A stretch of 64,000 nucleotides of DNA. Origin: a virus (lineage: Duplodnaviria; Caudoviricetes). This document shows, one piece after another, positions 1 through 64,000 of the stretch; the stretch's first letter is position 1, and each line of letters opens with the position of its first letter. The DNA is taken from positions 256,001 through 320,000 of IMG/VR virus record IMGVR_UViG_3300037851_000141. One strand, given 5' to 3'. The position numbers and the translations under genes were made by a program. The notes below the pieces were generated by a model. The model did not search any database, was not told the DNA's origin, and worked only from the letters and a program-made list of their open reading frames with translations.

Positions 1-1
1 C

Positions 2-1294
2 TCCAATCGGATTATACCCACCGCAACCGTCAGCATAAATGGTTCCGTATCCACACGATGCTTCAGTTTTGTTCATGGTCGAAAGCATCATAGCTCCCAA
101 ACCATTACTAAACATCATAATATTGACCATGCGAAGACGGGCTTGAATATTCTCGTCAGCAACTTTATTCCACGATGGTTTATTAGGAATCGCATCATGG
201 AAAGCTTTAGTCATCGGATCATGGTCAATCGGAATCAAATACTCATGACAACCAAGATTCTGATGAAGTTTCTTGGCATCATTTACACTTCCTACACTAC
301 TATAACGACTTGGCATCATAATACAATGTACATTATCTCCACCAAAAGCGAGTTTAGCGAGAGTGGCAACAAGCGCACTATCAATGCCACCACTACTACC
401 AATTACTACCGACTTGAATCCACTCTTAGTGATATAATCCTTCATACCAAGCAGAATCATTTTTAGAGTTTCTGATACAATACCAGGATAGGTTTCAGCT
501 TTACAGTGGTAATACTTATTTTCTAGAACAAGATGATACGAAGCTTGGTAATGTTTATCATTTATATCATCTGGATTTTCTACGAAAAGTCTAGTCCCTC
601 GCTCGCCATATTCTGCTTGACTATGCCCGTCAAATACAAGTTCATCATTACCACCAATCTGATTGACATAAAATATATTTACTCCATAATTACTCGCGGC
701 CCGCCGAATCAACTCCCGACGATTATTAGGCTTCATTTTAACATATGGCGAACTGTTAAGACTAAACACATTTTGTACGCCAGCATCGGCCAAATCCTTA
801 ATGGGGTTATCTTTATACAGGTTCGATGTCCAAAGATCCTCACACACAATCAACCCACAATTCTCACCATTGATCTTAAACACACACGACTCTTTACCCG
901 ACTCAAAATACCGTTGCTCCCAAAATACGTCATACTCTGGAAGAAGCCGCTTTTGATATGTAGTAATAATCCGACCATTCTTGACAACAGCAGCCATATT
1001 CCTAAAAGGCTTCCCATGACCACTGTAATTATTATCAACATATCCAACAATGACATTAAGGTTCTGATAATGGCTCGCATACTTGACAATCATATGGAGA
1101 TAATCAAGATTCCGATCAACAAATCCATGAGTGTAAATCAGGTCTTGAATCAGATAACCTGGAATACACAACTCTGGAAATATAACAACATCAGCTTCGT
1201 GTTGAGCAGCATAATCAATTCCATCGGTAATCTTCTTGAAATTACCAGTGAAATCGTTAGGTGTAGTGTTGATTTGTCCGATGACGACTTTCAT
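2..1294 (-). CDS. nadE: Glutamine-dependent NAD+ synthetase (CN-hydrolase + synthetase domains), truncated by the window edge
   Basis: Absent from the ORF track (no stop in window). Manual translation from ATG 1294: MKVVIGQINTTPNDF...VIFPELCIPGY...YQKRLLPEYDVFWEQRYF...GLIVCEDLW (nitrilase E-K-C triad), then VVIGSSGGIDSALVA...NIQARLRM...NKTE...GYGTIYADGCGGYNPIG. Confidence 0.93.
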   Translation of the reverse strand, partial: MKVVIGQINTTPNDFTGNFKKITDGIDYAAQHEADVVIFPELCIPGYLIQDLIYTHGFVDRNLDYLHMIVKYASHYQNLNVIVGYVDNNYSGHGKPFRNMAAVVKNGRIITTYQKRLLPEYDVFWEQRYFESGKESCVFKINGENCGLIVCEDLWTSNLYKDNPIKDLADAGVQNVFSLNSSPYVKMKPNNRRELIRRAASNYGVNIFYVNQIGGNDELVFDGHSQAEYGERGTRLFVENPDDINDKHYQASYHLVLENKYYHCKAETYPGIVSETLKMILLGMKDYITKSGFKSVVIGSSGGIDSALVATLAKLAFGGDNVHCIMMPSRYSSVGSVNDAKKLHQNLGCHEYLIPIDHDPMTKAFHDAIPNKPSWNKVADENIQARLRMVNIMMFSNGLGAMMLSTMNKTEASCGYGTIYADGCGGYNPIG

Positions 1295-1297
1295 GGG

Positions 1298-1696
1298 TTA
1301 TACCTTTACTTCAATCCAGGGTGTGTGAACCAATATTTGCCCGTCTTCCTTCTTTGTTGTTCTCGCTATGACTTTACACTTGAAACCAAATTTACGTAGT
1401 TTCTTACAAAGTGGTTCAAGTTTCTTGGCTGCCTTTTTGTATTCATATAATTCTTTTTCCGGTGATAATTCAATTGGGTCATGATTTGGATTCTCGCACC
1501 AAGGTCGATAATTATAAGATCCAAAAGAACTCTTCCAATAGATATCAAGTTCAACACTATCATGCTGAAACTGATCATCCGAAAATTTATTAAGAATGAT
1601 TTGTAATGCGGTTCCAAGTTCAGTATCAGTAATTTTATCAATGTACTCATCTGACCATACTTTAGTTAGATTCTTTATGATTTTGGCAATGTTCAT
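1298..1696 (-). CDS. Hypothetical protein between pncB and nadE
   Basis: 132-aa ORF overlapping the pncB stop and ending 3 nt before the nadE start. Confidence 0.7.
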   Translation of the reverse strand: MNIAKIIKNLTKVWSDEYIDKITDTELGTALQIILNKFSDDQFQHDSVELDIYWKSSFGSYNYRPWCENPNHDPIELSPEKELYEYKKAAKKLEPLCKKLRKFGFKCKVIARTTKKEDGQILVHTPWIEVKV

Positions 1697-2877
1697 AGCT
1701 GTTCTCCAAAGTGAATGTGTTTCATAATCTTAACCATAGTTTCATCACCAATGGCTTTAGTTGGCGTATCCGATAGCTTGACGACAGGAATACCATTAAC
1801 ATCCCGCAACTTGATAACCATATTCAACGGCTTGCTCTTTTCATTTACATTACTCTCTTTATTGAAATTTGATGTGAAAAAAGTACCAATTCCAAACGAA
1901 CATCCAATTTTACCACGGCAATATTCATTTATTTTTACCGCTTTTTCAACATCTAATCCATCACTGAAAATAATAGTCTTCAACTGCGGTTCAATCCGAA
2001 GACTCTTATAGTGAGCAATAATCTTATCAGTGAAAACAAAAGGATCACCCGAATCATGGCGAACCGAATCCCACAGTTTAGCCTTATCAAGCGTGAAATC
2101 TTTGAGGAACGAATCTATACCATAAGTATCCGGCAGCATCGTTCCCAAAGCACCTTGATAGACCTTAGCCCAATTTTCCATCAGATACTTATTAGGACGA
2201 TTCATGCTCTCCAATGCCGCAGTAGCTTGGATTAACTCATGGGCCAGAGTACCAATCGCCCTAACTCCATATTTCATAGCCAGATATACATTACTGGTTC
2301 CTACAAATTCGGCATATCGCTTCATTTCATGTACAACAATATCTTGAGTATCAAAGTTTCTACGACGACGAGTACCAAAATCAGCATATTTACAGCCACC
2401 ATATGCCAACTTCCTAGCATTATCCCTAGCTAAACCAATCTGATCATTCATATTCCAATCAGTATCAATCATCTTGAAATATACTTCCGAAATAATAGCC
2501 ATCAAAGGCACTTCCCATAGAATTGTATCTCGCCATTTACCAGCAATAGTCAGTTGAAGTTGGTCGTCATCATCCAACCAAACATGAACTTGCTTAGGAT
2601 TAAACCTAAATGCCGCTAAATACTGCCTAAACGTGACAGGAAGGAACGGTATAGTATTCTTGATAAAGTCATATTCGGTATCTTGAAGCCTCAGATTCTC
2701 CATCAAGTTAATCTGACGCTCAATCTCATCCCTAGCCTCTTTTGTAAACTTCATACTCTTATTGCGATTATTGAAACTATAAGTAACATTAGTTTCGGGA
2801 TACAGCGAGAGAACAAACCACATCATCGTGAATTTGTATAAGTCATTGTCCAGCAAGCTCGTAATGACCTGTTCCAT
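1693..2877 (-). CDS. pncB: Nicotinate phosphoribosyltransferase
   Basis: SLLDNDLYKFTM, DFGTRRR, GTLAHE, PDTYG, VRHDSGDP, IIFSDGLD, FGIGT, VKLSDTPTKAIGD. Confidence 0.95.
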   Translation of the reverse strand: MEQVITSLLDNDLYKFTMMWFVLSLYPETNVTYSFNNRNKSMKFTKEARDEIERQINLMENLRLQDTEYDFIKNTIPFLPVTFRQYLAAFRFNPKQVHVWLDDDDQLQLTIAGKWRDTILWEVPLMAIISEVYFKMIDTDWNMNDQIGLARDNARKLAYGGCKYADFGTRRRRNFDTQDIVVHEMKRYAEFVGTSNVYLAMKYGVRAIGTLAHELIQATAALESMNRPNKYLMENWAKVYQGALGTMLPDTYGIDSFLKDFTLDKAKLWDSVRHDSGDPFVFTDKIIAHYKSLRIEPQLKTIIFSDGLDVEKAVKINEYCRGKIGCSFGIGTFFTSNFNKESNVNEKSKPLNMVIKLRDVNGIPVVKLSDTPTKAIGDETMVKIMKHIHFGEQL

Positions 2878-2912
2878 GGCGCACCACCTTTCTTACGACG
2901 ATATTATAATAA

Positions 2913-3467
2913 CTAAATGGCAAGTGTCAAGGTCGGCTTTACAACAGCATGCGGATCAATCGAAGGCACCCAGCGCAAATCACCAGTCTTTTTAAGCAAC
3001 TGTTCGCAACTAAGATCATTATTCTGGAATTGGCTGGCTGGCGTCTCGTCAACCTTTACCAGATGATAGCCAAGATCCGCCACAGCCTTTTGCGCAAGTT
3101 CTAAAGTGATAGCACCATGAGTAAAGGTATATCCGAGCTTCCAGGCATCTTCATTAGACGTATAAGCCACTTCAACACAGGGTCGGAACAGACGATTCAT
3201 AACACCAGCACGACTTGACCATGGACCGCGAAGAAGCTTAGTCGTTCCATCAACAAGAGTTATCTCAAATTCCCGACCACCAAACCCTTCACCCGGTTGA
3301 TTATAATAGAAGAAGTGACAGAATCCATCAAGTTCAGCAAAATAACGGCCAGAATTCTCCTGATAACGTAAAGCCTTATAGTTAGGTTCCTTATCAACTA
3401 AAATAAGAAGATCAGGCTCATTCATAAAGCCGTGATTCCAGTCGATCTTTGCCTTGAGGATGTTCAT
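2913..3467 (-). CDS. Conserved-looking phage hypothetical protein
   Basis: ORF with its own promoter (about 3496-3522) and AAGGA RBS before MNILKAK; start moved from 3497 to 3467. Confidence 0.7.
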   Translation of the reverse strand: MNILKAKIDWNHGFMNEPDLLILVDKEPNYKALRYQENSGRYFAELDGFCHFFYYNQPGEGFGGREFEITLVDGTTKLLRGPWSSRAGVMNRLFRPCVEVAYTSNEDAWKLGYTFTHGAITLELAQKAVADLGYHLVKVDETPASQFQNNDLSCEQLLKKTGDLRWVPSIDPHAVVKPTLTLAI

Positions 3468-3570
3468 GATAGGTTCCTTCCTTGTTGGTTCACACATTCT
3501 ACCGAGATTTTACCAATGTCAACAACTATTTTTCGTTTGACTTGGGCTTGACATTAGATAAGATGGTGGG

Positions 3571-3855
3571 ATGAATAAAGTCAAAGAAGTATCCGATTTA
3601 TATGGTGTTGTATTTAAGCAGTATTTCTGGACCAATGCTGATGAAGAGAATGAAGCGTTTAGTTATGTTGAAGAATACGTAGAAAGACCAGTTGAAACTC
3701 TTATATATCATTCAGATAGCCCAAACCACGATGCTGTATTTTATGTAATCTCAAATATAATTGAAACTGTTATAGGTAATCCAATTTTCTCAGATAGATA
3801 TAAACACACATATAAAACCAATAAACAACATATCCTAAAGGTCTTACATGATTGA
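3571..3855 (+). CDS. C-terminal-tag family member 1
   Basis: Ends KTNKQHILKVLHD. Confidence 0.75.
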   Translation: MNKVKEVSDLYGVVFKQYFWTNADEENEAFSYVEEYVERPVETLIYHSDSPNHDAVFYVISNIIETVIGNPIFSDRYKHTYKTNKQHILKVLHD

Positions 3856-4510
3856 ATTACATCAAGATTTATTAGAAGAACAAGATAAACCTACATATTA
3901 TCTCGATAAAAAATTAATAAGCGGCCAAACCTATATACAAGATAATGAGAATACTTGTGGATTTTTAGCAATTATTAACGCATTATCATATTTTAATAAA
4001 CCTATTCCCAATATTAAAAAACTAAGAAAATTAGCTAAAAAATATCAATTACAATATGGTTCATCGCCACAGGATATACAAACATTATCACATGAGTTAG
4101 GCATTCATTTATCAAAAATTAAACCCGACAAGAATCAAATAATTAATGCCGTAAATAAAGAATTTCCAGTTTTAATTAGTATGAGATTTAGCTTGAATGC
4201 TCCGCATATTCCAGAACCAAAATATGATACAAAAATAATCAATTTCAATGTAGGCATTAATAACATTATTTCGTTTTTATCTTCAGAACAAAATGAAAAA
4301 TTAAAAGAAAACTGTATTGGCGAATTCCACACAACCTTAATAATCGAATATGATAAAAATATTGATAAATTTTTATGTCTAAATATGTTTCATAATTGTT
4401 GGATGAATTATAATGAGTTTATATTTGATGTTGGACCAAATGGTGAAAAATGGGACACAACGTTTATATGTACAACAACTCCAATAAAAATAACCGGATT
4501 TCCATTATGA
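3848..4510 (+). CDS. Putative C39-like (papain-fold) cysteine peptidase
   Basis: YIQDNENTCGFLAIINALSYF (Q-x5-C-G) and EFHTTLIIEYD (catalytic His strand). Confidence 0.65.
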   Translation: MIELHQDLLEEQDKPTYYLDKKLISGQTYIQDNENTCGFLAIINALSYFNKPIPNIKKLRKLAKKYQLQYGSSPQDIQTLSHELGIHLSKIKPDKNQIINAVNKEFPVLISMRFSLNAPHIPEPKYDTKIINFNVGINNIISFLSSEQNEKLKENCIGEFHTTLIIEYDKNIDKFLCLNMFHNCWMNYNEFIFDVGPNGEKWDTTFICTTTPIKITGFPL

Positions 4511-4755
4511 TTAAAGGATTTGTACCTCGTTATCCATATAAGTGTAATAGGAAGGATGATATTTTTCCTATTATTGACGTTGAACGTGTATTTGGAATGA
4601 TCTTAAAATTTCCAAAATTTAAGAACCCATTATTACATTATCATAGATTTCCAGCATTATATGGGTGCGGATTATTATCATTAGTATGTCAAAAAATAAT
4701 GGAATCTCAAAATACGGTAAATAAGAAACATATTCTAAAGGTGCTACATGATTGA
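4507..4755 (+). CDS. C-terminal-tag family member 2
   Basis: Ends TVNKKHILKVLHD; ATG overlaps the upstream TGA. Confidence 0.75.
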   Translation: MIKGFVPRYPYKCNRKDDIFPIIDVERVFGMILKFPKFKNPLLHYHRFPALYGCGLLSLVCQKIMESQNTVNKKHILKVLHD

Positions 4756-5008
4756 CGGAATCGACGGCCTAAATCATTACCAGAGACTCACTTATAATAA
4801 CACTTTACGTCAATTATGTAATCCTTTAGATGCTATAGGTGGGATAATAGGTTCACCACATGTTTTTATGATGAGTTCAAAAATTATGTATAAATTGTGG
4901 CCAACACTTTTTGTTTATGGAGTATTCGGAACAATATATGTAAACTTGGAAAAATCTCAAAATAAGGTAAATAAGAAACATATTCTAAAGGTATTGAAAA
5001 ATGATTGA
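4748..5008 (+). CDS. C-terminal-tag family member 3
   Basis: Ends KVNKKHILKVLKND. Confidence 0.75.
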   Translation: MIDGIDGLNHYQRLTYNNTLRQLCNPLDAIGGIIGSPHVFMMSSKIMYKLWPTLFVYGVFGTIYVNLEKSQNKVNKKHILKVLKND

Positions 5009-5246
5009 CGGCGTTAGATTTCGTGATCGGACATGGGTTGTTGATGATAGGTTTATTACTCTTCGTGAAGTTGATAATGTAATTGGATGGGTATGTCTGC
5101 CTCCAAAATTTAAGAACCCGCGATTTAACTTTTTCACATTCCCTCTTTTATATGGATACGGAATAACAGCAACGATATATAGCAAAATAATGGGATCTCA
5201 AAATAAGGTAAATAAGAAACATATTCTTGAGGTACTACATGATTAA
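5001..5246 (+). CDS. C-terminal-tag family member 4
   Basis: Ends KVNKKHILEVLHD. Confidence 0.75.
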   Translation: MIDGVRFRDRTWVVDDRFITLREVDNVIGWVCLPPKFKNPRFNFFTFPLLYGYGITATIYSKIMGSQNKVNKKHILEVLHD

Positions 5247-5481
5247 TCAGGCTCGGGAACTTGCGTTGCTTTCATTTGATTCTAAATGTCTTTGTTTATG
5301 TCGTGATTTAGAGCAAGTTAGAAGAATTGTTGGTTTTGTTTCTCCTTATTCAACGGCTATTGTATTTCGGATATTCCCACACTTAAGAGGATTTGGAATA
5401 GTGTTCGAAATATATAAAGTTCTTGAAAAACAACAAAATAAGGTAAATAAGAAATCCGTCCTTGACTCTCTAAAAAACTAA
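5239..5481 (+). CDS. C-terminal-tag family member 5
   Basis: Ends KVNKKSVLDSLKN. Confidence 0.75.
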   Translation: MINQARELALLSFDSKCLCLCRDLEQVRRIVGFVSPYSTAIVFRIFPHLRGFGIVFEIYKVLEKQQNKVNKKSVLDSLKN

Positions 5482-5511
5482 GGTAAAATATCCGTACATA
5501 AAGGAATTCCC

Positions 5512-5979
5512 ATGAAACCATTCAAGACTATCTTATTATCAAAAGAAGATTATAACGATACATTATCACAGAGTATTTACACCTCATATAATCTTATTGG
5601 TGTGATGCTTGAAGAAGATAAAGTCCAAATTGTAAAGAATCGTTTAGGCGAATCCGCAGTTGTTACTTTAGACAGATGGTATGAACTTGTAAAAAATGGC
5701 ACAAAAGAATGGAATCTGCTTCAAAAGGGCATTAAACTTCCAGATGCCGAAGCAATGCTTATTTTCAAGAAAGGTGGTAATGCTGTTATTGTAGCTAATC
5801 AACATGAAAACCCAAACTCAAGCGATCCAACTTTATCAATATTATGCCAAGAGTGCGACTTGTGCCATTGCGAGTGTCATTCTTTATATATTGATCCTTC
5901 TCATGGTGAATATTCTGGATCAACTCTCTGTTTTACTTGCTTAAAAAATATAATAACGTTACATAAGGAAAATGTATGA
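5512..5979 (+). CDS. Hypothetical protein with C-terminal Cys motifs; paralogue of 6231..6626
   Basis: Shares PFKT.LL...LIG...EE.KVQIVK.R...VTLD.WY..VK and CxxC...CxxC with 6231..6626. Confidence 0.7.
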   Translation: MKPFKTILLSKEDYNDTLSQSIYTSYNLIGVMLEEDKVQIVKNRLGESAVVTLDRWYELVKNGTKEWNLLQKGIKLPDAEAMLIFKKGGNAVIVANQHENPNSSDPTLSILCQECDLCHCECHSLYIDPSHGEYSGSTLCFTCLKNIITLHKENV

Positions 5980-6230
5980 CAATAGAAGTAATCATCATTT
6001 CATCTATCATTATTCTTGCGGCTCTTATATACATTATCAACATGGTACTATATAAGAATCTTTACTATAAATTCTTAGAAACCCACGGTAATGATGCTTG
6101 GTTTGATTCAGAACAACGTAAAAAGATGAACGGCTTTCTTGGTGCTATTCGTTATATATTAGGTAAAAAGAAATAAATATTGACTCTCTCATAAGCTAAA
6201 ATAGAATATCAGCCCATAAAGGACGCCATC

Positions 6231-6626
6231 ATGTCACCATTCAAAACCTTGTTGCTACCAAAAGACTTTGACTTGAAAACTTTAAGGTTTGACCAAAGTA
6301 TAAAGTCTCATCTTATTGGTTTGCTATGTGAAGAAAATAAAGTCCAAATTGTAAAATCTCGTTATAGCAATGCTTACCCATTGGTTACTTTAGATGAATG
6401 GTATAATATTGTAAAAACTGAAACAACATATTGGAATAATGCCCAAAAACGAGAAGATAAAAATATTCAACCAACGTTAACAATACGCGAAGGTCTTATT
6501 TGTGATAATTGTAAAAAACAGTGTAATAATCCTTGTATTGAATTGACTAATAATGACGGTGAAAAAACTACCCACTGTCTCGACTGCTTAACAAATATTC
6601 TCCATGTCTTTAAGAACTACAAATGA
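6231..6626 (+). CDS. Hypothetical protein with C-terminal Zn finger; paralogue of 5512..5979
   Basis: Same motifs; CDNC...CLDC; own promoter near 6180. Confidence 0.7.
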   Translation: MSPFKTLLLPKDFDLKTLRFDQSIKSHLIGLLCEENKVQIVKSRYSNAYPLVTLDEWYNIVKTETTYWNNAQKREDKNIQPTLTIREGLICDNCKKQCNNPCIELTNNDGEKTTHCLDCLTNILHVFKNYK

Positions 6627-7141
6627 CCCAAAAGACCACAACCCATATCCATTGTGATGTTTGTGAGAAAGAAATTGACAATTCACTAATGTTTGTTTCT
6701 GTTCCATTTAAGTATTATTTGGATCAAGTTGCGGCAATCAATATACAAGTCTCTGTTGATATTTTCGGACATAAAGGACATATCTGCGAATCGTGCTTCA
6801 AAGAAATTATGAGAAGGTATCTTAATGAGCCTTGACGATCTGTTTGAAACTAAAAATACAGATAATGTCGATATCGTAAGCATCAAAACTGAATATTATA
6901 AACGTGGTAAAAGATTCTACGCTTCTAAAGTCATAACCCCAATTAGTTCACTATCTAAAGGCCGAACATTAACTGACGAAGTGTCTGATTGTGGTCCTGA
7001 AGTAATTGACCAAATAACCAATCTATACGAAGTTCCAGACGGTTATTATCAAGTTGTACTCAGTAATGTGTCAAAAGATTATGAAACTGGTTATATTGAT
7101 GATTATGACTTTACCCTAATTCCATACCAAAAGGAAATAAA

Positions 7142-7762
7142 ATGAAGCTCGACTTATCTAAACTAACTGAAGAAGATATCATTAAACTGTACGACCTATC
7201 ACGACATTTCAATGGGCCAATTTATGAAGATGCTGATCCTTGGGGTGGTTCGTGTAAATTCGATGAAGAAAAAATAATGAACTTTGTAAGAAATTCCCGT
7301 ATATTAGCTAAACATATTGAGAAACTTGTTGATAAAATTGAAAAACGAGTTGTACGTAAAGATATTATAACCGCGCAGGAAGCAAGAGAATATGGTGAAA
7401 AGAATATTGAAATTGAAATAAAATCTAATGAACTTCCTGAACAAGTTATAAAAACACTAATGAAAAGAATACAAAAGGTTATCTCATCCAAACCTCCTGA
7501 CGGTGACCAATATATATTTACGGAAGGTATTGATGATTATGGCAATGAAGTCAGAGGAATCTCGAATTATTTGTCTAAACCAGTAATAGAACAGATTATT
7601 ACTTACTTTACTGATCTTGGATATAATGTTAAACCAGCAAGAGAACATTTTCAGGATTCATTGAAAAATATATATCGCATAGATTGGATTGAACAAGATA
7701 AACCTCAATTACCCCCACCAGTTTATCAAAGAGAAGACGCACAACCAAAGGAAATAAAATAA
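7142..7762 (+). CDS. Hypothetical protein
   Basis: 206-aa ORF with AAGGA RBS in a translationally coupled run. Confidence 0.7.
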   Translation: MKLDLSKLTEEDIIKLYDLSRHFNGPIYEDADPWGGSCKFDEEKIMNFVRNSRILAKHIEKLVDKIEKRVVRKDIITAQEAREYGEKNIEIEIKSNELPEQVIKTLMKRIQKVISSKPPDGDQYIFTEGIDDYGNEVRGISNYLSKPVIEQIITYFTDLGYNVKPAREHFQDSLKNIYRIDWIEQDKPQLPPPVYQREDAQPKEIK

Positions 7763-8327
7763 CATGCCACACTACAATCTAATAATCACATACGACAAAT
7801 CCGAAGAAAATACATACAAATCAACAATTGTCGAACCAGAATTCAGTTACAATACCACCACCAGTTTACTCAAAGACGAAATTGAACTGGTTGATAAATT
7901 GGCAGATATGGTTAGAGGTAGATGTAGATCACTCCAACGAGTATGCCCAACTTGCGGAAAAACTAAAGATGATCCGGCAGCAGCATATTGTTCAAATGGG
8001 TTCCACCTTGACGAAATGAAATATTTGTTTGGTAGGAGATATACTAAAAATGAATTATAACCCTTACAGCAGATCATCAATAGATTTAGAGAATGTCAAG
8101 ATTTTCTGCCATCATGTACTAAACTACTTTATTTGTTATTTTATTATCAAATTTTGGCCAATTGATACTGTCGCGCCTATACATACATTTGCTGATGCTG
8201 CTTGGGCTTTACTTCAGATATTGATGCTTGGTAGTTGTTTTATCTTTTATTGGGTGCTGATTTTTAGAATATTTTTTGCTAAAACGCCAACTGAAGATCG
8301 TTTCGTCCCTACTCTGTAAAATTGTTC

Positions 8328-8354
8328 TTGACTTCCTATATATCAGGCTATAAT
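8328..8354 (+). promoter_or_regulatory. TTGACT-N15-TATAAT promoter
   Basis: TTGACTTCCTATATATCAGGCTATAAT; near-identical to the copies at 8670 and 9010. Confidence 0.8.
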
Positions 8355-8669
8355 GCGACCATAAGGAAATAAAATGACAAATAAGAAACAGAACCGCATC
8401 GCTGTGTTGAAGTTTACTGATTATATCGATTATACAATTCCAGATGAACATATCTCAAAATCTCTAAAAGCAGTAAACCGTCATAATCTTGGTGTTGATA
8501 GTCCAAATATTGTTGATGCTACAGGTAATCTTGTTGAAAATCCAAAAATTAAGAACCACCCAAAGCGTAAGTTCAATCTAAACGCCCATTACACGCTACG
8601 TCGTTCTTGTCAACATAAAGTTAAAGTCACACTATACAATGATGGCGACCATGATATTGAAATTTGTTC

Positions 8670-8696
8670 TTGACTTCCAAAATATCAGGCTATAAT
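8670..8696 (+). promoter_or_regulatory. TTGACT-N15-TATAAT promoter
   Basis: TTGACTTCCAAAATATCAGGCTATAAT; its TGA is the stop of ORF 8374..8673. Confidence 0.8.
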
Positions 8697-9009
8697 GCGA
8701 CTCGTCAAACAAAAGGCATAAACAACCCACAAAGGAGATAAACGTGTCTGAAGAATCTTATTTCATGCTATGGGCCGATGAAGATGGTGGTCACTGTGAA
8801 AAACTCACCAGAGAACAAGTACAAAAACGAATTCAAGAAATGGCCGAAGGCGGTGGCGACAGGTCATGTATCAACGCAGTACCAAAGAATTCCGACATGA
8901 ATTATTGGGGCGAATCAGTAGTCATTATCAAGGGATCAGTCGTTGTGCCACAGAAGAAAGAAGTCGTCGTTAAGTACGAAATCGAATAACAGTTGACTCT
9001 ATAAAAAGC

Positions 9010-9036
9010 TTGACTTCCAAAATATCAGGCTATAAT
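9010..9036 (+). promoter_or_regulatory. TTGACT-N15-TATAAT promoter
   Basis: Identical to the 8670 copy, with a shared downstream leader CTCGTCAAACAAA(A)GGCATA. Confidence 0.8.
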
Positions 9037-9082
9037 GCGCTCGTCAAACAAAGGCATACAACCCTCAACAAAGGAGAAACCC

Positions 9083-9388
9083 ATGCCTGCCGAAACCATG
9101 ATCAAGATGTTCGTTCGTAACCGCCGTGGTCGTCCTTGCGGAATCCTGCTTGGAACCAAGGTCAAGGGTCGAGTACAGATTGGCTACTCTCTCTGTAATA
9201 TGACTCTGGATAAGTGGAACCCCGTTCTTGGACAATCCATTGCTGAAGCTCGTATCGGCAAGGTGAACAAGAAGAATCTCCCGCACTCCGTAGCTAAGGT
9301 GTGGAGCCACTTTGAGGATCGCTGCGCTCGCTACTTCAAGGTAGGTAAGAAGACTGCCAAGAAGCGCGCCGCAAAAATTTCTGCTTGA
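9083..9388 (+). CDS. Basic phage hypothetical protein
   Basis: AAGGAG RBS before MPAETMIK; G/C-ending codons. Confidence 0.7.
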   Translation: MPAETMIKMFVRNRRGRPCGILLGTKVKGRVQIGYSLCNMTLDKWNPVLGQSIAEARIGKVNKKNLPHSVAKVWSHFEDRCARYFKVGKKTAKKRAAKISA

Positions 9389-9412
9389 CTTTGAGTAGAA
9401 AAGATATAAAAT
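9385..9412 (+). promoter_or_regulatory. Promoter of the ncRNA-tRNA(Leu)-tRNA(Ile2) transcript
   Basis: TTGACT-N16-TAAAAT. Confidence 0.65.
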
Positions 9413-9444
9413 ATAGGTGTTGAACAAGTATATATCTGTGGTAA

Positions 9445-9544
9445 GTCTCGCTCAATAGAGAGTCGGCCAATGTGAATAGATTCCGCGTTGAAGTAACATT
9501 GGCGTCCTTCGAAGGGGATACGCGGAACTCTTATTGGGTGAGAC
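9445..9544 (+). ncRNA. Unassigned structured RNA (closing stem plus two interleaved 8-bp helices)
   Basis: GTCTCGCTCAATA/TATTGGGTGAGAC with G-U pairs; GCCAATGT(9466)/ACATTGGC(9496); TTCCGCGT(9481)/ACGCGGAA(9520); small hairpin 9505-9518. Confidence 0.6.
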
Positions 9545-9550
9545 AGACAT

Positions 9551-9634
9551 GCCCGAATGGTGGAATTGGTAGACGCGAGGGACTCAAAATCCCTTGGCCG
9601 CAAGGTCGTGTGGGTTCGAGTCCCACTTCGGGTA
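9551..9634 (+). tRNA. tRNA-Leu(CAA), long variable arm, CCA not encoded
   Basis: GCCCGAA/TTCGGGT acceptor; GGGA-CTCAAAA-TCCC anticodon arm; GGTTCGAGTCC T arm. Confidence 0.93.
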
Positions 9635-9638
9635 CTAT

Positions 9639-9715
9639 GGGCCATTAGCTCAATTGGTTAGAGCATCCGACTCATAATCGGCAGGTTCTAGGTTCAAGTC
9701 CTAGATGGCCCACCA
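9639..9715 (+). tRNA. tRNA-Ile2 (CAU, lysidine type)
   Basis: GGGCCAT/ATGGCCC-A-CCA; CCGA-CTCATAA-TCGG arm as in ileX-type tRNAs; adjacent to tilS. Confidence 0.9.
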
Positions 9716-9717
9716 AT

Positions 9718-9752
9718 AAAAATCCTCAATCTTAACTGGTTGGGGATTTTTT
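9718..9752 (+). terminator. Intrinsic terminator after the tRNAs
   Basis: AAAAATCCTCAA...TTGGGGATTTTTT. Confidence 0.75.
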
Positions 9753-9803
9753 ATTTGACAAACCTCTTAAACACTATATACTCTGCCCAAGAAAGGCGCT
9801 TAT

Positions 9804-10415
9804 ATGATCCGGTTTCTTGGCAAGTTACCTCAAGGGAAGATTTATATTGCGTTATCTGGTGGTGCTGATTCAATGGCAGTATTATCATTTCTAAACAACG
9901 GTAATCGTCAAATTGAGTGTCTTTATTTCAATCATGATACTAAACACGGTCAAGATGCCGAATATTTTGTAAAAGGTTATTGTTCAACTCATAATATTGG
10001 TTTACATATTGGTCAGATTACTAAAGATAAAGAAAAAGGTCAGAGTGAGGAAGAGTATTGGCGTTTTCAGAGGTATGATTTCTTTTCTAAGTTTACTGAT
10101 GCTCCTATTGTTATGGCTCATCATTTGAACGACTGTGTTGAGACTTGGATTTTCACGGCATTACATGGTTCACCGCAATTGATTCCTTATATGAACGGCA
10201 ATGTTATTCGGCCATTCTTAATTACGCCAAAGAGTGAATTTTTACGTTGGAATGAACGGCATAATGTTCCATTTATTCAAGACGATAGTAATTTTGATAA
10301 TGTACATATGAGAAATTATATTCGTAACGTGTTGGTGCCAAATAGTTTACATGTTAATCCTGGTCTTGAAACTGTGATTAAGAAAAAGCTATTGTCTCAA
10401 GCCGTTTCTTCTTGA
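9804..10415 (+). CDS. tilS: tRNA(Ile)-lysidine synthetase (catalytic domain only)
   Basis: ALSGGADS PP-loop, HHLNDCVET, IRPFL, DDSNFD...RNYIRNVLVP. Confidence 0.92.
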   Translation: MIRFLGKLPQGKIYIALSGGADSMAVLSFLNNGNRQIECLYFNHDTKHGQDAEYFVKGYCSTHNIGLHIGQITKDKEKGQSEEEYWRFQRYDFFSKFTDAPIVMAHHLNDCVETWIFTALHGSPQLIPYMNGNVIRPFLITPKSEFLRWNERHNVPFIQDDSNFDNVHMRNYIRNVLVPNSLHVNPGLETVIKKKLLSQAVSS

Positions 10416-11233
10416 CTCTTCCCAAAATCTCAATAAAATAAAGCCTCGAAGGAATAAACCATGTCAACCCTAAATATAACTGAGTCTGGATATTATTTTT
10501 GTCTATTTCATGGTCCAAAAATGATTAAATCAATAGCTAATGGTAATTGTTATTGGGAAATTAAATACATTGAAGTTGTGGAGACTGAAAAAATCATTGG
10601 TTCACGTAAATTGAAATCTGGTATTTGGGTAAGTTCGTTTGGATCTGTAAATTGGATGAGATATGAAGCATGTTCTATTATAAGAGTCCAAAAAGTTGAT
10701 TTCCCACCACTTCCAAAGGAATGAACTATGTACGGGTTATTTATTAGTTATTCAGACACCGCACCATATTCATCTGATGACATTCTCGCAACGTTCAATA
10801 GCGAATCTGATGCTGAATTTGTTGTCGAATTACTAAACAACAAATACAAGCAGGAATTCTCAGACAATAGTAAAAGATTTTCATATGAAGAGATTCCATT
10901 TTTTGATGTAGATGAGGAACAAATTGAAAAATTTTGCGATAAGATTATAGATGACCTTAAAAAAAGGAAAAGGTAACTTATGTATTGCCCAAATTGCGGA
11001 CACTCAGTAGAACCAATGACTGGCGGCTGGGGTGATTTTTGTAATCATTGTGGTTGGCGTGGTAGTGAAGCATCAAGATCCCCACGAAGAGACACCAGAA
11101 ATGATCCAAGTCCAGTAAAACCAACAAGTAAGCAATCAAATTATTCTGATGAAGATGATTATTCTGAGCATTGGTAAAAATACTATTGACATCCCAAATA
11201 AACTTGCTAAAATCATCATAAAGGAACCAACAA

Positions 11234-11401
11234 ATGGCCAATCCAGAAATGGACAATTACTGTCATATACCATTAACAGATCAGCAAATAGATAAGTTGA
11301 TTACTGATCTTAAGCGTCAATATGGACCAGATGAATCGTTACCTATAGGTGAGATTGAGGCATTCCTAAAAAATAAATATTGCGGTAAACAAACTAAGTA
11401 A
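11234..11401 (+). CDS. Small hypothetical protein sharing an N-terminal motif with 11410..11805
   Basis: Manual translation MANPEMDNYCHIPLTDQQIDKLITDLKRQYG... Confidence 0.6.
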   Translation: MANPEMDNYCHIPLTDQQIDKLITDLKRQYGPDESLPIGEIEAFLKNKYCGKQTK

Positions 11402-11409
11402 AAAATCAA

Positions 11410-11805
11410 ATGACCGATTCATCCAACAATATACCATTAACGCAGCAGCAGATAGACGACTTAATAGTTGATCTTAAGCGTCGTTATGGTATACAAGATG
11501 ATAAACCAACAAACATATATCGTTATGGTGATCGTTGGTATACTCAATCACCAGAACAAACTATGGCAGAACTAATACAGATGGTTGAAGATAATCAGAT
11601 AAGCAAAGTAAATGCCAGGAAACATCTGAAAAGTTTAATTGACCAAACGTATGTCATATCTGATGCTGATGTAGCCAAGATGGACATCCATAGTATTACG
11701 TTTAAGTTTTACGAGTTTCCAAAGGGGTTTAAGTTCTCCGATCCACCATTTAAGTTTGTTGACAGCAATACTATTATCTATACCATACCAGAGGAACTAA
11801 AATGA
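11410..11805 (+). CDS. Hypothetical protein
   Basis: IPLTQQQIDDLIVDLKRRYG motif shared with the upstream ORF. Confidence 0.65.
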   Translation: MTDSSNNIPLTQQQIDDLIVDLKRRYGIQDDKPTNIYRYGDRWYTQSPEQTMAELIQMVEDNQISKVNARKHLKSLIDQTYVISDADVAKMDIHSITFKFYEFPKGFKFSDPPFKFVDSNTIIYTIPEELK

Positions 11806-12179
11806 ATAACGAAGAAATATTTGAGCGATTAAACTCCAAGATGAATATTATTATTGTTATCTTATTGTTCATATGTTTAATCATAACAAATAAATATAAC
11901 GAACTTGAAATTTCCAAGAAATTAGATAAAATCATACAACATCAAGAAAAGAAAGTTGAAAAATGAAAAGAGCAAAGAAAGATTATCTAAAATCATTCAA
12001 GGTTAGCGGATTTAAGTGGGATATTGATCCAGTTTCATTATATAAATCCTGCGAAGATGAAACTGGCAATATTGAAATATCTAAAAAAGACTTAAAAAAG
12101 ATATTTGATGTTGCTATATTACGAGATTGTATTTCCAAAAGAATCATTGAAGACCTTAAACGTCAGATAGGCTATTGAT

Positions 12180-12776
12180 ATGAAATTCAAGTTTTTTGCT
12201 ATTGACCAACCACTGTATGATGCTTGGCGAAAATATTTAGGAGATTTAGATTTCATTTCAGTTCATTACGAGAATATATTTAATCAACAGACGGATTGTG
12301 TAGTTTCGCCGGCCAACAGTTTTGGATATATGGATGGTGGAATAGACGCATTATATACAAGATATTTTGGTCCTAAACTCCAGCAAAGACTTCAGCAAAC
12401 AATACAATGTAGTTTTCGTGGTGAATTATTAGTTGGTCAATCGATACTTTTAGAAACTGGCCACGAAAAAATACCTTACATGATATCGTCACCAACAATG
12501 AGATTACCAACTAAATTGCCAAAAAATACTGAAAATCCTTATTTGGCTATGCGAGCAACATTAATAAAATTGCTACAGAATCCAGATAAAAATATATCAA
12601 CGGTTAGTATTCCTGGTTTTGGTACTGGTGTCGGTGGTGTTGACCCTGTATTATGCGCTGCCCAGGTTCGTAGAGCAATTGATGATATATGGTTAGATAA
12701 GTTTACGTTTCCTACGAATTTTAATGATGCTGTATTACCATTTACGAATAGAATACCGGGAGATTATAATGACTGA
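12180..12776 (+). CDS. Macrodomain (Appr-1-p processing / ADP-ribose hydrolase family)
   Basis: VVSPANSFGYMDGGIDAL, SSPTM, IPGFGTGVGG. Confidence 0.9.
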   Translation: MKFKFFAIDQPLYDAWRKYLGDLDFISVHYENIFNQQTDCVVSPANSFGYMDGGIDALYTRYFGPKLQQRLQQTIQCSFRGELLVGQSILLETGHEKIPYMISSPTMRLPTKLPKNTENPYLAMRATLIKLLQNPDKNISTVSIPGFGTGVGGVDPVLCAAQVRRAIDDIWLDKFTFPTNFNDAVLPFTNRIPGDYND

Positions 12777-13901
12777 ATATACATCATCCCCCACAGATTT
12801 AACAGTTCAAAGCACCAAACAGGTTATTATTGAGGATTATTACGGGATGTCAAATTTTCCCATTAAAGCGACGTTTGATTTTTCTCAAGTACCAAATGAA
12901 TTACACGAAGCATTTTTGAACAGAATCTTAAACGAACATAAGGATAGGACAGCACCAATAGTATCAAATCCTGGACTATTAGGAAGAATATTTGGAAGGA
13001 AGAAATCATGAGTACCTTTATTTTTGTCATTGCTTATTTCGCAGCCATAATGTCATCTCTTTTACTTATTCTTAGGATTTTAGGATTTTTGACATATAGT
13101 AAACGTGATAGGTTGTTAGATCAGATAAAAGGTATAAGATCAACATTCCCGGTATTTTGGCCGTTTGTAATATCTTTTGTTGCTTGGACTTACATCATTA
13201 TCAGATCTTATTGATTGGAGGATAACATGAAACAAATATCAGACAAACTTTACGAACAATTAGTTGATTTGTTATACAGTTTAGAGGGATGTAAAAATCG
13301 TCGTGACTTAGATTGTATTGAAGAAGCTTCGGCATATCAATATCAACAGTCTGAGTATCCCCTTTGTTTTGGTTGTAAATGTCGTTTAATGCGAGAAGAA
13401 TTACAGTTATTGAAATAAATCATATGAAAACTCGCAAGCATCATAATAATAAAGGTTTACAGCAGATTAAAACCGGAAGTGTTAAAAGAGAAATAATAAG
13501 AATTGCTAAAAAATATAAAATCCCTTATGGTCGTAGAAAAAAGTAGTTGATTGTTGTCAAACCCCGAGTATAATCATTGCCTAAGAAATAAAGGAGTAAG
13601 TTATGTTGTCGGTTAAGAATATAAAGTATGCTGACTTTTTCTTTATAGTTTGTATTTGGATTAATATAGGTGTTATGTGTTATTTAGCTTTCACAAATAC
13701 TATTAAACATAATCAAAAGAATACAAAAGAAATCAAGCCTGACCTTATAGGTAAAGAGATAACAGTTTGCGGGAAACGGGGTGTTATAACAAGTACTATG
13801 GACGATGAGGTACGCATATTTTTCATAGATACAGAAACTAAAGTATGGTTGCCATTAAAAGTATGTAAATTCCAAGATAACCAAGTAGAAAAGGATACCA
13901 A

Positions 13902-14354
13902 ATGAACATCGAAGAAATCATCCACCAAATGTATAAAGATCACAATGAATTGATGTCTTTGGCTAAAGCTGAATTTGAGCCATTACGTAAATTTATAAAC
14001 ACTACCAAAATAACATCAGTTCGTGGTAAAGGATTGTTTGGATTTATATTCCAAGAGAAAAAAGTTGAAACAGTACCATTACAAATAGAATATTCATATC
14101 AGTTAGGTCAAGAAGATTCTTTTGTTAAAGTGCGAGTCATTATTCGAGAATCATCGGTTTGTATGTACGAGAATTGTGTCAGATTTGAGGTTTTTACTTT
14201 GAAAGATTTTACATACAACGAAAAGAACCTGAAAATGTTTGTAGAAAATATACTTAGGTTAGTTAACGAGCGAGAACTAACTGAATATGGTAAAGCTATT
14301 TTTGATAGTGCTAAATCACAACTTAAAGAAATTCCAAGAGAGGTTGAGTCGTGA
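13902..14354 (+). CDS. Hypothetical protein
   Basis: 150-aa ORF in a coupled run. Confidence 0.65.
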   Translation: MNIEEIIHQMYKDHNELMSLAKAEFEPLRKFINTTKITSVRGKGLFGFIFQEKKVETVPLQIEYSYQLGQEDSFVKVRVIIRESSVCMYENCVRFEVFTLKDFTYNEKNLKMFVENILRLVNERELTEYGKAIFDSAKSQLKEIPREVES

Positions 14355-15616
14355 TTGAAACTATGTCATATTGGAATATTATGAAACGTGGCAACTTCCG
14401 ATTCTATTGGTTTCCTGGTGTGATTCCTGGCATCTATCGGGATTATTATGACGGTTGGATGTTGGCGATTAACTTTGGAATATTTAGTTTAGAATGGACC
14501 GGAGCATGAAACTATCTCTTTATGACAGATTCTTAAAGTTATTTGGAGTAAACATTACCTATGAGTGGTGTGTTGTCGGTTGCCTAATTGGTCGTCATAG
14601 TTGGGATTACCGTTTAGAAAAATGCCGGAATGGAACTCCTGTTATTTCTGGTGGATTTCTAAACGTTATAAAAGTCCAAACAGAAGAACATGCTAAAGAG
14701 ATTTATGACGAGTTTACTGAAAAGGCTGAAAAATATAACAAAGAACAAGGATATGCGCCATGAAAAATAAACAATCGCGCCTTGTTGGAAGTATTCTCTG
14801 GTCAGAAGCAAGACCGTTTTTCTATGGCATTTATACTGGAATTACGATTGACGGAGAAAAATGTAAAATTGATTATGATTATAAGGTAAAAGCGTATACT
14901 AAATCTGGTCAAATTGGTACTGATAAGATATTATGTTGGCATTTCCGAGTTAAACATTTTGAAGCCATGTATAACGAACTTGATTTACCTTCATAACAAA
15001 TAAAAAGGAAACAAAATGAGCCAAGACCTCCAAAAATTAGCCACAATCTCCTATGTCACCGACTGCGATACCGAATTATATGTTTGTGGTGAGATGACAG
15101 GTGGATTTGATGAAGAAGAACTTAAAAAATATTTAGAACGATACGAGAAGACAGGATTAGAAGATATACTATTACAACTATCCTTTATGACTCATCACGC
15201 AATAATGGCTTGGCGAAAAATACAAGACGATAAAAATATAGGAGCAACGTGTGAACAACCAACGAATTGAACTTATCATAGCCAAACTTCAACTCATGCT
15301 GACTAAACAGAATTCAACATGGGCAGATTACGATTATATTATCCAACTACTACATCAAGACCACCGAGAAACCAGCAAGGATAAGATAATTGAAAATAAT
15401 AAGTTAATTTCTGATGGACATTATACAGATTTTTGTTATCCTAAATGCGGAAGCTACATGTTTGGTTCATCATTAACTAAAGATGGTTGGATACGTCATT
15501 GTCATGGAAACGAAAAATGGAAATGTGATTACTCTGCTCCCGAATACGAAGACCACAAACACTTTAAGAAATTTGTAAAAAAAACGAAGAATTTATTGCT
15601 GATGAAATGGTGAGCG

Positions 15617-15898
15617 ATGAGAATAATCAACAGCCGTAATCTTCCACTTAACTTCGGTAAACATCGGGACTTATCTCTAAAACAAATAGCAGATAGGTTT
15701 CCAGGATATTTCTGTTGGCTAAAACGAGATAAAGTTATTAAAATGCGAACCAAAAAAGATCAAAATTGGTTCAATCAAAGGGCAAATACCTTAAATAAAC
15801 GGACCACACTTATTAGAACAATCTTGTATGATGCTCAAGATGATTCAATAGCAGATTATTTACAAGAAACCGCCTACAACGAACATTGGGGATATTAA
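15617..15898 (+). CDS. Small protein with an FGKH...PxY..WL motif (exonuclease X C-terminal / DUF3820-like)
   Basis: LNFGKHRDLSLKQIADRFPGYFCWL. Confidence 0.55.
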   Translation: MRIINSRNLPLNFGKHRDLSLKQIADRFPGYFCWLKRDKVIKMRTKKDQNWFNQRANTLNKRTTLIRTILYDAQDDSIADYLQETAYNEHWGY

Positions 15899-15899
15899 G

Positions 15900-16448
15900 A
15901 TGAGATTTATATACGCCCAAAATCCACTTAATACCGAAATCTATCTTGACGAAACAGATATCAAAATCGCTCGACTAAAGATAGAAATAGCCGACTTGGA
16001 AGATTCTATTTTCTCAGCACAATTTCATCTTGATCAACCACAATTCCGCGATCAAGAAAAAGCAAACTGGCATATAACACAACCAAAGTTATATACCGAA
16101 GAACGAGAAAAAATGTTAGATGATAGGACTAAAGAACACCTAAAATCTCTCATTGAACCTCATGTTGGTGATTGTATTTGTTTACCGTGTACCTGCGAAA
16201 AATGTTATATATCAGATATGCTTGACATTGACGAACTTGGATTCAAATCAAAAGGGTTTAACAAGCATATAGGTTATCTTATTCATCGAACCTTCCAAAA
16301 TGCAGCTACTTGTTCTGAGGCAATTGAATACTTAAGTAAAAATCCTCCAAATGAAAACTGGAGCAAAAACTATCATGACAATTATCAAAAAGCACTTGAC
16401 TATCTCAAAGAACATGATAAACTGTTAAGCATATGTAAAGGGGCCTAA
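15900..16448 (+). CDS. Hypothetical protein with a Cys cluster
   Basis: CICLPCTCEKC. Confidence 0.65.
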   Translation: MRFIYAQNPLNTEIYLDETDIKIARLKIEIADLEDSIFSAQFHLDQPQFRDQEKANWHITQPKLYTEEREKMLDDRTKEHLKSLIEPHVGDCICLPCTCEKCYISDMLDIDELGFKSKGFNKHIGYLIHRTFQNAATCSEAIEYLSKNPPNENWSKNYHDNYQKALDYLKEHDKLLSICKGA

Positions 16449-16449
16449 C

Positions 16450-17061
16450 ATGAGCGACCTGGATTTAACTTGCGATGTTAGTAAATCTTCGTTTGGTACA
16501 ACTAATTTTATAAAATATGAGATTAGAACCAATTTTCATGATGCGTTCCCTGCGATTATAATTACATATAGGTCAAACCGCGATGATGCCGCTATTCCTG
16601 AACTTGATTTATCATTTAGTAGTGGTGGAATTGAAACTCCTGAAAACTTATATCAATGGTCTGAATTCACTCAACAAATGTCTGATGCTTGGTCACTCGC
16701 AACTAAAATAATAGAACACCATAAAATAAATACAAAACCATATATTGAACCAGAAGAAAAATTAGACCCAGCTATAAAAAAACTCCCGCTGAAATACAAG
16801 AAAAAGTTTAGTTTATCATATGACCATCAAGCGCGAACATTAGATCCAGTTAATGGGTATATTCGGAAAACTGGCTGGACTATTGTTGGTAAAATTCATG
16901 AAGATTACTACGAATGGATAAATGACTTTGAAGCATTCCACCCAAAATATGGAAGAGTAAAAGGAAACTTCGAATCATTAGTAGAAGCATCATCGAAGAA
17001 AGCATATGATCGGTTTGTCAAAGACCATCCATTTCACGAATGGGACTACTACGATATATGA
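16450..17061 (+). CDS. Hypothetical protein
   Basis: 203-aa ORF in operon context. Confidence 0.65.
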   Translation: MSDLDLTCDVSKSSFGTTNFIKYEIRTNFHDAFPAIIITYRSNRDDAAIPELDLSFSSGGIETPENLYQWSEFTQQMSDAWSLATKIIEHHKINTKPYIEPEEKLDPAIKKLPLKYKKKFSLSYDHQARTLDPVNGYIRKTGWTIVGKIHEDYYEWINDFEAFHPKYGRVKGNFESLVEASSKKAYDRFVKDHPFHEWDYYDI

Positions 17062-17411
17062 AACATCAAAAAACTCCAAATGATACCAAGTTTCTAAAAG
17101 ATTTTGATTCTTGGATTAAAAAGAAGATGCGTAGAAACATTGATCCATATAATCTTGCTCTGGATGCCGTTTCTTGGGCTAAAAATTATCTCAATGCTGG
17201 TACGTGGATTAATGTAAAAGATGATTTGCCTAAAGTTGGAACCTGTGATGGAATATACGATCACGTTCCAGTATTTGCCTATAACGGCTCAAAAGTCATA
17301 CCTTGTTATTTTACTATTTACGACGAAGGTATTATGTTTATGACCGATGAAGGACTTAGAATAACGAACGTCACTCACTGGATGGCTGCCCCTAACTCAC
17401 CAAAGGAATAA
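17040..17411 (+). CDS. DUF551-like phage protein
   Basis: WINVKDDLP ... VTHWMAAP. Confidence 0.75.
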   Translation: MGLLRYMKHQKTPNDTKFLKDFDSWIKKKMRRNIDPYNLALDAVSWAKNYLNAGTWINVKDDLPKVGTCDGIYDHVPVFAYNGSKVIPCYFTIYDEGIMFMTDEGLRITNVTHWMAAPNSPKE

Positions 17412-17412
17412 C

Positions 17413-18093
17413 ATGAAAAAACTTAATGAAGACTGGTTTGACAATACAATGAAAGATTCTATATCACAACTATCAAAAGATGTAAAAGCAAATCTTAGTA
17501 GTCTGAAAATCTTAGAATACTACCCATACGGACCAAAAAAGACATATGCCTCTTGGTTACGTTGCTCTGAAGATTTGAGTCAAGAATATATTGTACATGA
17601 CCGATATTCTAAGATGACAGAAATGGAATTGGTTGTTGATATAATGTCTGAAGTGTCCAAAGCAATGTACTATACTATCATTGACAGACCTGGATTCAGT
17701 AAATACCAGACTATTCAAGCGTTTGGTATGAGTCAGATATTTAGTCGTGGAATAATTGATTGGAATAAAGAAATAACAAAAGGAAAAACTGAAGCCGAAA
17801 TAATTGCTTTGGAAACGAAACATGAGAAACTGTTGCGCCGAGTTCATAGTGATTATAATGAAATACAATTTAAGCGATCATTAAAGCATTATCCAGTAAA
17901 TGAAAGAAAAGCGTTAATTGAAGAACATGAGAAGGAAGAACAAAAACATAAGGAAGCCAATCGAAAAAAGTATGGGATATATGAAGTTAAAGTCCTACCT
18001 CTTATGGGTGAAACTGGTAAGCCACTCTATACGAAACAACAACTCGCGGCCATAAATTTCATCGTAGGCATGTCTTTTGAGAATATGTGCTGA
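17413..18093 (+). CDS. Hypothetical protein
   Basis: 226-aa ORF in operon context. Confidence 0.65.
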   Translation: MKKLNEDWFDNTMKDSISQLSKDVKANLSSLKILEYYPYGPKKTYASWLRCSEDLSQEYIVHDRYSKMTEMELVVDIMSEVSKAMYYTIIDRPGFSKYQTIQAFGMSQIFSRGIIDWNKEITKGKTEAEIIALETKHEKLLRRVHSDYNEIQFKRSLKHYPVNERKALIEEHEKEEQKHKEANRKKYGIYEVKVLPLMGETGKPLYTKQQLAAINFIVGMSFENMC

Positions 18094-18577
18094 TATGGAC
18101 CGAGATGACCCCGAATTAGTTAAGTATGCCGTAAACTATGTGACCTCCCACTGTACTTGCGAAATTGAAGTCGGTATGGGATCACTCTGTCCATTTTGCC
18201 GCTCACAAATAAAATCAAGAGAACCCGAAGTTGAACCACCTAAAAGTAAATCAGTTCCAGCTATCCAGAATATAGAAATAGTAGAAGAAGTTATAAGCCT
18301 TGTCAATGAAGTTAAATCAGGGCAAGATGTTATTTGCTTGAATTGCCACAAAGATTCATTTAAGTTCCGAACAGGTAAATATGGTGATTTTGTATATTGT
18401 CCAACCTGTAAATGTACTATGTCAGGATCATCTGCTTTGAGAAAACTAAAAAATGATCTTTTCGGTACAACCCAACCATCAAGAATAAACTATGGTTGCG
18501 ATACTGGTGGATTCCTTACTCCAGATTTAGATGATGCTGACCCGACAGATTCTCACCATTTGATGTATGGCTCTTAA
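18077..18577 (+). CDS. Zinc-ribbon protein
   Basis: CTC...CPFC and CLNC...GKYGDFVYCPTC (topoisomerase C4-like). Confidence 0.6.
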   Translation: MRICADMDRDDPELVKYAVNYVTSHCTCEIEVGMGSLCPFCRSQIKSREPEVEPPKSKSVPAIQNIEIVEEVISLVNEVKSGQDVICLNCHKDSFKFRTGKYGDFVYCPTCKCTMSGSSALRKLKNDLFGTTQPSRINYGCDTGGFLTPDLDDADPTDSHHLMYGS

Positions 18578-18851
18578 GAAAGGAATAACATGTTTCACGA
18601 AGATTATGTAAAGAACGTTAAACATATTCTTGAACTCATGAATAAATACGAACCTTATCCAAATGACAAATCTAAAATCTTATCTCAAATAAATAGACTC
18701 GTACAAACTGAAATCCATAAAGTCCATGATGAAATAGAATCCGCTATAAAGGAATTGGAAGGCTAAACATGATTAACCTTCGCTATCTCATCAAACGCAC
18801 AAAATCAATAGAAAAAATAGCACTATATCCAGGTAGAAAAAATAGAAAAGA

Positions 18852-19505
18852 TTATAATCCAGGAGCCGCGTCTGATTTACGGTCATCATAAGGCATAGTG
18901 TAATCTGGACGACTCATTCTATCTCTTTGACCGTCTTCATCATCAGAATCATTCCAACCATTTTCATACGCCCAAGCAAGTATCGGTTCTTTTGGTTTAG
19001 GCCAAGTTTCGCTTGTTCTACGTCTTCCATCAATATAAGCTTTTATTAGTTTATATAATAGAGAATCTTCTGGTATTTTCTTTTCGAAGAAATCTCCAAG
19101 TTGATTATCAGATGGACGGAATTGTTTAGCTTGTGCGTAGAATTTCTTTTCGGTTTCAGATCCAGCACCTAATTGTGGAAGGTTGAGTGCTTCTGTCATG
19201 GCTGCTATTTCTTCTGGAGTTACATCAATCTTTTCATATGAGGCGTCAGGTAAGTTTTCGACCTTACCAAAATCATTAAGGGATTGAATGTATCCTTTAT
19301 CATACGCCATACGTTCTTTTTCATTAGCAGGAGGCATATAGTTTGGATAATCCTGTTGACCCTTTTCTTCCCAATTAGTTTTTGCTGTTGGTTGAATCTG
19401 TTTACGGTGTCTGACTGCTGCTCTTGTTAATCTTCCTTCGCCCATTATAGATTCGTTTAGTTGTTGCCAAGTCTTTTTTAGGTCTTTATATAGTTTGTCG
19501 TCCAT
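18852..19505 (-). CDS. Late-promoter protein, candidate internal virion protein
   Basis: TATAAATA at 19526-19533, AAAGGA RBS, N-terminus MDDKLYKDLKKTWQQLNE; start moved from 19526 to 19505. Confidence 0.65.
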   Translation of the reverse strand: MDDKLYKDLKKTWQQLNESIMGEGRLTRAAVRHRKQIQPTAKTNWEEKGQQDYPNYMPPANEKERMAYDKGYIQSLNDFGKVENLPDASYEKIDVTPEEIAAMTEALNLPQLGAGSETEKKFYAQAKQFRPSDNQLGDFFEKKIPEDSLLYKLIKAYIDGRRRTSETWPKPKEPILAWAYENGWNDSDDEDGQRDRMSRPDYTMPYDDRKSDAAPGL

Positions 19506-19525
19506 TTGAGTTATTCCTTTAGACA

Positions 19526-19533
19526 TATTTATA
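19526..19533 (-). promoter_or_regulatory. T4-type late promoter TATAAATA
   Basis: Exact octamer upstream of 18852..19505. Confidence 0.6.
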
Positions 19534-19545
19534 TGATTTTTGTTC

Positions 19546-19573
19546 TTGACTCTACATAAATAGCTGATAGAAT
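19546..19573 (+). promoter_or_regulatory. Promoter of the interrupted tRNA
   Basis: TTGACT-N16-TAGAAT, 20 nt upstream of the tRNA. Confidence 0.75.
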
Positions 19574-19592
19574 ATGCGCGTTGAAAAGATAT

Positions 19593-19713
19593 ACCCGTGT
19601 AGCTCAGATGGCAGAGCGAGAGCCTTCTGCGGAGATTATAGGAATATATTGGGTTCGAATCCCAATCTCTGCTCCAAAGCTCTAGGTCGGAGGTTCAAGT
19701 CCTCTCACGGGCG
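19593..19713 (+). tRNA. Interrupted tRNA, most simply Arg(UCU) (alternative register Trp(CCA)), with a 48-nt insert in the anticodon loop
   Basis: ACCCGTG/CACGGGC acceptor, GCTC/GAGC D stem, AGAGC/GCTCT anticodon stem, GGAGG-TTCAAGT-CCTCT T arm. Deleting 19629-19676 gives the loop CT-TCT-AA. Confidence 0.85.
19629..19676 (+). ncRNA. tRNA-Gly-like minihelix nested in the anticodon loop
   Basis: GCGGAGA / T-TATA-GGAA-TATA / TTGGG-TTCGAAT-CCCAA / TCTCTGC-T-CCA. Confidence 0.8.
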
Positions 19714-19719
19714 CTAACA

Positions 19720-19756
19720 AATAAACCCATCAGCATAACAACTGGTGGGTTTATTT
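19720..19756 (+). terminator. Intrinsic terminator after the interrupted tRNA
   Basis: AATAAACCCATCAG...CTGGTGGGTTTATTT. Confidence 0.75.
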
Positions 19757-19769
19757 GTTATCAGAAACA

Positions 19770-19777
19770 TATAAATA
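19770..19777 (+). promoter_or_regulatory. T4-type late promoter TATAAATA
   Basis: Exact octamer 5 nt before ATG 19783. Confidence 0.6.
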
Positions 19778-19782
19778 TCCAT

Positions 19783-20736
19783 ATGCCACAAGATGATAAA
19801 GTTTATAATCAATTAAAAGAAACCTGGAAGAACATTATTCAAGAAATGTTTATCCACGGTGATCCAAATAATAAGAATGTTATAGCGTTTAGAGATAGTA
19901 TTTGGTTATTAGCGAATGATATTCCGGCATCACTTGCCAATGAGATATATAAAAAAGTAGGAATTGATATCAAGTATAATGAAGATGCTGATTTTTTGGA
20001 TTTAGCGAATGAAATAATGAATGAAAAGCCGGATGTACTTACAGGGTCTATTAATGATAAAACCTTATTAGTTTATAGTTCAGGATCGTTTACATTAGAT
20101 CCGAAGTCATCTATTCTTATCAAAAAAGTTGTACAGCATCTCAAACTCAAAAAAGTTGATTATCAGGAAATGGAAGATCAATTTACAGTTCCCAAGAAGA
20201 AAATAACTGGTCAAGTTCCAGACATAGCATATCATGGAACGTCTCTCAATTATCTCGATAGCATTTTGAGACACGGATTAGAACCAAGAGGAAGTCAAAG
20301 CAATTACGAACAACAAGGCATTTACCACGATGATAAGATATTTTTCTCAACTAGATTTGGAGAAGCAAGTCATCACGCAGATCATACAGCAGCATTGAAA
20401 CAATCTAAACCTGTTGTTATTGAGTTTAGAATTCCAGATAAAAATCTTATAACTCCAGATTATGACATTGATATCCAAAGTGGTGAAACGTTGTGGTCAG
20501 ATACAAGAGATAGCAAATCGAAACTTACCAATCCAAAGAGTCAAAGCGCAAGTCAAGAGTTTGGAATATACGGTTATCAAGGAAAAATAATACCCCAACA
20601 TTTTAGATATTTTTACATAAACTTAAGTGGGGATGAATATTCAACGCTTAAAAGCTATAAGAGATTTACATACAAACAATTACAAAAAATTATTAACAGA
20701 TATGGTGACTTAGAATCTTATTTGGATTATTATTGA
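19783..20736 (+). CDS. ADP-ribosyltransferase-like protein with a candidate capsid-targeting N-terminus
   Basis: AYHGTSLNYLDSILRHGLEP, IFFSTRFGEASHHA, VVIEFRIP; N-terminus DDKVYNQLKETWKNIIQE. Confidence 0.6.
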   Translation: MPQDDKVYNQLKETWKNIIQEMFIHGDPNNKNVIAFRDSIWLLANDIPASLANEIYKKVGIDIKYNEDADFLDLANEIMNEKPDVLTGSINDKTLLVYSSGSFTLDPKSSILIKKVVQHLKLKKVDYQEMEDQFTVPKKKITGQVPDIAYHGTSLNYLDSILRHGLEPRGSQSNYEQQGIYHDDKIFFSTRFGEASHHADHTAALKQSKPVVIEFRIPDKNLITPDYDIDIQSGETLWSDTRDSKSKLTNPKSQSASQEFGIYGYQGKIIPQHFRYFYINLSGDEYSTLKSYKRFTYKQLQKIINRYGDLESYLDYY

Positions 20737-20797
20737 TACTTTAGTTGTTGATTTTAGATTCTGCTTGACTTTTATTTTTTGACTGTATAATGTGGTC

Positions 20798-21763
20798 ATG
20801 AACTTAGAGAATATCGGCTTTTACACTTTATCTGATGACCGGGCTAAGAACTCGTCAGATAAGACTCCATTACATCGGTGTGAACTACTGTTAACTAAAC
20901 GTTGTAATTTTAGATGTCCTTATTGTCGTGGAACTGGCCCTAAGCAAGAGGCATCATTAGAAGAAGCCCAAATGGTTGTTTCTGAGTGGGCTAAACATGG
21001 ATTGAAGAATGTTAGGTTTTCTGGTGGTGAACCTACAGTTTGGCCGCATTTGGTAGAATTGATTAAGCATACCAAGTCATTAGGTGTTGAGCGCATTGCT
21101 ATTTCTTCAAACGGTAGTGCGAGTAAGGAATTATATAAAGAGTTATGTGATTCTGGAGTAAACGATTTTTCTATTTCATTGGATGCTTGTTGTTCCTCTA
21201 CTGGTGATACTATGTCTGGTGTAAAAGGTGCTTGGAATACTGTTGTCGAGAATATTAAGTATCTTTCGACCTTGACATATGTTACAGTAGGTGTCGTTCT
21301 AACTAATAATAACATTGAAGAATTGGGTAAAATCATTGAATTTGCTCATAAACTTGGTGTTGCTGATATTAGAATCATTTCAGCGGCTCAAGTCTCAAAT
21401 GATATAATTCTGAATGTTGATGTGTCTGATGATGTAAAAATGAAGCATCCTATCTTAATGTATCGTTTGAAGAACTTATCTGTTGGAAGAAATGTTCGTG
21501 GATTAAAAGAAACTGACACCCACAAATGTCCTTTGGTATTAGACGATATGGCTGTTATGGATGGAAAACATTATCCTTGTATCATCTATATGCGTGAAGG
21601 TGGAGCCGCTATCGGTGAAGTTGGACCTAATATGCGTCAAGAGCGTTTAGATTGGTTCAATAAGACTGATACTCATAAAAATAAAATATGTAAAAATAAC
21701 TGTTTGGATGTTTGTCAAGATTTCAATAACAAGTGGGAAGAGTTTCGGAAAAATCCTGCTTGA
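20798..21763 (+). CDS. Radical SAM protein, substrate unknown
   Basis: CNFRCPYC (CxxxCxxC), FSGGEP, SSNG, ISLD; C-terminal Cys cluster. Confidence 0.9.
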   Translation: MNLENIGFYTLSDDRAKNSSDKTPLHRCELLLTKRCNFRCPYCRGTGPKQEASLEEAQMVVSEWAKHGLKNVRFSGGEPTVWPHLVELIKHTKSLGVERIAISSNGSASKELYKELCDSGVNDFSISLDACCSSTGDTMSGVKGAWNTVVENIKYLSTLTYVTVGVVLTNNNIEELGKIIEFAHKLGVADIRIISAAQVSNDIILNVDVSDDVKMKHPILMYRLKNLSVGRNVRGLKETDTHKCPLVLDDMAVMDGKHYPCIIYMREGGAAIGEVGPNMRQERLDWFNKTDTHKNKICKNNCLDVCQDFNNKWEEFRKNPA

Positions 21764-21787
21764 CATTCAGAAAATAGTCGGTAGAAT
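21760..21787 (+). promoter_or_regulatory. Promoter of the coiled-coil gene plus downstream RNA
   Basis: TTGACA-N16-TAGAAT; its TGA is the radical SAM stop. Confidence 0.75.
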
Positions 21788-21817
21788 AAACGCGCACAAA
21801 TAACAAAGGAATCAACC

Positions 21818-22294
21818 ATGGCTCGCATCACTCTCCGTAAGGCTCTCAATAAAAAGAACAAACTCATTGGTCGTATCAAGGAGTTGGAAACCCATATTGC
21901 TCGTAATTTCAACAAATCTATCCAATATGTTGATGGTCAGGCTCTTTCTTGCCGTCAAATGGATATAACCAAAGAATATAAGGAACTATTTGACACCAAG
22001 AATAAGCTGGTTCTTCTCAAGTCGGCGCTGGCTAAAGCTAATGTCGGTATCTATGAAAAGATTTATCGCATTGCCGAGTTAAAGGCTGATATTACTTGGT
22101 TGCGTGGACTGAACACAAATGCCGGTAAATCTGTAAACGAGTATGGTGACAAGACTTACATCACCGAAAGTACTCCATTCAAATCTGCTGAAGAAGTAAT
22201 GGCGATGATCAAATATGACGAAGGGTTGATTGAAACCTTCCAAGAGCAGATTGACGAATTCAACGGTGTGACTTTTATTGAACTTGATGACTGA
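21818..22294 (+). CDS. Coiled-coil protein resembling the DIP1984/DUF6847 family
   Basis: ITLRKALNKKNKL...LKSALAKANV...QEQIDEFNGVTFIEL matches the pattern as I recall it; not verified by HMM. Confidence 0.55.
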   Translation: MARITLRKALNKKNKLIGRIKELETHIARNFNKSIQYVDGQALSCRQMDITKEYKELFDTKNKLVLLKSALAKANVGIYEKIYRIAELKADITWLRGLNTNAGKSVNEYGDKTYITESTPFKSAEEVMAMIKYDEGLIETFQEQIDEFNGVTFIELDD

Positions 22295-22314
22295 TTTTTG
22301 ATTTTGGCAACTAT

Positions 22315-22546
22315 ATATCCGCCCAACTCTTTAGATTGTTAAATATCTAAGGAACAAAACTATAAGCCCCAAAAAGGCATATAGCGCATCTTTCCTTCGG
22401 GGAAGATTAACATACCTGGAACCGATAGTGGTAGAGCCTTGAGCTATTCTTGACTCTTACATTATCCGAACTCTTTAATCCGAAATCAAGCTTCCAGGCT
22501 CTTTTCGTTCCTTTATATTTAACGGTTTGATGGGTTGGGCGGATAT
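22315..22546 (+). ncRNA. Unassigned 232-nt multibranched RNA
   Basis: ATATCCGCCCAAC/GTTGGGCGGATAT, GTTAAATAT/ATATTTAAC, AAGGAAC/GTTCCTT, CCTGGAA/TTCCAGG, C(UUCG)G hairpin; G-U pairs favour the + strand. Confidence 0.75.
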
Positions 22547-22548
22547 TT

Positions 22549-23607
22549 TTATTCTATCTCTCCACCACCTAAACAAACATCATTAGCCAAGTCATAGAAT
22601 ACCGCATGTTGACCTGGAGCCGCAACTACAGGATCATCAGTTAAGACTTTTACAACAGAATCAGATTTGTATAACTTAGCCTTTGTACAGGTTCCACGAT
22701 AACGAACTTGACAAACGACTTCCATACCATCATAAAAAGGTCCAGGGAACAATTCATTTTTGATAGTAAAGTCATTAGTTGAAATCTTCTCAATAGTATC
22801 AACATATATTACATTATTATTGACATCTACCTTATCAACAAAGAGTGGAATTGGAGTACCGTGTAAGCCGATTCCTTTTCTTTGGCCTTTAGTCTTTCCC
22901 CAAACGCCATTATGTTGCCCAATTACCATATTCTTATATACAATAGGTCCACGCTTTTTCTGTAATCCACCAAAGTCAAATAGGAACTCACTAATATTGC
23001 CACCAGGGACCATACACAGATCGGTAGAGTCGGGTTTAGCGGCAACATGAATCCCGATCTTATTAGCAATCTCCCTAATCTCCATTTTAGTAGAGAATCC
23101 ACCTAAAGGGAAATGAATCTGTGGAATTATATCTTTAGGAATCCGATAGAGGAAGTAAGACTGGTCCTTTTTCAGATCCTTGGCCCTAGTGATAAAGAAC
23201 TGATCATCTATCTCTTTCGTATTAGCATAATGTCCGGTTGCTAAATGAACAGACCTATCACCATTTACAGCTTGGTAGAGGCTATTGATTTTAGTTGTGG
23301 CATTACAGAGGATACAAGGTGATGGAGTTAAGCCATTCTCGTAATCCTTTACCATTGGCTTTACAGTATGGTCCATAAAGGTCTGTTGAGCATCTATGAC
23401 CTTAAATTGGATACCTAAGTCATTGGCAATCTTTGAAGCATCTTGAGTAGCTTTAGCATTACAACAGGATGCCGAATTGATATTTTGATTACAACGCCAA
23501 AGGACAAGATTTACTCCAATGACGTTATATCCATTACTCTTTAGTAGGTGAGCAGATACAGCAGAGTCAACGCCACCAGACAGACCAACAGCCACAGTAA
23601 TAGGCAT
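22549..23607 (-). CDS. mnmA: tRNA 2-thiouridylase
   Basis: GLSGGVDSAV, ATGHYA, KDQSYFL, KPDSTDLC, QVRYR, APGQHAVFY. Confidence 0.95.
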   Translation of the reverse strand: MPITVAVGLSGGVDSAVSAHLLKSNGYNVIGVNLVLWRCNQNINSASCCNAKATQDASKIANDLGIQFKVIDAQQTFMDHTVKPMVKDYENGLTPSPCILCNATTKINSLYQAVNGDRSVHLATGHYANTKEIDDQFFITRAKDLKKDQSYFLYRIPKDIIPQIHFPLGGFSTKMEIREIANKIGIHVAAKPDSTDLCMVPGGNISEFLFDFGGLQKKRGPIVYKNMVIGQHNGVWGKTKGQRKGIGLHGTPIPLFVDKVDVNNNVIYVDTIEKISTNDFTIKNELFPGPFYDGMEVVCQVRYRGTCTKAKLYKSDSVVKVLTDDPVVAAPGQHAVFYDLANDVCLGGGEIE

Positions 23608-23670
23608 GGTTATTCCTTATGGCGGGATTATAACATCAGCCAAAGGGAAGTCAAGAGTAAAGCAGAATGG

Positions 23671-24099
23671 TCAAATTAAGTCAAACTTGCCAATAGATAA
23701 AGTAAATTGGACATCATACATATCATTACCCAAAGGTTTGACTATTACATCGTTTACTATTATCTCTTCATTCTTTACTGGAAATTGGTGAACAGCATCT
23801 TCAAACTGTTCTGGCGTGTTTAGTAGACCAGCATCACCAGTAAACCACTCTTTTACAAACTGTTCTGGCGAGGTTGTATAATACTCATCTATCATTTTAG
23901 GTGGAATGTATAGTTGACCCCTAAAAGTCATAGAACCGGAAATAAAAGTATCCTCTCTTGTTTCACCGGGTTCTTCCTTTAGTCGGCCATTAATCCACTT
24001 TACTTTTCTTATATCTTTACTAAACCGTTGATCAGCAGCATTACTCATATCAAGGTTTTCGAAAATCATCTTTATCTTGTCTTTTAGTGATTTACTCAT
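23671..24099 (-). CDS. Late-promoter hypothetical protein, candidate internal virion protein
   Basis: TATAAATA at 24123-24130; N-terminus MSKSLKDKIKMIFE. Confidence 0.6.
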   Translation of the reverse strand: MSKSLKDKIKMIFENLDMSNAADQRFSKDIRKVKWINGRLKEEPGETREDTFISGSMTFRGQLYIPPKMIDEYYTTSPEQFVKEWFTGDAGLLNTPEQFEDAVHQFPVKNEEIIVNDVIVKPLGNDMYDVQFTLSIGKFDLI

Positions 24100-24122
24100 G
24101 GCTTTATTCCACCCTTTACTCT

Positions 24123-24130
24123 TATTTATA
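24123..24130 (-). promoter_or_regulatory. T4-type late promoter TATAAATA
   Basis: Exact octamer 23 nt upstream of ATG 24099. Confidence 0.6.
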
Positions 24131-24759
24131 TTTGTTTGCGATGAAAAATTGAAAAAATGGGGATACAGAGCGTTCTAACACACATACAACGATTAAGATT
24201 CTTTTTTGAAATCGCCTGCCTCATATAGTGCCTTTTCAAGCTGATCTATATCGTCTAGCTTCCAGTAATGTTGAGCCTTCTTCAGAGCCGACTTTAGTTT
24301 GTCTATTTCAGCCTGTTGATCACGTAGAACCGGAAACAATTGTAATCTTACTTCTTGGGCGGCTCTATTGGCACGTTCATTAGCTCTTTCGACAGCAAGT
24401 CGTAATTCGTTTAGTTGTTCATCAATCATAGTAATCCTGCCTCTTCCGCTGCATTGAGGGCATCACAAATAAACCTCTGCTTTTCTGATGACGTACAAGC
24501 ACAAAGCCATTGATCGGGACGAGGTTCACCATTGAAATCACCACAGGTTTTGGAATCAACAATTGGATAGATAGCGTCAACTTTAGGGCATTCACTATTA
24601 CCGCCATTAAAGATATCGAATATCCAATCCGAATATTCTTTAGTAACAATTCCACACCACATGTTAAATCGTTGAGCCATTCCACCATCCTATTGAACAA
24701 GTGATGCAGCAGAGCCACAATAACCCTGCTGCACCCTTGTTTTGTCTTTATTACTTGAC

Positions 24760-25167
24760 TCAGGCTTGAGCAGCAGCAGGCGCAGAGTCAGTGGTAGCAG
24801 TAGCCTCAGTGTTCTTGGCTGGACGACCGCGCTTCTTCTTTTCTCCCTGGACCTTTACGATACCAGTACGAGGCTTAGGAGCGCGAACACCAGGGATCAG
24901 AGCAACATCATAACGAACACCATCAATCTCAGCGTATGGGAATTGGCCGGATGGGTGGGTTAGCTTGATCTTACTATCCTTGGCGAATGAGCTATTACCA
25001 GCATCGACAACCGTAAACATATGATCTACGGGGGTGTCTCCGATCTTAGTAATATTCTCAGCCTCACCATAATGACGAGCCGGGAAGACGGTCAGACGAG
25101 CAGTTTCCTGTCCATCCTTCGTTCCGACAAGGTGATAGGGCTTAGACATGATACGGACAGCAGGCAT
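24760..25167 (-). CDS. Hypothetical protein with an AT-hook-like tail
   Basis: KKKRGRPAK; AAGGAG RBS before MPAVRIM. Confidence 0.65.
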   Translation of the reverse strand: MPAVRIMSKPYHLVGTKDGQETARLTVFPARHYGEAENITKIGDTPVDHMFTVVDAGNSSFAKDSKIKLTHPSGQFPYAEIDGVRYDVALIPGVRAPKPRTGIVKVQGEKKKRGRPAKNTEATATTDSAPAAAQA

Positions 25168-26316
25168 GGGTTCTCCTTTATGAGTAAGTAGCCTGTTTGT
25201 GAGCGAGTAGTTTACCGAAATAATTCCTAAAGTCAAGAGTTATTTTTAGGCCAGTCAGACATAAGAGAATTTGTTGAAGTTCCTTTTGAGAACATATTAT
25301 CGTTGGTTCGTAGCACAGCACCATCTTCAGTAAAATATTCAATATGGTGTGGCTTTATAATATCAACAGCAATCGTTAAAATCTTTACTTTATTAGTAAT
25401 TTGGTCATTCCACTTAGTAAGAGTTCCAATTGTTTCCTCAACATGTTTCATTTCACTTAATATTTCGTTATGGACATCTTTTTTATGTTGTTTAATAACT
25501 TGAGTGAGATTTTCTATAGCTTCCATAATCTGTTTTTGTTGATTTTCAATATTTTGGAGTCGTTCATTGAAATCATTATCATCAAGTCCGGTTGTCATTT
25601 GGTTATTCCTTATTGGATTTGTGTAGTGCGACCATCAATAAGATATCACTCTGTCCAATATTGTTTTGTCATGTTTATTTCTCAGGATTGATATCAGAAA
25701 TTTGTGCTTGGTGGATGTCAATATCAAACTCTGGATGTCTTGGCCGAATAAAGTTGACAACACACTTAAGGATAGTAAACAGTTTAGAAATGTTGAAATC
25801 TCTCTTTACATTATGTTCTTGAGAGAGTCTAACCAGATGAGCCATTCGTTCCATATCTTTGACGAGCATATTCATATTGTCGGTTAGAATATTATTTTGA
25901 GTCTCTACCTTTTGAAGCCTACGATCCATTTCATCTTGGGTATACATGGGAGACTCCTTACTGCTGTTGTGCCTGGATTATACCTTGAGATTTCCAGTTG
26001 TCAAGCAGAGATTTAGCCTCTTTGTAAGTGATGTATTTGCCAGTATATGGAAGGAGTCGAGGGTTTATATGGCAACCACGAATACGATCAGCCTGCTTTA
26101 ATGAACCCCAACCAGATAGTTTAGACCAGAATTTGGGTTCCTGATCATCACTAAGGCGAGTTTCAAGTTGGCTAAATACGACATATACAGCCGGCTTATG
26201 CGACATGGTATAATCCTTAATTTGATGCCGCTATTATAATCGGGTTTTTAGGAAGTCAAGAAAAATAATAATCCCCCACCAGTTGACCGATGAGGGATTA
26301 TCTTCTATTATCTTAA

Positions 26317-27303
26317 TCAGGCTTTAGGAAGGAATCGACCAAACTTATCTCTCTTTGGTGGATTCTTATTAGAGGTCTTACCAATGAATCGACCAAACTT
26401 ATCCCGACTTGGAAGATCAGGCATTGATGGAACAAGCGGAATCTTATTTTCGTCATCCTCAATATACTGTTCAACCAAGTCATCCTCATCATATTCTTCA
26501 TCTGAATCATCTTCAACATGATCAAGATAGTCATCCTCTTTACTAACCTTAACAAGAGGCTCAGAAATCAGTTTAGCAGTAGTAGGATCTTCAGAATTGA
26601 TTGCTAATACCTCAAACTGGCAGCAGCGAAGTTTAGCATTGTTGTAATCGGTAGGAATAGCAACAACATCCTTGGGGTTAATCTTGACATTGAGCAGAAT
26701 ACGAGAGAAATTCTTAGCGTATTCAAACCCAGCAGCATGTAGACCACTGGAACAGGTATTGTTAGGATTACTATCACAATTTTCCCGTGGCATGCTGACG
26801 ATACAACCAACATTATTAACCATTTGACCAGTACGAGCATCAACCAAATCTCCATTTTCATTGCGTTGTACTGCACGATACGCAACAAAGCAACCATCAT
26901 CAGTAATAGGAAGGTTGTTTTTCTCCAAGAATGCGTAAAGATCAGTTTGGGTACGAGGATCGGGGTTAGCCTTACAGTTATTCCAGAACAAAATTAGCGA
27001 CTTGGCTTGTGGGAGAAAACCAGTTTCAGCAAAATCAAACAAACGAGAGCCAAGACAAGCCGGCAACTTATCTGATCCAACAAACACTTCGCCATTATCA
27101 GAAATGTTGAACAGATTAGAAACGTGCTTGCGAATATTCATAAGAGGATCAATAATAGACAAGAAAGTATCGGGATTTGACTCATCTTGTTTAATCAATT
27201 CAACCGCCTTTTCATAAGCAGGAGTGCCAGATAGAACCGTGCGAGGATTCTTACCTGGAAACAAGAGAGTAAGAGAGGTAGCGGACTTGATGAAAGGGAC
27301 CAT
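26317..27303 (-). CDS. rIIB: rIIB-like protein
   Basis: LYAFLEKNNLPITDDGCFVAYRAV, CSSGLH, VKINPKDVVAIPTDYN..KLRCCQFEV; acidic tail. Confidence 0.85.
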   Translation of the reverse strand: MVPFIKSATSLTLLFPGKNPRTVLSGTPAYEKAVELIKQDESNPDTFLSIIDPLMNIRKHVSNLFNISDNGEVFVGSDKLPACLGSRLFDFAETGFLPQAKSLILFWNNCKANPDPRTQTDLYAFLEKNNLPITDDGCFVAYRAVQRNENGDLVDARTGQMVNNVGCIVSMPRENCDSNPNNTCSSGLHAAGFEYAKNFSRILLNVKINPKDVVAIPTDYNNAKLRCCQFEVLAINSEDPTTAKLISEPLVKVSKEDDYLDHVEDDSDEEYDEDDLVEQYIEDDENKIPLVPSMPDLPSRDKFGRFIGKTSNKNPPKRDKFGRFLPKA

Positions 27304-27571
27304 GGGATTATTCCTTTTGTTTAGGCTATAAGTATAACGTGGGTTTAGAGGAAGTCAACCAAAAGTTAATTCGGCTTTCGTATGATGTCCAATTTCAACC
27401 CATTCGCAGACGACAACTCGACTTAGATAGACAATAATAGGCTTTTGACAAAATTTACATAGCATCTTATAACTACCACCACCATAGGATTCAGCATTCC
27501 AGGTAGCAACTTCAGCAAAGCAGTCTTTTTTACCGCAATGAGGGCAGCAGGATTTAGGTTTGCTCATAGTT

Positions 27572-28579
27572 TCAGAAGTTCTTATCTAGGATGTTTACGA
27601 AGTTCTTGCGAATAAGAGTTTGTGCTTGTTCTCCGATTCGACTCTTAATGGCTTTTTGTTCATCCTTTTCAAGAGTCTCAAAGCCGGGATTCTCTTTGAG
27701 GAAGTCTTTATGAGCATCCTGCATGAGTCCACCAAGCAACTTACCGAAATCCTTACCAGTAATATCACCAATTTTACTGATGACATTCTTGAGACGATTT
27801 TCGGTAATGAATTGTGAGAATGAATCAAGGAGAGCAATAGCACCTTCAGACAACTTAAGTTCCTCTTTAGGTGGCCGAGGATGCTTACTCTCTTTACTCT
27901 TTTCACTCCACTTATCATTCTTATTCTTGAGGATAACACGACTGCCACAACCAAAGAAAAGAGGCTTGACGGGACGAAGTACAACACCCTCGCAGATATT
28001 TGGAGAGATTGGAGGTAAACCCAATTGCTCTGGAACCTTAGAATCGAACTCATTGGGGTACTTCATGGCGTCTTCAAATGAGCCACAGAATAAGGTCTTA
28101 GCATGAAGGAATCCGAATTGAGCGTACAACTTCTCAACAGTCAAGGCATCTAACCATTGACCATCAGCAACGATATCAAATCCATAGAAATAGTTATTTG
28201 GTCCATAGAATACACCCTTTTGTACTTTGGTTACTCCAGGGACTTTAGCGACATTAGGATGATCGTAGGAACCACCGCAAATCTCACCGTAAAGAGTCAT
28301 TTCCTGGCAACCAAGATGCTTATAAAGTGATTCAATCTTATCTTTATGTGATTCAGCAACACGATTTAGACCATTGAAATTCTCGCCAGGAGCTAAGAAA
28401 CAACTCCGCTTTCCAAGAATGATTTGACCATCTGGAAGCCGTTTGATTTGAGCCGAACTGCCATGTACTTTTTCCCCAACAACCCACTGTCCAGCAGAAA
28501 AGCCTAATTGGACAATCTTGTTAATGGTTTCGGTACGGTAAGCGTTTTCAATGTCAGGGAATGAGACGAAGGTAGGCAT
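27572..28579 (-). CDS. RNA ligase, Rnl2 family
   Basis: VGEKVHG (motif I), LYGEICG, FYGFDI, EGVVLRP, ILKNKN; C-terminal helical domain. Confidence 0.9.
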   Translation of the reverse strand: MPTFVSFPDIENAYRTETINKIVQLGFSAGQWVVGEKVHGSSAQIKRLPDGQIILGKRSCFLAPGENFNGLNRVAESHKDKIESLYKHLGCQEMTLYGEICGGSYDHPNVAKVPGVTKVQKGVFYGPNNYFYGFDIVADGQWLDALTVEKLYAQFGFLHAKTLFCGSFEDAMKYPNEFDSKVPEQLGLPPISPNICEGVVLRPVKPLFFGCGSRVILKNKNDKWSEKSKESKHPRPPKEELKLSEGAIALLDSFSQFITENRLKNVISKIGDITGKDFGKLLGGLMQDAHKDFLKENPGFETLEKDEQKAIKSRIGEQAQTLIRKNFVNILDKNF

Positions 28580-28928
28580 AGTTGTTTCCTTTATTGTTCG
28601 CCAGCAATTATATCGTCAAAAATCCAAAGTCAAGATGTTTTTGGTTTCCGCAGTTTCTCAAGTTCAATTATTCTCTTTTCAGCATCTTTGACGGCATTTT
28701 CAATTATATATTTTTGATGTTTAATTTTTTGCTCAATAAGATCGTCAGGCAAATAATCAACCTTTTCATATTTTATTGAATAAGTTTCGGCAGAATTGAC
28801 CCAAGCGAACTGCCAACATTCTTCCACGATATAATTTCGCATTTCATAATCTTCACGGAAATCTGGCAATTCAAGATATTCTGGTTCACTTGGTCCAGCA
28901 GAAACGATAACCCAAACTTTGTACCAAG

Positions 28929-29438
28929 TCATTTTTTTCCTTTGTATATCTTCCAGCAAGTAGCCATATCTTTACGCATCTTACAATCAGTTATCAGACC
29001 AAAACTAAGATGCTTATTGCAGCGAGTCTTATACAAGTTATTTACATCTTTACTTTGAAGACCTTGACAAGTATGTTGATATGGACAATGTAATTCTTCA
29101 ATTGGAGCCGGGGTTTTGCCTTCGCGCCATTCTTTGTAATCGGCACCAAACCTGGAGAAATGTAGAGTTTGTCCTTCTTTAGTGGTTACATCTTTAGCAG
29201 AAATACAGTATCCAGCAGCAGTTTCATATACACGTTCAACACCTTTACGAACTTTACGATTCTTGAATTTCTTAAAGGTCCGCTTAAACTCTACTTTACC
29301 AGTTCCATTACAATTCGTACAGACAACAGCAGCACCACTTCTTTCAGCCATACCAACATAAAGTCCAGTTCCGTCGCAAGAATCACAAGCAACTTCTCCA
29401 GTTAGGGTATAGGTGGTTTCGGTTTCGGTGAGGTTCAT
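28929..29438 (-). CDS. Protein with DnaJ-type CxxCxGxG zinc motifs
   Basis: CDSCDGTG and CTNCNGTG. Confidence 0.7.
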   Translation of the reverse strand: MNLTETETTYTLTGEVACDSCDGTGLYVGMAERSGAAVVCTNCNGTGKVEFKRTFKKFKNRKVRKGVERVYETAAGYCISAKDVTTKEGQTLHFSRFGADYKEWREGKTPAPIEELHCPYQHTCQGLQSKDVNNLYKTRCNKHLSFGLITDCKMRKDMATCWKIYKGKK

Positions 29439-29484
29439 TTGTTTCCTTTATTCTGGTGAGAGTTTATCAACGGTTATTATAAAG

Positions 29485-29925
29485 TCAAGCACAAACTGTA
29501 TGACAAGAGATGTCGCAACTAACAAACTCGTCAAAATAACCAAGCCAATTAGGGTAAAATCTATTGGGCAAACCACTTATAAAAGAACGATCACCTTTAT
29601 CTGTGTGGTCTATAATCTTTTTTAATCTGTTTGCGTTATCTTCTGAATCAAATATTGCGACAAATTGAACACAGCCTAATTCACGACCAAAGGTAGAACC
29701 AGTATTATAGGTGACTGAAACAAGGTAAACATTATCGCCAACTTTAGGAACGAAATCGACTTGGATATGTTCTCTATAAGAAAATAGACTTTCATCCGAT
29801 AATTTGATACCATTGACTCTTATTTCGTGTACCAAATCCGAGTGGCTACTATATATGTTATTAGGATTATCCGGTTCGCCACCAGTTGAAGTTTTGTTAT
29901 AGTCAATCCAAAGATAGTTTTCCAT
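29485..29925 (-). CDS. Hypothetical protein
   Basis: 146-aa ORF directly downstream of rIIA. Confidence 0.65.
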   Translation of the reverse strand: MENYLWIDYNKTSTGGEPDNPNNIYSSHSDLVHEIRVNGIKLSDESLFSYREHIQVDFVPKVGDNVYLVSVTYNTGSTFGRELGCVQFVAIFDSEDNANRLKKIIDHTDKGDRSFISGLPNRFYPNWLGYFDEFVSCDISCHTVCA

Positions 29926-29928
29926 GGT

Positions 29929-32085
29929 TTACATCCTGTTAATATAGTTTATGATATGGTTATTATGTTGAGTCTGTTTATCTGATGGGTAAGTAAAGTA
30001 ATCCATATCAGCCTCAAAAATAAAATGATACCTGGATTTCGCACTACTCCAAAGTTTATTAATAGTTTGGAGTTTCTGACTTACACAATTAGCTGGGGGT
30101 TGAATCTTATCTTTAGTGATTAGAGCCGCGATCCTATAGAATTCGTTATAATCAATATGCTTGACATTCGTATTATCACGTAAATCAAGAAGTTCCATAA
30201 GCTTATACATATCGGTATTTTGGTCAATCTTATCTTTACAGTCTTTCCTTGACCAGATATTGTTGCGGAATTCGATTACTGCGGTTTTCCAAGCAATCTG
30301 TTCACTCTTATTTACAAAGTCAGAATCTTCATAGTCAATCTTATACAACTTATCTACTTCTACAGAGAGCCGGTCGATAAAAGCGTCAAGTTTCTCAAAT
30401 GACTTGACTTTATTGAGAAAGCTGGTTGGAACACCGATAAACTTAGGCGTCTTGAATGATGGATTTTGTGATTGAACATGTTTGACCATGTTATATATAT
30501 TTGCCATTTGCTGATCAGAGATATTACGAGCATTCTTTCGGAGCATTTCAACAATTACAACATCTTCTTTATTGAATGTTGAGAAGTCAAAGTTTCCACC
30601 AAGCCAATAGATTCGCATGAATTCATAACCATCGACTTTAGCTTGACGTTCGTATTCTCTCTTTACTTTAGGAACATCAAGTTTACAAAGATCCACAGCA
30701 TCCAAGACAGGCAGCATATCAATTACAGGAGAGTTACATTTTTTCTCAGCGAGTTCCTTAAGTGTATATGACAGGACTTGGATTGAATCAAGGTGCGGAT
30801 TTTGTTGGAGCAGATAGTCAACTTTTCTCTTAGGAATGGAATCGCCGTCAGAGCAATAAGCCAACAACGTCTTTTCATGAACATGTATATCACCGGATCG
30901 CTTATACTTAGAACTATTATATTTAGGATAAACCCGAATAAAATCACCATAATTTGTGTTAATCTCTCGACCATTTACTTGATATGCGGTATTGGTATTT
31001 TTATCAGTCCACACAACATGAGATATAACTTTAGCAAACTCAGTCAGATTACAGACTTTTCGCCAGTGAACATTTGCCTTCCACAGAGATTCACATTCAG
31101 CTACTACATCTGATACGTCCTTTTTTACAATATCACAAATCTCAAACAGCCTATCAAGTATGGCTTTTTGAGTCTTTTCATCATATTGGAGATTTTCACG
31201 ACTAAGAGCAACTGACAACTCACCAATGCCAAACTCCATAATGATATTAGCAGCAAACATATTACGAAGATTGGCTGGGAAGTTATTTAGCGAGTTGAGA
31301 TTCACAATATAAGGAATCTGACCAACAAGAGCCACAACCTTATTTTGGTCATATATTACTGACTTCTTGAGGATTTGCCAATTAGTTCCCTCAAAGATAA
31401 CATCATTTGTGGCATAGTCGATTGCGGAATTCTTGAGGTCAGGTCGAACATTCCAATATTGAGAGACTTCCACAGTATATTGATTGAAGTAATGGATATC
31501 TTCAATTTTAACAGGAACCGTGATAGTTGTGCCAGTTGATTCATTAGCTTCGCAAACCCTACGAGAACCATCAAACTCCATCAACTTATTACGACGATCT
31601 TCACCAATAATAGCAATATAGGTACGTTCAACAATCTCATTACCTTCTTGAGCCTTGGTAATGATGGTAAATGAATCAGTATATGCCCAGGGACTCTTGC
31701 TACCAATTCCAAATCCGCCAATCAGTTGCGAACCATCATCCGTGGCATGTTGACCTACTCCACGCTTAGTTGAAACTCCAAACTGAATAAAAACTTCCTT
31801 CATACGAGTAGGACTAATACCTGGACCATAATCCGTGACAGACCAATTAAGATTGAAGCGAGTAGGAATATTTACAACGATTGGCGTATTCTCTTTGCCA
31901 ACTTCTTTATGAGCATCCTTGGCATTGGACATCAACTCTTGAACCAGTACACGCTTAGGATTGCTATAAACGCTCTTACGCAGATATTCAAGAATGAGTC
32001 GAGGATCACCAATAGTAAACTCGGATTCGGTAAACTGTCCAGATGATTCGAGAACTACACCGTTGGAGTCGAGGCGCATGATCAA
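29929..32085 (-). CDS. rIIA: rIIA-like protein (GHKL/HSP90-like ATPase N-terminus)
   Basis: ELMSNAKDAH, DYGPGIS, STK, GGFGIGSKSPWAYTDSFTI, LSVALSRENL. Confidence 0.88.
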   Translation of the reverse strand: MIMRLDSNGVVLESSGQFTESEFTIGDPRLILEYLRKSVYSNPKRVLVQELMSNAKDAHKEVGKENTPIVVNIPTRFNLNWSVTDYGPGISPTRMKEVFIQFGVSTKRGVGQHATDDGSQLIGGFGIGSKSPWAYTDSFTIITKAQEGNEIVERTYIAIIGEDRRNKLMEFDGSRRVCEANESTGTTITVPVKIEDIHYFNQYTVEVSQYWNVRPDLKNSAIDYATNDVIFEGTNWQILKKSVIYDQNKVVALVGQIPYIVNLNSLNNFPANLRNMFAANIIMEFGIGELSVALSRENLQYDEKTQKAILDRLFEICDIVKKDVSDVVAECESLWKANVHWRKVCNLTEFAKVISHVVWTDKNTNTAYQVNGREINTNYGDFIRVYPKYNSSKYKRSGDIHVHEKTLLAYCSDGDSIPKRKVDYLLQQNPHLDSIQVLSYTLKELAEKKCNSPVIDMLPVLDAVDLCKLDVPKVKREYERQAKVDGYEFMRIYWLGGNFDFSTFNKEDVVIVEMLRKNARNISDQQMANIYNMVKHVQSQNPSFKTPKFIGVPTSFLNKVKSFEKLDAFIDRLSVEVDKLYKIDYEDSDFVNKSEQIAWKTAVIEFRNNIWSRKDCKDKIDQNTDMYKLMELLDLRDNTNVKHIDYNEFYRIAALITKDKIQPPANCVSQKLQTINKLWSSAKSRYHFIFEADMDYFTYPSDKQTQHNNHIINYINRM

Positions 32086-32116
32086 AGCCTTTCGTTTGGT
32101 TGATGCGCTGATTATA

Positions 32117-32752
32117 TCAAACCAATGAGAGAGTCAAGCCTTTTTTAGAAAAACTGGAGATAATGTGGTCATAATAATACGATTTAGACTTATCTTTAGT
32201 ATTTAGCCAATCTTGCGTCATTTCAACAAACCAAGTTGGAATATGTTTAACATTATATTGTAATAGAGTTCTAATAACCTTTTCCAAATCGTACCAAGAA
32301 CTTCCGATTTCACCTTCCATTCCGTGACGTATTCCAGTAAGAACCAAATCTCTAATATTCTTTTGTTGGAATAGTATTTTAGCTTTATTAGGTTTCTTTA
32401 CAATAAATAAAACCAAAGCATTCACTACTGCGTCAAAATCATTAGTTATAAACTCAGATGATTTAGAAAATGATTTGAATTGGTTGTAAACGGATTGATA
32501 GTACTCGGTTTCATGATCAAGGTATTCTTTTTCCCGAGTATATTCTTTTTCATACCGTTCTAACCCTTTTTTAACATTTTCACCATTTAAGATGGGAGCA
32601 GTCAAACGTCTATATTTTTCCGATAACTTAAAACTTTGATATACTGTATCATGTTCCATTTTTTGGACTTTAATGTGGTCAACTTTATCAGTATATTCAT
32701 ATATTTGTCTACTTGATGGAGGAAGCATACTCATAAAAGCAAAATTCATCAT
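32117..32752 (-). CDS. Hypothetical protein
   Basis: 211-aa ORF with own promoter and GGAG RBS. Confidence 0.65.
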   Translation of the reverse strand: MMNFAFMSMLPPSSRQIYEYTDKVDHIKVQKMEHDTVYQSFKLSEKYRRLTAPILNGENVKKGLERYEKEYTREKEYLDHETEYYQSVYNQFKSFSKSSEFITNDFDAVVNALVLFIVKKPNKAKILFQQKNIRDLVLTGIRHGMEGEIGSSWYDLEKVIRTLLQYNVKHIPTWFVEMTQDWLNTKDKSKSYYYDHIISSFSKKGLTLSLV

Positions 32753-35700
32753 GATTATCTCCTTGATTGGTTCAGTATATCAACAAAATTAGGAAGTCAA
32801 CCGAAAAATCCAACGACACCATATAATCTCATAGAAATTTTATTTGGATTATTCTGGTCCGTATAAATACTTTCTGGAATGTTTGAAGCATGAATCGATG
32901 GCTTAAATTCTAAAGAATCAATAGAGTTGTTTATGAAATTTGCCAAGTTTTTTGGTGCGTCTTTGAGTGTCCAGTTATCAGATTCCGGTAAATCAATAAA
33001 AATAGTCAAACAAGGTGAATCCATATAATTGCCTGGAGATTTGGTCAACTCCATTACAGGCGATAAACATTTCAATCTTTTTATTTTTCTAACAACAACA
33101 GTTTTGATAAATTCTCCAATATCATGAGAATATTCGTCTTCTATAATATCGGGAGGAAGATTATGATATACGGTGAATTTCATGTCGGTATTCTATCAAC
33201 AAAATTAGGAAGTCAAGCACTAAAAAGGGGGTTCGTCGCCCCAAAACGTTTCTACTGGTTTCGGATTAACTGGAATAAGATTTTTACCAACTATCTTACC
33301 AGTTTCATCAAATAAGTTCATAGTTTCATTATAATCGCCAGTATATTCAACATCACCAAAATATGTTGCTGAATGAGTTTGCTTTGTTGCGTAAACATAT
33401 ATTTCGTTCTTTTCTTTATCCCGCTTTATAGTATATTCACCGTTTATCACCCAACCGTCACAATCATACGTTGGTTCTACTAATATTTGTGCTTTATTAT
33501 TATGTCCCCAAACTTCTACTAACATAATGTGACTCCAGGTAAGTCTTTTATTTCTTCCAGATTTACAAACACAACGTTAGCCATAGTGGATATAAAAGTT
33601 TTCATACTTATATCAGCACAGTTAGCGGAAATCTTCAACTGTTCATTTTCTTTTATTCCAAGATCATTGCGTAATTGTCTAATCTTGGTTACAAATTGTT
33701 GACAATAATTCATTTTTTCAATAGAGTTCATCAATCAATCCTTTTTACTTTGCCATCGGGTTTAGATTGATATACTTTTTGAGCCTGTACCATTACAACT
33801 GGACTATCGATATCAAGTTCCATAATACCAACAAGATTATTCCAAGCCTCATCAAATCTGTCTGGATAATCTTTCTTCCAATGCTTCATCCTGGTTACTA
33901 ATTCTTTGATTGTAGCGAGTCGAGTTGTACTATGATTGATAACATCGTTTGCTTGCTTGAGAACATCAGAGATTTTTACTTCTGCGTAGACTGGCATTGG
34001 TTATTCCCTCACTTAATACTTTTATCATAGGCTTTTTGTAGTTTATTCCAATCACGACTTGTTTTAGAACCATTTACAAATTCCCGAATACTAAATTGTT
34101 CATTCTTAAAGTCAACCATAATCAATTCTCCATCTTCCTCAACTAAACATTCAACGAAATCATACTTGGATAGAAAATTCAGTATATTCTTTTCCAAGGT
34201 GGTTTTAGGTTTTGATTTAAGAGATAACTTGAATAGAGATTTCATTTGTTATTCCTTATAATAGAAGACTTTAGACTTATCATTATATTCAAGACCTTAT
34301 AACCATAATCCTTAATAGATAATGAGTCAGCTAATTCTAATAGGCCGTCACGATGTTCTTCATTATGTTCAAGAGTACAACAGTAAATAGAATGATTCAG
34401 CTTACAACTAAATTCTCCACCTTTAATACCATAGGATACTGAGCGCATAAGAGTATGAACGATTTTGGTGAACAGGTCTTTTGTTTCTTCAGTGATCATT
34501 TCTTATTCCTTTTTGGTTTTAGATTCATCCGTTTAAGTATGGCATTTGTTGTATAATTCCAAACATGTTTATCTGCTGTTGGGCAGACTGACTAGTTGCC
34601 AGAAATGGCTAGTAACATTTTCACATGAGGCGCAATAAAACACCGTTGCTTCGTCATATCTTTCTCGTGTTAAATGACCACAATTCTTGCATGCCAGTTT
34701 GTAACGCTGCCCAACAAGGGCATGCACCGGAGAGCCGGGGCAGTGGTTTTCGCATTGTATCATCAAACCATGTTCTTTATATTCAAGCAAACGAATACGA
34801 CGACTACCACACATAGGACCGGGTTTGAATGGATTCTTAGTCATGACTTATTTTCTGCTTTACGCCAATCAATCCCATGTTTTTCAAGAACTGACATAAA
34901 GTATTTGTTGGACTTAAGTACAGATTCTATCTTTTCTTGTTGTCTGTTTATAATTTCTTGAAGATCATGCCGTTCTGCTAGTTTTTCTATTTTACTGTTG
35001 ACTAATTCTTGAACAGCATCATTAGTCAAAGCGCATTCTATTTGAGTGCATATTCTTTTTGCCATTGAATGTATATGCTTTTTTGGTTCAATCGCTGCTT
35101 CTGGATGAAAACGAAATGTTTGTTTGATTCCACCAACAACAGCAGGCATCAGCTTTTTGTACGTAGTGTCGAGCATGCTACTTCCTTTGGGTTGATGCGC
35201 GTATTATATACAGGAGTTTAGGAAGTCAAGTCTTTTTCTTAGATTGACGGGGCTTATAAAATTGGTTATTATAGAATTGCGTATATCCTATCGTTTTATG
35301 CCGACTACCAAGAGGACACGCTAAATCTTTAGAACGATGTACACCTTTACGTTTTCCACAATTCGCGCATTTTCGATCCAGAAACATATTAGGATCTTCG
35401 GTATTGATGTTTTCTGATGTGGGGTCTTGTTCGTCTTTCGGTGTAACCCAATTGTTTTTATTTTTAATAGCGGCAGTAAACAGTTTAACTGCGTTTTTAA
35501 GTTCTTCTTTAGTTACTTCGTGAACTGTCCATTGCCAACCGTTATTTGATACTTTTATAGTAACCGTTTCTCCATTTTTAGTTGGTTCAATTGTTATGTT
35601 CTTAAAGTGTGCCATTATATTTCCTTTCAGAGTACGCCAGCCCGCTTAAGTACCTCTTGTCGTGAAACTATCCTACCATAAATATTTGCTTCGTCAACTA

Positions 35701-36014
35701 ACATTTCAAACTCTTCTTCGTTCATCCAGTTACGCATAATCATCGGCAAATATTCTTCAAGGCACTTATGTTCAATCTCAGTCAAAGGTCGAGTTGATTC
35801 TTCAATAGGTTCAAGTACAGACGCGGATTTCATTCCTATAGATACATACTTAGAAACCCTGTACTTTATAACATCAACTTCATCAACAATAAAACCAGAC
35901 TGAATACCAGACCAATGATAAAAAGGACGCTCAACTATGGTTCCAATAGCCTTCAGAGTCATAGTGATCCCCTTTTCTCTGGCACCATTATATCAACCAA
36001 ATTATGAAGTCAAG

Positions 36015-36296
36015 TTATTCTTGTAAACTCTTTAATACAGACGGTTTATTTACTGATCGTCTTACTAATATCCAAGATCCGTAATTATTTACTTTAACTG
36101 TATTTCGAGATATCAATTCTTTTATATTGTTTATTGCCGTTAAATGTAAATAATGTAATGTATGCGGTGGTGACGGTTTTAGAAAACTGCGGGAGTCAAT
36201 AAACATATCTTCAGTCACTAAATTTACAAATAATCCTAAGTTATATCTGATGTTTCTATACGTCGTACCCCGTAACTGATTTATAGCAGATAACAT
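36015..36296 (-). CDS. C-terminal-tag family member 6
   Basis: Ends SVNKPSVLKSLQE. Confidence 0.75.
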   Translation of the reverse strand: MLSAINQLRGTTYRNIRYNLGLFVNLVTEDMFIDSRSFLKPSPPHTLHYLHLTAINNIKELISRNTVKVNNYGSWILVRRSVNKPSVLKSLQE

Positions 36297-36508
36297 TATT
36301 TCAATCCTTTTAGCACAGCTTGTTTATTTACATTTTCTATTTTCCAACAAGGACCATTATTGCGGAATAAACCATTAAATGCTCTAATAACTGGAAAACC
36401 ATCATTACCAACCAATGATAAAAAATCAATAATCGGTGAATAAACATATTGAAAATCATGAACCTTAAAATATAATTCCGTTTTTTCATAAAAGTGCTTA
36501 AAACTCAT
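36296..36508 (-). CDS. C-terminal-tag family member 7
   Basis: Ends NVNKQAVLKGLK. Confidence 0.75.
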   Translation of the reverse strand: MSFKHFYEKTELYFKVHDFQYVYSPIIDFLSLVGNDGFPVIRAFNGLFRNNGPCWKIENVNKQAVLKGLK

Positions 36509-36779
36509 TTGATGTTCCTGACAACGAGTTTAATACAGATTTCTTATTTACTAATTGAAATTTGTTAGTTTTATGAAATATTTGTGGTGGTCGTAGTAAA
36601 TTAAATAAAACCTCGTAAACCCGATATAATACTAAAATATGTCCCCTATAAGAATCATTCAACCCAAAACTAACTCTCTCAATACGAATATCACAAAAAA
36701 CACGTAAATCCTGAAAAACTTTAGGAGGTATGTTAATATTTTCAACCACCAATCTTTTAGACTGCTTAATAATTATCAT
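36498..36779 (-). CDS. C-terminal-tag family member 8
   Basis: Ends LVNKKSVLNSLSGTSNEF. Confidence 0.75.
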   Translation of the reverse strand: MIIIKQSKRLVVENINIPPKVFQDLRVFCDIRIERVSFGLNDSYRGHILVLYRVYEVLFNLLRPPQIFHKTNKFQLVNKKSVLNSLSGTSNEF

Positions 36780-37056
36780 CTTGTAATCCTTTTAATACCG
36801 CAACTTTGTTTACTTTACTAATATCTACGCAAATAGATAATTTGGTCAACCTTTCATCTTCAAGAGACATCATTATATTATTTTTTAGTCGAAATATTTC
36901 ATTAATCTCTATATATGGTTCAGTCATATAAGAAAAGAAATAATACATTTTTAGACTTGTATTCGTAGCAGTTAACTTATATAAATCTAATACAGAAAGA
37001 TAATGTAGTCCGATTTGAGCTAACTGATGTTGTGCTTGTTTTGTAAATTTAAGCAT
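36766..37056 (-). CDS. C-terminal-tag family member 9
   Basis: Ends KVNKVAVLKGLQDDNY. Confidence 0.75.
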   Translation of the reverse strand: MLKFTKQAQHQLAQIGLHYLSVLDLYKLTATNTSLKMYYFFSYMTEPYIEINEIFRLKNNIMMSLEDERLTKLSICVDISKVNKVAVLKGLQDDNY

Positions 37057-37321
37057 TCAAAGACCTTATTTTGAGTTCTTTATTCAATTTATCAAGATGA
37101 TCAGCAATTGTTATATAAGCAGTTCCAAGTTCTCTTATATCAACATCAGTCGCATATCCACCATCCAGGTAAACCATATGTTGATTATCCTTTGATGCTG
37201 GAAGATAATCATTAGATAGTCGAAGTTTAGCACCTATAAGATATAATGCTTCATCAATATTCATAGTTTATCCCTTTACATCATCATAATCGAAAAATAC
37301 CTAAAGTCAACTAAATTCTGC

Positions 37322-37386
37322 TAAAGTGCCTTATTTGACCTCTTATAGCCAGTTTAGAGAGTTAAAGTGCCTTATATGACCTCTTA
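37322..37386. repeat. 24-bp direct repeat, two copies (possible operator)
   Basis: TAAAGTGCCTTAT(T/A)TGACCTCTTA at 37322 and 37363, just upstream of a TTGAAT-N15-TATACT promoter. Confidence 0.8.
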
Positions 37387-37531
37387 GGAAAACTCTTGAA
37401 TTCCATTTTATCACTGTATACTGTAGCGCATGAAATGGAGATGATAAGTTTGATTCGGGTACCAGAGTCAATAAGATCATCACCATACAACGAACAACAG
37501 GCAAACCTACACTCCAAGAAAGGAGAACAAT

Positions 37532-38107
37532 ATGCCTATCTCATCCGTCCTAACCGCCGAACCCGTTGATGTCCTAAAGACTAAACGCAATCTCAATTCT
37601 CTTGAAGTTGAAATTCTTGGAAACCTCTACCTTGGTAATCCACAAAAGCCAAAGAATCGTGAAGGTGATGTTATTGTTGATGGTATGTGTGGCGAATATA
37701 AAAAGGTAGGATTGAATGGTCGAACTCTTGATACCAGCAATACCATCAATCAAGTTCGAGCAATTAAATGTAATTTCTTGGTCATATACAGCACATATCA
37801 TTGGTCATGGTTTGTTGTACCGGCTCACGTAGTTGTTCAGTTGGTAAAGGGTAAGCGCCGAGGTCAACATACCGAAATCCCTTATGAGTGTGCTACTCTT
37901 AGTCTGAAAGACGTTATAGATACGGAAGGTGTTATTGAAGTTGACAATACCGATGCTGAAACCAAACTTCTTCCGGCAGTCCGAGCGGCTATCATCAGTA
38001 GTTCAGTGAAATCAAATAAGAAGTATATCGATTGCATGGAATTTCTATCAAAGAAAATCCAGTCTCTTAAAGAAGACTATGAGTTTATTATAGATAGTAT
38101 TTTGTGA
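37532..38107 (+). CDS. Possible PD-(D/E)xK nuclease (restriction-endonuclease-like)
   Basis: GDVIVDGMCGEYKKV; directly upstream of a DNA methyltransferase. Confidence 0.4.
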   Translation: MPISSVLTAEPVDVLKTKRNLNSLEVEILGNLYLGNPQKPKNREGDVIVDGMCGEYKKVGLNGRTLDTSNTINQVRAIKCNFLVIYSTYHWSWFVVPAHVVVQLVKGKRRGQHTEIPYECATLSLKDVIDTEGVIEVDNTDAETKLLPAVRAAIISSSVKSNKKYIDCMEFLSKKIQSLKEDYEFIIDSIL

Positions 38108-38158
38108 TGGCTTTCTGAAAATACTTTGATATAATATACATATAGATTAGGAGTTTAT

Positions 38159-39295
38159 ATGTATAAAGAAAATATCAAATCAGTAGATAGAAAAAGGAAA
38201 CATGGGGAGGTTTTAACCCCATGTTTCCTCGTTAATGAAATGTTAGATAAAATACCAGAATCAGTTTGGAAAAACCCTAAACTAAAATGGATTGATAATA
38301 GTTGTGGAACAGGAAATTTTCTCATAGAAATAAAAAATCGTTTACTAAAATACCATGCCGAACAACATATATTACAAAACATGATTTATGGTGTTGATAT
38401 TCAAGAAGATAATATAAAAGAGACGAAGCAAAAACTTGGTGATACTAATAACATTGTTTGTTTCAATAGTCTTACATTTGATTATTGGAATAACATGAAA
38501 TTTGATGTTATCGTTGGAAATCCACCATATAACAATGATAAGGGAGATAAAAAAGGAAATACTTGTAATCCACTCTGGAATCTTTTTGTTGAACATGCCA
38601 TAACCAAACTATTAAATGATAACGGTCTTTTGTTGTTTGTTCATCCTCCACTTTGGCGTAAACCCGAACATAAGTTGTGGAAGCTAATGAAAAAATATCA
38701 ACTTCATTTTCTAAAAATTTATAGCACAGAAGAATCATCTAAAATGTTTAATTGTTCAACAAAAGTAGATTATTATCTTTTACAGAAAAAAGACGCTTAT
38801 AAAGACACTATCATTATTGACGAAAAAGGAATTAAATCTAAAATAACTGTACACGATAAACCATTTATACCAAATTTCTATATTGAAGAAGTGTATAATG
38901 TTTTCTCAGGTAAAACTGATGTTATATACGATTGTTCTTATCATCATTATACACAGCAACATGTAAAATCTGAAAAAAATGAAGAATATAATCTACCGTG
39001 TATATATCTTGTAAACAAAAAGGGAATAAAATACTATTACTCAAATAAAAATATAGGACATTTCGGAATCCATAAAGTAATAATACCTATGGGAAGTTAC
39101 ATACCTATTTTAGATGAAACTGGTCAATACGGAATGTGCGAGGTTGCCTTTGCTATTCCTATAAAAGATAAAGAATATGGTGAAAGTCTTATGAAATTCC
39201 TAACATCTGATAATTTTAGAAGAATATTATCTGCCTGTAAATGGAAAACGGTTCAATTAGATTATCGTCTGTTTAAATACTTAAATATACCTTAA
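38159..39295 (+). CDS. N6-adenine DNA methyltransferase (Eco57I/TaqI-like gamma class)
   Basis: GEVLTP, DNSCGTGNFL (motif I), DVIVGNPPY (motif IV). Confidence 0.92.
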   Translation: MYKENIKSVDRKRKHGEVLTPCFLVNEMLDKIPESVWKNPKLKWIDNSCGTGNFLIEIKNRLLKYHAEQHILQNMIYGVDIQEDNIKETKQKLGDTNNIVCFNSLTFDYWNNMKFDVIVGNPPYNNDKGDKKGNTCNPLWNLFVEHAITKLLNDNGLLLFVHPPLWRKPEHKLWKLMKKYQLHFLKIYSTEESSKMFNCSTKVDYYLLQKKDAYKDTIIIDEKGIKSKITVHDKPFIPNFYIEEVYNVFSGKTDVIYDCSYHHYTQQHVKSEKNEEYNLPCIYLVNKKGIKYYYSNKNIGHFGIHKVIIPMGSYIPILDETGQYGMCEVAFAIPIKDKEYGESLMKFLTSDNFRRILSACKWKTVQLDYRLFKYLNIP

Positions 39296-39354
39296 ATATT
39301 TTCTTGACTTCAAACCAATATTCTTTACAATGCTTCCATCTATAGGAGCAATAT

Positions 39355-39759
39355 ATGACTGATCTTCTACCTTGCCCTTTCTGTGGGTCTAAACGTGTTG
39401 AAGTCTTTTACGATTATGTTGAAAATAATGAAATAGGTTGTTTTAATAATAACTGCGAATCTGCTTATGTACTTTGCCGAGAATGTGAGGCTAAAGGGCC
39501 ATTAATCAAAATGTCTAATTCAAACCCACTACATAAACTAAGAATAATTGAAGCGTGGAATAACCGAAATAAACCTAAACCCAAATCCGAACCTGTATTA
39601 GATAAAAATGGTAAAATAGAAAACTTTATCATGTCATCCGGTGGCAAACCCTTCCGTTGCTCTTGTGGTTGTAATGTCTTCCATAAACCAGATAATAAAA
39701 ACTTAACCTTATATGAATGTAATTCCTGCCATACTGAATATATAGGCGAACCAGAATGA
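39355..39759 (+). CDS. Lar-like (restriction alleviation) zinc-binding protein with an extra zinc ribbon
   Basis: LLPCPFCG...VLCRECEA...AWNNR; CSCG...CNSC. Confidence 0.6.
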   Translation: MTDLLPCPFCGSKRVEVFYDYVENNEIGCFNNNCESAYVLCRECEAKGPLIKMSNSNPLHKLRIIEAWNNRNKPKPKSEPVLDKNGKIENFIMSSGGKPFRCSCGCNVFHKPDNKNLTLYECNSCHTEYIGEPE

Positions 39760-39984
39760 ATCCAAATATAATCCTACTAAATATCTCTGACGTTGATAAA
39801 CCTAAAGATGGCGTATTCATGATACACATTGATCATTGGTGGATTGTAAAAGATAATCAAATCATGTTATATAGAGACTACGCACCACAATGTAATACTA
39901 ATAAAGAAATCGCAACCAAAATTCGTGATAAGATATATCCAGATTGCGAAGTACGACAATTACCTGTTATCTACTTGGAATACC

Positions 39985-40230
39985 GTGATTAACAAAAAAT
40001 TCTCAGATGAAATCATTAACGTAAAACGCCGTATTGTTAATAAAATGACTGTAGATGTACTTCAATGCGTCAGTACTAATGTAGCTCTATCAACCAGAAT
40101 ACATCATGTAAAAGCAACTGTTAAGGATTCATTTGGTTTTTACGATTTTTATGGAATTCGTACACCAGTGTATGATTACAAAAAAATCTCTAAAGTTAAT
40201 AAACAATCTGTACTAAAGAGTCTAAAATGA
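39985..40230 (+). CDS. C-terminal-tag family member 10
   Basis: Ends KVNKQSVLKSLK; GTG start overlapping the upstream gene end is assumed. Confidence 0.7.
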   Translation: MINKKFSDEIINVKRRIVNKMTVDVLQCVSTNVALSTRIHHVKATVKDSFGFYDFYGIRTPVYDYKKISKVNKQSVLKSLK

Positions 40231-40490
40231 TCAACTCTATATTCTCTGACGACATTGTTCATATATCAAATCAAGCAAGAGAAAATGTCCTAAGTAAAAT
40301 GAAGTTGGATGTATTTCATTATTTCAGTACTGACTTGTCTCTAATGACCAAAATCAATTTTATCAAATATACTATATCGGATTATTTGGGATTTTATGAG
40401 TTTTATACCGGAAGAATAAATGATGATATTTACAACAAATTCTCCAAAATAGATAAACAATCGGTACTAAAGAGCCTAAAACATGAATAG
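40227..40490 (+). CDS. C-terminal-tag family member 11
   Basis: Ends KIDKQSVLKSLKHE. Confidence 0.75.
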   Translation: MINSIFSDDIVHISNQARENVLSKMKLDVFHYFSTDLSLMTKINFIKYTISDYLGFYEFYTGRINDDIYNKFSKIDKQSVLKSLKHE

Positions 40491-40680
40491 CTTAAAAGAA
40501 AATGTTTCAAAATCTGTCAGTGAATCGATTAGTGACTCTGTTAGAAACCACGTTTGGTCCTATATTTATTTTCCCGTTAGGTATTCTGTCATAATCCGAA
40601 TTTCGTACGGTATTGATGATTATGTTGAATTACAATATTCTAAAGTAAATAAAGCCTCTGTTCTAAAGAGCCTTAAATGA
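40483..40680 (+). CDS. C-terminal-tag family member 12 (SVxx periodic N-terminus)
   Basis: Ends KVNKASVLKSLK. Confidence 0.75.
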   Translation: MNSLKENVSKSVSESISDSVRNHVWSYIYFPVRYSVIIRISYGIDDYVELQYSKVNKASVLKSLK

Positions 40681-40892
40681 AATTGAAATCCTTGAAAGAT
40701 CCATTAAAGAACTCTGTTAAGCACTCTATTGAGAAATCTGTTAGCCACTATGTTAGGTCTACTATTTGGACCGTTATTTATTTCTCTGTTATGTATTCTG
40801 GTATAGATCATGCTTGGCTATTTGTTTGTAACTCTGTTAAATCTCAAAAACATAAAGTAAACAAATCCTCTGTTCTAAAGAGCCTTAAATGA
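40677..40892 (+). CDS. C-terminal-tag family member 13 (SVxx periodic)
   Basis: Ends KVNKSSVLKSLK. Confidence 0.75.
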   Translation: MKLKSLKDPLKNSVKHSIEKSVSHYVRSTIWTVIYFSVMYSGIDHAWLFVCNSVKSQKHKVNKSSVLKSLK

Positions 40893-41149
40893 GATCCAAA
40901 ACCTATCATTGGCCGTCCAGAAGAAGACATTGGCGCATCATACACATATATAAACCTCTAAAATCAAAAGCATTCCATATAATCAAAAATAAAATTTGGG
41001 TTTACGGCCCCTATACCCAAGCTAAACATAATATCAAACCAAAGGTAGAATCACACCTTATACGTATGAACAGAACAATCAGAACATGTATATATCAATT
41101 CCGAAAACAAGTTAATAAATCGATAGTTCTAAAAGGTCTACAAGAATGA
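40889..41149 (+). CDS. C-terminal-tag family member 14
   Basis: Ends QVNKSIVLKGLQE. Confidence 0.75.
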   Translation: MRSKTYHWPSRRRHWRIIHIYKPLKSKAFHIIKNKIWVYGPYTQAKHNIKPKVESHLIRMNRTIRTCIYQFRKQVNKSIVLKGLQE

Positions 41150-41349
41150 AGTTAAAAATAAGAGAACACGTAAAAGAAAAAATCAGCACCATAACTGACT
41201 TGTATATCGATAACTCTCTACGCTATGTTGTGGTTGATAATGTCTGCTCTAATATATATTTTTATTGGGATAATTATGGGTTCTTACTTAAATATATTAA
41301 TATGACATCCATAAATAAATCAGCAGTTCTAAAAGGTCTACAAGAATGA
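41146..41349 (+). CDS. C-terminal-tag family member 15
   Basis: Ends SINKSAVLKGLQE. Confidence 0.75.
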   Translation: MKLKIREHVKEKISTITDLYIDNSLRYVVVDNVCSNIYFYWDNYGFLLKYINMTSINKSAVLKGLQE

Positions 41350-41591
41350 ATATAATGCCAACACACCTTTTAGATGATTTTGTTGATGTTGATATTAGAT
41401 TTATCATATTTACAGAGATATATACTAAAGTCAGAAATAATATAACTCATAGGATAAAATCAAGAATCGATGGTGAAATGTATACAATCACAGTATTCAT
41501 ACAAACTGAAACTGTTGAAGCATTATCAGGAAGACTTCATCACAACCTCAAACTAAACAAATCTTCCATTTTAGCGAGTTTACAAAAATGA
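41346..41591 (+). CDS. C-terminal-tag family member 16
   Basis: Ends KLNKSSILASLQK. Confidence 0.75.
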   Translation: MNIMPTHLLDDFVDVDIRFIIFTEIYTKVRNNITHRIKSRIDGEMYTITVFIQTETVEALSGRLHHNLKLNKSSILASLQK

Positions 41592-41866
41592 ACTTTGATC
41601 TTAAAATAGACCGTAAAATCATTTTCTTCGGTATAAAACATAAACTTAATCCTCTTGAAACTTACTATAGAACTTTATTTGATACTAAAATACAAGATAA
41701 CTACCAAGACATCGCAATAGATATAATAAACAACTTGACTGAAGAAATCCAAATCCAAACCACCAGACGTAGATTCATGTCTCACGGATTTATCCAAGAG
41801 TGTTGCCAAGAAAACCAAAATAAAGTCAATAAACAATCTGTACTAAGAAGCCTAAAACATGAATAA
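41588..41866 (+). CDS. C-terminal-tag family member 17
   Basis: Ends KVNKQSVLRSLKHE. Confidence 0.75.
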   Translation: MNFDLKIDRKIIFFGIKHKLNPLETYYRTLFDTKIQDNYQDIAIDIINNLTEEIQIQTTRRRFMSHGFIQECCQENQNKVNKQSVLRSLKHE

Positions 41867-42074
41867 CCTAAAATCAAATACGGCAAAATCTGTTAGTGAA
41901 AACGTTAGAAAATCTATTAGTGACTCAATTTATGACAATGTTAAAAAATTTATCTATATTCCAGTATATTACTCTACGCCATTCACTATATTTTACCATA
42001 ATAAAAAATCTATTAATTACAATATAAACAAACTCAATAAATCATCTGTCTTAAGAAGCCTTCAATCCATTTAA
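41859..42074 (+). CDS. C-terminal-tag family member 18 (SVxx periodic)
   Basis: Ends KLNKSSVLRSLQSI. Confidence 0.75.
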   Translation: MNNLKSNTAKSVSENVRKSISDSIYDNVKKFIYIPVYYSTPFTIFYHNKKSINYNINKLNKSSVLRSLQSI

Positions 42075-42329
42075 TACATCTGCCGTTACTTTATCACGTA
42101 TCTTATAAAATTCTAAATAAAGATTCATAGAATAGTTCATCTCAAATCTTATTGCTTCTCTTAACATAAACTCTTTCTTATCAATTACCTTAAAATAATA
42201 ATCATTTACTTCTTTACAAATACATTTTCTTACATTATCCTTAACCTTATTTCTTACAATCATAGCAACATCACTATGATTGAACCCCTGTATAATATCC
42301 TCAGCAGACCAACGATCAACTAAAGGCAT
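42051..42329 (-). CDS. C-terminal-tag family member 19 (degenerate tag)
   Basis: Ends KVTADVLNGLKAS. Confidence 0.55.
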   Translation of the reverse strand: MPLVDRWSAEDIIQGFNHSDVAMIVRNKVKDNVRKCICKEVNDYYFKVIDKKEFMLREAIRFEMNYSMNLYLEFYKIRDKVTADVLNGLKAS

Positions 42330-42406
42330 ACTCCAGTCCTTATCCTCTTATTTTACCATCTTCCCTAAAATGTCAAGAAAAATCCACTTGCTATCAACTA
42401 ATCACT

Positions 42407-42703
42407 TTGTATAATAACAGCCTAAAGGATTTTATTATGGAACACGAAAATAAAAAAGAAAAGATAGTATTTTATCCGCGTGATATCGGTATGTGGCGTA
42501 GACGTTTTACTTTCACAGCAGATCATAATACTAAAAAAGAATTCAATAGTAAAACAGAATTCCTTGATTTCTTAAAAGAGAATGGAGTTCGATTAGACGA
42601 TCCAAAATTCCCGCTTCAATTTAAGAAGACTGATAATCCAAAATATGGTTCTGTAGAGGCTATAATACAATCGACAACTATCGGCTGGATTAAAAAATAT
42701 TAA
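42407..42703 (+). CDS. Hypothetical protein
   Basis: 98-aa ORF with own promoter; likely start at MEHENKK after an AAAGGA RBS. Confidence 0.6.
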   Translation: MYNNSLKDFIMEHENKKEKIVFYPRDIGMWRRRFTFTADHNTKKEFNSKTEFLDFLKENGVRLDDPKFPLQFKKTDNPKYGSVEAIIQSTTIGWIKKY

Positions 42704-42933
42704 TACATTACAATGAAAATTCAACTCCAGTTCACACAATGGATAAACACAAGACCACAATTCTTACCATTCATCATCCATAAAACAAATAAAATAAACC
42801 AAAAATCATGCGCCAAAGTAATACTATCAGTTTCTTATCCTAGTCAACGTCTTAATGAATCAATTAAATCAGCTTTCTCACAGCAATAACAAAATATCAC
42901 AATTCTATCAACACAAAAACTATACTTGATATA

Positions 42934-43167
42934 CTAAAAACCCCTTAAACCACTTAATACAGCTTCTTTATTAACATTCCTATAGCCATTCTTAAATGCT
43001 TCAGGTAATATAAAATAAATAGAATGTAAATATGTATTCCTTCCGTTCCGTCTTATATAACTTTCAACACCCTTCCAAACACATAACTCAACTGAATTGG
43101 CAATATCATTATCAACAATAGTCTTAGACCCGAAATATAACAATATCTTTAGAATCAAATATATCAT
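42934..43167 (-). CDS. C-terminal-tag family member 20
   Basis: Ends NVNKEAVLSGLRGF. Confidence 0.7.
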   Translation of the reverse strand: MIYLILKILLYFGSKTIVDNDIANSVELCVWKGVESYIRRNGRNTYLHSIYFILPEAFKNGYRNVNKEAVLSGLRGF

Positions 43168-43170
43168 TAT

Positions 43171-43362
43171 TCATCCTCTTAATCCCCTTAATACCGCATC
43201 CTTGTTCACTTCCTTAATCTTATTCGGACCTTCTAATATATAACTCATAATAGGATCACGATATGCCTTTAGACACATATCTACATCAACAATATCTAAA
43301 AAAGAATCATATACCCTAATACACATATCCTTAAAATATAACCTCTTACTCATAATCACCAT
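43171..43362 (-). CDS. C-terminal-tag family member 21
   Basis: Ends EVNKDAVLRGLRG. Confidence 0.7.
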   Translation of the reverse strand: MVIMSKRLYFKDMCIRVYDSFLDIVDVDMCLKAYRDPIMSYILEGPNKIKEVNKDAVLRGLRG

Positions 43363-43488
43363 CTTATCATCTACTTCATTTATGTCAAGATCCTTTATCC
43401 ACTTAAAAACTTCATCCTACACCGTTTACCTTATATTTTCTGAATGGCTTATACTACTTACCCTAAATACCTTAAATAAAAATATCCA

Positions 43489-43603
43489 CTTGAAACTACT
43501 TGAAACTAATCAAAACCTCGTCAAAAATAAAAAAACCTACTTGAAACTAATCAAAAATAAATCTCTTATATTAAAACTAATCAAAACCTCGTCAAAAATA
43601 AAA
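43489..43603. repeat. A/C-rich direct repeats left of the skew switch
   Basis: AAACTAATCAAAACCTCGTCAAAAATAAAA at 43503 and 43574; CTTGAAACTA three times (43489, 43499, 43540). Confidence 0.8.
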
Positions 43604-43649
43604 ACCTATATAAAAAATAGGGTGTATCTTAGTCGCAGTTCGAACACAC

Positions 43650-43738
43650 GGCCGGAATTTTCATTTTCCCCAGGAATTTAACCAAGTCAAGCAATTTTTA
43701 CAATTTTGGCCCGGTTTTTTAGTTTTCCCAGGAATTTA
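43650..43738. repeat. 31-bp imperfect direct repeat at the skew switch
   Basis: GGCCGGAATTTTCATTTTCCCCAGGAATTTA (43650) and GGCCCGGTTTTTTAGTTTTCCCAGGAATTTA (43708). Confidence 0.8.
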
Positions 43739-43839
43739 GTTATTTTTTATTCAATTGCTCAAAAAATAATCAAAAAAGAAAATATTTGACTTTTTTAAGA
43801 AGGATTTATAATGAGGATAGAGAAAAGAGAGTAGATAAG

Positions 43840-44025
43840 ATGATTAAGGAAATGAATAACCTTAAGATCAAAGCTAGCGTTTATATTAGTGTCTTGAATA
43901 GTGTTGGATATAGTGTCAGGAATAGTGTTGGATATAGTGTCAGGAATAGTGTTGGATATAGTGTCAGGAATAAACAGTATAAAGTTAACAAGGGTGCTGT
44001 ATTGAGGGGGTTGAGGGATGAGTGA
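43840..44025 (+). CDS. C-terminal-tag family member 22, with a tandem repeat
   Basis: (SVRNSVGY)-type repeats; ends KVNKGAVLRGLRDE. Confidence 0.7.
   Translation: MIKEMNNLKIKASVYISVLNSVGYSVRNSVGYSVRNSVGYSVRNKQYKVNKGAVLRGLRDE
43897..43968 (+). repeat. 24-bp tandem repeat, three copies
   Basis: AATAGTGTTGGATATAGTGTCAGG, exact x3, in frame. Confidence 0.95.
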
Positions 44026-44269
44026 ATATGTTTATTGGTCTAATTTGATGAATGCCTGGAACGATGTTAAGAAATTTATTAGGGAATCTGTTAAGAAATC
44101 TGTTATATACTCTGTTAAGAAATCTATTGATGTATATATTATGGAAGCTGTTGATGTGAAGGTTTGTTGGCCTGTTGATGGATCTGAAATTAAAGTTATT
44201 AGGGAATCTATTAAGGAGAGATATAAGGAAGTTAACAAAAAGAGTGTAATAGCGAGTTTAAGAGATTGA
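44018..44269 (+). CDS. C-terminal-tag family member 23 (SVxx periodic)
   Basis: Ends EVNKKSVIASLRD. Confidence 0.72.
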   Translation: MSEYVYWSNLMNAWNDVKKFIRESVKKSVIYSVKKSIDVYIMEAVDVKVCWPVDGSEIKVIRESIKERYKEVNKKSVIASLRD

Positions 44270-44340
44270 GTTGTTTGTAGGGTAATTGGGTTAAAAAATT
44301 GAGTATAAAAAATTAGCGAGTTGGATTAGCGAGTTGTGTT

Positions 44341-44646
44341 TTATGATTTTAGTGAGTTTAGGATAGATTTATGATTTAAGTATTTAAGGTTATAGGATTG
44401 ATGTAGGGAGGTTTGTGTATTAGATATATAGGTTGATTGGATTAAAGATTCGCCGTCAGTATCATATATCAAAAACTCTAATTTTACATAATAGTTGTTT
44501 TTAGTATTTAGGTGTTTAAAAGATTCGTAAGATATGAGGGTAAAGCCTATTTGATTGAAGAAATCTACAAGAGTTATTTCTGGTGGTTTATACATGGTTG
44601 ATTTAAGGTTATTTGGGTATATGAATAGAGGATTTGGTTTATTCAT
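44341..44646 (-). CDS. C-terminal-tag family member 24
   Basis: Ends YLNHKSILNSLKS. Confidence 0.65.
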   Translation of the reverse strand: MNKPNPLFIYPNNLKSTMYKPPEITLVDFFNQIGFTLISYESFKHLNTKNNYYVKLEFLIYDTDGESLIQSTYISNTQTSLHQSYNLKYLNHKSILNSLKS

Positions 44647-44871
44647 AGTAGTTATAGTTTTTTATATTGGTAGGGGGTTTGTGGGGAAAAGTATTTGACA
44701 TTTAGATTTTTTATATAGTTGAGGGTGGATTTGTGGTCTATTATGAAAAGGGTGGGAGTCAATTGAAAAGATTTAGATTCCTTATTACCTACTATGAAAA
44801 GGGTTGTTGTCAAGGGGTAAAATCTTTAGAATGTGAGGGTTTAATATTAGGATAATGATTTGGTATAGGTT

Positions 44872-45108
44872 TTATGGAATATTTGTTGTAGTTGAAGAAA
44901 AAGAGGATAGGATGGATTGTTTATTTATTTTGATTAATTTTTTGTATGCGATATTTTGGATTATATTAAATAGAGTTGTATTATGATCGTCGGCAAGGGT
45001 GGCGTTTGAGAATAGGAATAAATTAAAATGTGGTATTTGGTTTATGAGGTTGAAGTAATTTTTTCTTAAGTTGTATCCTAATAATGGGTTATGATGGAAG
45101 TTATTCAT
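44872..45108 (-). CDS. C-terminal-tag family member 25
   Basis: Ends KINKQSILSSFSSTTTNIP. Confidence 0.65.
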   Translation of the reverse strand: MNNFHHNPLLGYNLRKNYFNLINQIPHFNLFLFSNATLADDHNTTLFNIIQNIAYKKLIKINKQSILSSFSSTTTNIP

Positions 45109-45314
45109 TTGAGACTCTTTAGGACAGATTGTTTATTTAGTTTATAGAAGCATGGGTATTGATTAAGGTGGTCAAAATTATCAATAACGGCAACAATAGC
45201 AAACCAAATGAAGTTTATACATGGTGCTGCTGATCTATCAATACGTTGAATAGCACCAGATTTTTCAGCAGAGTACCTAACAGAACCCTTAATATTTGTT
45301 TTTAAGTTATTCAT
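45105..45314 (-). CDS. C-terminal-tag family member 26
   Basis: Ends KLNKQSVLKSLK. Confidence 0.72.
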   Translation of the reverse strand: MNNLKTNIKGSVRYSAEKSGAIQRIDRSAAPCINFIWFAIVAVIDNFDHLNQYPCFYKLNKQSVLKSLK

Positions 45315-45659
45315 AGGAAGAAGTTATCATTATCATTTGCTTGGTCTGGAGCATCGTCAATGTTATAGTTATTTCCTTCTTCTGTATTTGATGGACCTAT
45401 TTGAGTGACGTTGAAACCTTGGTCTTTGAGCCAATTAGTGAAATTAGTTGGATCTACGTGACCAGTTGAATCTGTATTTAGTTCTAAGTCTTTTTGTTTT
45501 AGGGATTTAGGTACGAGTGATTCATTAATAGAACCATCGTCATTGAAGGGGTTGACCCAGGTTTCGTTATTCATGGTGTCTATTGTACCTTATATTTTGG
45601 GGGAGTCAAGAGACAAAATGTGATATAGGATAGGGTGAAAGGTAGGGGTTTAGGGTATT

Positions 45660-45947
45660 TTAGTGGACAGATTGTGATATTTGTAAGCTTTTTAGTACAG
45701 CTTGTTTATTTATTTTATGTTGTTTAATATTTTCCATAAAAGGTGATATAAAGAATAATTTGGATTCTAAACATAGTGTATCTAACTTATGAGAAAGGTT
45801 ATACTCTACAAACAAATATAAACTATCTAATAATTCATATCGTTCTAATCTAATGTAAGTATTTGGAATATTGAAACAATTTAAGATTCTATATTGAAAG
45901 GACTTATAGATTTGTTTTGGTATATACAATCTAATCCTTCCAGTCAA
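45660..45947 (-). CDS. C-terminal-tag family member 27
   Basis: Ends KINKQAVLKSLQISQSVH. Confidence 0.72.
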   Translation of the reverse strand: MTGRIRLYIPKQIYKSFQYRILNCFNIPNTYIRLERYELLDSLYLFVEYNLSHKLDTLCLESKLFFISPFMENIKQHKINKQAVLKSLQISQSVH

Positions 45948-47142
45948 ATTTTTGGTAGTTTAGACAGATCCACTTATTGAAACGTTCGGGATCATTGTTC
46001 TTTAGGATATCGTCTTTATATTGGAAGAAGTAAGACCAGAAGATTTTGGGTGCATGCTTTTGAACAGCCATAGCATAATCTTTTTGAGTTGAAGGCTGAA
46101 GTTCCCGTAGAGTTGCTTCCGCTTGTTGAGATTGAGTTAGAAGATTAGCGACTTTGGTTTCGAGAGATTTAGCGAATTCCTTCATAGTGTCAACGAGAAC
46201 AGGAAAGATATCATCAAGAGTATGGTTGAAGAAAGAATCAATAACAACATTACGAGTATGCTTGATATCACCCCCACCTACTGAATGGAGAGATACATAG
46301 CGGTTTGATTTGATTTTCGCAATTGGCTTATTACCTTGATAGACAACAAACCCTTCAGAGTATTCAACACCATCTTGCTCAATGGCTTCAATACCTTTAG
46401 TGTTAACCCAATAGCGAAGATCATCAAGAGTGATAATATCCAGTTCATAAAGCATCTTCTTCCAAGGTAGACGAAGATTAGATGCTCCATTTGAAAGAAG
46501 ATTAATTACTATATCATCAAGAGGATCAACATAAGTCCCGTATTCATTATGCCTTACAGCGAGAAGCACCACTTGATTTTGAGGATACTTGGTGACAATA
46601 CGGTTTTCATTACAAGCAAGTTCAAAGATATAGGTATAGTTAGTATCCAGAAAATTAGCGAGTTGAGTGTTTGAGAGTCCAATAGTCTTGAAGAATAACT
46701 CAGAGAATGAAAACTTATAATCCCCGACATTACCAGTAGGGATTGAACCAAGAGTAGAAGCTTGCCAGTTGTTGGTGATAGGATTATGATAAAGGATAAT
46801 ACAAGACCCATCAACCTTTTCATAAATAGCGAGTTGATTTTTGATAAGATTGAAATCAGCTTCATTGAATATAGGACAGAACCCCTCATGCTGATTAAAG
46901 AACTTATTGAAAGGACGAGCAACATATTTCCAACCAGATTGAGACTGATAGAGAATAGCTCCCCGACATTCAGCAGTCAAGGGTCGAACGAATTTAGCCT
47001 GTAGTTGATCATACTTGAATTGATATAACCCATTGTGAGTATTGACATTTACGCCGAATTCAGTAATAAACTTTTCCTTTATCTCATCCAGAGTAAAGGC
47101 TGAGTTGAAATACTTGTTGAGATATTCTTGAAGTTGAGACAT
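45931..47142 (-). CDS. RNA ligase, T4 Rnl1-like
   Basis: ECRGAIL, ARPFNKFFN, YEKVDGS (motif I), YIFEL, EGFVV, KIKS..Y. Confidence 0.88.
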   Translation of the reverse strand: MSQLQEYLNKYFNSAFTLDEIKEKFITEFGVNVNTHNGLYQFKYDQLQAKFVRPLTAECRGAILYQSQSGWKYVARPFNKFFNQHEGFCPIFNEADFNLIKNQLAIYEKVDGSCIILYHNPITNNWQASTLGSIPTGNVGDYKFSFSELFFKTIGLSNTQLANFLDTNYTYIFELACNENRIVTKYPQNQVVLLAVRHNEYGTYVDPLDDIVINLLSNGASNLRLPWKKMLYELDIITLDDLRYWVNTKGIEAIEQDGVEYSEGFVVYQGNKPIAKIKSNRYVSLHSVGGGDIKHTRNVVIDSFFNHTLDDIFPVLVDTMKEFAKSLETKVANLLTQSQQAEATLRELQPSTQKDYAMAVQKHAPKIFWSYFFQYKDDILKNNDPERFNKWICLNYQKFDWKD

Positions 47143-47189
47143 GTGTTATTCCTCTTATCTTGCGTATTATAGCGAGTTAAAAAAGGAAG

Positions 47190-47465
47190 TCAATGAACAA
47201 TATAACCCTTGTTTGTGACCGGATATATATCTTCCAGGTATCTATGATTAGCCTGGAGTTGTATTCTTTCTTTTTCAATTTCAGCGACCTTACTATCAGC
47301 CTCAATCAAGAGACAGGTTCCGAGAGAGATACGGATGTTATTTCTTGAACCTTGCCATCGGGAGCGTCGAGTTGCTGTAAGTCTGCCAGCGTTCCAATAA
47401 TAACTATATCCTACTTAGGCACAGTTATTAGGATTATAGGTACGGTGAATGAGTCTGGCAGCCAT
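47190..47465 (-). pseudogene. 91-codon ORF broken by one in-frame TAA
   Basis: MAARLIHRTYNPNNCA*VGYSYYWNAGRL...KGYIVH; TAA at 47415-47417; RBS upstream. Confidence 0.55.
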
Positions 47466-47794
47466 GATTAATCCCTTTCAACAATCTTATAGCGAGTTTC
47501 ATCCGTGAAGTCATTTTCAGCCATGAGTTGTTTGATAGTCTTGAATTCAATAGCACCAGAGAGAACATAATTTAGGGAACCGTAGTATTGTCCACCTATT
47601 TTAGCATCAGCATAACAGGTTCCATTCTTTTCAGTCACTAACGTATATCCCCTAATTCTCTTATTCTTATTCCTACGACGGACGATATAGGTAGTCATAT
47701 TGATTCTCCTTGGTTGATTATATAGCGAGTTAGAAAAGGTCAAGTGAGATATCGGATTAAGAATACCTCACTTGACCGATGAACATTAGCGAGT

Positions 47795-48547
47795 TTAGAA
47801 GAGTCGAGTCTTGCTATTGCGCTTCTTTAACCAAGGCGAACCATGAAACACCAGACCGATTCGACGTATGTTAGGATTGGCGGCTGGGGCATCAGTTTCA
47901 ACAGCAGACGAGTAGCGGGAATTAGCGAGTTTGGTTTGATCCACAAAGATACGAGCATGCCGGTCAACACGCCGATCAATCAAATGGTCCTGCTTTCCAC
48001 CATAAGAGAAGACATAGGTAAAGTTAGCAGGAATCAGACCCATAGCCTTCGCATTTTTCATCAGAGAAACTTGCTTGGTATAGGCATAAAACTTAACATG
48101 AGGGAGACGCAGCATAATATCACGCCACATCATAAAGTAATCCATGTTATAGAAGTCACCGGAAGTATGACAACGAATGACTTTACAATTTCTCTTTGCC
48201 AACACTTCCTTAACCAGAGCATCAGAGAAACCAGTAGGATCGTCCATCACCCATTGCAGATTCTTATTGTGTCGAGTCATGGCCGAGTTGAAGTTATATC
48301 CACCCTGGCAAGCAAAGCAGAATTGGACACACTTACCAGCTTGCGGACAGGTTTGAACATCACGCACAATACCATTCTCAACATAAGCACCCTTGAACCC
48401 AGGAAGATCAAAATTGTAATAGCCAGACTTTTTCATCTTGCTATTTTGCGTCAGGATTTCCTTTGGACGCATCATAACAATTTCCTTATACTTGCTCAAA
48501 GGAACACCCTTCGGAGTAGTAAAAGGCTTAAGAGGGGTCGGGGTCAT
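47795..48547 (-). CDS. Gp88-like phage protein (Cys cluster)
   Basis: NSKMKK...FDLP...TCPQAGKCVQFCFACQG, IRCHTSGDFY, FYAYTK. Confidence 0.75.
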   Translation of the reverse strand: MTPTPLKPFTTPKGVPLSKYKEIVMMRPKEILTQNSKMKKSGYYNFDLPGFKGAYVENGIVRDVQTCPQAGKCVQFCFACQGGYNFNSAMTRHNKNLQWVMDDPTGFSDALVKEVLAKRNCKVIRCHTSGDFYNMDYFMMWRDIMLRLPHVKFYAYTKQVSLMKNAKAMGLIPANFTYVFSYGGKQDHLIDRRVDRHARIFVDQTKLANSRYSSAVETDAPAANPNIRRIGLVFHGSPWLKKRNSKTRLF

Positions 48548-48730
48548 GGCTGGTTGTCTCCCTTGTGCGGTTGATTATATAGGGGAATTGGAAGTGTCAA
48601 CAGGGCAGATAAAGAGTAAAATAATAACCCTTATAACTATGTAAGTATAATCTAATAACCTTTTCGCTTGATTGGCACAGTTTTCATGTTAGCTAAAGAT
48701 AATGATCGCTAACTTGATATAATAGTTGAC

Positions 48731-49012
48731 ATGATCAAATTTCATAGTAAGTGCGAAGGCAATCGATGCTACTTCTGCGGAATTAGTAAAGATAGAAATG
48801 TAAAAGGTAAGGGAAGAAGCCTAGTGGAATTTCATCATATTATCGAAAAGAATATGGGTGGTGGAAATGAAGACTCCAACCTTGTTCCTGTTTGTTCTAA
48901 TTGCCATTCCCTAATCCATGAAGGGCATATTAGAATAGATAAATGGTACTTTTCTACTAAAGGCTGGGTCTTACATTATTGGCAAGATGAAAAGGAATAT
49001 TGGGGTTCTTAA
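48731..49012 (+). CDS. HNH endonuclease
   Basis: CYFCG...EFHHII...NLVPVCSNCHSLIH. Confidence 0.85.
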   Translation: MIKFHSKCEGNRCYFCGISKDRNVKGKGRSLVEFHHIIEKNMGGGNEDSNLVPVCSNCHSLIHEGHIRIDKWYFSTKGWVLHYWQDEKEYWGS

Positions 49013-50064
49013 GTCAATTCCCAAAAACCAGAGAGAATAGTATTTTTATCTACCTGACCACTATTCAAGAAGAAGTCCAAAGTTTGTTGAATTTGCTGAT
49101 TGACTTCATAATTCCAATCAATGTTCTTAAAGAAGACTTGGGATTTAAGATCACCACTCACCCAAGTAATCATATTGGCATCAGGGTCAGCACAGTAGTT
49201 AAATGGCACCCTAATCTTTTGGCCATCAACAACTAAAGAAACCCCCGACATCACCATTGTATAAGTTTGGACGTTCATATCAATGTCCGAAAAGGATACA
49301 ATGGGTTGCTCTCTTACCGTGCTTCTTTCCAGTTTCCGACATCATCTTGAGCATCTTATAAGCCCAGGAATACCTAACATAATCTGATTTGATCTTGGGT
49401 TTGAGGGCATCAATAACACGTTGAATAGGAATTGCCATCAACTTATCACCATACTTATCTTCCTCAATACAAGTGTCACCATCAGAGGCGAAAATGAAAG
49501 CGGGTGTACAGTTAGAAACATCAAAACTCAAACAACCCCCACAAAGATCCAGCCGGGCCATTTCTTGAAACCAAAAAGAGTCAGTCTTACCTTTTTCAGT
49601 AAAACCTTTTTGGCTTGTAATCTGACCAATATGTAGCCGAATCTCATAGCCCATGATTGAGTCTCCTTGTGTGTTTGATTATAAGGCTTGTTTTAGAGTG
49701 TCAAGCCTCAGTCGGTTCCTCGTCATTGGCTTCCCTAAACGCTTCCTCAACCTGTCTCTCCAACGTATCAACATAGTCAAAGAAGGTATCAGACTGGAAA
49801 GGATAGGTAAACGTCTCACTAAACTCCGCATCCGAACCCTCAACAATAGAACCAATAGAAAAACCATTGTCATCAAACTCAATCCAAGCTCCACATTCAG
49901 TTTCACCATAAATCATCTGACCCATTTCCTTACGAGCATCACAATCAAAAGCATCAAGAAACTCAGTCTCGCTGCTAATCATGCGGTTGTCAAAGTAGTT
50001 GAGGTCACGAAGCATGGTTGTTGCTCCTTTTGTTTGGGTTGATTATATAGTCTGTTTTATAAAG

Positions 50065-50454
50065 TCAAGCCGCAGTACAAACCCAGGCATTATCCTTCAA
50101 CTCATAAACACCAGCATCCTTCACATCCTCTAATGCCTCTGTCCGCTTCCAAAGAGCATTAAACTCATTACCAGATACAGGAAAATGCGTAAACCTCTTG
50201 CTCAATAACCGAATAGCAGCAAGAGAACTTAATGCCGCAACTATACACCGAACATTACCACCATTCCACTTCCAAAATAACAAACCTTCATCATTCAACT
50301 TCACTTCTTTAGTAGTTTCAACAACAGGACTCTCATTAACTAACTTGAGATAGTCTGGATGAGATTCGACCCAAGCAGGCTTTCGACCTCTAGTACCAGT
50401 GACATAAGTATTGCCATCACTGTTGGTTATGACGATGCCTTTGGGAAGTGACAT
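50065..50454 (-). CDS. Protein with one H-NS-like DNA-binding motif
   Basis: TYVTGTRGRKPAWV; start moved to MSLPKG after promoter and RBS. Confidence 0.6.
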   Translation of the reverse strand: MSLPKGIVITNSDGNTYVTGTRGRKPAWVESHPDYLKLVNESPVVETTKEVKLNDEGLLFWKWNGGNVRCIVAALSSLAAIRLLSKRFTHFPVSGNEFNALWKRTEALEDVKDAGVYELKDNAWVCTAA

Positions 50455-50884
50455 GGTTGTTTCCTTATGCGTTGGATTATATGAGAGATTGGAGAGAGTC
50501 AACCTTTTCTTCCCCAACCTGCTAAACAACCAATAAGCGCACCCCAAGCAAAATAAGGAAAAATATAACTTCCAAATCCAAATATAAGTTTCCAATACCA
50601 AGGCAACTCCATAAAGATTCCACTCATGACAGGGAACGTAGATGGAGAAAATGTCAAAATACCAATAAAGATTCCAGTAGCAATAAACAAATATAATCCA
50701 AGTTTATCCAAATACGCAGATACATAAGCAAATGAAAAGTGAAGCAGTACAAAGACCGCCCACATTGGAAGCATGTTTAATGGGTACATGATCTTATTAT
50801 ATCTTCAGATTCAAGATGTCAATAGGTTGTTTTTAGGTTGACTTCATCTTATTTCATGTTAGATAGAAAATATGAGAGTAAAAA

Positions 50885-50917
50885 ATAAGCCTAACCCCTT
50901 TTGAGAGTTAGGCTTAT
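50885..50917. terminator. Bidirectional-looking terminator hairpin
   Basis: ATAAGCCTAACCCCTTTTGAGAGTTAGGCTTAT; near-identical to the 58118 hairpin. Confidence 0.7.
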
Positions 50918-50969
50918 AACAACTTAGAAGCGGCGGATGAGTGAGGTTGCTTCCAGAGTTGTTCCAAGG

Positions 50970-51530
50970 TTAGACATCAACTGTAGAATCTTCGCACAGA
51001 CCGATGATTTCCTCGTCTTCGTCCACTAATTCATGGTCTTGATTCATAGCCTGGAGCGGAACGTAATCAATCTGGAACCCAAGGATATGTTGGCATCGAT
51101 TATGGAGGAAGGGACGAAGTTCATGCTTATTGGCCAGAGTGAGGATATTAGTTCCTACTTGAATGGCCCTTCGCTCTATCTCCTTAATCAGATTGGAGTT
51201 ATACGATGCCCAATCAGCCGACACATCCCAGGTCTTCATACACGGCGGGAAGTCGATAGCGAAGGCCAGAGCCAACTTCTTGAGTTCTCCTGCCGGATTG
51301 ACACTCAGAGCAATCTTATCCCAGGTCGCCGGATGATTGGGATTGTAATGCTTCTTGCTGGACGAATTCTGAAGTTCCTGAGCAATCTGACAAACGTTAG
51401 GATAAATCGCCTTCATCCTATCCATTGCTCCTGTATTTTGGATTTCCCTTTGGGTCTTGGGGATGCTGACAACCGGGGTTTCCTCAATGGGAGTTTCGGT
51501 TGTCTGGGTTTCGTTTGCCAGATTGCTCAT
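50970..51530 (-). CDS. Hypothetical protein
   Basis: 186-aa ORF with GGAG RBS; G/C-rich codons. Confidence 0.7.
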   Translation of the reverse strand: MSNLANETQTTETPIEETPVVSIPKTQREIQNTGAMDRMKAIYPNVCQIAQELQNSSSKKHYNPNHPATWDKIALSVNPAGELKKLALAFAIDFPPCMKTWDVSADWASYNSNLIKEIERRAIQVGTNILTLANKHELRPFLHNRCQHILGFQIDYVPLQAMNQDHELVDEDEEIIGLCEDSTVDV

Positions 51531-51885
51531 GGTTGGTCACTCCTGATCTTCACGGTCGATTTGCGAACGGCCACCCTTGCGCTTCTTTGCTTCATCAGAC
51601 CGGCGCTTGGCCTCGCAGACAAGATGGTTCTCATAGCCCTTCTTGCCGTTGCGCTTGCTGTCCTCATGGAATTCCTCAAAGGTCTTCCACTTGGGGGAGT
51701 AGTCGGGATTGCGCTTCTTCATCTTCGCAATCATCTTCTGGAACCGGAGCCGCTTCCGCTTCATCGTGGCATCAGTCTTGCCAGCGTTTTCTTTGCGGGG
51801 TGCAGCTTCCTGACGACGCTTGCCCATGGTATTTTCTCCTATGGGGTTTGTTGTTGGCGTTGATTGTATGGCTTACTCGGAAGAG

Positions 51886-52479
51886 TCAAGCCTTCTTCTT
51901 GGTCGGGGTCTTGCGGGTCTTGGCGGGAGCCTCTTCGGCAGGCTTGGTACCAGTAGCCTTCCAAGCCCAATCCACTGACACCTTCTCGCGGGTGACGGGA
52001 TCGGTGATGGTTCCCTTGTACTCATGTTTGGGGATGAACCGGCCACCTTGTTCAACCAGAGTCATAGCAACCGACTTGCGGACTCGGACATGCGAACCAT
52101 CGGCCTTGGCCACGCAAACCAGCTTGTCAGACGAGTAGCCGATATGCGACTGGCGATGCTCGGGCTTGACTTGCCGAACCTTGGACACAACGACCTCATC
52201 GGAAGTCGGATCCTGGTTGAAGCTAAAGGTGCCGGTGGTCTGGTTGATGACCGCACCCTGCTTCTCAAGGGCCAGCGCATGCCAGACATCCCGAATCTTG
52301 TTGTCGGGTTGCTTCGGCGCAGCCTTGGGGGTTTCGGGAGCAGGGGAATTAGCCTTCTCGGCCTTGGCCCGCTTGGTAGCCTCGACTGCCGCAATATTGG
52401 CAGCCTTCCGTTCCGCCTTCTCAGCGTCACGACGAGCCTTGTTCTCGGCCCGCTTGTTGGTGTTGGTGTTCTCGGTCAT
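51886..52479 (-). CDS. Lys/Ala/Pro-rich (histone-H1-like tails) hypothetical protein
   Basis: KAERKAA..., PETPKAAPK, APAKTRKTPTKKKA; GGAGG RBS. Confidence 0.65.
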   Translation of the reverse strand: MTENTNTNKRAENKARRDAEKAERKAANIAAVEATKRAKAEKANSPAPETPKAAPKQPDNKIRDVWHALALEKQGAVINQTTGTFSFNQDPTSDEVVVSKVRQVKPEHRQSHIGYSSDKLVCVAKADGSHVRVRKSVAMTLVEQGGRFIPKHEYKGTITDPVTREKVSVDWAWKATGTKPAEEAPAKTRKTPTKKKA

Positions 52480-53294
52480 ACCCATCCTCCTTTTGGATTC
52501 ATGTGGGTGTTGGTTAGGTGGTTGATTATACAGGGCTTTTTTCTTTGTCAAGCCCTATTATCAGCGAGGAAGTCAAAGATAGCCTGAATGTCATCACAGA
52601 TAAGTTCCGAAATATCCCAAGTCATCTCACACAGGAATGGTTCAGGTGTGATGTTCAGAATCTTATTATCAGTTTCAGGCTTGTCAAGATTCAACATCGT
52701 GAACTCAGCTTCAGTGATGTTGGCTCGGTCAACCATGGTCAAGGTGTGATGTCGTAGCATGGTGGAAGATTATATCGGCGGTTCTTATAAGTCCAGCGTT
52801 TTTATTTTCCCGATATAGTTCAATTCCGTAATCACCTAAATACTTTTTTATATAATCTTCAATTAGGTCATCATGTTTAGTGAGTAGGAGCGTAAGTAAA
52901 GTATGTTCATCCATGGTTTTATTCTACTATGAAAAAGGGTGAAAGCAAGGACAAAATGAAACCGCCTATCCTTTTTGGGGACAGGCGGTTTAGTTTAGAT
53001 TCTGGTGGGCTTTTTATTTGGAGTGTCACAGGGTTCAGAGACGGAGGGTTTAGGAAGGATAGCCTTGGCCCGAACCGTAAGCCAACCGATTTCGATACTC
53101 ATTTTAGTGAGGTCAAAAATAGTTGGAGCCTTTTCTTCTTTACGAGCCAGTTCTTTTAGTTCTCGACCAAATTCAGTTGCCTTATCCTGATCGTCAAACC
53201 TAAAGACTTCCATTTTATTTGGATTAGTCTTTATGAAACTGAGTAAGGTTCCAGTAGGGCGGGGCATGGTGGGTTCCTTATGCCTTGGATTATA

Positions 53295-53831
53295 TCAGCC
53301 CTGGGTGGAAGTCAACACGGAGTTTTTCTTTGCCTCAATCTCTCGGAGCCGTTCAATGCACCGATAAGTAGTATCCTCACTCATCCGCCGTTCCATGAGA
53401 GTCTCAACAGCCGCCTTCTTCCGCATCAGATCAGCATGACGATGGCTAACCTGGGAAGCCGAACACTCACCATCGCAAGTCAGATTCTCGGGTGAAAGAC
53501 CAGCATAGATATCGTTCAGAATATGAATCTCATGCTGGTACTGCTGAATCCACCAATCATTAGGCATAGCGTTTGGATCACCCATGCCAGTTGGAACCTT
53601 ACGAAGATTAGGCTTTTCATCCACGATATTCCAATCAGAGTCGATATACTTACCATCAGCAGTCCGCATGAGAGAAGGCGGAACGTTCCACATAGTACCG
53701 ACAGGACGAGAATTACGCGCCTCATCTTGACGGACTTTTGCCATAACTCGGTTGACCTTGAGGATTGTGCCTTGGGTTTGAGCGCCATTCTCGGTTCCGA
53801 AGATGACCTTGGTTCCTGGGGTGAGTCGCAT
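53295..53831 (-). CDS. Two-domain phage hypothetical protein
   Basis: SH3-like N-terminus and LSPENLTCDGE motif. Confidence 0.7.
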   Translation of the reverse strand: MRLTPGTKVIFGTENGAQTQGTILKVNRVMAKVRQDEARNSRPVGTMWNVPPSLMRTADGKYIDSDWNIVDEKPNLRKVPTGMGDPNAMPNDWWIQQYQHEIHILNDIYAGLSPENLTCDGECSASQVSHRHADLMRKKAAVETLMERRMSEDTTYRCIERLREIEAKKNSVLTSTQG

Positions 53832-54604
53832 GATTGGCTCCTTGTTGGGTTGGATTATACGAGGTTTTTTGGAGTGTCAACAGGCAAGATACACAGATCA
53901 GATCCAAACAATCTCATAGCATCTTCTTTATGTATTCTATTCAACTTTGTAGCACAGTAAATACAATAATACTTTTGAGTACTTTGATTATATGCTACTG
54001 CTTTACCTTTACATTCAGTCCGATTACATTCACCATTGAGTTCGCCTTTTGTGTTGCTCATGTTCTTATTATATCCTTTATTTGAGAGTGTCAAGTGCGG
54101 CAATTAGGACACTTATAGTTTTTAATATATTCCTTGATATCAATCAGAAACTTTTTCAACCAGATTCTAAACCCCAAGAAATAGAAATACACGTAAGCAT
54201 TTATCCCGTAGCTGAAAAACAAGATTATAAACAACCAGGGATGCGTATAAGAACAGTAGAGAATTGATAGGGTGAAAAAGCATAAGGTTAGTCCCTTCTT
54301 GTTCAGTACCCGATACCACACCGTCATCCAGCTTAAGAACCAGACGACACAGAGGTTCAGATAGGGGTTTAACATGGCTTGATTGTATCTTGGGATTAGG
54401 TGATGTCAACCCCAATCAGCCTTATCATATTGCGGAAGCCCCATAACAACAGCACGGGCAGCATCAAAAGAAACATTTTCAGGACGAAGACGCATCCGAT
54501 CAAGCAGAATCTTGTTTCGAATGCTGATAAGAGTTTCGTTGCTCACGATGAAGGCTGACATGTTTGGCTCCTTATGCTGGGATTATATGAGGAGTTTTAG
54601 ACTG

Positions 54605-55099
54605 TCAATGTAAAGATTCTTGAAAGGCTGCCAGATCACCAGTAGGTATTTCTCGCCACTTCCGATTAGTAAGATTCTTGAAATACCACTTATTATCGAT
54701 AAAGCAGTAAGCCCAGTCTTGCTCAAGCGGAAACATTTTAGACACAACTGGCTTATTATCCTCACGATTATCACCACGATCCCGAATATAAGCAACTACA
54801 GTATTCCGATCAGGGGTATCAAACGTGTGCTTTTCAACCGGAACAGTAATCCACCGCCCCTTATTAGTTTCCACATTGAACACATGCTTTTCTTGACGAG
54901 GATTCTTTGGAGGCCGAACATTCTTTTTGAGACTTGAGATTGCCCCAAGATTGACCAGCATCTTAACTTTGGCAAGAGTCTTATAATGGTCCCGAAGAAT
55001 CTTACCATTATGCGAAATATAACCATCCCAATGAGCGTAGATATAATGGAAGAGTCCGGTATTGGGATCCTGATAGCCGATGTTGGAACGGGTGGACAT
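54605..55099 (-). CDS. Conserved phage hypothetical protein
   Basis: MSTRSNIG...YAHWDGY..HNG.IL..HY. Confidence 0.75.
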   Translation of the reverse strand: MSTRSNIGYQDPNTGLFHYIYAHWDGYISHNGKILRDHYKTLAKVKMLVNLGAISSLKKNVRPPKNPRQEKHVFNVETNKGRWITVPVEKHTFDTPDRNTVVAYIRDRGDNREDNKPVVSKMFPLEQDWAYCFIDNKWYFKNLTNRKWREIPTGDLAAFQESLH

Positions 55100-55584
55100 G
55101 ATTGGCTCCTTATGCCTGGGATTATATTGGTGATTTCAGACTGTCAACTGGCAAAATCTTCCGGCTTTACGATGTCAAAAATCAATTCACCATCAGACCA
55201 ATCCCAATTGATAGAATGACAAAGAATAAAAGGCTTGCTGAAATCAGTCTTCTTATTAATTCTCTGGAAATCCTCATCAACCCGATCCAGTTCCTCTTTT
55301 ATCTCACTAACATTATGAATAGTTCCAAACTGATCTACATATTCGGTATCATTGATTTGCTCAAGATGAAAACGAGTCTTGAGTAGCACATTACGAAGTT
55401 CAGTAGGATTGCGGATTAGGTTCTTCATGCGCCCGATTATATGAGGCTTTTTAGACTGTCAACCACCTATATTTTTCTTGCTTCTCTCTCATTTCATAGT
55501 AGGTAAACTTGTGATATATAGAAAGAAATGAAACAGTTTAGCTATTCTTATTTTGATTTGTTTATGGAATTATGATAAAAACAA

Positions 55585-55616
55585 ATAACCCTCACCAAAC
55601 TAATGATGAGGGTTAT
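55585..55616. terminator. Terminator hairpin
   Basis: ATAACCCTCA...TGAGGGTTAT. Confidence 0.65.
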
Positions 55617-55877
55617 AGGGATTAGGGATTTGATTTAGACTGGTTTCTTATCAACCCAAAGGACTTTCCAGCAGTTATTACCGGCCTTCTTTACATTGAG
55701 TTGGTGACAGAACCCTTTATCCATGAGGTCTTTACGCCAGGACTTAAGGGTTTTCCAATCATAGAAGGTGTATTCAGTTTTAGTGATTTTCATACCATCT
55801 TTAGTGAAGGTATCAATCACTTCTGCTTCCCACTTCGGATTTTCAGAGTTATCGATTGAGGTCATGTTGTATTCCTT

Positions 55878-56318
55878 TTATTGGATTTGAATGGTATGAA
55901 TCATGGAGTCTGCGAGTTGGAATTTATGTTCAGATTGGAGTTGAGCAAAGAGAATGGGTCGCATACTAAACACCCGTTCTCTGGCTTTTTCAATAGTGGA
56001 GAACACAGCAGGAACTAGATCCATAACGATATAGACAGTAGTAAGTTGAGATTCAGCCTTTTTAAGTTGAGGATTTCGGAGTTCACAAAAATCATTCCAA
56101 CTACGTATTGCCCAATCAGTATCATGACAGGTGTATGCGGAAGCTAAACATTTTGGGCAATGTACATAAAAACCATTTTCTATGATTATTTCAGGATCAG
56201 GGTGGCCGCAGTTATAGCAGGGACGAGCATCCATGTTGTTTCCTTTACGCCAGTGATTATACAAGAGAATGGAATTAGTCAAGAAAGATTCGTTCCATCC
56301 TCTTATTTTGGGCATCAA
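55878..56318 (-). CDS. Lar-like zinc-binding protein
   Basis: PCYNCG...VHCPKC...AIRSWN; true start probably MDARPC. Confidence 0.55.
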   Translation of the reverse strand: MMPKIRGWNESFLTNSILLYNHWRKGNNMDARPCYNCGHPDPEIIIENGFYVHCPKCLASAYTCHDTDWAIRSWNDFCELRNPQLKKAESQLTTVYIVMDLVPAVFSTIEKARERVFSMRPILFAQLQSEHKFQLADSMIHTIQIQ

Positions 56319-56727
56319 TCACATGCTCTGGAACCCGACGATCAATTGCCCTTTGACTATTGTACATTTTCGCAACACTATCTGAACAAGAAACCGACAC
56401 AACCCGAACCTCATAACCATATTGCTTCGCCAGATTGATATAGAAACTGGCTTCCTTATGGGTCGTATTAGTGTTGTCCACGATGATAGCAGGTTGTCTT
56501 TGCTTCATCAGATCAGTCACCCAATCCTGATTCCACCTGTGAGCCTCACCCAAACGCTTCTGGTCAAACTCATACTTCTCACCACCACTATTGATATACC
56601 AAAAATTGTCAGTCGAACAAATCTGACAGTTGGTTTTCAAGACAGTTTCATAATGAGTCTTGAGTGCTTCGGCAACGAAACTCTTGCCAGACGCCGAAGA
56701 ACCCTGCATGAGTACGAGAACCTTCAT
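56275..56727 (-). CDS. Polynucleotide-kinase-like P-loop protein (Pnk kinase domain / AAA_33)
   Basis: MQGSSASGKS, ICSTDNF, IIVDNTN, RRVPEHVI. Confidence 0.85.
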   Translation of the reverse strand: MKVLVLMQGSSASGKSFVAEALKTHYETVLKTNCQICSTDNFWYINSGGEKYEFDQKRLGEAHRWNQDWVTDLMKQRQPAIIVDNTNTTHKEASFYINLAKQYGYEVRVVSVSCSDSVAKMYNSQRAIDRRVPEHVIDAQNKRMERIFLD

Positions 56728-57083
56728 ATTTGTTTCCTTATGAGTTGGATTATATGGTCTGGTTTTAGAAAGTCAAATGAAAGGAATCGGATTATCTTGG
56801 ACTACAGCAGACACCTTAAGGAGAGTCTTGATCGCACCCTCATTACGCAGATCAGTCATTCCATGTTGATCGGCACGCTTGGCATATTCAACTAATCCCT
56901 TGAGCAGAACCCGAACCATAGAGGCTTGAAGGGTACGATGCTCATTTAACAAAGCAACAGCAAGCCCTTCAACAACTTCCTTTTCAGAACCCATGACATT
57001 GACCATTCTTGAGAATTGTTCAATCAGATTGCGAACTTCCTCAGTAATGTCAGGATTCATGTTCGTCTCCTTGTTGGGTCTGA

Positions 57084-58007
57084 TTATAGGCCGCGATTGA
57101 AGATGTCAACAAAGGTCTTCACCGAATCCGCCCAATTGTTAGACTCTCCCGTATAATCAGTCCGTCCATGACACTTGCGGAAAAGAACTGGCAAATGAGA
57201 CTCGGCACCAACTTGAACGTAAAGACTGTCAGTATGAAGAGTTATCTCACCACAGACAGCATCACCAGCAGGATTAGAACGAACATCATACTTGTCATCA
57301 TCCAACTTCATCATCTTACGAGCAAACAACTTAAGGAATGTCTTTGCCTTGATATGTAGTTCCTTCTTGGCAAAATAATCTGGAGCCTTTTCCTTATATA
57401 CCTTAATCGCTTCATCCACCCTGGTAGCATAAAGAGTCAGGGTATTAGCATCAATGTCAAGTTCACCATTCTCACTAACTATAACATCATCAGCAGTAGC
57501 AGGCACATCCTTGAAAGTATAGGTCCGACCATCCTCTGTGACTGCCGCCCTAACAGTAGTAGGTTCATCAGTCTTGACAGGTTCAGTCTTTCCACTCTTA
57601 TATTTGATATACTCGGGATGCTCAACTACCCAAGCAGGAGGCCGCCCCCGATTACCAAGAGTATAAGTAGCGCCCTCGGGACCAGTAAGAACAACTGGCT
57701 TGGATTCAACTACTGGAGTCGGTTCATTTTTAGCGACGTTAGTATCAGCAACTTCAGTAGACTTGGTAGAAACATAGTCAGGATGCGAAAGAACCCACTC
57801 AGGAACTCGCCCACGTTGACCAATCACATAGAGACGGTCATTAGCCTTATCGACAATGACCTTTGAATCAGGATACTCAGACTTGGCAACTAATACCCTA
57901 TACTTGAGTGATGATTCAACCCAGGCTGGAACCCGCCCACGTTGACCAGTTGTATAGGTTGCGCCATCTGGACCCTTGATTACGACACCGGCTGGAATGG
58001 TAGACAT
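57084..58007 (-). CDS. Protein with three tandem H-NS-like DNA-binding motifs plus a C-terminal domain
   Basis: YTTGQRGRVPAWV, YVIGQRGRVPEWV, YTLGNRGRPPAWV. Confidence 0.65.
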   Translation of the reverse strand: MSTIPAGVVIKGPDGATYTTGQRGRVPAWVESSLKYRVLVAKSEYPDSKVIVDKANDRLYVIGQRGRVPEWVLSHPDYVSTKSTEVADTNVAKNEPTPVVESKPVVLTGPEGATYTLGNRGRPPAWVVEHPEYIKYKSGKTEPVKTDEPTTVRAAVTEDGRTYTFKDVPATADDVIVSENGELDIDANTLTLYATRVDEAIKVYKEKAPDYFAKKELHIKAKTFLKLFARKMMKLDDDKYDVRSNPAGDAVCGEITLHTDSLYVQVGAESHLPVLFRKCHGRTDYTGESNNWADSVKTFVDIFNRGL

Positions 58008-58117
58008 GATTGGACTCCTTTGTATGGCCGGATTATATGATCTGATTTAGAGAGTCAAGCACCCATTTTCCTTTTGACTTACAGTTATTTCATAGTATAG
58101 GCGAACAAGATATAAAA

Positions 58118-58150
58118 ATAAACCTAACCCCTTTTGAGGATTAGGTTTAT
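58118..58150. terminator. Terminator closing the 58.1-58.8 kb RNA locus
   Basis: ATAAACCTAACCCCTTTTGAGGATTAGGTTTAT. Confidence 0.7.
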
Positions 58151-58159
58151 GACAGACTT

Positions 58160-58290
58160 GGAAGCAGAGGATCAGGCGAATAGTACTACCAGACACGCCT
58201 GCCGCTCGTTGCGTTGCATATAACGGGGGTTTTATTCTCAAGGAAGTTTCTTCAACATGAGAATGGTAGTTTCGTTTTTATCATGCTTCC
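58160..58290 (-). ncRNA. Structured RNA motif, copy B
   Basis: GGAAGCA/TGCTTCC closing stem, ATTCTCA/TGAGAAT, CAGGCG/CGCCTG, ACTACC/GGTAGT cross-pairing. Confidence 0.7.
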
Positions 58291-58303
58291 AAGTTGTCAA
58301 TGA

Positions 58304-58486
58304 TGGTGGCCCTTGTAGGATTTGAACCTACTGCCAAGATGAATGTAGGAAGCCACTCCTTGTTTCATTCCTGGCGTCTACCTGACTTCCGCAATGGCTT
58401 TTTATCAATAGGAACTTAGTCTTGTTCCGGTTATGCGGTACTGCGGGCCATATATAGAGTTATCAAAAAACTTCAGGTAGTGGGCC
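58304..58486 (-). ncRNA. tRNA-like element with a CCA end and oversized arms
   Basis: GTAGG-TTCAAAT-CCTAC T arm followed by AAGGGCC-A-CCA; 5' GGCCC; CTACCTGA/TCAGGTAG and GCCAGGAATGAA/TTCATCTTGGC arms. Confidence 0.6.
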
Positions 58487-58674
58487 GAGGTTTTGTCTAT
58501 ACCCCGGTTTCTCCTGCCAGAGCGGACAATTTGTGAAAAGATGGAGGCAGCCACCTTTTCTTTTGTCGTCCCTATAATGCCCACTGTTCCTTATCAAAAA
58601 ACCAGAGAAGGTTCCCCTGATTTTTTATACAACTGATGGGTATCTAATCCACCAGTTGTAAAAGAAAGGACTAG

Positions 58675-58791
58675 GGAAGCAGAGGATCAGGCGAACAGTA
58701 CTACCAGACACGCCTGCCGCGAACTTTGCTTTGTATTCTCAAGGAAGTTTCTTCAACATGAGAATGGTAGTTTCGTTGTTATCTTGCTTCC
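58675..58791 (-). ncRNA. Structured RNA motif, copy A
   Basis: Same helices as copy B; starts just downstream of the promoter at 58806-58833. Confidence 0.7.
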
Positions 58792-58805
58792 TTTCGTCCT
58801 GCTGT

Positions 58806-58833
58806 ATCTTACTGGTCTTTTTTAGTTTGTCAA
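58806..58833 (-). promoter_or_regulatory. Promoter of the RNA locus
   Basis: TTGACA-N16-TAAGAT. Confidence 0.6.
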
Positions 58834-59043
58834 GAGCCGTTTCAATCGTAGTCAAGCCGCTTCTTTTTTCTACGATCCTTCCGCCGCAAGTCCTTTTTAG
58901 TAGGCTTCTTAGGAACAGAATAGCCAGGACCAGACTGCCGCTTTTGCTCAATCTCACGCTCGCGGCTGATCTTGCGGATGTCTCGGGCAATATCCTTCAT
59001 TTTGTTTCCTTATGCTTTGGATTATATGTCTATTTTCACAGAG

Positions 59044-59448
59044 TCAAACGATTTTAGCCCAGCCCGCTTCCGTAGTAAAATAAAACTTGATACATCCAAA
59101 CTTCTTCATCAACTCATAACAACGATTACAAGGCTTGGACAACTTAATTTCACCCTGCCTATTCAACCGTATATTGATTATCTCCCAACTCTTACGAAAA
59201 TCAATAATACCTTTCAACTTGGTCAAAGCCCTAAATTCAGCATGACGAGTGGAAGGCAACGCAGTATCACGCTTACAACGATAACCAAAATAACTCGGAG
59301 GCTCACCAAAATCATTCATAGCATACCCAATAATACTATCATCCTGAACAATAAAAGCCCAATGAAGAAACGACCCAAACGTGGTAGGATGCTTCGGCAA
59401 AGTCCTATGAGCCGTTTCCAAAGCCGAATCCAAAAGTGCTTTCTTCAT
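59044..59448 (-). CDS. Zn-dependent deaminase-fold protein
   Basis: HAE ... SKPCNRC (HxE / PCxxC). Confidence 0.8.
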   Translation of the reverse strand: MKKALLDSALETAHRTLPKHPTTFGSFLHWAFIVQDDSIIGYAMNDFGEPPSYFGYRCKRDTALPSTRHAEFRALTKLKGIIDFRKSWEIINIRLNRQGEIKLSKPCNRCYELMKKFGCIKFYFTTEAGWAKIV

Positions 59449-59462
59449 GGCTCACATTATAC

Positions 59463-60005
59463 CTACTTTTCCAGCGTGTCAACTTCCTTTTTCTCAATAG
59501 CTTTCTCTAACCTGTCAAGTTTCTCAAGAATAGAGTCTGTCCGTTCATTCATCTTCTTAATCGGATGCTCATACAACTTAATGTCAGGAGTCTTATTTAC
59601 AAGTTCAACCTTCCTAACCGCAGACATATTAAAACCCCTATATGTTGCCTTTGGACGAGTAGTAATCTTAACAACAGTCTTCTCCCTATCCACTAAAGCA
59701 TCAGTTCCAGTTAAAGTAGTCATATCATTATTGGAATCTACATAATAAACTGCTCCACTCTCATGCTGCTCAATCGGCACGTAAATAACCTTATAGTTCT
59801 CCTGTATAGCATCATATTCGGCTGACAGATTCCCACAATGATTCATAGGAACAATAAACATCAAAGCACCTACAATAGCCAGACCTAAAAAGATTAACAC
59901 AGATTTGGGAGAATCAAATGTTATCAGATTAACAATAAAACCAATACCAAATAAGAAAATAAATACTCCACCCAAAACAAAACTGATAATAGCAAGCAGT
60001 TCCAT
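59463..60005 (-). CDS. Membrane protein (two N-terminal hydrophobic helices)
   Basis: Two hydrophobic stretches in the first 55 aa. Confidence 0.65.
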   Translation of the reverse strand: MELLAIISFVLGGVFIFLFGIGFIVNLITFDSPKSVLIFLGLAIVGALMFIVPMNHCGNLSAEYDAIQENYKVIYVPIEQHESGAVYYVDSNNDMTTLTGTDALVDREKTVVKITTRPKATYRGFNMSAVRKVELVNKTPDIKLYEHPIKKMNERTDSILEKLDRLEKAIEKKEVDTLEK

Positions 60006-60511
60006 GATTGTACCCCTCCTTGTGGGTTGATGCGCTGATTATACTACCTATTGGAACAGAGTCAAACTATTTTTTCTAGCGTCTTCCCGTTCACAATTCA
60101 TGTTCTTACTGTATATTGGCAACTTGGAAATTGAACTTACTCCATCAATACACTCACAATCATAGTACTTTTTTCCAATCTTCAAGAATACATGATTAGG
60201 CAAATCCTCATACTTCTTAAACATAGTATTATCTAAATCAATACAATCAATAATAGACTTCAACTTTTTCTGAACCAATAAAGCCCATTCCTCACAATAT
60301 CCACAATTTATATCCCATTCAAAATAAGGTAAAGAACGACCATCATCAAACTTAACTGTCGATAATATCTCTTTCGTAGCCTCAACCATAGCACCACGAA
60401 TGATGTCCTGCTTATTCATAAAAAAGAGTATATCATTGAAAATCGGATGTCAATAGGGGGTTTTCACTTGCTTCTAAATGGGTTCATGGTAAGTAATAAA
60501 ATGATAAAAAC

Positions 60512-60546
60512 AAAAAGAGGCTAGGCTTTTACACCTAACCTCTTTT
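60512..60546 (-). terminator. Terminator after tRNA-Lys
   Basis: AAAAGAGG..TAGG...CCTAACCTCTTTT. Confidence 0.7.
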
Positions 60547-60549
60547 ATT

Positions 60550-60852
60550 TGGTGGGACGAGTGGGGTACGATCCCACGACCTAATGCTTCTTACAGACAC
60601 CATCTTTCGATGAGCATTTCTGCTGTCTGCTTGGACTTTCTCTTAATCTTCGGCATTATCCGGTCAGATCCTCCGTGTAAAGTCTCTACACTTGCCCGAT
60701 AGATATTTTACTATCTATCTGCTAGCTCGGGATTGCCATCAGCATTATCTGTTAAGGTTTCCCCGAATTAGCGGAGTTTTCAATTAGGATTTCTCCTAAA
60801 GGTTCCAATTTAGTTCAAAAGGCATTTGCTCTACCTACTGAGCTATCGTCCC
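60550..60852 (-). tRNA. tRNA-Lys(UUU) interrupted by a group I intron after position 36
   Basis: GGGACGA/TCGTCCC-A-CCA; AATGC/GCATT stem; exon join gives CT-TTT-AA; atypical T loop ATCGTAC. Confidence 0.88.
60590..60816 (-). mobile_element. Group I self-splicing intron (tRNA-type, IC3-like), 227 nt, no ORF
   Basis: P1 UUUU|GA...UUGGAA; core CTAATTCGGGGAAACC, GGCAATCCCGAGC, GTGTAGAGACT, AAGAGAAAGTCCA; terminal G. Confidence 0.88.
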
Positions 60853-61638
60853 ACGCTATAAAGTTGTCAATCGTCTTCGTCCTTAGTATTTTATATCATT
60901 TCCAACCGAAGTCAAGCATCTTTTTTCTATCAGTCTCTCAACTTAACTTCATTATACTGGCAATAAACATCAGCACCACCACCGAGAGAAGGAATATGAA
61001 CAAGGCAACCATCATCGTGAATAGAAACAACTGTACCATCAGCAGCAATACGACCCCAATCAGGATCATCGGCATTGACATGAACCTTAGCCCCGATTGG
61101 AATGTAGATCATGTTCTTTCCTTATGCGTCGAATTATATTGCTTGGTTCAGTTAGTCAAGAATCAGTTTTTAACAATATCAACATCCCACTCACAGGCAT
61201 ACTCTTGTTCAGTTTCCTCATCAACAATTCGATCAACACCGACACCATTAGCATGAGCATCCAAAATATTTTTCTTAACATCTTTCATATTGGCAAAAGT
61301 CTCAAAATCAGCATTATCAAAATATACAGTGATAGGCATGGGTTGTCTCCTTATGCGTTGGATTATATGGTCAATGAGAGGAAGTCAAGCATCAACAATA
61401 TCAACATCAACGATTTCAGTGTCGATAACCTTAGCCTCATCACAAGTAAAAGTATAATCCATTTCATTTACAGCATCATGAGGATCAACGTCATCAGCAA
61501 CTTCAAGAATTAGCTGAACCTGAATCTCGACCTTGACCTTGCGTGACATGGGTTTCTCCTTGTTGGGCTTGATTATATGTCCGGTTTAAAGAAGTCAACC
61601 CACTTGACAGTCAGACTAATCCTCGTATAATCCAACCT

Positions 61639-61980
61639 ATGAAAGCCAAAGACATACAGATTACCATCATTACTGCCGGAACGGTTCTTGTCTTCGGCCT
61701 TGGTCTTTTCTCTACTGGTATCTACTACTCCAAAAAGGCTAAAGTTTGGGAAGATAAGTATAATAAATCCAATACTGAACTTGAGGCACTACGTAAAGCA
61801 ACTGAAGAAAGACATTTACGATTCCAAGCAGCTAAATGCCATCAAGAATCAATTGACCTATTAATAAAGTCAAGAGATAATTGGAAAAATCTCTATCTCC
61901 AAGAACAAAAGAAATATAACGATCTGGTAAAAACTAAAGGAAAGAGTAATGTGAAAAACCCCAATACTCTTTCTCGATAA
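61639..61980 (+). CDS. Membrane-anchored coiled-coil protein (i-spanin-like architecture)
   Basis: N-terminal transmembrane segment followed by a coiled coil; own promoter at 61604-61631. Confidence 0.4.
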   Translation: MKAKDIQITIITAGTVLVFGLGLFSTGIYYSKKAKVWEDKYNKSNTELEALRKATEERHLRFQAAKCHQESIDLLIKSRDNWKNLYLQEQKKYNDLVKTKGKSNVKNPNTLSR

Positions 61981-62697
61981 GAGTATTTTTTCTTGACATC
62001 CAACTGTTTCATAGTAGACAATCAACCATAAAAAGACACACCATCTTGTTAGGACGGTGTATCTACCCAGCGCAATCCCTTATCTGTCTTCATCAGTATT
62101 TCTTCCAACATTACAGGATTCTTCTTATCAGCATTTACCCATTTCCGTACATTACCTAAATCAATCTTGAGAAACCAAAACTTACCAAACTTATCTTGCC
62201 TCATTGAAAGAGAAGGTAAGTCTTGTAGTTCAAAGGGTTTATACTCAAGATTAAAGCAGATGTCATTAGTATTCATATCCGAACCTTCTTGGTTGAAACA
62301 ACTTGAACGATAGGACCACGCTCGAAAGTGATACCGGAAGTCTGTTGAACAAACTTCTCATATATCAACTTATCAGCATGGTTCTTATTGCGAGCCTGGA
62401 CATGAACGCATCCAATCTCGGCAACGCATGACTTGAAGGTAGGCATGGTTTAGTACCCCATAATTTCATTGATAATGGTGATCCAGTTTTTAGCAACATT
62501 TTCAGATTCAATATAAACATCTACACTATTTTCATTACCAAAATCAAAATGAACAAACCACGATTGATTACCAGAAACATAATTAAAGTCTGCCTTAACA
62601 AAGAGGACTTTATCCAGATTAATGACATGATCCTTAATCTTGACACGGTACATGGTTGTCTCCTTATGCTTCGGATTATATCAACAAAAACAGGAAG

Positions 62698-63648
62698 TCA
62701 ATCTTGAATATATGTCTCTATGTCTTCTGGCGTATTTCTACCATGCTTTTGACACCAACTATAAATTGTATCAAATTGTGATTGTGTTATCTTATTAGGC
62801 AACATAAAATCATGCGGAAGACATTTTCTAATTTCAGCAAACCCTCTAGGATCTTCACGATCACGAACCTTAACCCAAGTCTTCTCTATCTCCCCTTCAC
62901 TAAATCCAAGACTATCAGCTAAATCAATATGCTCCATGAATCCACAACTATAGAAATCACCATCTGGAGAAATCCATCCATTCAAACCATTTAAGTCTTT
63001 ATCAATTGAAGGCTTACCAGTTGCTTTACTAATAACTGAATCAAGGGTTTTAATAGGATTTTCAATTAAAGAATTAGCTAAATTAGAACTTATACCCGCA
63101 GCGAGCATAGTATCTTTAATCCGCCTTTGCACCATGGCAGTATCTAACTTTTGTTTGGCATATTCAACTTGTTCAGGAAACCATTCAGCATACATTTCAT
63201 TCGTAAATCCATCCTTAAATCCATATTTGTTTCTTCCTGTGCAACTTGAATAACTTTGTAGCAGTGAACAAGGAACTGGAATCAAACCATAAATCGAAGG
63301 AATGTTTTCAATTACACCATTCCTCATTTCTTCAAGCGCCAACATCTTTTCTTCCCGAACTTTTAATGCCTTTTCCCTCTTCTCAATCTGTTGATCCATA
63401 GAAAGCAAAGGAATACCACAACATTCAGTAGCATTATCATCCTCAATAACCATTTCATTAATTCCAACCAACTTCTTCTTACCCAAAATGATATCCATAA
63501 TCAAATCCATCTTAAACATTGGAAAACCAGACTTCAGAATATGGATAGCCTTTGTCATTTCACCTTCAACCCACACTTGCCGAACAATATCAGTGAGATA
63601 ATCGCCATGAATAGAAAACGTCAGAGGGCGCATCTTTGTAGTAGCCAT
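62698..63648 (-). CDS. Phage hypothetical protein
   Basis: 316-aa ORF with GWISPDGDFYSCGFMEH motif, own promoter and RBS. Confidence 0.7.
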   Translation of the reverse strand: MATTKMRPLTFSIHGDYLTDIVRQVWVEGEMTKAIHILKSGFPMFKMDLIMDIILGKKKLVGINEMVIEDDNATECCGIPLLSMDQQIEKREKALKVREEKMLALEEMRNGVIENIPSIYGLIPVPCSLLQSYSSCTGRNKYGFKDGFTNEMYAEWFPEQVEYAKQKLDTAMVQRRIKDTMLAAGISSNLANSLIENPIKTLDSVISKATGKPSIDKDLNGLNGWISPDGDFYSCGFMEHIDLADSLGFSEGEIEKTWVKVRDREDPRGFAEIRKCLPHDFMLPNKITQSQFDTIYSWCQKHGRNTPEDIETYIQD

Positions 63649-64000
63649 GATTGACCCCTTTGTTGAATCTGATTATATCAACAAAAAACGGAAGTCAAGT
63701 ATGCCCTACAGGATGAACACCATTGTCTAAAACCTCAAAATTAAGGTCATACTTCGCAGGCATTTCATCCCAACTCTTTAACCCAACTTCCTCATAACTC
63801 AATAAATGAAACTGACTTAACATCAAACTAATAACATCCTCAACTCCATAATCATTCTTCCTGGGAGTCAATAACATATCCCGCTTCCAAGAAATATGAT
63901 GAGTAAAAAATAACTGCTCAAAAAATGATTCCTTATCCCGAACAATAGCAAAACGATCCCAAGCCAACTTAACCCAATGAAGAATGTCACGGGGCTGAAT

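Follow-up and report, generated by a model that had tools for sequence, protein, structure and literature searches.

Among described phage systems, clamp-binding tails are found on T4 gp43, gp55 and gp33 and acidic tails on T7 gp2.5 and gp4, i.e. one short C-terminal peptide on several proteins that is read by a single partner. The T4 internal proteins (IPI–III and Alt) are likewise hypervariable small proteins with one common short terminal peptide. Furthermore, the hyperplastic regions of T4-type phages contain promoter-early stem-loop (PeSL) cassettes, in which short repeats flank small, non-essential early ORFans and serve as the points of gene insertion, deletion and replacement between related phages (PMC2839356; PMC4122927).

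The locus described here belongs to an uncultured, T4-like jumbo phage from freshwater with a genome of 331,849 bp (332 kb), of which a stretch of 64,000 nt (the window) was analysed. Based on a regular expression and a tail HMM applied to all six-frame ORFs, 27 ORFs of the window end in [VIL]-N-K-x-[SAH]-[VI]-L-x-[SGV]-L (numbered V-1, N0, K1, x2, S3, V4, L5, x6, S7 and L8) and lie on both strands in clusters of 5 (3.6–5.5 kb), 4 (36.0–37.1 kb) and 18 (39.9–45.9 kb) (Table 1), exactly the set counted in an earlier note made from the letters alone. The HMM scan proposed in that note was run genome-wide and added two members upstream of the window, giving 29 in total, all within 246–302 kb of the genome; none of the remaining ORFs of at least 35 aa scored below an E value of about 1. 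The tagged proteins are small (63–101 aa), with a body net charge of −7 to +18 and a mean tail net charge of +1.8, and the distance from tag to stop is variable but amounts to 1–9 residues in every member. One member (42051–42329) is strongly degenerate, with V-T replacing N-K, and three are mildly so, i.e. 40227 (D for N), 44341 (H for K) and 44872 (F for the last L).

Table 1. Tagged ORFs and neighbouring features (window coordinates, unless marked as genome coordinates)
Cluster	Feature	Position	Strand	Remarks
	Tagged ORF	genome 246625–246834	+	Upstream of window
	Tagged ORF	genome 252240–252476	-	Upstream of window
1	Early-type promoter	3537–3564	+	Head of cluster; TTGACT-N16-TAAGAT
1	Tagged ORF	3571–3855	+	94 aa, acidic body, tail TNKQHILKVL+2; ortholog in L016
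1	C39-like cysteine peptidase gene	3848–4510		Peptidase_C39_2 match, E 1.3e-5
1	Tagged ORF	4507–4755	+	Subfamily A; 82 aa from ATG 4507, longest frame from 4450
1	Tagged ORF	4748–5008	+	Subfamily A; no match in L016
1	Tagged ORF	5001–5246	+	Subfamily A
1	Tagged ORF	5227–5481	+	Subfamily A; likely start ATG 5239; operon-last; non-SD codons at positions 6–7
2	Tagged ORF	36015–36296	-	93 aa; last in operon
2	Tagged ORF	36296–36508	-	70 aa
2	Tagged ORF	36498–36779	-	93 aa; 7-residue extension bears next gene's SD (AGGAA)
2	Tagged ORF	36766–37056	-	96 aa
2	Untagged gene	37049–37264		71 aa; between promoter and tagged genes
2	Early-type promoter	37283–37310	-	Head of cluster
3	Early-type promoter	39304–39331	+	Head of long operon
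3	Tagged ORF	39925–40230	+	Subfamily B; 81 aa from ATG 39985
3	Tagged ORF	40227–40490	+	Subfamily B; D replaces N
3	Tagged ORF	40483–40680	+	Subfamily C (SVxxSV body); 65 aa; AF2 model, tag helix 57–64
3	Tagged ORF	40677–40892	+	Subfamily C
3	Tagged ORF	40889–41149	+	Very basic body (+18)
3	Tagged ORF	41146–41349	+	67 aa
3	Tagged ORF	41346–41591	+	81 aa; L017 ortholog differs in C-terminal half
3	Tagged ORF	41588–41866	+	92 aa; ortholog in L017
3	Tagged ORF	41859–42074	+	Subfamily C; operon-last
3	Tagged ORF, degenerate	42051–42329	-	DKVTADVLNGL
3	Tagged ORF	42934–43167	-	77 aa
3	Tagged ORF	43171–43362	-	63 aa; downstream of promoter 43361–43388 (-)
3	Tagged ORF	43786–44025	+	Subfamily C fringe; internal SVGYSVRN x3 repeat
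3	Tagged ORF	44018–44269	+	Subfamily C; I replaces L5
3	Tagged ORF, mildly degenerate	44341–44646	-	LNHKSILNSL
3	Tagged ORF, mildly degenerate	44872–45108	-	INKQSILSSF plus 8 residues
3	Tagged ORF	45105–45314	-	Subfamily C; operon headed by promoter 45582–45609 (-) and untagged acidic 87-aa gene
3	Tagged ORF	45660–45947	-	95 aa; translationally coupled to upstream RNA ligase gene
3	T4 Rnl1-type RNA ligase gene	45931–47142		Promoter 47166–47193

The tag is maintained by purifying selection at the amino-acid level. For the six core codons, pS was 0.75 (saturated) and pN 0.14, resulting in a pN/pS of 0.19, and the three flanking codons gave a pN/pS of 0.91. The synonymous sites of V-1, N0, K1, V4 and L8 are saturated, and at V-1, N0, K1 and V4 the entropy of synonymous codons is the same as in the codon usage of the whole genome. 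In V4, L5 and L8 the second position of the codon is invariant, with third positions varying freely. Both the wide codon variation described in the earlier note and its view that the peptide rather than the DNA is under selection are thus borne out. The DNA-level origin of the conservation, which that note had set against its own reading, holds in so far as positions 5–7 are dual-coded with the ribosome-binding site of the next gene, but not for the core, with its saturated synonymous sites.

Codons 5–7 (YTA-AAG-AGY, YTA-AAA-GGN) form a Shine–Dalgarno (SD) site for the next, overlapping gene, the SD consensus of the genome being AAAGGA at −12 to −7. L5 is encoded by YTA in 25 of 28 members (p=9e-7), AGY codons are used for Ser7 in 12 of 16 members versus 1 of 15 for Ser3 (p=2e-4), and position 6 is K or R in 15 of 17 members with the next ATG 10–14 nt further on, versus 4 of 12 others (p=0.005). 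Therefore, the Lys or Arg at position 6 and, in part, the placement of the tag at the extreme end are due to the SD site of the following gene. Coupling to a downstream gene is seen in 20 of the 29 members, and deviations from the core occur in four of the nine members lacking a coupled downstream gene versus one of the 20 coupled ones (p=0.02 in a post-hoc test), which counts against a pure docking model, as this does not predict them.

The promoter-like pattern TTGAC[AT]-N16-TAnnAT was found 47 times in the genome versus five times in shuffles, with a copy directly upstream of five tagged operons and another before the ligase gene preceding 45660. The T4-type late motif TATAAATA, sought in the tagged clusters, was absent from them. 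Judged from their sequence, all tagged clusters are early, sigma-70-type transcription units. At the head of cluster 3 lie a Lar-like restriction-alleviation gene and an N6-adenine methyltransferase, and its long plus-strand operon runs from the Lar-like gene through a 78-aa gene to nine tagged genes.

When the bodies were compared by BLAST and iterated HMM after removal of the tails, at least 12 of the 29 were linked by weak N-terminal similarity and fell into at least three subfamilies, namely A (4450, 4748, 5001 and 5227), B (39925 and 40227) and C (40483, 40677, 41859, 44018 and 45105, more weakly 43786), indicating that ordinary paralogy accounts for some of the pattern. The N-termini, 'mostly dissimilar' in the earlier note, are thus not unrelated throughout; approximately 12 members were unlinked to any other. 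With a profile of subfamily C, family members took the top eight places among 2018 ORFs, and the body of its five to six members matches the SVxxSV repeat (tandem x-x-S-V units) with E values down to 1e-18; the other 20-odd tagged proteins are without this repeat. SVxxSV bodies were also found in DUF6745 proteins as well as in untagged small proteins of phages, and V-N-K-x-S-V-L-x-S-L was present in none of the SVxxSV/DUF6745 proteins inspected.

Searches of Pfam and PHROG gave nothing significant for 18 window members and two tagged proteins of a relative, and we found no description of the tag family in the literature. A profile search of 5.8 billion proteins matched, apart from the phage, only a near-identical contig and a single relative from groundwater, and scans of IMG/VR and metagenome contigs with degenerate DNA patterns gave chance matches only. 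The groundwater relative encodes a tagged protein of 155 aa and other new bodies, which, together with the SVxxSV bodies found elsewhere without the tag, points to modularity. In its contig L016 the bodies of 4748 and 5227 are missing, the alignments overlapping in tail DNA by 59 and 32 nt; L019 contains one additional body with tail DNA 97.6 % identical to that of 43786, and L017 carries a 591-nt insertion containing a tagged gene. Judged from comparisons of these contigs with the window and from the contig joints, the breakpoints of body gain, loss and replacement lie in the tag DNA.

Regarding the tag itself, the evidence for a helix comes from a single usable AF2 model with a low pTM, that of 40483 in subfamily C (pLDDT 72, pTM 0.33), in which the last helix begins right after N56, consistent with the Asn-capped helix predicted in the earlier note. 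The tag would fit a hydrophobic-staple pattern, with V at N' and V/I at N4. In contrast, its supposed amphipathic character is weak, with a mean hydrophobic moment of 0.44 versus 0.36±0.17 in the bodies of the same proteins. Degrons of the ssrA or MuA type and PDZ ligands are recognised by their free C-terminus at a fixed distance; the one to eight variable residues trailing the motif speak against such carboxylate anchoring, and the tag might conceivably act as an internal-helix degron.

Taken together, the proposal of the earlier note, i.e. a tag by which a diversifying set of effectors docks, appears to be the best reading, with a putative partner. We consider the chances about even that the locus encodes early accessory proteins of a family private to this lineage, in which the Asn-capped helix is a common interaction handle and the tag DNA doubles as SD site and recombination homology. 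The genes of these some 29 small proteins lie in tightly coupled operons in a plastic genome arm adjoining anti-restriction genes, and their heterogeneous bodies turn over rapidly. Each member retains a C-terminal module, i.e. a hydrophobic residue, an Asn N-cap, an invariant Lys and a predicted helix of two turns, in which positions 3 and 7 are occupied by small residues and V/I-L...L lies along one face. Most probably, this module would bring many bodies to one phage or host partner; the use of codons 5–7 as SD site of the next cistron fixes it one to three residues before the stop, and approximately 30–40 nt of tag DNA provide in-frame homology for duplicating, deleting and swapping bodies between related phages.

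A stricter version, i.e. a true address label by which one phage or host machine (e.g. a protease, chaperone or polymerase hub) holds each of the approximately 29 proteins, is possible but doubtful, and would turn the array into a rapidly reshuffled set of adaptors or effectors fitting one socket. The tag is confined to small proteins of one genome arm and never found on a larger enzyme of the phage, which also counts against the common handle, as a freely portable label might be expected to have spread further. Plain paralogy, by which one small ancestor, perhaps an SVxxSV-repeat protein, was duplicated in tandem, with the helix as its slowest-evolving element and no common partner, seems unlikely, although it would account for the tandem arrays, the subfamilies detectable without their tails, including the leading ranks in the subfamily C profile, and unequal crossing-over at the tails between relatives; the S-V-x-x-S-L of the tag would also fit the S-V-x-x period of subfamily C. 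It is opposed by the unlinked bodies, the range of body charge, the body length in the relative and the untagged SVxxSV proteins elsewhere; moreover, the conservation of the polar N and K is hard to derive from packing alone, and a conserved helix would need a function under paralogy, too.

A nascent peptide acting in cis, whose last residues in the exit tunnel slow termination and thereby aid re-initiation on the next cistron, would agree with a tag that is never more than nine residues from the stop, with the prevalence of coupling and with the enrichment of core deviations in uncoupled members, but is very improbable considering that anything between 1 and 8 residues separates the tag from the stop, that coupling is no poorer in untagged genes and that terminal genes retain the tag; we know of no precedent for such coupling. 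That the tag is a DNA or RNA element alone (ribosome-binding site, stop–start overlap or recombination site) with an incidental peptide is scarcely credible. The SD site with its correct spacing to the next ATG and strong codon bias, as well as the indel breakpoints in tag DNA, speak for it, but the synonymous saturation and the fixed second codon positions do not, five of nine operon-terminal members have a perfect core, and the untagged Lar-like, 78-aa, RNA ligase, C39-like and 87-aa genes are equally tightly coupled to the genes downstream. This reading is refuted for the first seven codons and holds for positions 5–7 alone. C39 domains bind helical leader peptides, and the peptidase gene in cluster 1 is translationally coupled between two tagged genes; nevertheless, it is highly improbable that the tag is a recognition helix for this peptidase, i.e. 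a C-terminal 'follower' in a RiPP-like or processing system, as the gene is missing from its position in the otherwise syntenic L016, where tagged genes are retained, and most tagged genes lie 30–40 kb away from it. Double-glycine substrates have an N-terminal leader ending in Gly-Gly (or Gly-Ala/Ser) and an obligate C39 neighbour, whereas the tag is C-terminal and lacks a Gly-Gly site. Just as remote is a capsid-packaging signal or a membrane-targeting amphipathic helix as in MinD and FtsA, despite the shared terminal motif on small, often basic proteins. The early promoters heading the clusters and the lack of the late motif there make capsid packaging, an option raised in the earlier note, unlikely, and the T4 capsid-targeting sequence is N-terminal, late and cleaved by the prohead protease (L/I-x-E), while the tag is C-terminal and encoded by early genes. 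MinD/FtsA-type helices combine a high hydrophobic moment with bulky hydrophobic and basic faces; the moment of the tag does not exceed background, aromatic residues are absent and N and K are conserved with a strictness that is not typical of a membrane helix.

Small early ORFans without known function make up most of the gene content of large phages, and a ten-residue handle common to 29 of them would offer one experimental entry point to an entire block of this dark matter. It would show how new genes, despite rapid change of their bodies, stay expressed (built-in ribosome-binding site), remain in frame (recombination within a coding linker) and keep their functional connection (common partner). 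One 30-nt stretch serving as peptide motif, SD site and recombination junction is a clean case of overlapping constraints, cautioning that C-terminal conservation is not readable purely as a protein signal.

Compared with the docking tails of T4 and T7, which are aromatic or acidic and occur on few large replication and transcription proteins, the tag is basic and aliphatic and found on 29 small proteins. It has no aromatic residue, in contrast to the T4-type clamp tail (L-x-x-L/M-F type); the DNA polymerase of the phage itself ends in ...DITEFFS, i.e. a clamp-type tail unlike the tag and without a match to its HMM, and no gp45 C-domain was detected with PF09116. The SVxxSV/DUF6745 (PF20530) proteins share the repeat with subfamily C, and the tag has the same four-residue S-V/L period, but these proteins mostly comprise 250–500 aa, contain the repeat tens of times and have a DUF6745 domain. 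PeSLs are intergenic units of a sigma-70-like early promoter and a stem-loop terminator, whereas the tag is coding, conserved in amino acids and bears the SD site of the next gene rather than a promoter; promoter-like sites are present at operon heads only, genes inside the tagged arrays overlap by 4–8 nt with no intergenic space, and terminator-like hairpins (two in 12.5 kb) are below the shuffle count. Nevertheless, like the PeSL repeats, the tag DNA is the breakpoint of insertions and deletions between the phage and its groundwater relative.

A six-frame search for the C-terminal motif by regular expression found 22 motif-terminated ORFs in its strict and 27 in its relaxed form, the latter recovering the three sites and per-site numbers claimed from the sequence in an earlier note. 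The tail HMM scan proposed there, with its filters switched off and all 2018 genome ORFs of at least 35 aa as targets, returned the same 27 ORFs and two additional members that lie outside the window, 3.5 and 9.2 kb upstream of it; nothing further in the genome scored better than an E value of about 1, and no match was internal to a longer protein. The tagged proteins are 63–101 aa long, with body charges from −7 to +18, and in all members the stop follows 1–9 residues after the motif. A profile of all members, searched against 5.8 billion proteins, matched only the phage's own genome, a near-identical contig of 33.9 kb and contigs of one groundwater run, i.e. those of the relative. No significant match was obtained in Pfam and PHROGs for 18 window members and two tagged proteins of the relative, nor for cluster 3 in a megablast search of GenBank phages, and a search of IMG/VR for related loci via the neighbouring RNA ligase gave no relative. 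Degenerate DNA patterns of the tag gave 11 single matches in IMG/VR, mostly Phe-containing and by chance, and 120 single matches in metagenome contigs, just one of them at an ORF end. Literature searches on common C-terminal motifs of phage early proteins found nothing relevant, leaving the tag without description in any curated family, paper or database entry within reach of our searches.

The bodies had been described as mostly dissimilar at their N-termini, which holds for the approximately 12 members unlinked to any subfamily, but three subfamilies are detectable after removal of the tails. The subfamily C body is a short run of an x-x-S-V repeat (profile versus 1.84 billion representatives), which also forms long arrays in DUF6745 proteins and is present in further small proteins of phages. 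Those small x-x-S-V proteins without the tag that were inspected differ from tagged subfamily C in their C-termini, and tagged matches to this profile outside the phage's own genome came from the groundwater relative only. Since the S-V-L-x-S-L of the tag has an equal period of four residues, it is tempting to speculate that the tag may have arisen from the SVxx repeat. The perfect triple repeat in gene 43786 shows this repeat expanding in situ; the 22 codons upstream may be a remnant of a lost neighbour gene. In the ESM Atlas, 40483 (subfamily C) resembles unnamed viral small-protein clusters (0.91), and 5001 (subfamily A) gave no usable match.

When the tails were aligned codon by codon, synonymous codon choice at V-1, N0, K1 and V4 varied as much as genome-wide codon usage, and third-position entropies at V4, L5 and L8 were 1.4–1.7 bits. 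Over all 406 pairs (Nei–Gojobori), the six core codons show a pS of 0.75 and a pN of 0.14 (ratio 0.19), compared with 0.69 and 0.63 (ratio 0.91) for the three codons immediately upstream and a ratio of 0.97 at the free position 2. Therefore, the core is held by amino-acid selection, on DNA that had time to saturate, as the earlier note had proposed together with this codon test. A pure DNA element is rejected by the saturated synonymous sites of the core and by the second positions of V4, L5 and L8, which are invariant.

Nevertheless, the DNA-level explanation named in that note as its possible refutation applies in part. The genome's Shine–Dalgarno (SD) signal is an AAAGGA-type peak at −12 to −7 (214 long ORFs), and L5 is encoded by CTA or TTA in 25 of 28 members (44 % expected; P=9e-7), K6 favours AAG, and AGY codons are used at Ser7 in 12 of 16 members versus 1 of 15 at Ser3 (P=2e-4). 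In 17 members, A-AAG-AGY, A-AAA-GGN or AGG-GGN lies 10–14 nt ahead of the next gene's ATG, which mostly overlaps the stop of the tagged gene (AAATGA, GAATGA or CATGA). Position 6 is K or R in 15 of the 17 members with an SD-spaced ATG versus 4 of 12 others (P=0.005), and non-SD codons at positions 6–7 occur in 36498, where the SD lies in a longer extension, and in 5227, 44341 and 44872, which have no downstream gene. Position 6 and the terminal placement of the tag are thus partly products of translational coupling. A duplicated unit comprising the tail of one gene and the next start (MN[SN]LK...) indicates duplications offset from gene borders, with the upstream tail carried along as ribosome-binding region. 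The tag is dispensable for coupling, since an equivalent overlap with the following gene is seen for the untagged Lar-like, 78-aa, 71-aa, 87-aa, C39-like and RNA ligase genes. A role of the nascent peptide in coupling is hinted at post hoc by core deviations in 4 of 9 uncoupled versus 1 of 20 coupled members.

In the AF2 model of a six-sequence subfamily C alignment, which has four helices at a mean pLDDT of 72 and a pTM of 0.33, residues 57–64 form the last helix, beginning directly after V55-N56. This one modest model would fit an N-capping Asn plus a hydrophobic staple (V at N', V/I at N4), as well as a small-x-x-x-small face at positions 3 and 7; the subfamily A model (pLDDT 48) was too low for use. 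The tag helix is not notably amphipathic, so that of the Asn-capped amphipathic helix suggested earlier the cap is retained and the amphipathicity is weakened; a membrane helix was rejected on the same ground. As invariant polar N and K and a small-residue face occur on bodies otherwise unalike, we infer one binding surface, i.e. a common interaction handle. The claim of a shared docking tag is thereby supported as to the conserved helix, the docking itself being probable. The strongest competing explanation is plain paralogy, in which the helix is simply slow to evolve; it is compatible with a common function. Complex prediction for tag–tag pairing of two unrelated members (40483 and 5001) scored 0.00, uninformative either way.

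Among the more specific targets, capsid packaging, as proposed earlier, does not agree with the expression class. The consensus TTGAC[AT]-N16-TAnnAT has 47 genome sites versus 5 in shuffles, 31 of them within the last 92 kb, and consensus matches lie just upstream of the first gene in five tagged operons; a match of this kind was not seen ahead of the 43786/44018 pair or of 42051. The clusters contain no T4 late motif TATAAATA, which is also sparse across the arm. Late, virion-directed expression therefore appears unlikely, and a capsid-targeting signal was rejected. No RNA dataset with the window was listed in a sequencing-run search. A substrate of the C39-like peptidase was rejected because the peptidase gene, inserted between two tagged genes by ATGA overlaps, is missing at the equivalent position of the relative's syntenic contig. 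A clamp-binding tail was rejected because the tag is unlike the aromatic clamp-type tail (...LPSFTTEDITEFFS, T4-like) at the end of the phage's own polymerase; a PF09116 (gp45 C-domain) search of the genome found no clamp gene.

Features of the arm and of the tagged family (window coordinates unless stated)
Feature	Position (strand)	Basis or remark
Subfamily A	4450, 4748, 5001, 5227	BLAST and iterated HMM
Subfamily B	39925, 40227	BLAST and iterated HMM
Subfamily C	40483, 40677, 41859, 44018, 45105; fringe 43786, upstream member, 42934	BLAST and iterated HMM
Tagged gene with triple repeat	43786-44025 (+)	SVGYSVRN x3
Duplicated tail-plus-start unit	40453-40524 and 41829-41900	83 % DNA identity
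Early-type promoters, five tagged operons	3537+, 37283-, 39304+, 43361-, 45582-	TTGAC[AT]-N16-TAnnAT match
Early-type promoter ahead of ligase gene coupled to tagged w45660	47166-	TTGAC[AT]-N16-TAnnAT match
C39-like cysteine peptidase, stand-alone	3848-4510 (+)	Peptidase_C39_2, E 1.3e-5; TCG motif at putative catalytic Cys
Paralogous genes, 155 and 131 aa	5512-5979 and 6231-6626 (+)	N-terminus M-x-P-F-K-T-(I/L)-L-L
Unknown 191-aa gene	within 37532-39992	
DNA methyltransferase	38159-39295	Eco57I/N6_Mtase-type
Lar-like restriction-alleviation protein	39355-39759	
Conserved 78-aa phage protein	within 37532-39992	phrog_13902
Acidic 87-aa protein, untagged	45311-45574 (-)	D/E/N-rich, ends DNDNFFL
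Nicotinate phosphoribosyltransferase	1693-2877 (-)	
PARP/Tpt1-like protein	19783-20736 (+)	weak match
MnmA-type tRNA 2-thiouridylase	22549-23607 (-)	
718-aa protein	29929-32085 (-)	weak GHKL ATPase match
Family-B DNA polymerase	genome 126444-129611	outside window

The presence of Lar-like and methyltransferase genes nearby suggests that the arm serves host takeover or anti-defence, and the block heading cluster 3 that contains them is possibly anti-restriction; one contig of the relative skips 37387-39296 and is without the 191-aa gene and the methyltransferase. The two paralogous proteins next to cluster 1 have a Cys-rich, zinc-finger-like C-terminal end, no family match and each their own TTGACT-N16 promoter, and the 5512-5979 gene is 95 % conserved in the relative, above the tagged genes. 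The strongly acidic 87-aa protein heads a tagged operon and could be a DNA mimic or decoy; its aromatic acidic tail is nearer to clamp/SSB-type tails than the tag is. The window covers bases 256001-320000 of a single IMG/VR virus record of 331,849 bp (completeness estimate 92 %), and 99 % of it is present in one freshwater metagenome run, from which it probably derives; one groundwater run contains the relative. Family-B DNA polymerase, a T4 Rnl1-type RNA ligase and frequent late motifs outside the arm are consistent with a T4-like jumbo phage. Where this phage has its nicotinate phosphoribosyltransferase gene, a MazG/cytidylyltransferase-domain (CTP_transf_like) gene adjoins the ortholog of the 194-aa gene in contig L016 of the relative.

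Taken together, the tagged genes form a private family of small early proteins with a terminal helix conserved at the peptide level, an SD overlap and cassette flux at the tags. What this analysis adds is that it separates selection on the peptide quantitatively from the SD overlap, sets the clusters in an early-promoter context, traces one subfamily to the SVxxSV repeat and locates, between two natural relatives, breakpoints that fall within the tag. The relative's flanking DNA is 85–95 % identical to that of this phage, but the arrays differ. Its contig L016 lacks, besides the peptidase gene, the bodies of 4748 and 5227, and its third gene joins the 5001 body to the 5227 tail, with alignment blocks overlapping by 59 and 32 nt in tail DNA. 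In contig L017, a 591-nt insertion carrying a reverse-oriented 155-aa tagged gene separates the orthologs of 41346 and 41588, and the contig has two more new tagged ORFs. L019 has an additional tagged body ahead of the 43786 ortholog; the 42-nt tail matches the 43786 tail at 97.6 % identity, and the body has no counterpart there. Contig joints at 39990/40233, 40682/40858 and 44017/44230 agree with cassette exchange at tags, and about 6 kb of the relative's contigs hold 12 tagged ORFs. The loss, gain and joining of bodies at tail DNA indicate that the tag DNA acts as an in-frame recombination linker, a coding counterpart reminiscent of the intergenic PeSL cassettes in hyperplastic regions of T4-type genomes (PMC2839356, PMC4122927).

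What the first reader, a model, noticed from the sequence alone, without database searches (positions are those of the whole stretch)
9445..9544. Pseudoknot-like RNA leading the tRNA-Leu/tRNA-Ile2 transcript
Seen: a roughly 17-bp closing stem with G-U pairs encloses two perfect, interleaved 8-bp helices (A-B-A'-B' order) with a small hairpin between A' and B'. It ends 6 nt before tRNA-Leu and has a promoter upstream. This is either a pseudoknot or a two-state switch. The topology echoes HDV-like ribozymes, but the core residues do not match. Inference: a processing element, ribozyme or independent small RNA.
Basis: partly seen in the sequence, partly recalled or inferred. Interest (0 to 1): 0.6.

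Follow-up and report, generated by a model that had tools for sequence, protein, structure and literature searches.

The report
Orphan pseudoknot-capable phage tRNA leader RNA
A 332-kb uncultured phage starts its leucine/isoleucine tRNA transcript with a tightly folded 100-base RNA module that matches no known RNA family and has no relatives in the databases I could reach, so its structure looks real but its job is inferred, not shown.

Summary
Window 9445-9544 (+) has a 17-bp closing stem, two perfect interleaved 8-bp helices and a small hairpin. It ends 6 nt before tRNA-Leu(CAA). It lies inside a self-contained unit: promoter, leader, tRNA-Leu, tRNA(CAU), terminator.

The fold is strand-specific (-37.7 against -26.6 kcal/mol), and all four G-U pairs are on the transcribed strand. 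The interleaved helices alone are not beyond genome-wide chance. The closing stem is, so the whole architecture is.

In nested folds helix A dominates and both strands of helix B stay unpaired. An H-type pseudoknot therefore fits better than a two-state switch.

It matches no Rfam family. It lacks the P3/L3 hairpin and the J4/2 cytosine of HDV-like ribozymes. No homologue turned up in any collection I could reach, so covariation could not be tested.

The flanks match the short standard leader of this phage's other tRNA operons, so the element looks like an inserted module.

My best reading is a leader domain released by RNase P. It would act in cis or persist as a stable by-product, like T4 RNA C and D. 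The phage encodes a Ro60/Rsr protein but no canonical Y RNA, which leaves a speculative Y-like role open.

The parts
9385..9412 (+). sigma70-like promoter TTGACT-N16-TAAAAT
   Evidence: 10 of 12 matches. The same TTGACT-N16-TA(G/A)AAT-N4-G(C/T)GTTGAA arrangement heads the tRNA-Pro and tRNA-Arg(UCU) operons.
9417..9424 (+). GTGTTGAA box, the probable start of the transcript
   Evidence: it lies 4 nt after the -10 hexamer in three tRNA operons of this phage. The start site is inferred, not mapped.
9424..9436 (+). 13-mer ACAAGTATATATC, a box shared by tRNA-operon leaders
   Evidence: 4 exact copies in 332 kb. Three of them lie just upstream of tRNA operons on the tRNA strand. Its function is unknown (second promoter or processing site).
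9445..9462 (+). closing stem, 5' strand (G14 bulged)
   Evidence: pair probabilities 0.9-1.0.
9466..9473 (+). helix A, 5' strand (GCCAAUGU)
   Evidence: p = 0.82.
9481..9488 (+). helix B, 5' strand (UUCCGCGU), lying in the 22-nt loop of hairpin A
9496..9503 (+). helix A, 3' strand (ACAUUGGC)
9505..9518 (+). small hairpin UCCUU-CGAA-GGGGA (two G-U pairs); contains the 10-nt palindrome CCUUCGAAGG
   Evidence: p = 0.55-0.95.
9520..9527 (+). helix B, 3' strand (ACGCGGAA), directly abutting the closing stem
9528..9544 (+). closing stem, 3' strand
9545..9550 (+). 6-nt single-stranded spacer AGACAU, with U at -1 of the expected RNase P site
   Evidence: RNase P cleavage is inferred from general tRNA biology.
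9551..9635 (+). tRNA-Leu(CAA)
   Evidence: 53.6 bits.
9639..9715 (+). tRNA with anticodon CAT, probably tRNA-Ile2 (lysidine)
   Evidence: 72.2 bits. TilS lies next to it, and tRNA(CAT)-TilS linkage recurs in related loci.
9718..9757 (+). intrinsic terminator: 14-bp hairpin plus a U-run
   Evidence: -17.4 kcal/mol, z = -4.8.
9804..10415 (+). short-form TilS (203 aa, PP-loop domain) with its own promoter at 9755-9782

Best explanation
The element is a genuine, compactly folded RNA domain of about 100 nt, inserted into the otherwise standard short 5' leader of the phage's tRNA-Leu(CAA)/tRNA-Ile2 operon.

Proposed order of events:
1. Transcription starts at the sigma70-like promoter, near 9417-9421.
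2. Hairpin A folds first, then the small hairpin.
3. B' pairs with B in the loop of hairpin A, giving an H-type pseudoknot.
4. The 17-bp closing stem clamps the domain shut.
5. RNase P cuts 6 nt downstream, at the 5' end of tRNA-Leu. This frees a leader RNA of about 130 nt whose 3' end is protected by the long stem.

I think it most likely acts in cis. It would keep the long leader from mispairing with tRNA-Leu, and it would present a defined processing substrate. The closing stem stacked on helix B gives about 25 bp of helix, the size class RNase III cuts. Alternatively, or in addition, it persists as a stable by-product RNA like T4 RNA C and D. It is not catalytic.

Shown: the structure, its strand specificity, the transcription-unit signals, and the absence of the element from known families. 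Inferred: the start site, RNase P release, pseudoknot formation, and the role.
For: - Anatomy and statistics.
- Strand asymmetry: -37.7 against -26.6 kcal/mol. All 4 G-U pairs lie on the + strand, which is the strand of both tRNAs.
- GC content is 50% in a 35% GC genome, like the tRNAs.
- The unit is self-contained: promoter, two tRNAs, terminator. TilS has its own promoter.
- In the nested ensemble A has p = 0.82, and both B strands stay unpaired and are perfectly complementary.
- The flanks ATATCTGTGGTAA...AGACAT match the short leaders ATATCTG(C)GGCAAC...CAT of the tRNA-Ser and tRNA-Pro operons, so the element reads as an inserted module.
- Two other tRNA operons of the phage (Pro 179024, Ser 197792) also place a stable hairpin between promoter and first tRNA.
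- The phage belongs to the T4 superfamily by its terminase. T4 co-transcribes the stable RNAs C and D, of unknown function, with its tRNAs (PMC9697503).
Against: - No homologue was found anywhere, so there is no covariation and no evidence of selection on the fold.
- Four relatives with the same tRNA-Leu(CAA)-tRNA(CAT)-TilS order have only a leader of about 40 nt and no element. The module is therefore dispensable for these tRNAs.
- There are no expression data: the phage is uncultured.
- The interleaved helices alone are not beyond genome-wide chance.
- The element starts about 25 nt after the inferred start site, so it is not a classical 5'-terminal stabiliser, unless the 13-mer box is a second promoter.
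- The phage encodes no RNase III of its own, and the host's enzymes are unknown.
Confidence: 0.5

Rival explanations
1. It is a free-standing, trans-acting small RNA made by tRNA-punctuated processing. In particular it could be a non-canonical Y-like RNA that partners the phage's own Ro60/Rsr protein, or a decoy for a host RNA-binding factor.
For: - General Y-RNA architecture is met: about 100 nt, and a long stem formed by the 5' and 3' ends with a bulge, closing a complex head. PMC4201824 gives 80-130 nt and a long stem carrying the Ro60 site.
- The phage encodes a full-length Ro60 orthologue at genome 189007-190695 (TROVE plus Ro60 vWA; D. radiodurans Rsr 2nvo, E = 7.6e-14).
- It has no canonical YrlA anywhere in the genome or beside rsr.
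- In 6 of the 12 other viral contigs I scanned, rsr sits next to tRNA clusters, and none of the 12 has a YrlA at the gathering score.
Against: - The element lies about 75 kb from rsr, whereas reported YrlA genes lie within 4 kb (PMC4201824).
- The GNCGAAN0-1G motif is absent from the 5' strand of the stem. The only near-match (UUCGAAG) is in the internal hairpin and is expected by chance.
- There are no T-, D- and acceptor-like hairpins in YrlA order.
- The Rfam YrlA model does not hit the element.
- Model R1 found nothing in 80 Rsr-bearing viral loci.
Confidence: 0.15
2. It is a functionless or selfish palindromic insertion (MITE-like, or a duplication relic of leader sequence) that happens to fold well and is tolerated in a leader that RNase P discards.
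For: - It is a discrete 100-bp module with terminal inverted repeats (GTCTC...GAGAC), inserted in a standard leader.
- It is absent from relatives with the same gene order.
- It is single-copy, with no homologue in any collection.
- Its internal stretch AATAGATTCCGCGTTGAAG resembles the promoter-start box TAGAAT-N4-GCGTTGAA of other tRNA operons.
Against: - The mismatches in the stems are all G-U on the transcribed strand: 4 of 4, with 11 kcal/mol strand asymmetry. That points to RNA-level selection rather than a DNA palindrome.
- There is no target-site duplication and no second copy.
- Three independent perfect or near-perfect helices plus a clamp is more order than a simple inverted-repeat insertion needs.
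Confidence: 0.2
3. It is a self-cleaving ribozyme, HDV-like or of a new class, that processes the leader.
For: The nested double-pseudoknot-like order (A, B, A', hairpin, B') echoes P1, P2, P1', P4, P2' of HDV-like ribozymes.
Against: - No ribozyme family of Rfam 15 matches, even at E<=10.
- The 7 nt between B and A' cannot form P3/L3.
- J4/2 is a single U and lacks the catalytic C.
- No hammerhead, twister, pistol or hatchet core motifs were seen.
- RNase P already provides the cut that is needed.
Confidence: 0.03
4. It is a two-state switch or attenuator, in which helices A and B are mutually exclusive and control tRNA output.
For: The best nested folds with A (-37.7) and with A blocked (-35.5) differ by only 2.2 kcal/mol.
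Against: - A and B do not compete for the same nucleotides. In the A state both B strands are free, so the two helices can coexist.
- No terminator or U-run follows the element.
- There is no known aptamer.
- There is no leader ORF with a ribosome-binding site.
Confidence: 0.05
5. It is a DNA-level signal, such as a protein-binding palindrome, an origin or a recombination site, rather than an RNA.
For: It has inverted repeats and the 10-bp palindrome CCTTCGAAGG.
Against: - The G-U pairs become A-C mismatches on the other strand and in DNA.
- The arms lie 66 bp apart.
- It sits inside a transcribed leader.
Confidence: 0.05

Closest known systems
Phage T4 RNA C and RNA D (species 1 and 2 stable RNAs of the tRNA gene cluster)
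   Same: They are small (119-139 nt), strongly folded RNAs of unknown function. They are co-transcribed with phage tRNAs in a T4-superfamily genome and released by tRNA-processing enzymes (PMC9697503).
   Different: - The T4 RNAs lie at the 3' end of the cluster, not in the 5' leader.
- RNA C has a T-arm and acceptor-like ends.
- There is no sequence or model similarity.
- No pseudoknot is described for them.
Bacterial and phage Y RNAs (YrlA, Rfam RF02553) bound by Ro60/Rsr
   Same: Size is about 100 nt. A long, bulged stem formed by the two ends closes a complex head. The phage has an Rsr gene but no canonical YrlA.
   Different: - No GNCGAAN0-1G motif in the 5' strand.
- No T, D and acceptor-like hairpins.
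- Not within 4 kb of rsr.
- No hit by the Rfam model (PMC4201824).
HDV-like self-cleaving ribozymes
   Same: Interleaved helices with a hairpin between the third and fourth strands.
   Different: No P3/L3, no P1.1, no catalytic C in J4/2. It has an extra 17-bp closing stem. No Rfam match.
sRNAs and RNA 3' ends generated from tRNA precursors by RNase P or RNase E (for example 3'ETS-leuZ in E. coli; MALAT1-mascRNA)
   Same: tRNA-processing cuts define the end of a neighbouring non-tRNA RNA, which a stable structure then protects. This comparison rests on my general knowledge, and MALAT1 appears only as a title.
   Different: Those are trailers, spacers or eukaryotic lncRNAs. Here it is a 5' leader, and release is inferred only.
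Other structured leaders in front of phage tRNA operons noted by this scan (for example e1-5185927)
   Same: A promoter-proximal folded leader fused to the first tRNA of a phage tRNA operon, with a proposed H-type pseudoknot.
   Different: A different phage group. No sequence relationship was tested or seen. Those notes are unchecked leads.

Membership tests
HDV-like ribozyme | P3 hairpin with L3 between the P2 5' strand and the P1 3' strand | tested here: not met
   Only 7 nt (UGAAGUA, element 45-51) lie between B and A'. That is too short for a 3-bp stem plus loop.
HDV-like ribozyme | Catalytic cytosine in J4/2 | tested here: not met
   The junction between the hairpin and B' is the single nucleotide U75.
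HDV-like ribozyme | Match to the covariance models of the family | tested here: not met
   No hit at E<=10 over 9350-9760.
HDV-like ribozyme | Self-cleavage at the 5' end of P1 | not testable with these tools
   This needs an in-vitro cleavage assay.
Y RNA / YrlA | 80-130 nt, with a long stem formed by the 5' and 3' ends | tested here: met
   100 nt; 17-bp closing stem with a bulge.
Y RNA / YrlA | GNCGAAN0-1G (Ro60-contact motif) near the 5' end | tested here: not met
   Absent from element 1-21. The only CGAA is in the internal hairpin loop, preceded by UU rather than GN (motif from PMC4201824).
Y RNA / YrlA | tRNA-like T, acceptor-like and D hairpins; match to RF02553 | tested here: not met
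   The only weak YrlA hits are the tandem tRNAs, a false-positive type named in PMC4201824.
Y RNA / YrlA | Encoded within about 4 kb of rsr on the same strand | tested here: not met
   rsr lies at genome 189007-190695 and the element at 265445-265544. They share a strand but are about 75 kb apart.
Y RNA / YrlA | Binds Ro60/Rsr | not testable with these tools
   This needs a binding or co-purification experiment.
tRNA / tRNA-like gene | Cloverleaf recognised by tRNA models | tested here: not met
   ARAGORN and RF00005 find only the two downstream tRNAs.
T4 RNA C / RNA D | Sequence or structure homology to the T4 RNAs | tested here: not met
   Model R1, run with filters off on the T4 tRNA region, gave only noise of 10 bits or less. 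The folds differ.
Intrinsic terminator / attenuator | GC-rich hairpin followed by a U-run | tested here: not met
   The closing stem is followed by AGACAUGCCC. The real terminator lies after the second tRNA.

The most novel reading that the evidence does not exclude
The element is the phage's missing Y-type RNA. It would be a pseudoknotted, non-tRNA-like partner of the phage-encoded Ro60/Rsr, produced by RNase P punctuation from a tRNA operon leader. That would link Ro60 quality control to phage tRNA supply. A weaker alternative is a new class of self-cleaving or protein-recruiting pseudoknot.
Probability: 0.1. Interest if true: 0.7.

Novelty: new variant of a known kind. Interest (0 to 1): 0.35.

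Why it matters
Large phages carry many tRNA genes, but how their precursors are built and processed is little studied outside T4. The T4 stable RNAs that ride with the tRNAs are still without a function after fifty years.

This element is a clean, testable example of an elaborate RNA module placed exactly one RNase P cut away from a tRNA. It sits in a phage that also carries tRNA-shaped introns and a Ro60 protein with no identified RNA partner.

If it proves to be stable and protein-bound, it would add a new way of making phage small RNAs. If it is only a tolerated insertion, it shows how freely tRNA leaders can accumulate structure. At present it is a single sequence with no relatives, which limits what can be claimed.

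Tried and rejected
Searches that found nothing on the element:
- Rfam at gathering score and at E<=10.
- blastn against 50,697 phage records; only the tRNAs matched.
- Exact and degenerate DNA patterns in viral contigs for the element core and for the leader box: no match.
- The flanking 117-aa protein in viral contigs: none.
- TilS relatives: 80 viral loci and 18 metagenome loci, all 57% identity or less. Four have the same Leu(CAA)-tRNA(CAT)-TilS order but only a leader of about 40 nt.
- Terminase relatives in viral contigs: none.
- Covariance model R1 (closing stem, helix A and hairpin). It found only itself in the phage genome. It found nothing in four jumbo-phage records, 99 TilS loci, 80 Rsr loci or the T4 tRNA region.

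Tools not used or limited:
- No pseudoknot-capable folding program was available, so pseudoknot stability is an estimate from helix energies.

Readings considered and rejected:
- A small ORF, 9472-9648: it has a GTG start and runs into the tRNA.
- A cryptic tRNA.
- A terminator.
- A type III antitoxin: there are no tandem repeats and no toxin gene.
- A retron: there is no reverse transcriptase.
- A MITE with copies elsewhere: it is single-copy.
- Similarity to the mini-tRNA intron of tRNA-Arg(UCU) at 19593-19713: none by eye.

A scan for GC-rich islands to find other ncRNA candidates was too unspecific to use.

Full report
WHAT IS THERE

The window is bases 256001-320000 of a 331,849-base IMG/VR virus record, estimated 92% complete. 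Its large terminase is 30-34% identical to those of T4-like phages. It is therefore a distant member of the T4 superfamily, with no close relative in the collections.

Around the finding the + strand reads, in order:
- an orphan 117-aa ORF (9035-9388);
- a sigma70-like promoter, TTGACT-16-TAAAAT (9385-9412);
- an AT-rich tail of about 25 nt;
- the 100-nt element (9445-9544);
- the spacer AGACAU;
- tRNA-Leu(CAA) (9551-9635) and a tRNA with anticodon CAT (9639-9715);
- a strong intrinsic terminator (9718-9757; -17.4 kcal/mol, z = -4.8);
- a second promoter (9755-9782) and a 203-aa PP-loop protein of the TilS type (PF01171, 4e-32).

The CAT tRNA sits beside TilS here and in many related loci.

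RNAfold gives -37.7 kcal/mol, z = -3.64.

I separated the statistics.
- Two interleaved perfect 8-bp helices are rare in shuffles of the core: 3 in 200,000.
- A scan of the whole 332-kb genome nevertheless finds four such loci, against 2.2 expected in shuffled genomes. That feature alone would not single this place out. The other three loci are AT-rich stretches.
- What does single it out is the closing stem. Its duplex energy of -22.3 kcal/mol was reached by none of 50,000 flank shuffles and by 1 of 50,000 genomic windows of the same geometry.
- The hairpin and the location add to this.

IT IS AN RNA-LEVEL FEATURE OF THE TRANSCRIBED STRAND

- The reverse complement folds 11 kcal/mol worse, at -26.6.
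- All four non-Watson-Crick pairs are G-U on the + strand.
- The element is 50% G+C in a 35% G+C genome, like the tRNAs next to it.

PSEUDOKNOT RATHER THAN SWITCH

- In the pseudoknot-free ensemble helix A has probability 0.82 and helix B 0.01. But A leaves both B strands single-stranded, one in A's 22-nt loop and one in the multiloop. B does not compete with A and can simply be added.
- The loop lengths (7, 7 and 16 nt) are ample for an H-type pseudoknot with 8-bp stems.
- B' abuts the closing stem without a gap, so B can stack on it to give about 25 bp of near-continuous helix.
- The best nested alternatives differ by about 2 kcal/mol.
- I had no pseudoknot folding program, so formation of B remains an inference.

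WHAT IT IS NOT

- No Rfam 15 family matches it, even at E<=10.
- It is not a tRNA.
- It is not a terminator: no U-run follows it.
- It fails the defining features of HDV-like ribozymes. There is no room for P3/L3, and the junction carries a single U where the catalytic C should be.
- It shows no likeness to the T4 stable RNAs C and D.
- It shows no likeness to the mini-tRNA intron of this phage's tRNA-Arg.

NO RELATIVES, SO NO COVARIATION TEST

I looked for relatives through the element itself, both flanking genes, the terminase, TilS and Rsr. I also used a covariance model built from the element (R1). The calls are listed under Tried and rejected. Nothing turned up.

The phage has no close kin in the collections I could reach. 

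The four more distant phages with the same Leu(CAA)-tRNA(CAT)-TilS order have a leader of about 40 nt and no element. The module is therefore lineage-specific and not needed for these tRNAs as such.

CONTEXT WITHIN THE PHAGE

Comparing the leaders of all the tRNA operons of the genome gave the most useful clue.
- Three operons (Pro, Arg-UCU and this one) share TTGACT-N16-TA(G/A)AAT-N4-G(C/T)GTTGAA. Their transcripts therefore probably start at GYGUUGAA.
- The 13-mer ACAAGTATATATC occurs exactly four times in 332 kb, far more than I would expect by chance. Three of the copies lie just upstream of tRNA operons.
- The box ATATCTG(Y)GG(Y)AA then runs on into ...CAT|tRNA within 20 nt in the Ser and Pro operons.
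- Here the same box is followed by the 100-nt element and only then by AGACAT|tRNA. The element thus looks like a discrete module inserted into a standard short leader.
- Two other operons (Pro at 179024, Ser at 197792) carry simpler stable hairpins between promoter and first tRNA. Structured leaders are a habit of this phage, and this one is the most elaborate.

MECHANISM

I commit to a leader domain that folds co-transcriptionally. Hairpin A forms first, then the small hairpin, then B' pairs into A's loop, and the clamp closes last. RNase P then frees it by cutting at 9550/9551. U at -1 and a 6-nt single-stranded spacer suit that enzyme; this rests on general knowledge, not on a test.

The released RNA of about 130 nt would end 6 nt after a 17-bp helix and should resist 3' exonucleases.

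Whether its value lies in cis or in trans cannot be told from one sequence. In cis it could insulate tRNA-Leu folding or offer a long-helix entry site for RNase III-type processing. In trans it could be a stable RNA like T4 RNA C and D, which remain of unknown function (PMC9697503). A tolerated, functionless insertion stays a serious rival at 0.2.

THE MOST INTERESTING OPEN READING

- The phage encodes a full-length Ro60/Rsr orthologue (homologues up to 73% identical).
- It has no canonical YrlA anywhere.
- In 6 of the 12 other viral contigs I scanned, rsr lies beside tRNA clusters, and none of the 12 has a YrlA at the gathering score.
- The element has the general Y-RNA build: about 100 nt, with a long bulged terminal stem and a complex head.
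- It fails the specific YrlA criteria of PMC4201824 (motif, hairpin order, distance to rsr).
- I rate a Y-like role at roughly 0.1.

VERDICT

This is a real, unusually ornate but orphan leader RNA. It is a new variant of the known kind 'structured RNAs riding with phage tRNA operons'. Ribozyme activity is unsupported, and the function is inferred only. Interest is moderate (0.35), limited by the lack of any homologue.

Noticed in passing
window 9385-9436; also genome 175782, 178945-179023, 198335, 275553-275592 (window about 19553-19592): The tRNA operons of this phage share promoter and leader boxes. One is TTGACT-N16-TA(G/A)AAT-N4-G(C/T)GTTGAA. The other is the 13-mer ACAAGTATATATC: 4 exact copies in 332 kb, 3 of them just upstream of tRNA operons. 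In one case the 13-mer ends only 4 nt before tRNA-Met. It could be a phage-specific promoter or a processing signal.
   Followed up: partly
outside the window: genome 189007-190695 (+), locus L115:3951-5696: The phage encodes a Ro60/Rsr orthologue (TROVE plus Ro60 vWA). No canonical YrlA Y RNA lies beside it or elsewhere in the genome. In 6 of 12 other Rsr-bearing viral contigs scanned, rsr lies next to tRNA clusters, and none of the 12 has a YrlA at the gathering score.
   Followed up: partly
window 9035-9388 (+): The 117-aa ORF just upstream is 50.6% G+C in a 35% G+C genome. It has a basic C-terminus, no Pfam or PHROG match, and a single 89% homologue in 5.8 billion proteins. It may be a recent foreign acquisition.
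   Followed up: partly
window 9804-10415 (+): TilS here is a 203-aa short form: the PP-loop catalytic domain only, without the C-terminal tRNA-binding domains of bacterial TilS. More than 100 homologues of similar length exist in phage and metagenome data, often next to a tRNA(CAT).
   Followed up: partly
outside the window: genome about 180500-180590 and about 198590-198700: The regions upstream of tRNA-Met (180590) and tRNA-Glu (198699) contain T-arm-like pieces (GGTGGTTCAATTCCACC; GAGGGTTCGAATTC). ARAGORN did not call them. They may be degenerate or miniature tRNA-like elements.
   Followed up: no
window 9506-9515: The small hairpin contains the perfect 10-nt palindrome CCTTCGAAGG, in a register different from the hairpin's own pairing. 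It could allow RNA-RNA dimerisation or could be a DNA site.
   Followed up: no
window 19593-19713: The tRNA-Arg(UCU) gene carries a 48-nt CCA-ended mini-tRNA insert in its anticodon loop. It was already reported by this scan. Its sequence is unrelated to the element studied here.
   Followed up: partly

Follow-up and report, generated by a model that had tools for sequence, protein, structure and literature searches.

A tRNA-Arg(UCU) gene of a large uncultured phage is interrupted in its anticodon loop by a 48-nt insert that has the shape of the top half of a tRNA. We propose that this insert is a genuine intron, which would be cut out by RNase P on its 5' side and by an RNase E- or RNase Z-type enzyme directly after its terminal CCA, the exons then being sealed by one of the phage RNA ligases Rnl1 and Rnl2. 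Judged from comparative sequence analysis, we give this complete pathway a probability of roughly 0.45. It is considerably safer and, in our view, probable that the insert is a genuine intron whose removal is enzymatic, by whatever route. A broader reading is slightly more tentative than the pathway itself: large phages of bacteria might practise protein- or RNP-dependent tRNA splicing through end-processing enzymes and a phage RNA ligase, acting on a mobile intron family that also has free-standing members.

Results

A tRNA-shaped insert in a tRNA-Arg gene

The gene is located in an uncultured virus record of 331,849 bp (G000), which derives from a freshwater metagenome. Positions 256001-320000 of this record, 64,000 nucleotides in total, were analysed as one stretch (the window), to which all coordinates refer. 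Using the Rfam tRNA model, positions 19593-19713 scored 48.8 bits (gathering score 29; E 2e-7 over the whole window), and the alignment contained all four tRNA arms, interrupted once, in the anticodon loop, by about 50 nt. Direct reading of the sequence confirmed that the two exons together form a full cloverleaf (Table 1). ARAGORN missed the gene with default settings and found it only when introns were allowed.

Minimum free energy (MFE) folding of the 121 nt gave the cloverleaf arms and, nested in the anticodon loop, an acceptor/T-arm stack. In both the MFE and the centroid fold, the anticodon stem is followed by a 5/6-nt internal loop and then by an insert helix of 7-8 bp; the 7-bp helix includes a G3.U70 wobble. 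Stacked on the T arm and followed by U and CCA, this helix has the design of an RNase P substrate, as is the case in 10 of 11 homologues. The original prediction of a 48-nt insert with a 7-bp helix, a T arm, U and CCA in a tRNA anticodon loop is thus borne out by the sequence, the Rfam score and the MFE fold. Since the folding energies by themselves were not significant (z -1.6 and -1.9), the case rests on the score of the tRNA model and on the covariation and comparative evidence given below.

A promoter and a terminator belonging to the locus had also been proposed. Both remain plausible: a promoter-like site precedes the gene and a stable hairpin follows it, the former being recognized by its consensus match only and the latter not being listed by a simple terminator scan (Table 1). 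In a run search, the sequencing runs containing the locus were two DNA metagenomes, the contigs of which gave no information on the tRNA; splicing is thus inferred from DNA.

Table 1. Features of the split tRNA-Arg locus and related genes in the window
Feature	Position	Strand	Evidence and remarks
Putative sigma-70-like promoter: TTGACT, 16-nt spacer with TG, TAGAAT	19546..19573	+	10/12 consensus matches, extended -10 TG; consensus match only
5' exon of tRNA-Arg(UCU): acceptor 5' strand, D arm, anticodon stem 5' strand, C32 U33 U34 C35 U36	19593..19628	+	Rfam alignment, MFE fold, sequence
Proposed 48-nt minihelix intron: 7-bp acceptor-like helix, AUAGGAA, T arm, U73-like base, CCA	19629..19676	+	Folds, covariance model R1 (55.6 bits), covariation in homologues
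Insert helix, 5' strand GCGGAGA	19629-35	+
Insert UU, then AUAGGAA	AUAGGAA at 19638-44	+
Insert UAUA, then T stem UUGGG/CCCAA with loop UUCGAAU	T arm 19649-65	+
Insert helix, 3' strand UCUCUGC	19666-72	+	Pairs with 19629-35
Insert tail	U 19673, CCA 19674-76	+
3' exon: A37, A38, anticodon stem 3' strand, variable loop, T arm, acceptor 3' strand, discriminator G; no encoded CCA	19677..19713	+	Sequence, Rfam alignment, MFE fold
19-bp perfect hairpin directly 3' of the tRNA, likely terminator	19715..19760	+	-26.4 kcal/mol, z -9.2; unlisted by simple terminator scan
Rnl2-family RNA ligase, candidate sealing enzyme	27572..28579	-	Pfam RNA_ligase 1.3e-20, T4_Rnl2_C 3.9e-20
Rnl1-family RNA ligase, candidate anticodon-loop sealer	45931..47142	-	Pfam RNA_lig_T4_1 2e-14; 47% identical to Rnl1 of G002
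Small P-loop kinase AAA_33 without phosphatase domain, possible polynucleotide 5'-kinase	56275..56727	-
tRNA-Lys(UUU) with 227-nt group I intron after position 36	60550..60852	-	Rfam Intron_gpI 49.1 bits, E 2.3e-11; fifth interrupted gene, different intron class

Interrupted genes fill gaps in the tRNA set of the phage

Intron-aware ARAGORN, applied to the whole phage genome, returned four further interrupted tRNA genes with inserts of 46, 45, 35 and 227 nt. The three short inserts are located in Gln, Thr and Gly genes and were found without using the insert motif. Those of 46 and 45 nt follow the plan of the Arg insert, including AUAGGAA and the T arm, and the 35-nt insert consists of a 6-bp helix closed by a second hairpin, followed by ACCA. 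The longest insert is the group I intron of the tRNA-Lys(UUU) gene (Table 1). A genome-wide motif scan revealed no further copy of the minihelix design in this phage.

All four short-insert tRNA genes scored above the Rfam tRNA threshold (42-59 bits), similar to the intact genes. With its 21 intact tRNA genes the phage reaches 15 amino acids; Gln, Lys, Gly, Thr and Arg(UCU) are contributed by the five interrupted ones, each of which is the only gene of its kind, so that Asp alone is missing. U34 is present in 5/5 interrupted versus 6/21 intact genes (Fisher p 0.007). None of the four short-insert tRNAs encodes its own CCA, whereas three of the four inserts do end in an encoded CCA. The Gln exons differ at most stem positions from those of a second phage lineage (G002), with every pair kept, and both genes carry a homologous insert. 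Because the Lys gene harbours a self-splicing group I intron, interruption at this site of the anticodon loop is compatible with function. Taken together, the gap-filling tRNA set, the U34 bias, the intact exon stems and the Arg-like tRNA body described below argue for real splicing of the interrupted genes.

The insert boundaries follow a common rule

Exact removal of 19629-19676 yields the loop CUUCUAA, that is, Arg(UCU), as originally predicted. The same rule could be applied to 10 of the 11 inserts: the removed unit extends from the first helix base to the end of NCCA and leaves a 7-nt loop. All restored loops have U33 and a purine at position 37. Besides the Arg loop of G000, they are CUUUGGA (Gln, three lineages), CUUCCAA (Gly), CUGUUAA (Asn), UUUCUAA (Arg, G002), UUUGGGA and CUUAUAA (twice). 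The Gln inserts of G000 and G002, which are 76% identical and lie one nucleotide apart, both lead to CUUUGGA. The single exception is the Thr insert of G000, the tail of which is AA, not NCCA.

The discriminator position is a purine in 11/12 inserts, and a U precedes the cut in 5 of the 8 inserts tabulated first. The insertion positions of the minihelix introns range from 34/35 to 36/37. ARAGORN often shifts the boundaries and, with such ends, assigns Trp, Pro or Tyr to genes for which Arg, Gln and Asn are indicated by the boundary rule, by the tRNA class and by the discriminator base.

Homologous inserts covary

To find homologues we combined pattern scans of IMG/VR and JGI metagenomes, the covariance model R1 and intron-aware ARAGORN. 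Homologous inserts were present in at least four other uncultured phage lineages. G002/G003 (contigs of about 100-113 kb) carry inserts in Gln and Asn genes as well as two 22-nt inserts consisting of a microhelix plus GCCA, one of them in Arg(UCU); these microhelices have no T arm. Further inserts were found in L393/L391, L400/L517 and L488/L501. The insert of G001 is a longer variant in which the tRNA-like unit is preceded by about 30 additional intron nucleotides, and free-standing copies are present in three complete phage genomes. When cellular genomes were searched with the same pattern (185,579 bacterial and archaeal species, each represented by one genome), none of the 40 matches had a fully complementary 5' strand. 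One further candidate was discarded: in G004, a 322-kb phage with a 40%-identical Rnl1, a 102-nt tRNA match includes an insert of about 30 nt to which the boundary rule could not be fitted.

In 10 intronic copies aligned by hand, standard pairs were formed at 118 of 120 helix positions, and 10 of the 12 positions showed 3-5 pair types. A control in which the 3' strands were swapped among the copies gave a mean of 64.5 and a maximum of 88 paired positions. Including the free-standing copies, which had been preselected for at least 6/7 acceptor pairs, 154/156 helix positions were paired. The search patterns themselves had included the last T-stem pair and the GGAA motif, constraints that played no part in finding the three paralogues within G000. 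Hence the conserved, covarying inserts that the original prediction proposed to seek in related phages do exist, and the pairing pattern indicates that the insert structure is under selection.

The alignment also corrects some details. While AUAGGAA is conserved, its flanks do not pair in the homologues, so that the 4-bp GGAA hairpin (UAUA-GGAA-UAUA) assumed before is possible in the Arg copy only. The proposed tRNA-Gly-like identity of the insert is not conserved among the copies either. Acceptor identity elements vary from copy to copy, and neither charging with Gly nor a decoy role nor anticodon switching found support.

A possible route through tRNA end-processing enzymes

In the pathway that we favour, the pre-tRNA would fold as a cloverleaf with the nested acceptor/T-arm stack ending in NCCA. 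Bacterial RNase P would take this stack for a pre-tRNA and cut at 19628/19629, leaving a 3'-OH on the 5' exon. What the bacterial enzyme minimally requires is a helix followed by RCCA; it cuts at the first helix base, cleaves very small substrates in an RCCA-dependent manner and can be directed by guide sequences (PMC4693268, PMC12710915). The conserved AUAGGAA may mimic the docking of the D-loop GG on the T loop and thereby preserve the tRNA elbow that RNase P reads.

At the other end, a hydrolytic 3'-end endonuclease would cut at 19676/19677 and leave a 5'-phosphate on the 3' exon. This cut must be exact to the nucleotide; candidates are RNase E and an RNase Z/BN-type enzyme. Cutting directly after CCA has been reported for some RNase Z/BN enzymes, too. 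RNase E cuts in one step immediately 3' of the CCA of E. coli proline tRNAs (PMC5291269, PMC8860583).

Held together by the acceptor and anticodon stems, the exons would then present a nicked anticodon loop, which is a natural substrate of T4-type Rnl1. RNase P and the 3' endonuclease leave 3'-OH and 5'-phosphate ends, and Rnl1 and Rnl2 join such ends. T4 Rnl1 seals anticodon-loop breaks (PMC3400036). Sealing by the phage Rnl1 or Rnl2 would yield the Arg loop and release the 48-nt CCA-ended minihelix as a by-product.

Both ligases are encoded in the window, in agreement with the original prediction (Table 1). G002/G003 likewise encode both, and G056 has a member of the Rnl2 family, with Rnl1 not found there. 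RNA ligases accompany the introns in every sufficiently complete intron-bearing genome, a co-occurrence that is based on few lineages. Since 49 other Rnl1-encoding viral records had no R1 match, Rnl1 is no predictor of minihelix introns. G000 also encodes a CCA-adding enzyme. The search of the phage genome revealed no gene for RtcB, an EndA-type splicing endonuclease, an RNase Z-like enzyme or a 2H esterase; the EndA search (PF01974), the controls of which matched in 4 archaea, covered the phage genome.

The gene directly downstream of the tRNA (19783-20736) was considered as Tpt1 of the fungal-type 2'-phosphate pathway on the basis of weak Pfam matches to PARP and Tpt1, and was rejected as a splicing factor. 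The AlphaFold model of its product (pLDDT 86) gave only a generic ADP-ribosyltransferase match, with a TM score of about 0.3-0.5 to pertussis S1, DarT and Tpt1 alike, and the family has no invariant arginines that could form the Arg-His-Arg-Arg tetrad of Tpt1. In the closest homologous locus of this gene, the neighbours are kept and the tRNA is absent.

Some inserts do not fit a simple version of the proposed route. Because the Thr insert ends in AA, a cut after CCA cannot be the whole rule. Given the 5' extension in G001 and in a published Lak phage example, a single cleavage by RNase P would not generate the 5' splice site in these cases. The T-arm-less 22-nt microhelices would be poor substrates for RNase Z. 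In addition, small 5'-kinases near ligase genes hint at 5'-OH ends, i.e. at a different cutting chemistry: in G002 an RNA ligase gene, and in G001 a weak, sub-cut-off ligase-like match, lies 1.6-2 kb from a homologue of the AAA_33 kinase.

These kinases, together with the one in G000, would be accounted for if the intron is genuine and is opened by a dedicated, unrecognised transesterifying endonuclease of phage or host. Such an enzyme would leave a 2',3'-cyclic phosphate and a 5'-OH, which the AAA_33 kinase and a phosphoesterase would heal before Rnl1 seals the break, as in T4 or fungi. Rnl1 is known from the T4 Pnkp/Rnl1 pathway (PMC3400036), and healing of this kind would also explain boundaries that are not those of RNase P, namely the AA tail of the Thr insert and the 5' extensions in G001. 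However, EndA, RtcB, a 2H esterase and a fused phosphatase were all not found in the phage, and the neighbouring ADP-ribosyltransferase-like gene is no Tpt1. Moreover, the conserved helix plus RCCA is what bacterial RNase P recognizes and has no known role for any anticodon nuclease. We consider this alternative unlikely. For splicing by tRNA-maturation enzymes and a phage ligase, which had been put forward in the original prediction, speak the boundary rule, the covariation, the Arg gap in the tRNA set and the co-occurrence with ligases; splicing as such and the participating enzymes are still inferred.

Inserts as a probably mobile family

Several observations point to an exchange of inserts. 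Gln exons differing by only 1 nt carry two different inserts at the same site, one of the AUAGGAA type (G002) and one of the AAAGGAA type (L400/L517); these are 67% identical, with entirely different acceptor helices. The intronic copy of L488 is 81% identical to the free-standing copy of L129. In the nearest homologue of the tRNA-Arg locus, the flanking genes are the same and the tRNA is absent. The inserts probably constitute a mobile or exchangeable family: they occupy various tRNAs, vary slightly in their position within the loop and also exist as free-standing genes.

Close relatives of the phage itself were sought among the INPHARED phages, where blastn gave no match, and by searches seeded with two proteins, the neighbour gene product and the CCA-adding enzyme, which found no relative. 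For an intron-less allele of the G002-type tRNA-Gln, the spliced junction had no exact match in IMG/VR.

The free-standing copies, the near-identical Gln exons with quite different inserts and the homologous locus without tRNA would be expected if the insert were an unspliced mobile or ligation-derived element, for instance a CCA-ended RNA that was ligated into a broken loop and copied back to DNA. The tRNA would then be dead or serve as a processing scaffold, and the minihelix would be the functional product. Clean insertion of a discrete element would even produce the pattern in which exact removal restores the loop, without any splicing, and so explain the boundary rule. Yet the interrupted genes keep perfect cloverleaves that score like intact genes, and in G000 they are the sole genes for their five tRNAs. 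The Gln exons of G000 and G002 have diverged at most stem positions with the pairs and the homologous insert preserved, and in the Lys gene it is a self-splicing group I intron that occupies this site. On this evidence an element that is never spliced out appears quite unlikely, and we retain the genuine intron as our reading.

Arg or Trp

As the insert ends in CCA and is followed by AA, a shifted removal of 19626-19673 is possible as well. It results in the loop CUCCAAA, i.e. tRNA-Trp(CCA), which is the choice of ARAGORN, and would allow either a tRNA-Trp or a switch between Arg and Trp anticodons. But G000 already has an intact tRNA-Trp(CCA), which this gene would duplicate, and no other Arg(UCU), the gap that the exact removal fills. 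The shifted boundaries would cut into the conserved helix and violate the rule of 10/11 homologues. Finally, the spliced tRNA body has its nearest counterpart in the Arg(UCU) tRNA of G002 (73% identity), and none of its eight nearest tRNAs in the genome is a tRNA-Trp, which makes the Trp reading very improbable.

That the insert is a small self-cleaving or self-splicing ribozyme, as a conserved structured RNA in a gene requiring precise excision might suggest, is hardly credible, because no Rfam ribozyme or intron family matched even at permissive thresholds, simple hairpins or stacked helices of 22-48 nt are too small for a group I core, and the conserved parts are those of a tRNA elbow.

Discussion

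To our knowledge, bacteria and their viruses are thought to possess self-splicing tRNA introns only, enzyme-dependent tRNA splicing being an archaeal and eukaryotic trait. If confirmed, the splicing mechanism proposed here would be new, following a route that has not yet been shown for any tRNA; we know of no natural case in which flanks cut by RNase P are ligated again. Such introns would represent a third mechanistic class of tRNA introns, and an intron disguised as a tRNA would amount to a new splicing logic. The phage ligases Rnl1 and Rnl2 would acquire a constitutive housekeeping job other than repair, and certain U34 tRNAs (Arg, Gln, Gly, Thr, Asn) would need phage enzymes for their maturation. 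Since standard bacterial tRNA finders miss such genes or misassign their anticodons, phage tRNA repertoires and the codon-usage arguments built on them are biased. A jumbo-phage review treats phage RNA ligases as repair enzymes only (PMC7824862).

The statement that such inserts had never been described was too strong. Our literature keyword search found no description of such introns. Devoto et al. 2019 (Nat Microbiol, PMC6784885) reported 'enigmatic' tRNA introns in Lak megaphages, one of which 'itself may encode a tRNA', and gave no mechanism. Like the inserts described here, the Lak introns are short, do not belong to group I and interrupt tRNA genes of very large phages in the anticodon loop; the example in their Table S6 also has a 7-bp acceptor-like helix and a T arm (PMC6784885). 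This example, the one Lak sequence compared, differs in being 93 nt long, in having about 26 nt before the tRNA-like unit and in ending in CUA instead of NCCA (PMC6784885). The Lak phages also have another host and habitat, Prevotella in the gut, and neither a boundary rule nor a covariation analysis was given (PMC6784885). The kind of insert was thus known and barely characterised. In comparison, the Arg insert of G000 is a compact, well-defined form, a 48-nt armless minihelix the ends of which are the putative splice sites.

The bulge-helix-bulge introns of archaea and eukaryotes, processed by EndA/Sen and RtcB or Trl1, are similar in being short, in residing in the anticodon loop without a ribozyme core and in depending on protein enzymes and an RNA ligase. 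In contrast, two 3-nt bulges flanking a 4-bp helix are not seen in the MFE and centroid folds of the G000 locus. Bulge-helix-bulge introns are inserted at 37/38, as opposed to 34/35 to 36/37 here, and the inserts described here are tRNA-shaped, carry a CCA and occur in a bacterial setting in a phage without EndA or RtcB.

Group I introns of bacterial and phage tRNAs occupy the same insertion region, as does the one in the tRNA-Lys(UUU) of this phage. Unlike the minihelix inserts of 22-48 nt, they exceed 200 nt and contain a catalytic core. The Intron_gpI model, which detects the Lys intron in the window, gave no match in 19500-19800 at E values up to 1.

The T4 PrrC/Pnkp/Rnl1 repair system shares with our proposal the ligase family and the broken anticodon loop of a folded tRNA (PMC3400036). 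In T4 a host nuclease damages the loop, whereas here the structure of the gene itself would programme the break, and a phosphatase-kinase fusion is absent. RNase P model substrates and external guide sequences consist of a 6-12-bp helix followed by RCCA, as do the inserts, but are engineered or minimal (PMC4693268, PMC12710915).

The inserts also invite comparison with systems in which a tRNA-shaped element defines the ends of other RNAs. Such an element recruits RNase P and RNase Z to set RNA ends in mitochondrial tRNA punctuation and in the formation of mascRNA from MALAT1. There the flanks are never rejoined, whereas the flanks of the minihelix are the two halves of another tRNA.

Free-standing minihelix genes

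CCA-ended minihelix genes belonging to the same family as the minihelix introns, the short inserts shaped like the top half of a tRNA, were found outside any tRNA gene in three other uncultured phages (G058, G059 and G060). The genome of G059 is complete at 41.9 kb, and a ~25-nt motif (CGAGGA..AAACCUGGCUAAAAAU) occurs in three repeats after its minihelix gene. In G060, an RNA-ligase-family gene lies ~2 kb upstream of the minihelix gene.

Locations of minihelix genes, interrupted tRNA genes and further genes
Feature	Location	Strand	Remark
Free-standing CCA-ended minihelix genes	L129 (G059); L119 (G058); L190/L039 (G060)		outside any tRNA
tRNA match	L348, phage G004, 135059-135160	minus	102 nt, 56 bits
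Two interrupted tRNA-Thr(UGU) genes	phage G001, L106:1557-1711 and 2559-2710
tRNA-Lys(UUU) with group I intron	window 60550-60852	minus	Rfam Intron_gpI
tRNA-Leu(CAA), tRNA-Met-like(CAU), then directly PP-loop ATPase	window 9551-10415		ATPase of TilS type
NAPRTase	window 1693-2877	minus
Macro-domain protein	window 12180-12776
MnmA-type tRNA 2-thiouridylase	window 22549-23607	minus
ADP-ribosyltransferase-fold protein, radical SAM enzyme, 158-aa protein	window 19783-22294		in this order
tRNA with anticodon CUA	G002 88095-88170 (in L101)
abiF match	L105:843-880		G002
YrlA-like Y RNA match	L075:6461-6588 (genome 180461-180588)		inside tRNA cluster

Other interrupted tRNA genes

The 322-kb phage G004, which encodes the T4-type RNA ligase Rnl1, carries a tRNA match with an insert of roughly 30 nt. 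This insert contains ACCA and can partly base-pair with the D and anticodon strands of the same tRNA; it does not fit the rule that an insert runs from the first helix base through NCCA and leaves a 7-nt anticodon loop upon removal. The inserts of 82 and 79 nt in the tRNA-Thr(UGU) genes of G001, a phage from which Rnl1 is absent, differ in kind from the minihelix introns. They have the blocks CUACAGA, GGGUA..AUGGGAGAA and ACGUCCGAAGCGU in common, and matched no Rfam family. The intron in the tRNA-Lys(UUU) gene of the window is 227 nt long, ORF-less and inserted after position 36. It was matched to the Rfam family with 49.1 bits (E 2.3e-11), slightly below the gathering score of 50.

tRNA-modification genes and further RNA families

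The TilS-type ATPase gene directly follows the tRNA genes, an arrangement that suggests conversion of the CAU tRNA into a tRNA-Ile reading AUA. Genes for NAD salvage (NAPRTase), ADP-ribose handling (macro-domain protein) and U34 modification (MnmA-type enzyme) share the region with the interrupted U34 tRNAs. The genes for the ADP-ribosyltransferase-fold protein, the radical SAM enzyme and the 158-aa protein are also neighbours in a metagenomic relative (L265). The ADP-ribosyltransferase-fold protein is not the 2'-phosphate enzyme Tpt1. Homologues also adjoin T4-like capsid genes (L267).

In G002, the carrier of four minihelix introns, there is also a possible amber suppressor, a tRNA with the anticodon CUA. 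Among known RNA families, the YrlA-like match stayed below its gathering score of 69, with 47.6 bits, and the abiF match in the G002 tRNA cluster exceeded its gathering score of 37, with 41.6 bits.

What the first reader, a model, noticed from the sequence alone, without database searches (positions are those of the whole stretch)
58160..58791. Duplicated pseudoknotted RNA motif bracketing a roughly 650-nt non-coding transcript
Seen: two copies (117 and 131 nt, about 515 bp apart) keep the closing stem, two hairpins and an ACTACC/GGTAGT cross-pairing. They differ mainly in linkers: copy B gains a hairpin and extends its outer stem to 11 bp. A promoter (58806-58833) and terminator (58118-58150) frame the locus. 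Each copy has a CGAAAC...GGTAGTA arrangement like hammerhead stem III, but no intact CUGAUGA. Inference: a multi-domain phage ncRNA whose repeated units could be ribozymes, processing signals or protein sponges (such as antitoxin mimics).
Basis: partly seen in the sequence, partly recalled or inferred. Interest (0 to 1): 0.78.

Follow-up and report, generated by a model that had tools for sequence, protein, structure and literature searches.

The report
Swappable RNA cassette duplicated around phage tRNA-mimic
The two repeats are real copies of a self-folding 117 to 131 base RNA module at both ends of a conserved tRNA-like non-coding RNA gene in a 332-kb phage. Related phages lack the module, carry it once, or carry a different module in its place, so it is an optional swappable cassette and not a recognisable ribozyme.

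Summary
Observation confirmed. Copies at 58791..58675 and 58290..58160 (minus strand) are near-identical outside one linker. They start and end exactly at a 7-bp closing stem, and a promoter and a terminator frame the locus.

New result from four related phage contigs and three more read sets. The core of the locus is a conserved non-coding RNA ending in a tRNA-like domain, with 8 compensatory pairs. The repeated module M is dispensable:
- A phage 90-95% identical in the flanking genes has the core RNA, promoter and terminator but neither copy.
- A distant relative has M only at the 3' site, 95.7% identical, while the neighbouring RNA is about 50% identical.
- At the 5' site that relative and another carry an unrelated pseudoknot-type module N, with 4-5 compensatory pairs.

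In this phage M replaced the interior of N inside N's own frame stem.

All 14 variable positions of M lie outside its predicted helices. There is no covariation, and the pseudoknot is not distinguishable from a nested fold. There is no Rfam match (no hammerhead, twister, HDV, GOLLD, ROOL or Y RNA) and no copy anywhere else searched.

Best reading: an exchangeable, structure-constrained accessory RNA domain, or small RNA released by tRNA-type processing. Its biochemical role is unknown. A MITE-like element, an RNase III-type processing signal and a ribozyme remain as rivals. The scan's first-stage readers had flagged this same stretch again, and the tRNA mimic inside it (e1-5369836, e1-5369826, e1-5369837), but no look-alike on other DNA.

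The parts
58806..58833 (-). Sigma70-type promoter of the ncRNA unit (TTGACA, 16 nt, TAAGAT)
   Evidence: The -35 and -10 boxes are kept at the same spacing in L012, L011 and L009, with a variable spacer.
58663..58804 (-). 5' insert relative to the close relative L012/X2/X4. It comprises the frame stem AGGAC (58800..58796) / GUCCU (58671..58667), the internal loop GAAA/CUA, and module M copy A.
   Evidence: Joint 58662->58805 skips 142 nt in contigs of two studies; pairwise alignment. The frame sequences GCAGGACGAAAGGAAG and TCCCTAGTCCTTT are identical in L011, where they enclose module N instead.
58675..58791 (-). Module M, copy A (117 nt)
   Evidence: 148 bits with model R1; 95.7% identical to the L011 copy.
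58595..58662 (-). Hairpin 1 (58659..58629), followed by a terminator-like hairpin with a U tract and the first GUUUUUUGAUAA word
   Evidence: Fold; compensatory changes in hairpin 1 between ours and L012; repeat D4.
58450..58594 (-). Middle structured domain of the core RNA, ending in the second GUUUUUUGAUAA word
   Evidence: Fold z-score -6.2 for the whole locus; 94% identical in L012 and partly conserved in L009.
58304..58449 (-). tRNA-like domain: 5-6 bp acceptor stem, expanded arms, canonical T arm (GTAGG-TTCAAAT-CCTAC), then A and CCA
   Evidence: Fold z-score -4.9. 27 consensus pairs, 8 with compensatory change in 4 sequences. Not called by ARAGORN or by the Rfam tRNA/tmRNA models.
58151..58303 (-). 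3' insert relative to L012/X5/L009. It comprises TCAT, the frame UGACAACUU (58299..58291), module M copy B, the frame AAGUCUGUC (58159..58151), and a second TCAT overlapping 58152..58149.
   Evidence: Joints 58150->58304 (X2) and 58148->58300 (X5, 4-nt ambiguity). Empty sites in X5 and L009 read TCATAAACC. The same insert sits at the same site in L011 and in X3.
58160..58290 (-). Module M, copy B (131 nt; 14-nt insertion and rewritten linker)
   Evidence: 168 bits with R1.
58113..58150 (-). Intrinsic terminator of the unit
   Evidence: Conserved, with compensatory changes, in L011; present in L012 and L009.

Best explanation
The locus is one early-type transcription unit: a sigma70 promoter, about 690 nt with no coding capacity, and an intrinsic terminator. 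Its conserved core is a structured RNA that ends in a 146-nt tRNA-like domain.

The two repeats are paralogous copies of a self-contained RNA cassette, M. M folds on itself behind its own closing stem, so it can be added to, removed from or swapped at either end of the core without disturbing it.

Shown:
- M is optional and exchangeable among related phages.
- The 3' copy occupies a site that also carries M in a distant relative.
- The 5' copy sits inside the frame stem of a different 5' module, N, and has replaced N's interior.
- Changes in M avoid its helices.

Inferred mechanism:
- The frame stem starts at or within a few bases of the transcription start. The 5' cassette therefore gives the RNA a fully paired 5' terminus.
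- The 3' cassette lies 4 nt behind the CCA of the tRNA-like domain. Ordinary tRNA-type processing (RNase P at the 5' side, an endonuclease in the UCAU trailer) would release it, together with the terminator hairpin, as a separate compact RNA.
- I therefore read M, and N, as an accessory, structure-constrained RNA domain or small RNA. It would act as a nuclease-resistant end structure or as a protein-binding decoy, and it moves between phages and between the two ends of the gene by short-homology recombination.
- It is not a member of any known self-cleaving ribozyme family.
For: Anatomy and duplication.

M is optional:
- Contig L012 (= X2) is 90-95% identical in the flanking genes, 94% in the core and 99% in the tRNA-like domain. 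It has TAAGATA-AG-TTTACAAC at the 5' site and CCACCA-AACAAT-ATAAACC at the 3' site.
- X4 lacks the 5' insert, X5 lacks the 3' insert and X3 has the 3' insert.
- L009 has no 3' insert.

Exchange:
- L011 and L009 carry module N at the 5' site, with 4-5 compensatory pairs in two sequences.
- The frame sequences around N in L011 are identical to those around copy A here.
- N is absent from this genome.

Constraint or recent transfer:
- M in L011 is 95.7% identical to copy A. The same two genomes are 46-51% identical in the core RNA, 75% behind M, 68% in the deaminase gene and 86% in the 52-codon gene.
- All 14 variable positions fall in the 51 of 117 unpaired positions. For the 6 positions outside the linker, P is about 0.007.
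- The two changes in the 3' frame of L011 keep the stem by moving the bulge.

Real RNA gene:
- Covariation in the tRNA-like domain and in N.
- Whole-locus fold z-score -6.2.
- Conserved promoter and terminator.

Not a known family.

Context: the region evolves by cassette gain and loss. Repeated promoter cassettes were seen, and L012 has an extra 66-codon gene cassette. This is as described for T4-type phages in PMC2839356 and PMC4122927.
Against: - No transcript data: no RNA run holds the sequence, so the strand, the start site and the processing are inferred from the promoter, the terminator and the T-arm/CCA orientation only.
- M has no compensatory change in any helix. There are only three full copies and one partial copy, all more than 95% alike. 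Its fold therefore rests on complementarity and on where the changes fall.
- All 33 or more predicted pairs of M are Watson-Crick, with no G-U pair. This gives no strand information and would also suit a DNA palindrome.
- A domain that a 94%-identical phage does without cannot be essential.
- The high identity to L011 could simply reflect recent horizontal transfer of selfish DNA.
- The end-protection or decoy function is inference only.
Confidence: 0.5

Rival explanations
1. M with its outer frame is a small non-autonomous DNA transposon (MITE-like). It would be about 143-147 bp with imperfect inverted ends (TGACAACTTGGAAGCA ... TGCTTCCAAGTCTGTCA) and would be mobilised in trans. Its RNA fold would be a by-product of its palindromic ends.
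For: - Clean presence/absence between near-identical phages.
- The 3' insert is flanked by TCAT on both sides, and the empty sites in X5 and L009 carry one TCAT.
- 13-16 bp imperfect inverted ends starting TG and ending CA.
- Far higher identity between distant genomes than their background.
- No G-U pairs in any helix.
Against: - M has been seen at only two sites, both inside one ncRNA gene, across all the genomes found. There is no other copy in this 332-kb genome, in IMG/VR, in a JGI metagenome word scan (chance hits only) or in a GTDB genome word scan (chance hit).
- Copy A lacks the outer inverted ends and any duplication. It sits in the frame of module N, so it is not a transposition product.
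- Changes avoid the internal hairpins, which a transposon would not need.
- A 4-nt repeat flanking a hairpin is equally what slippage deletion would use.
Confidence: 0.2
2. The cassettes are processing signals. Their long closing stems would be cut by a double-strand-specific nuclease (RNase III type), trimming the primary transcript. This resembles the intervening sequences of bacterial 23S rRNA or the RNase III sites of T7.
For: - Copy B has a closing helix of about 15 bp, plus 3 bp after a small internal loop. Copy A and N have two stems separated by an asymmetric internal loop.
- Strain-variable presence in a structural RNA gene is what is known of rRNA intervening sequences (my own knowledge).
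Against: - The three frames differ in length and loop geometry: 5+7 bp, 5+5 bp and 15 bp.
- The conserved interior (hairpins, ACUACC/GGUAGU) would be unnecessary for a mere cleavage stem.
- The core RNA is made without them in L012.
Confidence: 0.13
3. Each copy is a self-cleaving ribozyme of an undescribed class. The pair would release a unit-length RNA (about 515 nt) whose ends reconstitute one module, allowing ligation or circularisation by the phage RNA ligases.
For: - The direct-repeat layout resembles retrozymes and viroid-like multimers (my own knowledge).
- CGAAAC ... GGUAGUA resembles the hammerhead GAAA plus stem III plus cleavage triplet.
- The phage encodes RNA ligases 1 and 2 and a P-loop kinase.
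Against: - No match to any ribozyme model at E<=10, nor in the relatives.
- The CUGANGA box is absent (CUGAUCC), and there is no room for stems I and II in the hammerhead order.
- Relatives have one copy or none, so a two-site release cannot be the conserved function.
- N at the 5' site is unrelated by model search.
Confidence: 0.07
4. M is a decoy or scaffold RNA for a specific protein of the phage RNA toolkit, for example its Ro60 orthologue, acting as a further kind of Y-like RNA.
For: - The genome encodes a Ro60 orthologue (TROVE plus the Ro60 vWA domain), a CCA-adding-type nucleotidyltransferase and a YrlA-like RNA.
- M and N share with YrlA the layout of an outer stem, an internal loop and an inner 7-bp stem closing a structured body.
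- A conserved, highly basic 52-residue protein gene sits directly upstream in all relatives.
Against: - No Y RNA, YrlA or YrlB model matches the locus, even at E<=10.
- The internal-loop sequences differ from the YrlA consensus.
- The Ro60 gene lies about 124 kb away.
Confidence: 0.1

Closest known systems
PeSL regulatory cassettes and modular shuffling in T4-type phages (Arbiol et al. 2010, PMC2839356; Comeau et al. 2014, PMC4122927)
   Same: The host is a T4-like phage (rIIA, rIIB, RNA ligases 1 and 2). Closely related genomes differ by clean insertion, deletion and replacement of small cassettes in a region full of repeated sigma70 promoters and stem-loops. Direct repeats lie a few hundred bp apart.
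   Different: PeSLs are promoter-plus-terminator DNA motifs that flank protein genes. M is a 117-131 nt internally structured RNA body with its own closing stem. It lies inside a non-coding transcript, and changes avoid its internal helices.
Hammerhead ribozyme (Rfam RF00163, RF00008, RF02275-7)
   Same: M has a GAAA followed by a 6-bp helix whose 3' strand ends GU-A, like stem III with a cleavage triplet. M occurs as direct repeats flanking a non-coding unit, as in retrozymes.
   Different: There is no CUGANGA box, no stem I or stem II in the required order, and no model match at E<=10.
Bacterial and phage Y RNAs (YrlA RF02553, YrlB RF02565) with Ro60
   Same: The phage encodes Ro60 and a YrlA-like RNA. 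M, N and YrlA are all compact RNAs closed by a stem, an internal loop and a second stem. The core of this locus is a tRNA mimic.
   Different: No model match. The loop sequences are unlike. The tRNA-like domain here keeps the normal tRNA strand order and a CCA end, whereas YrlA is permuted and lacks CCA.
Transcribed palindromic MITEs (Correia and ERIC elements) and 23S rRNA intervening sequences (my own knowledge, not checked in papers here)
   Same: These are 100-150 nt elements with inverted ends. They are co-transcribed, fold into hairpins, and are present or absent between strains.
   Different: Those occur in many copies at many loci. M is known from two sites of one gene and has conserved internal hairpins. 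One copy arose by replacing another module.
T4 small stable RNAs (species 1 and 2, rnaC/rnaD), co-transcribed with tRNAs (my own knowledge)
   Same: These are small structured RNAs of unknown function, made from a tRNA-type operon in a T4-like phage and released by tRNA-processing enzymes.
   Different: No sequence similarity was found to any deposited phage. The cassette-like gain, loss and replacement has not, to my knowledge, been described for them.

Membership tests
Hammerhead ribozyme | Conserved CUGANGA box between stems I and II | tested here: not met
   The only near match is CUGAUCC, in which G8 and A9 are replaced.
Hammerhead ribozyme | GAAA, then stem III, then NUH cleavage triplet | tested here: met
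   CGAAAC-UACC ... GGUAGU-A forms a 6-bp helix followed by A.
Hammerhead ribozyme | Three-helix junction in the cyclic order box, GAAA, NUH, and a significant covariance-model score | tested here: not met
   Only 8 nt lie between the putative cleavage site and CUGAUCC, which leaves no stem I. No hammerhead model matches at E<=10 on either strand.
Other self-cleaving ribozymes (twister, twister-sister, pistol, hatchet, HDV-like, hairpin, glmS) | Match to the family covariance model | tested here: not met
   No match at the gathering score, at E<=10 in 57900-59100 or at E<=1 in L009/L011. Self-cleavage itself is not testable here.
GOLLD / ROOL / other large phage ncRNAs | Match to the Rfam model | tested here: not met
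Type III toxin-antitoxin antitoxin RNA | Tandem array of short (about 34-36 nt) repeats next to an endoribonuclease toxin gene | tested here: not met
   There are two 117-131 nt copies 515 bp apart, not tandem. The neighbouring proteins show no toxin family.
Y RNA (YrlA/YrlB) | Match to RF02553/RF02565, including the Ro-binding stem and loop | tested here: not met
   No match in the window or in the locus at E<=10. The genome's own YrlA-like RNA is found elsewhere.
Y RNA (YrlA/YrlB) | Ro60 (TROVE) protein encoded by the same genome | tested here: met
   A 581-residue ORF has TROVE (39.7 bits) and vWA_Ro60 (45.7 bits). It lies about 124 kb away.
MITE-like transposon | Terminal inverted repeats | tested here: inconclusive
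   The 3' insert has imperfect 13-16 bp inverted ends. Copy A shares only the inner 7 bp.
MITE-like transposon | Target-site duplication, with an empty site in relatives | tested here: inconclusive
   TCAT flanks the 3' insert, and there is a single TCAT at the empty sites of X5 and L009. There is none at the 5' site. Slippage deletion gives the same pattern.
MITE-like transposon | Multiple copies at unrelated loci | tested here: not met
   Only the two copies in the genome. None in the IMG/VR, JGI or GTDB word scans.
tRNA / tmRNA (for the central domain) | Recognised by ARAGORN or by the Rfam tRNA/tmRNA models | tested here: not met
   Only the T arm, the 5-6 bp acceptor stem and ACCA are tRNA-like.

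The most novel reading that the evidence does not exclude
M, and its counterpart N, would represent an undescribed kind of portable RNA domain. It would be a self-folding, possibly pseudoknotted cassette that moves between the ends of non-coding RNA genes of jumbo phages and is kept by selection on its fold. Its role could be a nuclease-blocking cap, a decoy for a host or phage RNA-binding protein, or a new self-cleaving motif. This would amount to domain shuffling at the level of RNA genes.
Probability: 0.15. Interest if true: 0.8.

Novelty: new variant of a known kind. Interest (0 to 1): 0.5.

Why it matters
Phage non-coding RNAs are poorly charted. This locus gives a natural experiment: near-identical phages with zero, one or two copies of a structured RNA cassette, and relatives with a different cassette in the same frame.

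If the cassette has a function such as end protection, a decoy role or cleavage, the natural variants say exactly which constructs to compare.

If it is selfish, it would be a rare case of a mobile element specialised to the ends of an RNA gene.

Either way, the result shows that structured RNA genes in T4-like jumbo phages evolve by modular gain, loss and replacement of whole folded domains.

Tried and rejected
- Rfam at the gathering score on the whole window, at E<=10 on the locus and at E<=1 on relatives L009/L011: only chance-level microRNA and snoRNA hits.
- blastn of the locus against deposited phages: no match.
- Exact-word scans of IMG/VR for two M words, for the tRNA-like domain pattern and for an N pattern: nothing.
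- The promoter-plus-frame pattern gave four hits, which neither the M model (R1) nor the N model (R2) matched, so I treated them as chance.
- The T-arm word hit only a true tRNA(CAU) in an unrelated contig.
- The JGI metagenome 19-mer scan gave two chance hits inside ABC-ATPase genes.
- The GTDB genome 20-mer scan gave one chance hit inside a Psychrobacter coding region.
- The single-protein IMG/VR scans (word patterns, close relatives only) with the downstream 307-residue protein and with rIIA found no relatives.
- The homologue of the 307-residue protein on L002 has a coding gene and a promoter upstream, not the ncRNA.
- The contig of P0007 could not be read.
- No RNA holder was listed for the stretch in public runs, so expression could not be examined.
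- Thermodynamics could not separate the pseudoknot from the nested fold.
- Group I intron reading of the inserts: rejected. They are too small, and no boundary within the 4-nt ambiguity gives both a U before the insert and a G at its end.
- Coding reading: rejected. The copy B insertion is 14 nt, and indels in L012 break the 59-codon frame of the core.
- IS200/IS605-type element: considered. The two internal hairpins are unrelated to each other, which is unlike the left-end and right-end hairpins of that family.
- RtcB is not found in the genome.

Full report
**What is there**

The window is part of a 331,849-bp virus record. The phage is T4-like: it encodes rIIA, rIIB, RNA ligases 1 and 2 and a QueC-like protein. 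It has no close relative among deposited phages.

On the minus strand, between a 52-codon gene (59000..58842) and a 307-codon gene (58007..57084), lies about 830 nt with no credible ORF. In order it contains:
- a sigma70-type promoter at 58833..58806;
- copy A of the repeat, 58791..58675, 117 nt;
- a hairpin and a terminator-like hairpin;
- a middle structured stretch;
- a 146-nt tRNA-like domain, 58449..58304, with a canonical T arm and an ACCA end;
- copy B, 58290..58160, 131 nt;
- an intrinsic terminator, 58150..58118.

The whole stretch folds far better than shuffles, with a z-score of -6.2.

**Check of the observation**

The repeats are real and not chance. Homology starts exactly at GGAAGCA and stops exactly at TGCTTCC, the two strands of the closing stem. 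They are the only two copies in the genome.

Copy B has a 14-nt insertion in the linker and a longer outer stem. The hammerhead-like CGAAAC...GGUAGUA is there, and the CUGAUGA box is not.

The one over-statement is 'pseudoknotted'. The ACUACC/GGUAGU pairing can equally be part of a nested fold of equal or lower computed energy.

**The decisive evidence: relatives**

Laying contigs of four public metagenome runs on the locus showed contigs that carry the promoter, the core RNA and the terminator but skip both modules:
- Joint 58662->58805 skips 142 nt. It was seen in two studies.
- Joints 58150->58304 and 58148->58300 skip 153 and 151 nt. Each was seen in one study.
- A third run has a contig running continuously from the tRNA-like domain into copy B.

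I then fetched real sequence through neighbouring proteins.

*L012* (the 7,810-nt contig seen):
- It is 90-95% identical to this phage in the flanking genes, 94% in the core RNA and 99% in the tRNA-like domain.
- It reads TAAGATA-AG-TTTACAAC at the 5' site and CCACCA-AACAAT-ATAAACC at the 3' site.

*L011*, a more distant relative (deaminase gene 68%, core RNA 46-51%):
- It has M once, at the 3' site, with the same flanks and 95.7% identity to copy A.
- At the 5' site it has a different module of about 70 nt, N.
- N sits between frame sequences (GCAGGACGAAAGGAAG ... TCCCTAGTCCTTT) that are letter-for-letter those around copy A here.

*L009*:
- It has N at the 5' site and nothing at the 3' site.
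- Its junction reads TCATAAACC, like the empty site in run X5.

N is itself a real structured RNA, with 4-5 compensatory pairs between its two known copies. It is not found in this genome.

**Reading of the history**

The frame stem AGGAC/GUCCU with a 5' module is present in three of the four lineages. M at the 3' site is present in three genomes: ours, X3 and L011.

The simplest account is an ancestor like L011, with N at the 5' end and M at the 3' end. In this phage, M then replaced N's interior by recombination at the few shared letters (GGAAG ... TCC). L012-type phages lost both modules.

Recent horizontal spread of M is an alternative that the data do not exclude. Either way, M is optional and exchangeable.

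The surrounding DNA behaves the same way. There are repeated promoter cassettes, and L012 has an extra promoter-plus-66-codon-gene cassette. This is the modular shuffling described for T4-type phages (PMC2839356, PMC4122927).

**Is M a functional RNA or just mobile DNA?**

For function:
- All 14 positions that vary among the three full copies and the X3 fragment lie in the 51 unpaired positions of 117.
- For the 6 positions outside the linker, the probability is about 0.007.
- The two changes in the 3' frame of L011 keep the helix.
- M is far better conserved between ours and L011 than anything around it.

For mobile DNA:
- The presence/absence pattern is clean.
- TCAT lies on both sides of the 3' insert, with one TCAT at empty sites.
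- The inverted ends are imperfect and run TG...CA.
- There are no G-U pairs at all.

Against a transposon:
- M is known from only two sites, both in this gene.
- Copy A lacks the outer ends and any duplication.
- No copy turned up elsewhere.

I therefore favour a structure-constrained accessory RNA domain that moves by recombination (0.5) over a MITE-like element (0.2).

**How it probably works (inferred)**

The frame stem begins at or within a few bases of the expected start site. The 5' module would therefore give the transcript a fully paired 5' end. This is a known way to slow 5'-end-dependent decay (general knowledge of RNase E and RppH).

The 3' module starts 4 nt after the CCA. Maturation of the tRNA-like domain would release it, with the terminator, as a separate compact RNA. 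Whether that RNA caps, decoys or cleaves is not known.

The phage has a rich RNA toolkit that could supply partners:
- Ro60;
- a CCA-adding-type enzyme;
- a YrlA-like RNA;
- two RNA ligases;
- a P-loop kinase.

However, no Y RNA model matches M.

**Comparison with known families**

No Rfam family matches M, N or the core.
- Hammerhead membership fails on the catalytic box and on helix order.
- Type III antitoxin membership fails on repeat size, tandem layout and the lack of a toxin gene.
- GOLLD, ROOL and Y RNA fail on the models.

The closest analogies are functional or evolutionary ones: PeSL-type cassette shuffling, transcribed palindromic MITEs, rRNA intervening sequences and the T4 small stable RNAs.

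**Verdict**

- The new finding is that the duplicated motif is an optional, swappable RNA cassette. Natural zero-, one- and two-copy variants exist, and a second, unrelated cassette can occupy the same frame.
- Function is unknown. The interest is moderate.

Noticed in passing
window 58842-59000 (-): A 52-residue, very basic protein gene lies upstream of the ncRNA promoter in all four relatives. It is directly upstream in three of them; in L009 a 72-codon gene is inserted in between. It has no Pfam family and could be an RNA-binding partner.
   Followed up: partly
window 58304-58331 (-) and L006:6009-6036: The last 28 nt of the tRNA-like domain (T arm, acceptor 3' strand, ACCA) are identical to the 3' end of a true tRNA(CAU) in an unrelated 222-kb IMG/VR contig. 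This suggests that the domain descends from a tRNA gene.
   Followed up: partly
window 58030-58058 and 59019-59047: A repeated early-promoter cassette (TTGACTCT...ATATAATCC) stands in front of the neighbouring genes. In L012 an extra cassette with a 66-codon gene lies between the ncRNA terminator and the 307-codon gene (L012:1830-2140).
   Followed up: partly
G000:C1 about 188950-190696 (L019:4951-6696) and L019:8640-9980: The phage encodes a Ro60 orthologue (TROVE plus the Ro60 vWA domain) and, about 2 kb downstream, a CCA-adding / poly(A) polymerase family enzyme. No RtcB was found.
   Followed up: partly
L020:1161-1288 (G000:C1 about 180460-180587): A YrlA-like Y RNA (E 4e-10, below the Rfam gathering score) lies inside a tRNA cluster.
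   Followed up: partly
L021:478-780 (G000:C1 about 179177-179479): Two adjacent modules of about 147 nt lie between tRNAs. Each is closed by a long terminal stem of different sequence, and both share UGAUAG(G)UUGAC after the 5' strand. They are another self-contained RNA module type in this genome and are not matched by the M or N models.
   Followed up: no
window 58186-58191 / 58701-58706 versus 58438-58443 (-): The large loop of M contains GUACUG (GUACUA in copy B). This is complementary to the invariant CAGUAC just after the acceptor strand of the tRNA-like domain. It may be a chance 6-mer.
   Followed up: no
window 19593-19713 (+): Rfam calls a 121-nt tRNA that ARAGORN misses. Earlier notes of the scan describe it as a tRNA-Arg with a mini-tRNA-shaped insert.
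   Followed up: no
run X2, 293-nt contig against window 58260-58293: A short contig from the groundwater sample matches 34 nt of the 5' part of M with 4 mismatches and then diverges. It is either chance or a diverged M-like element in another context. The contig could not be fetched.
   Followed up: no
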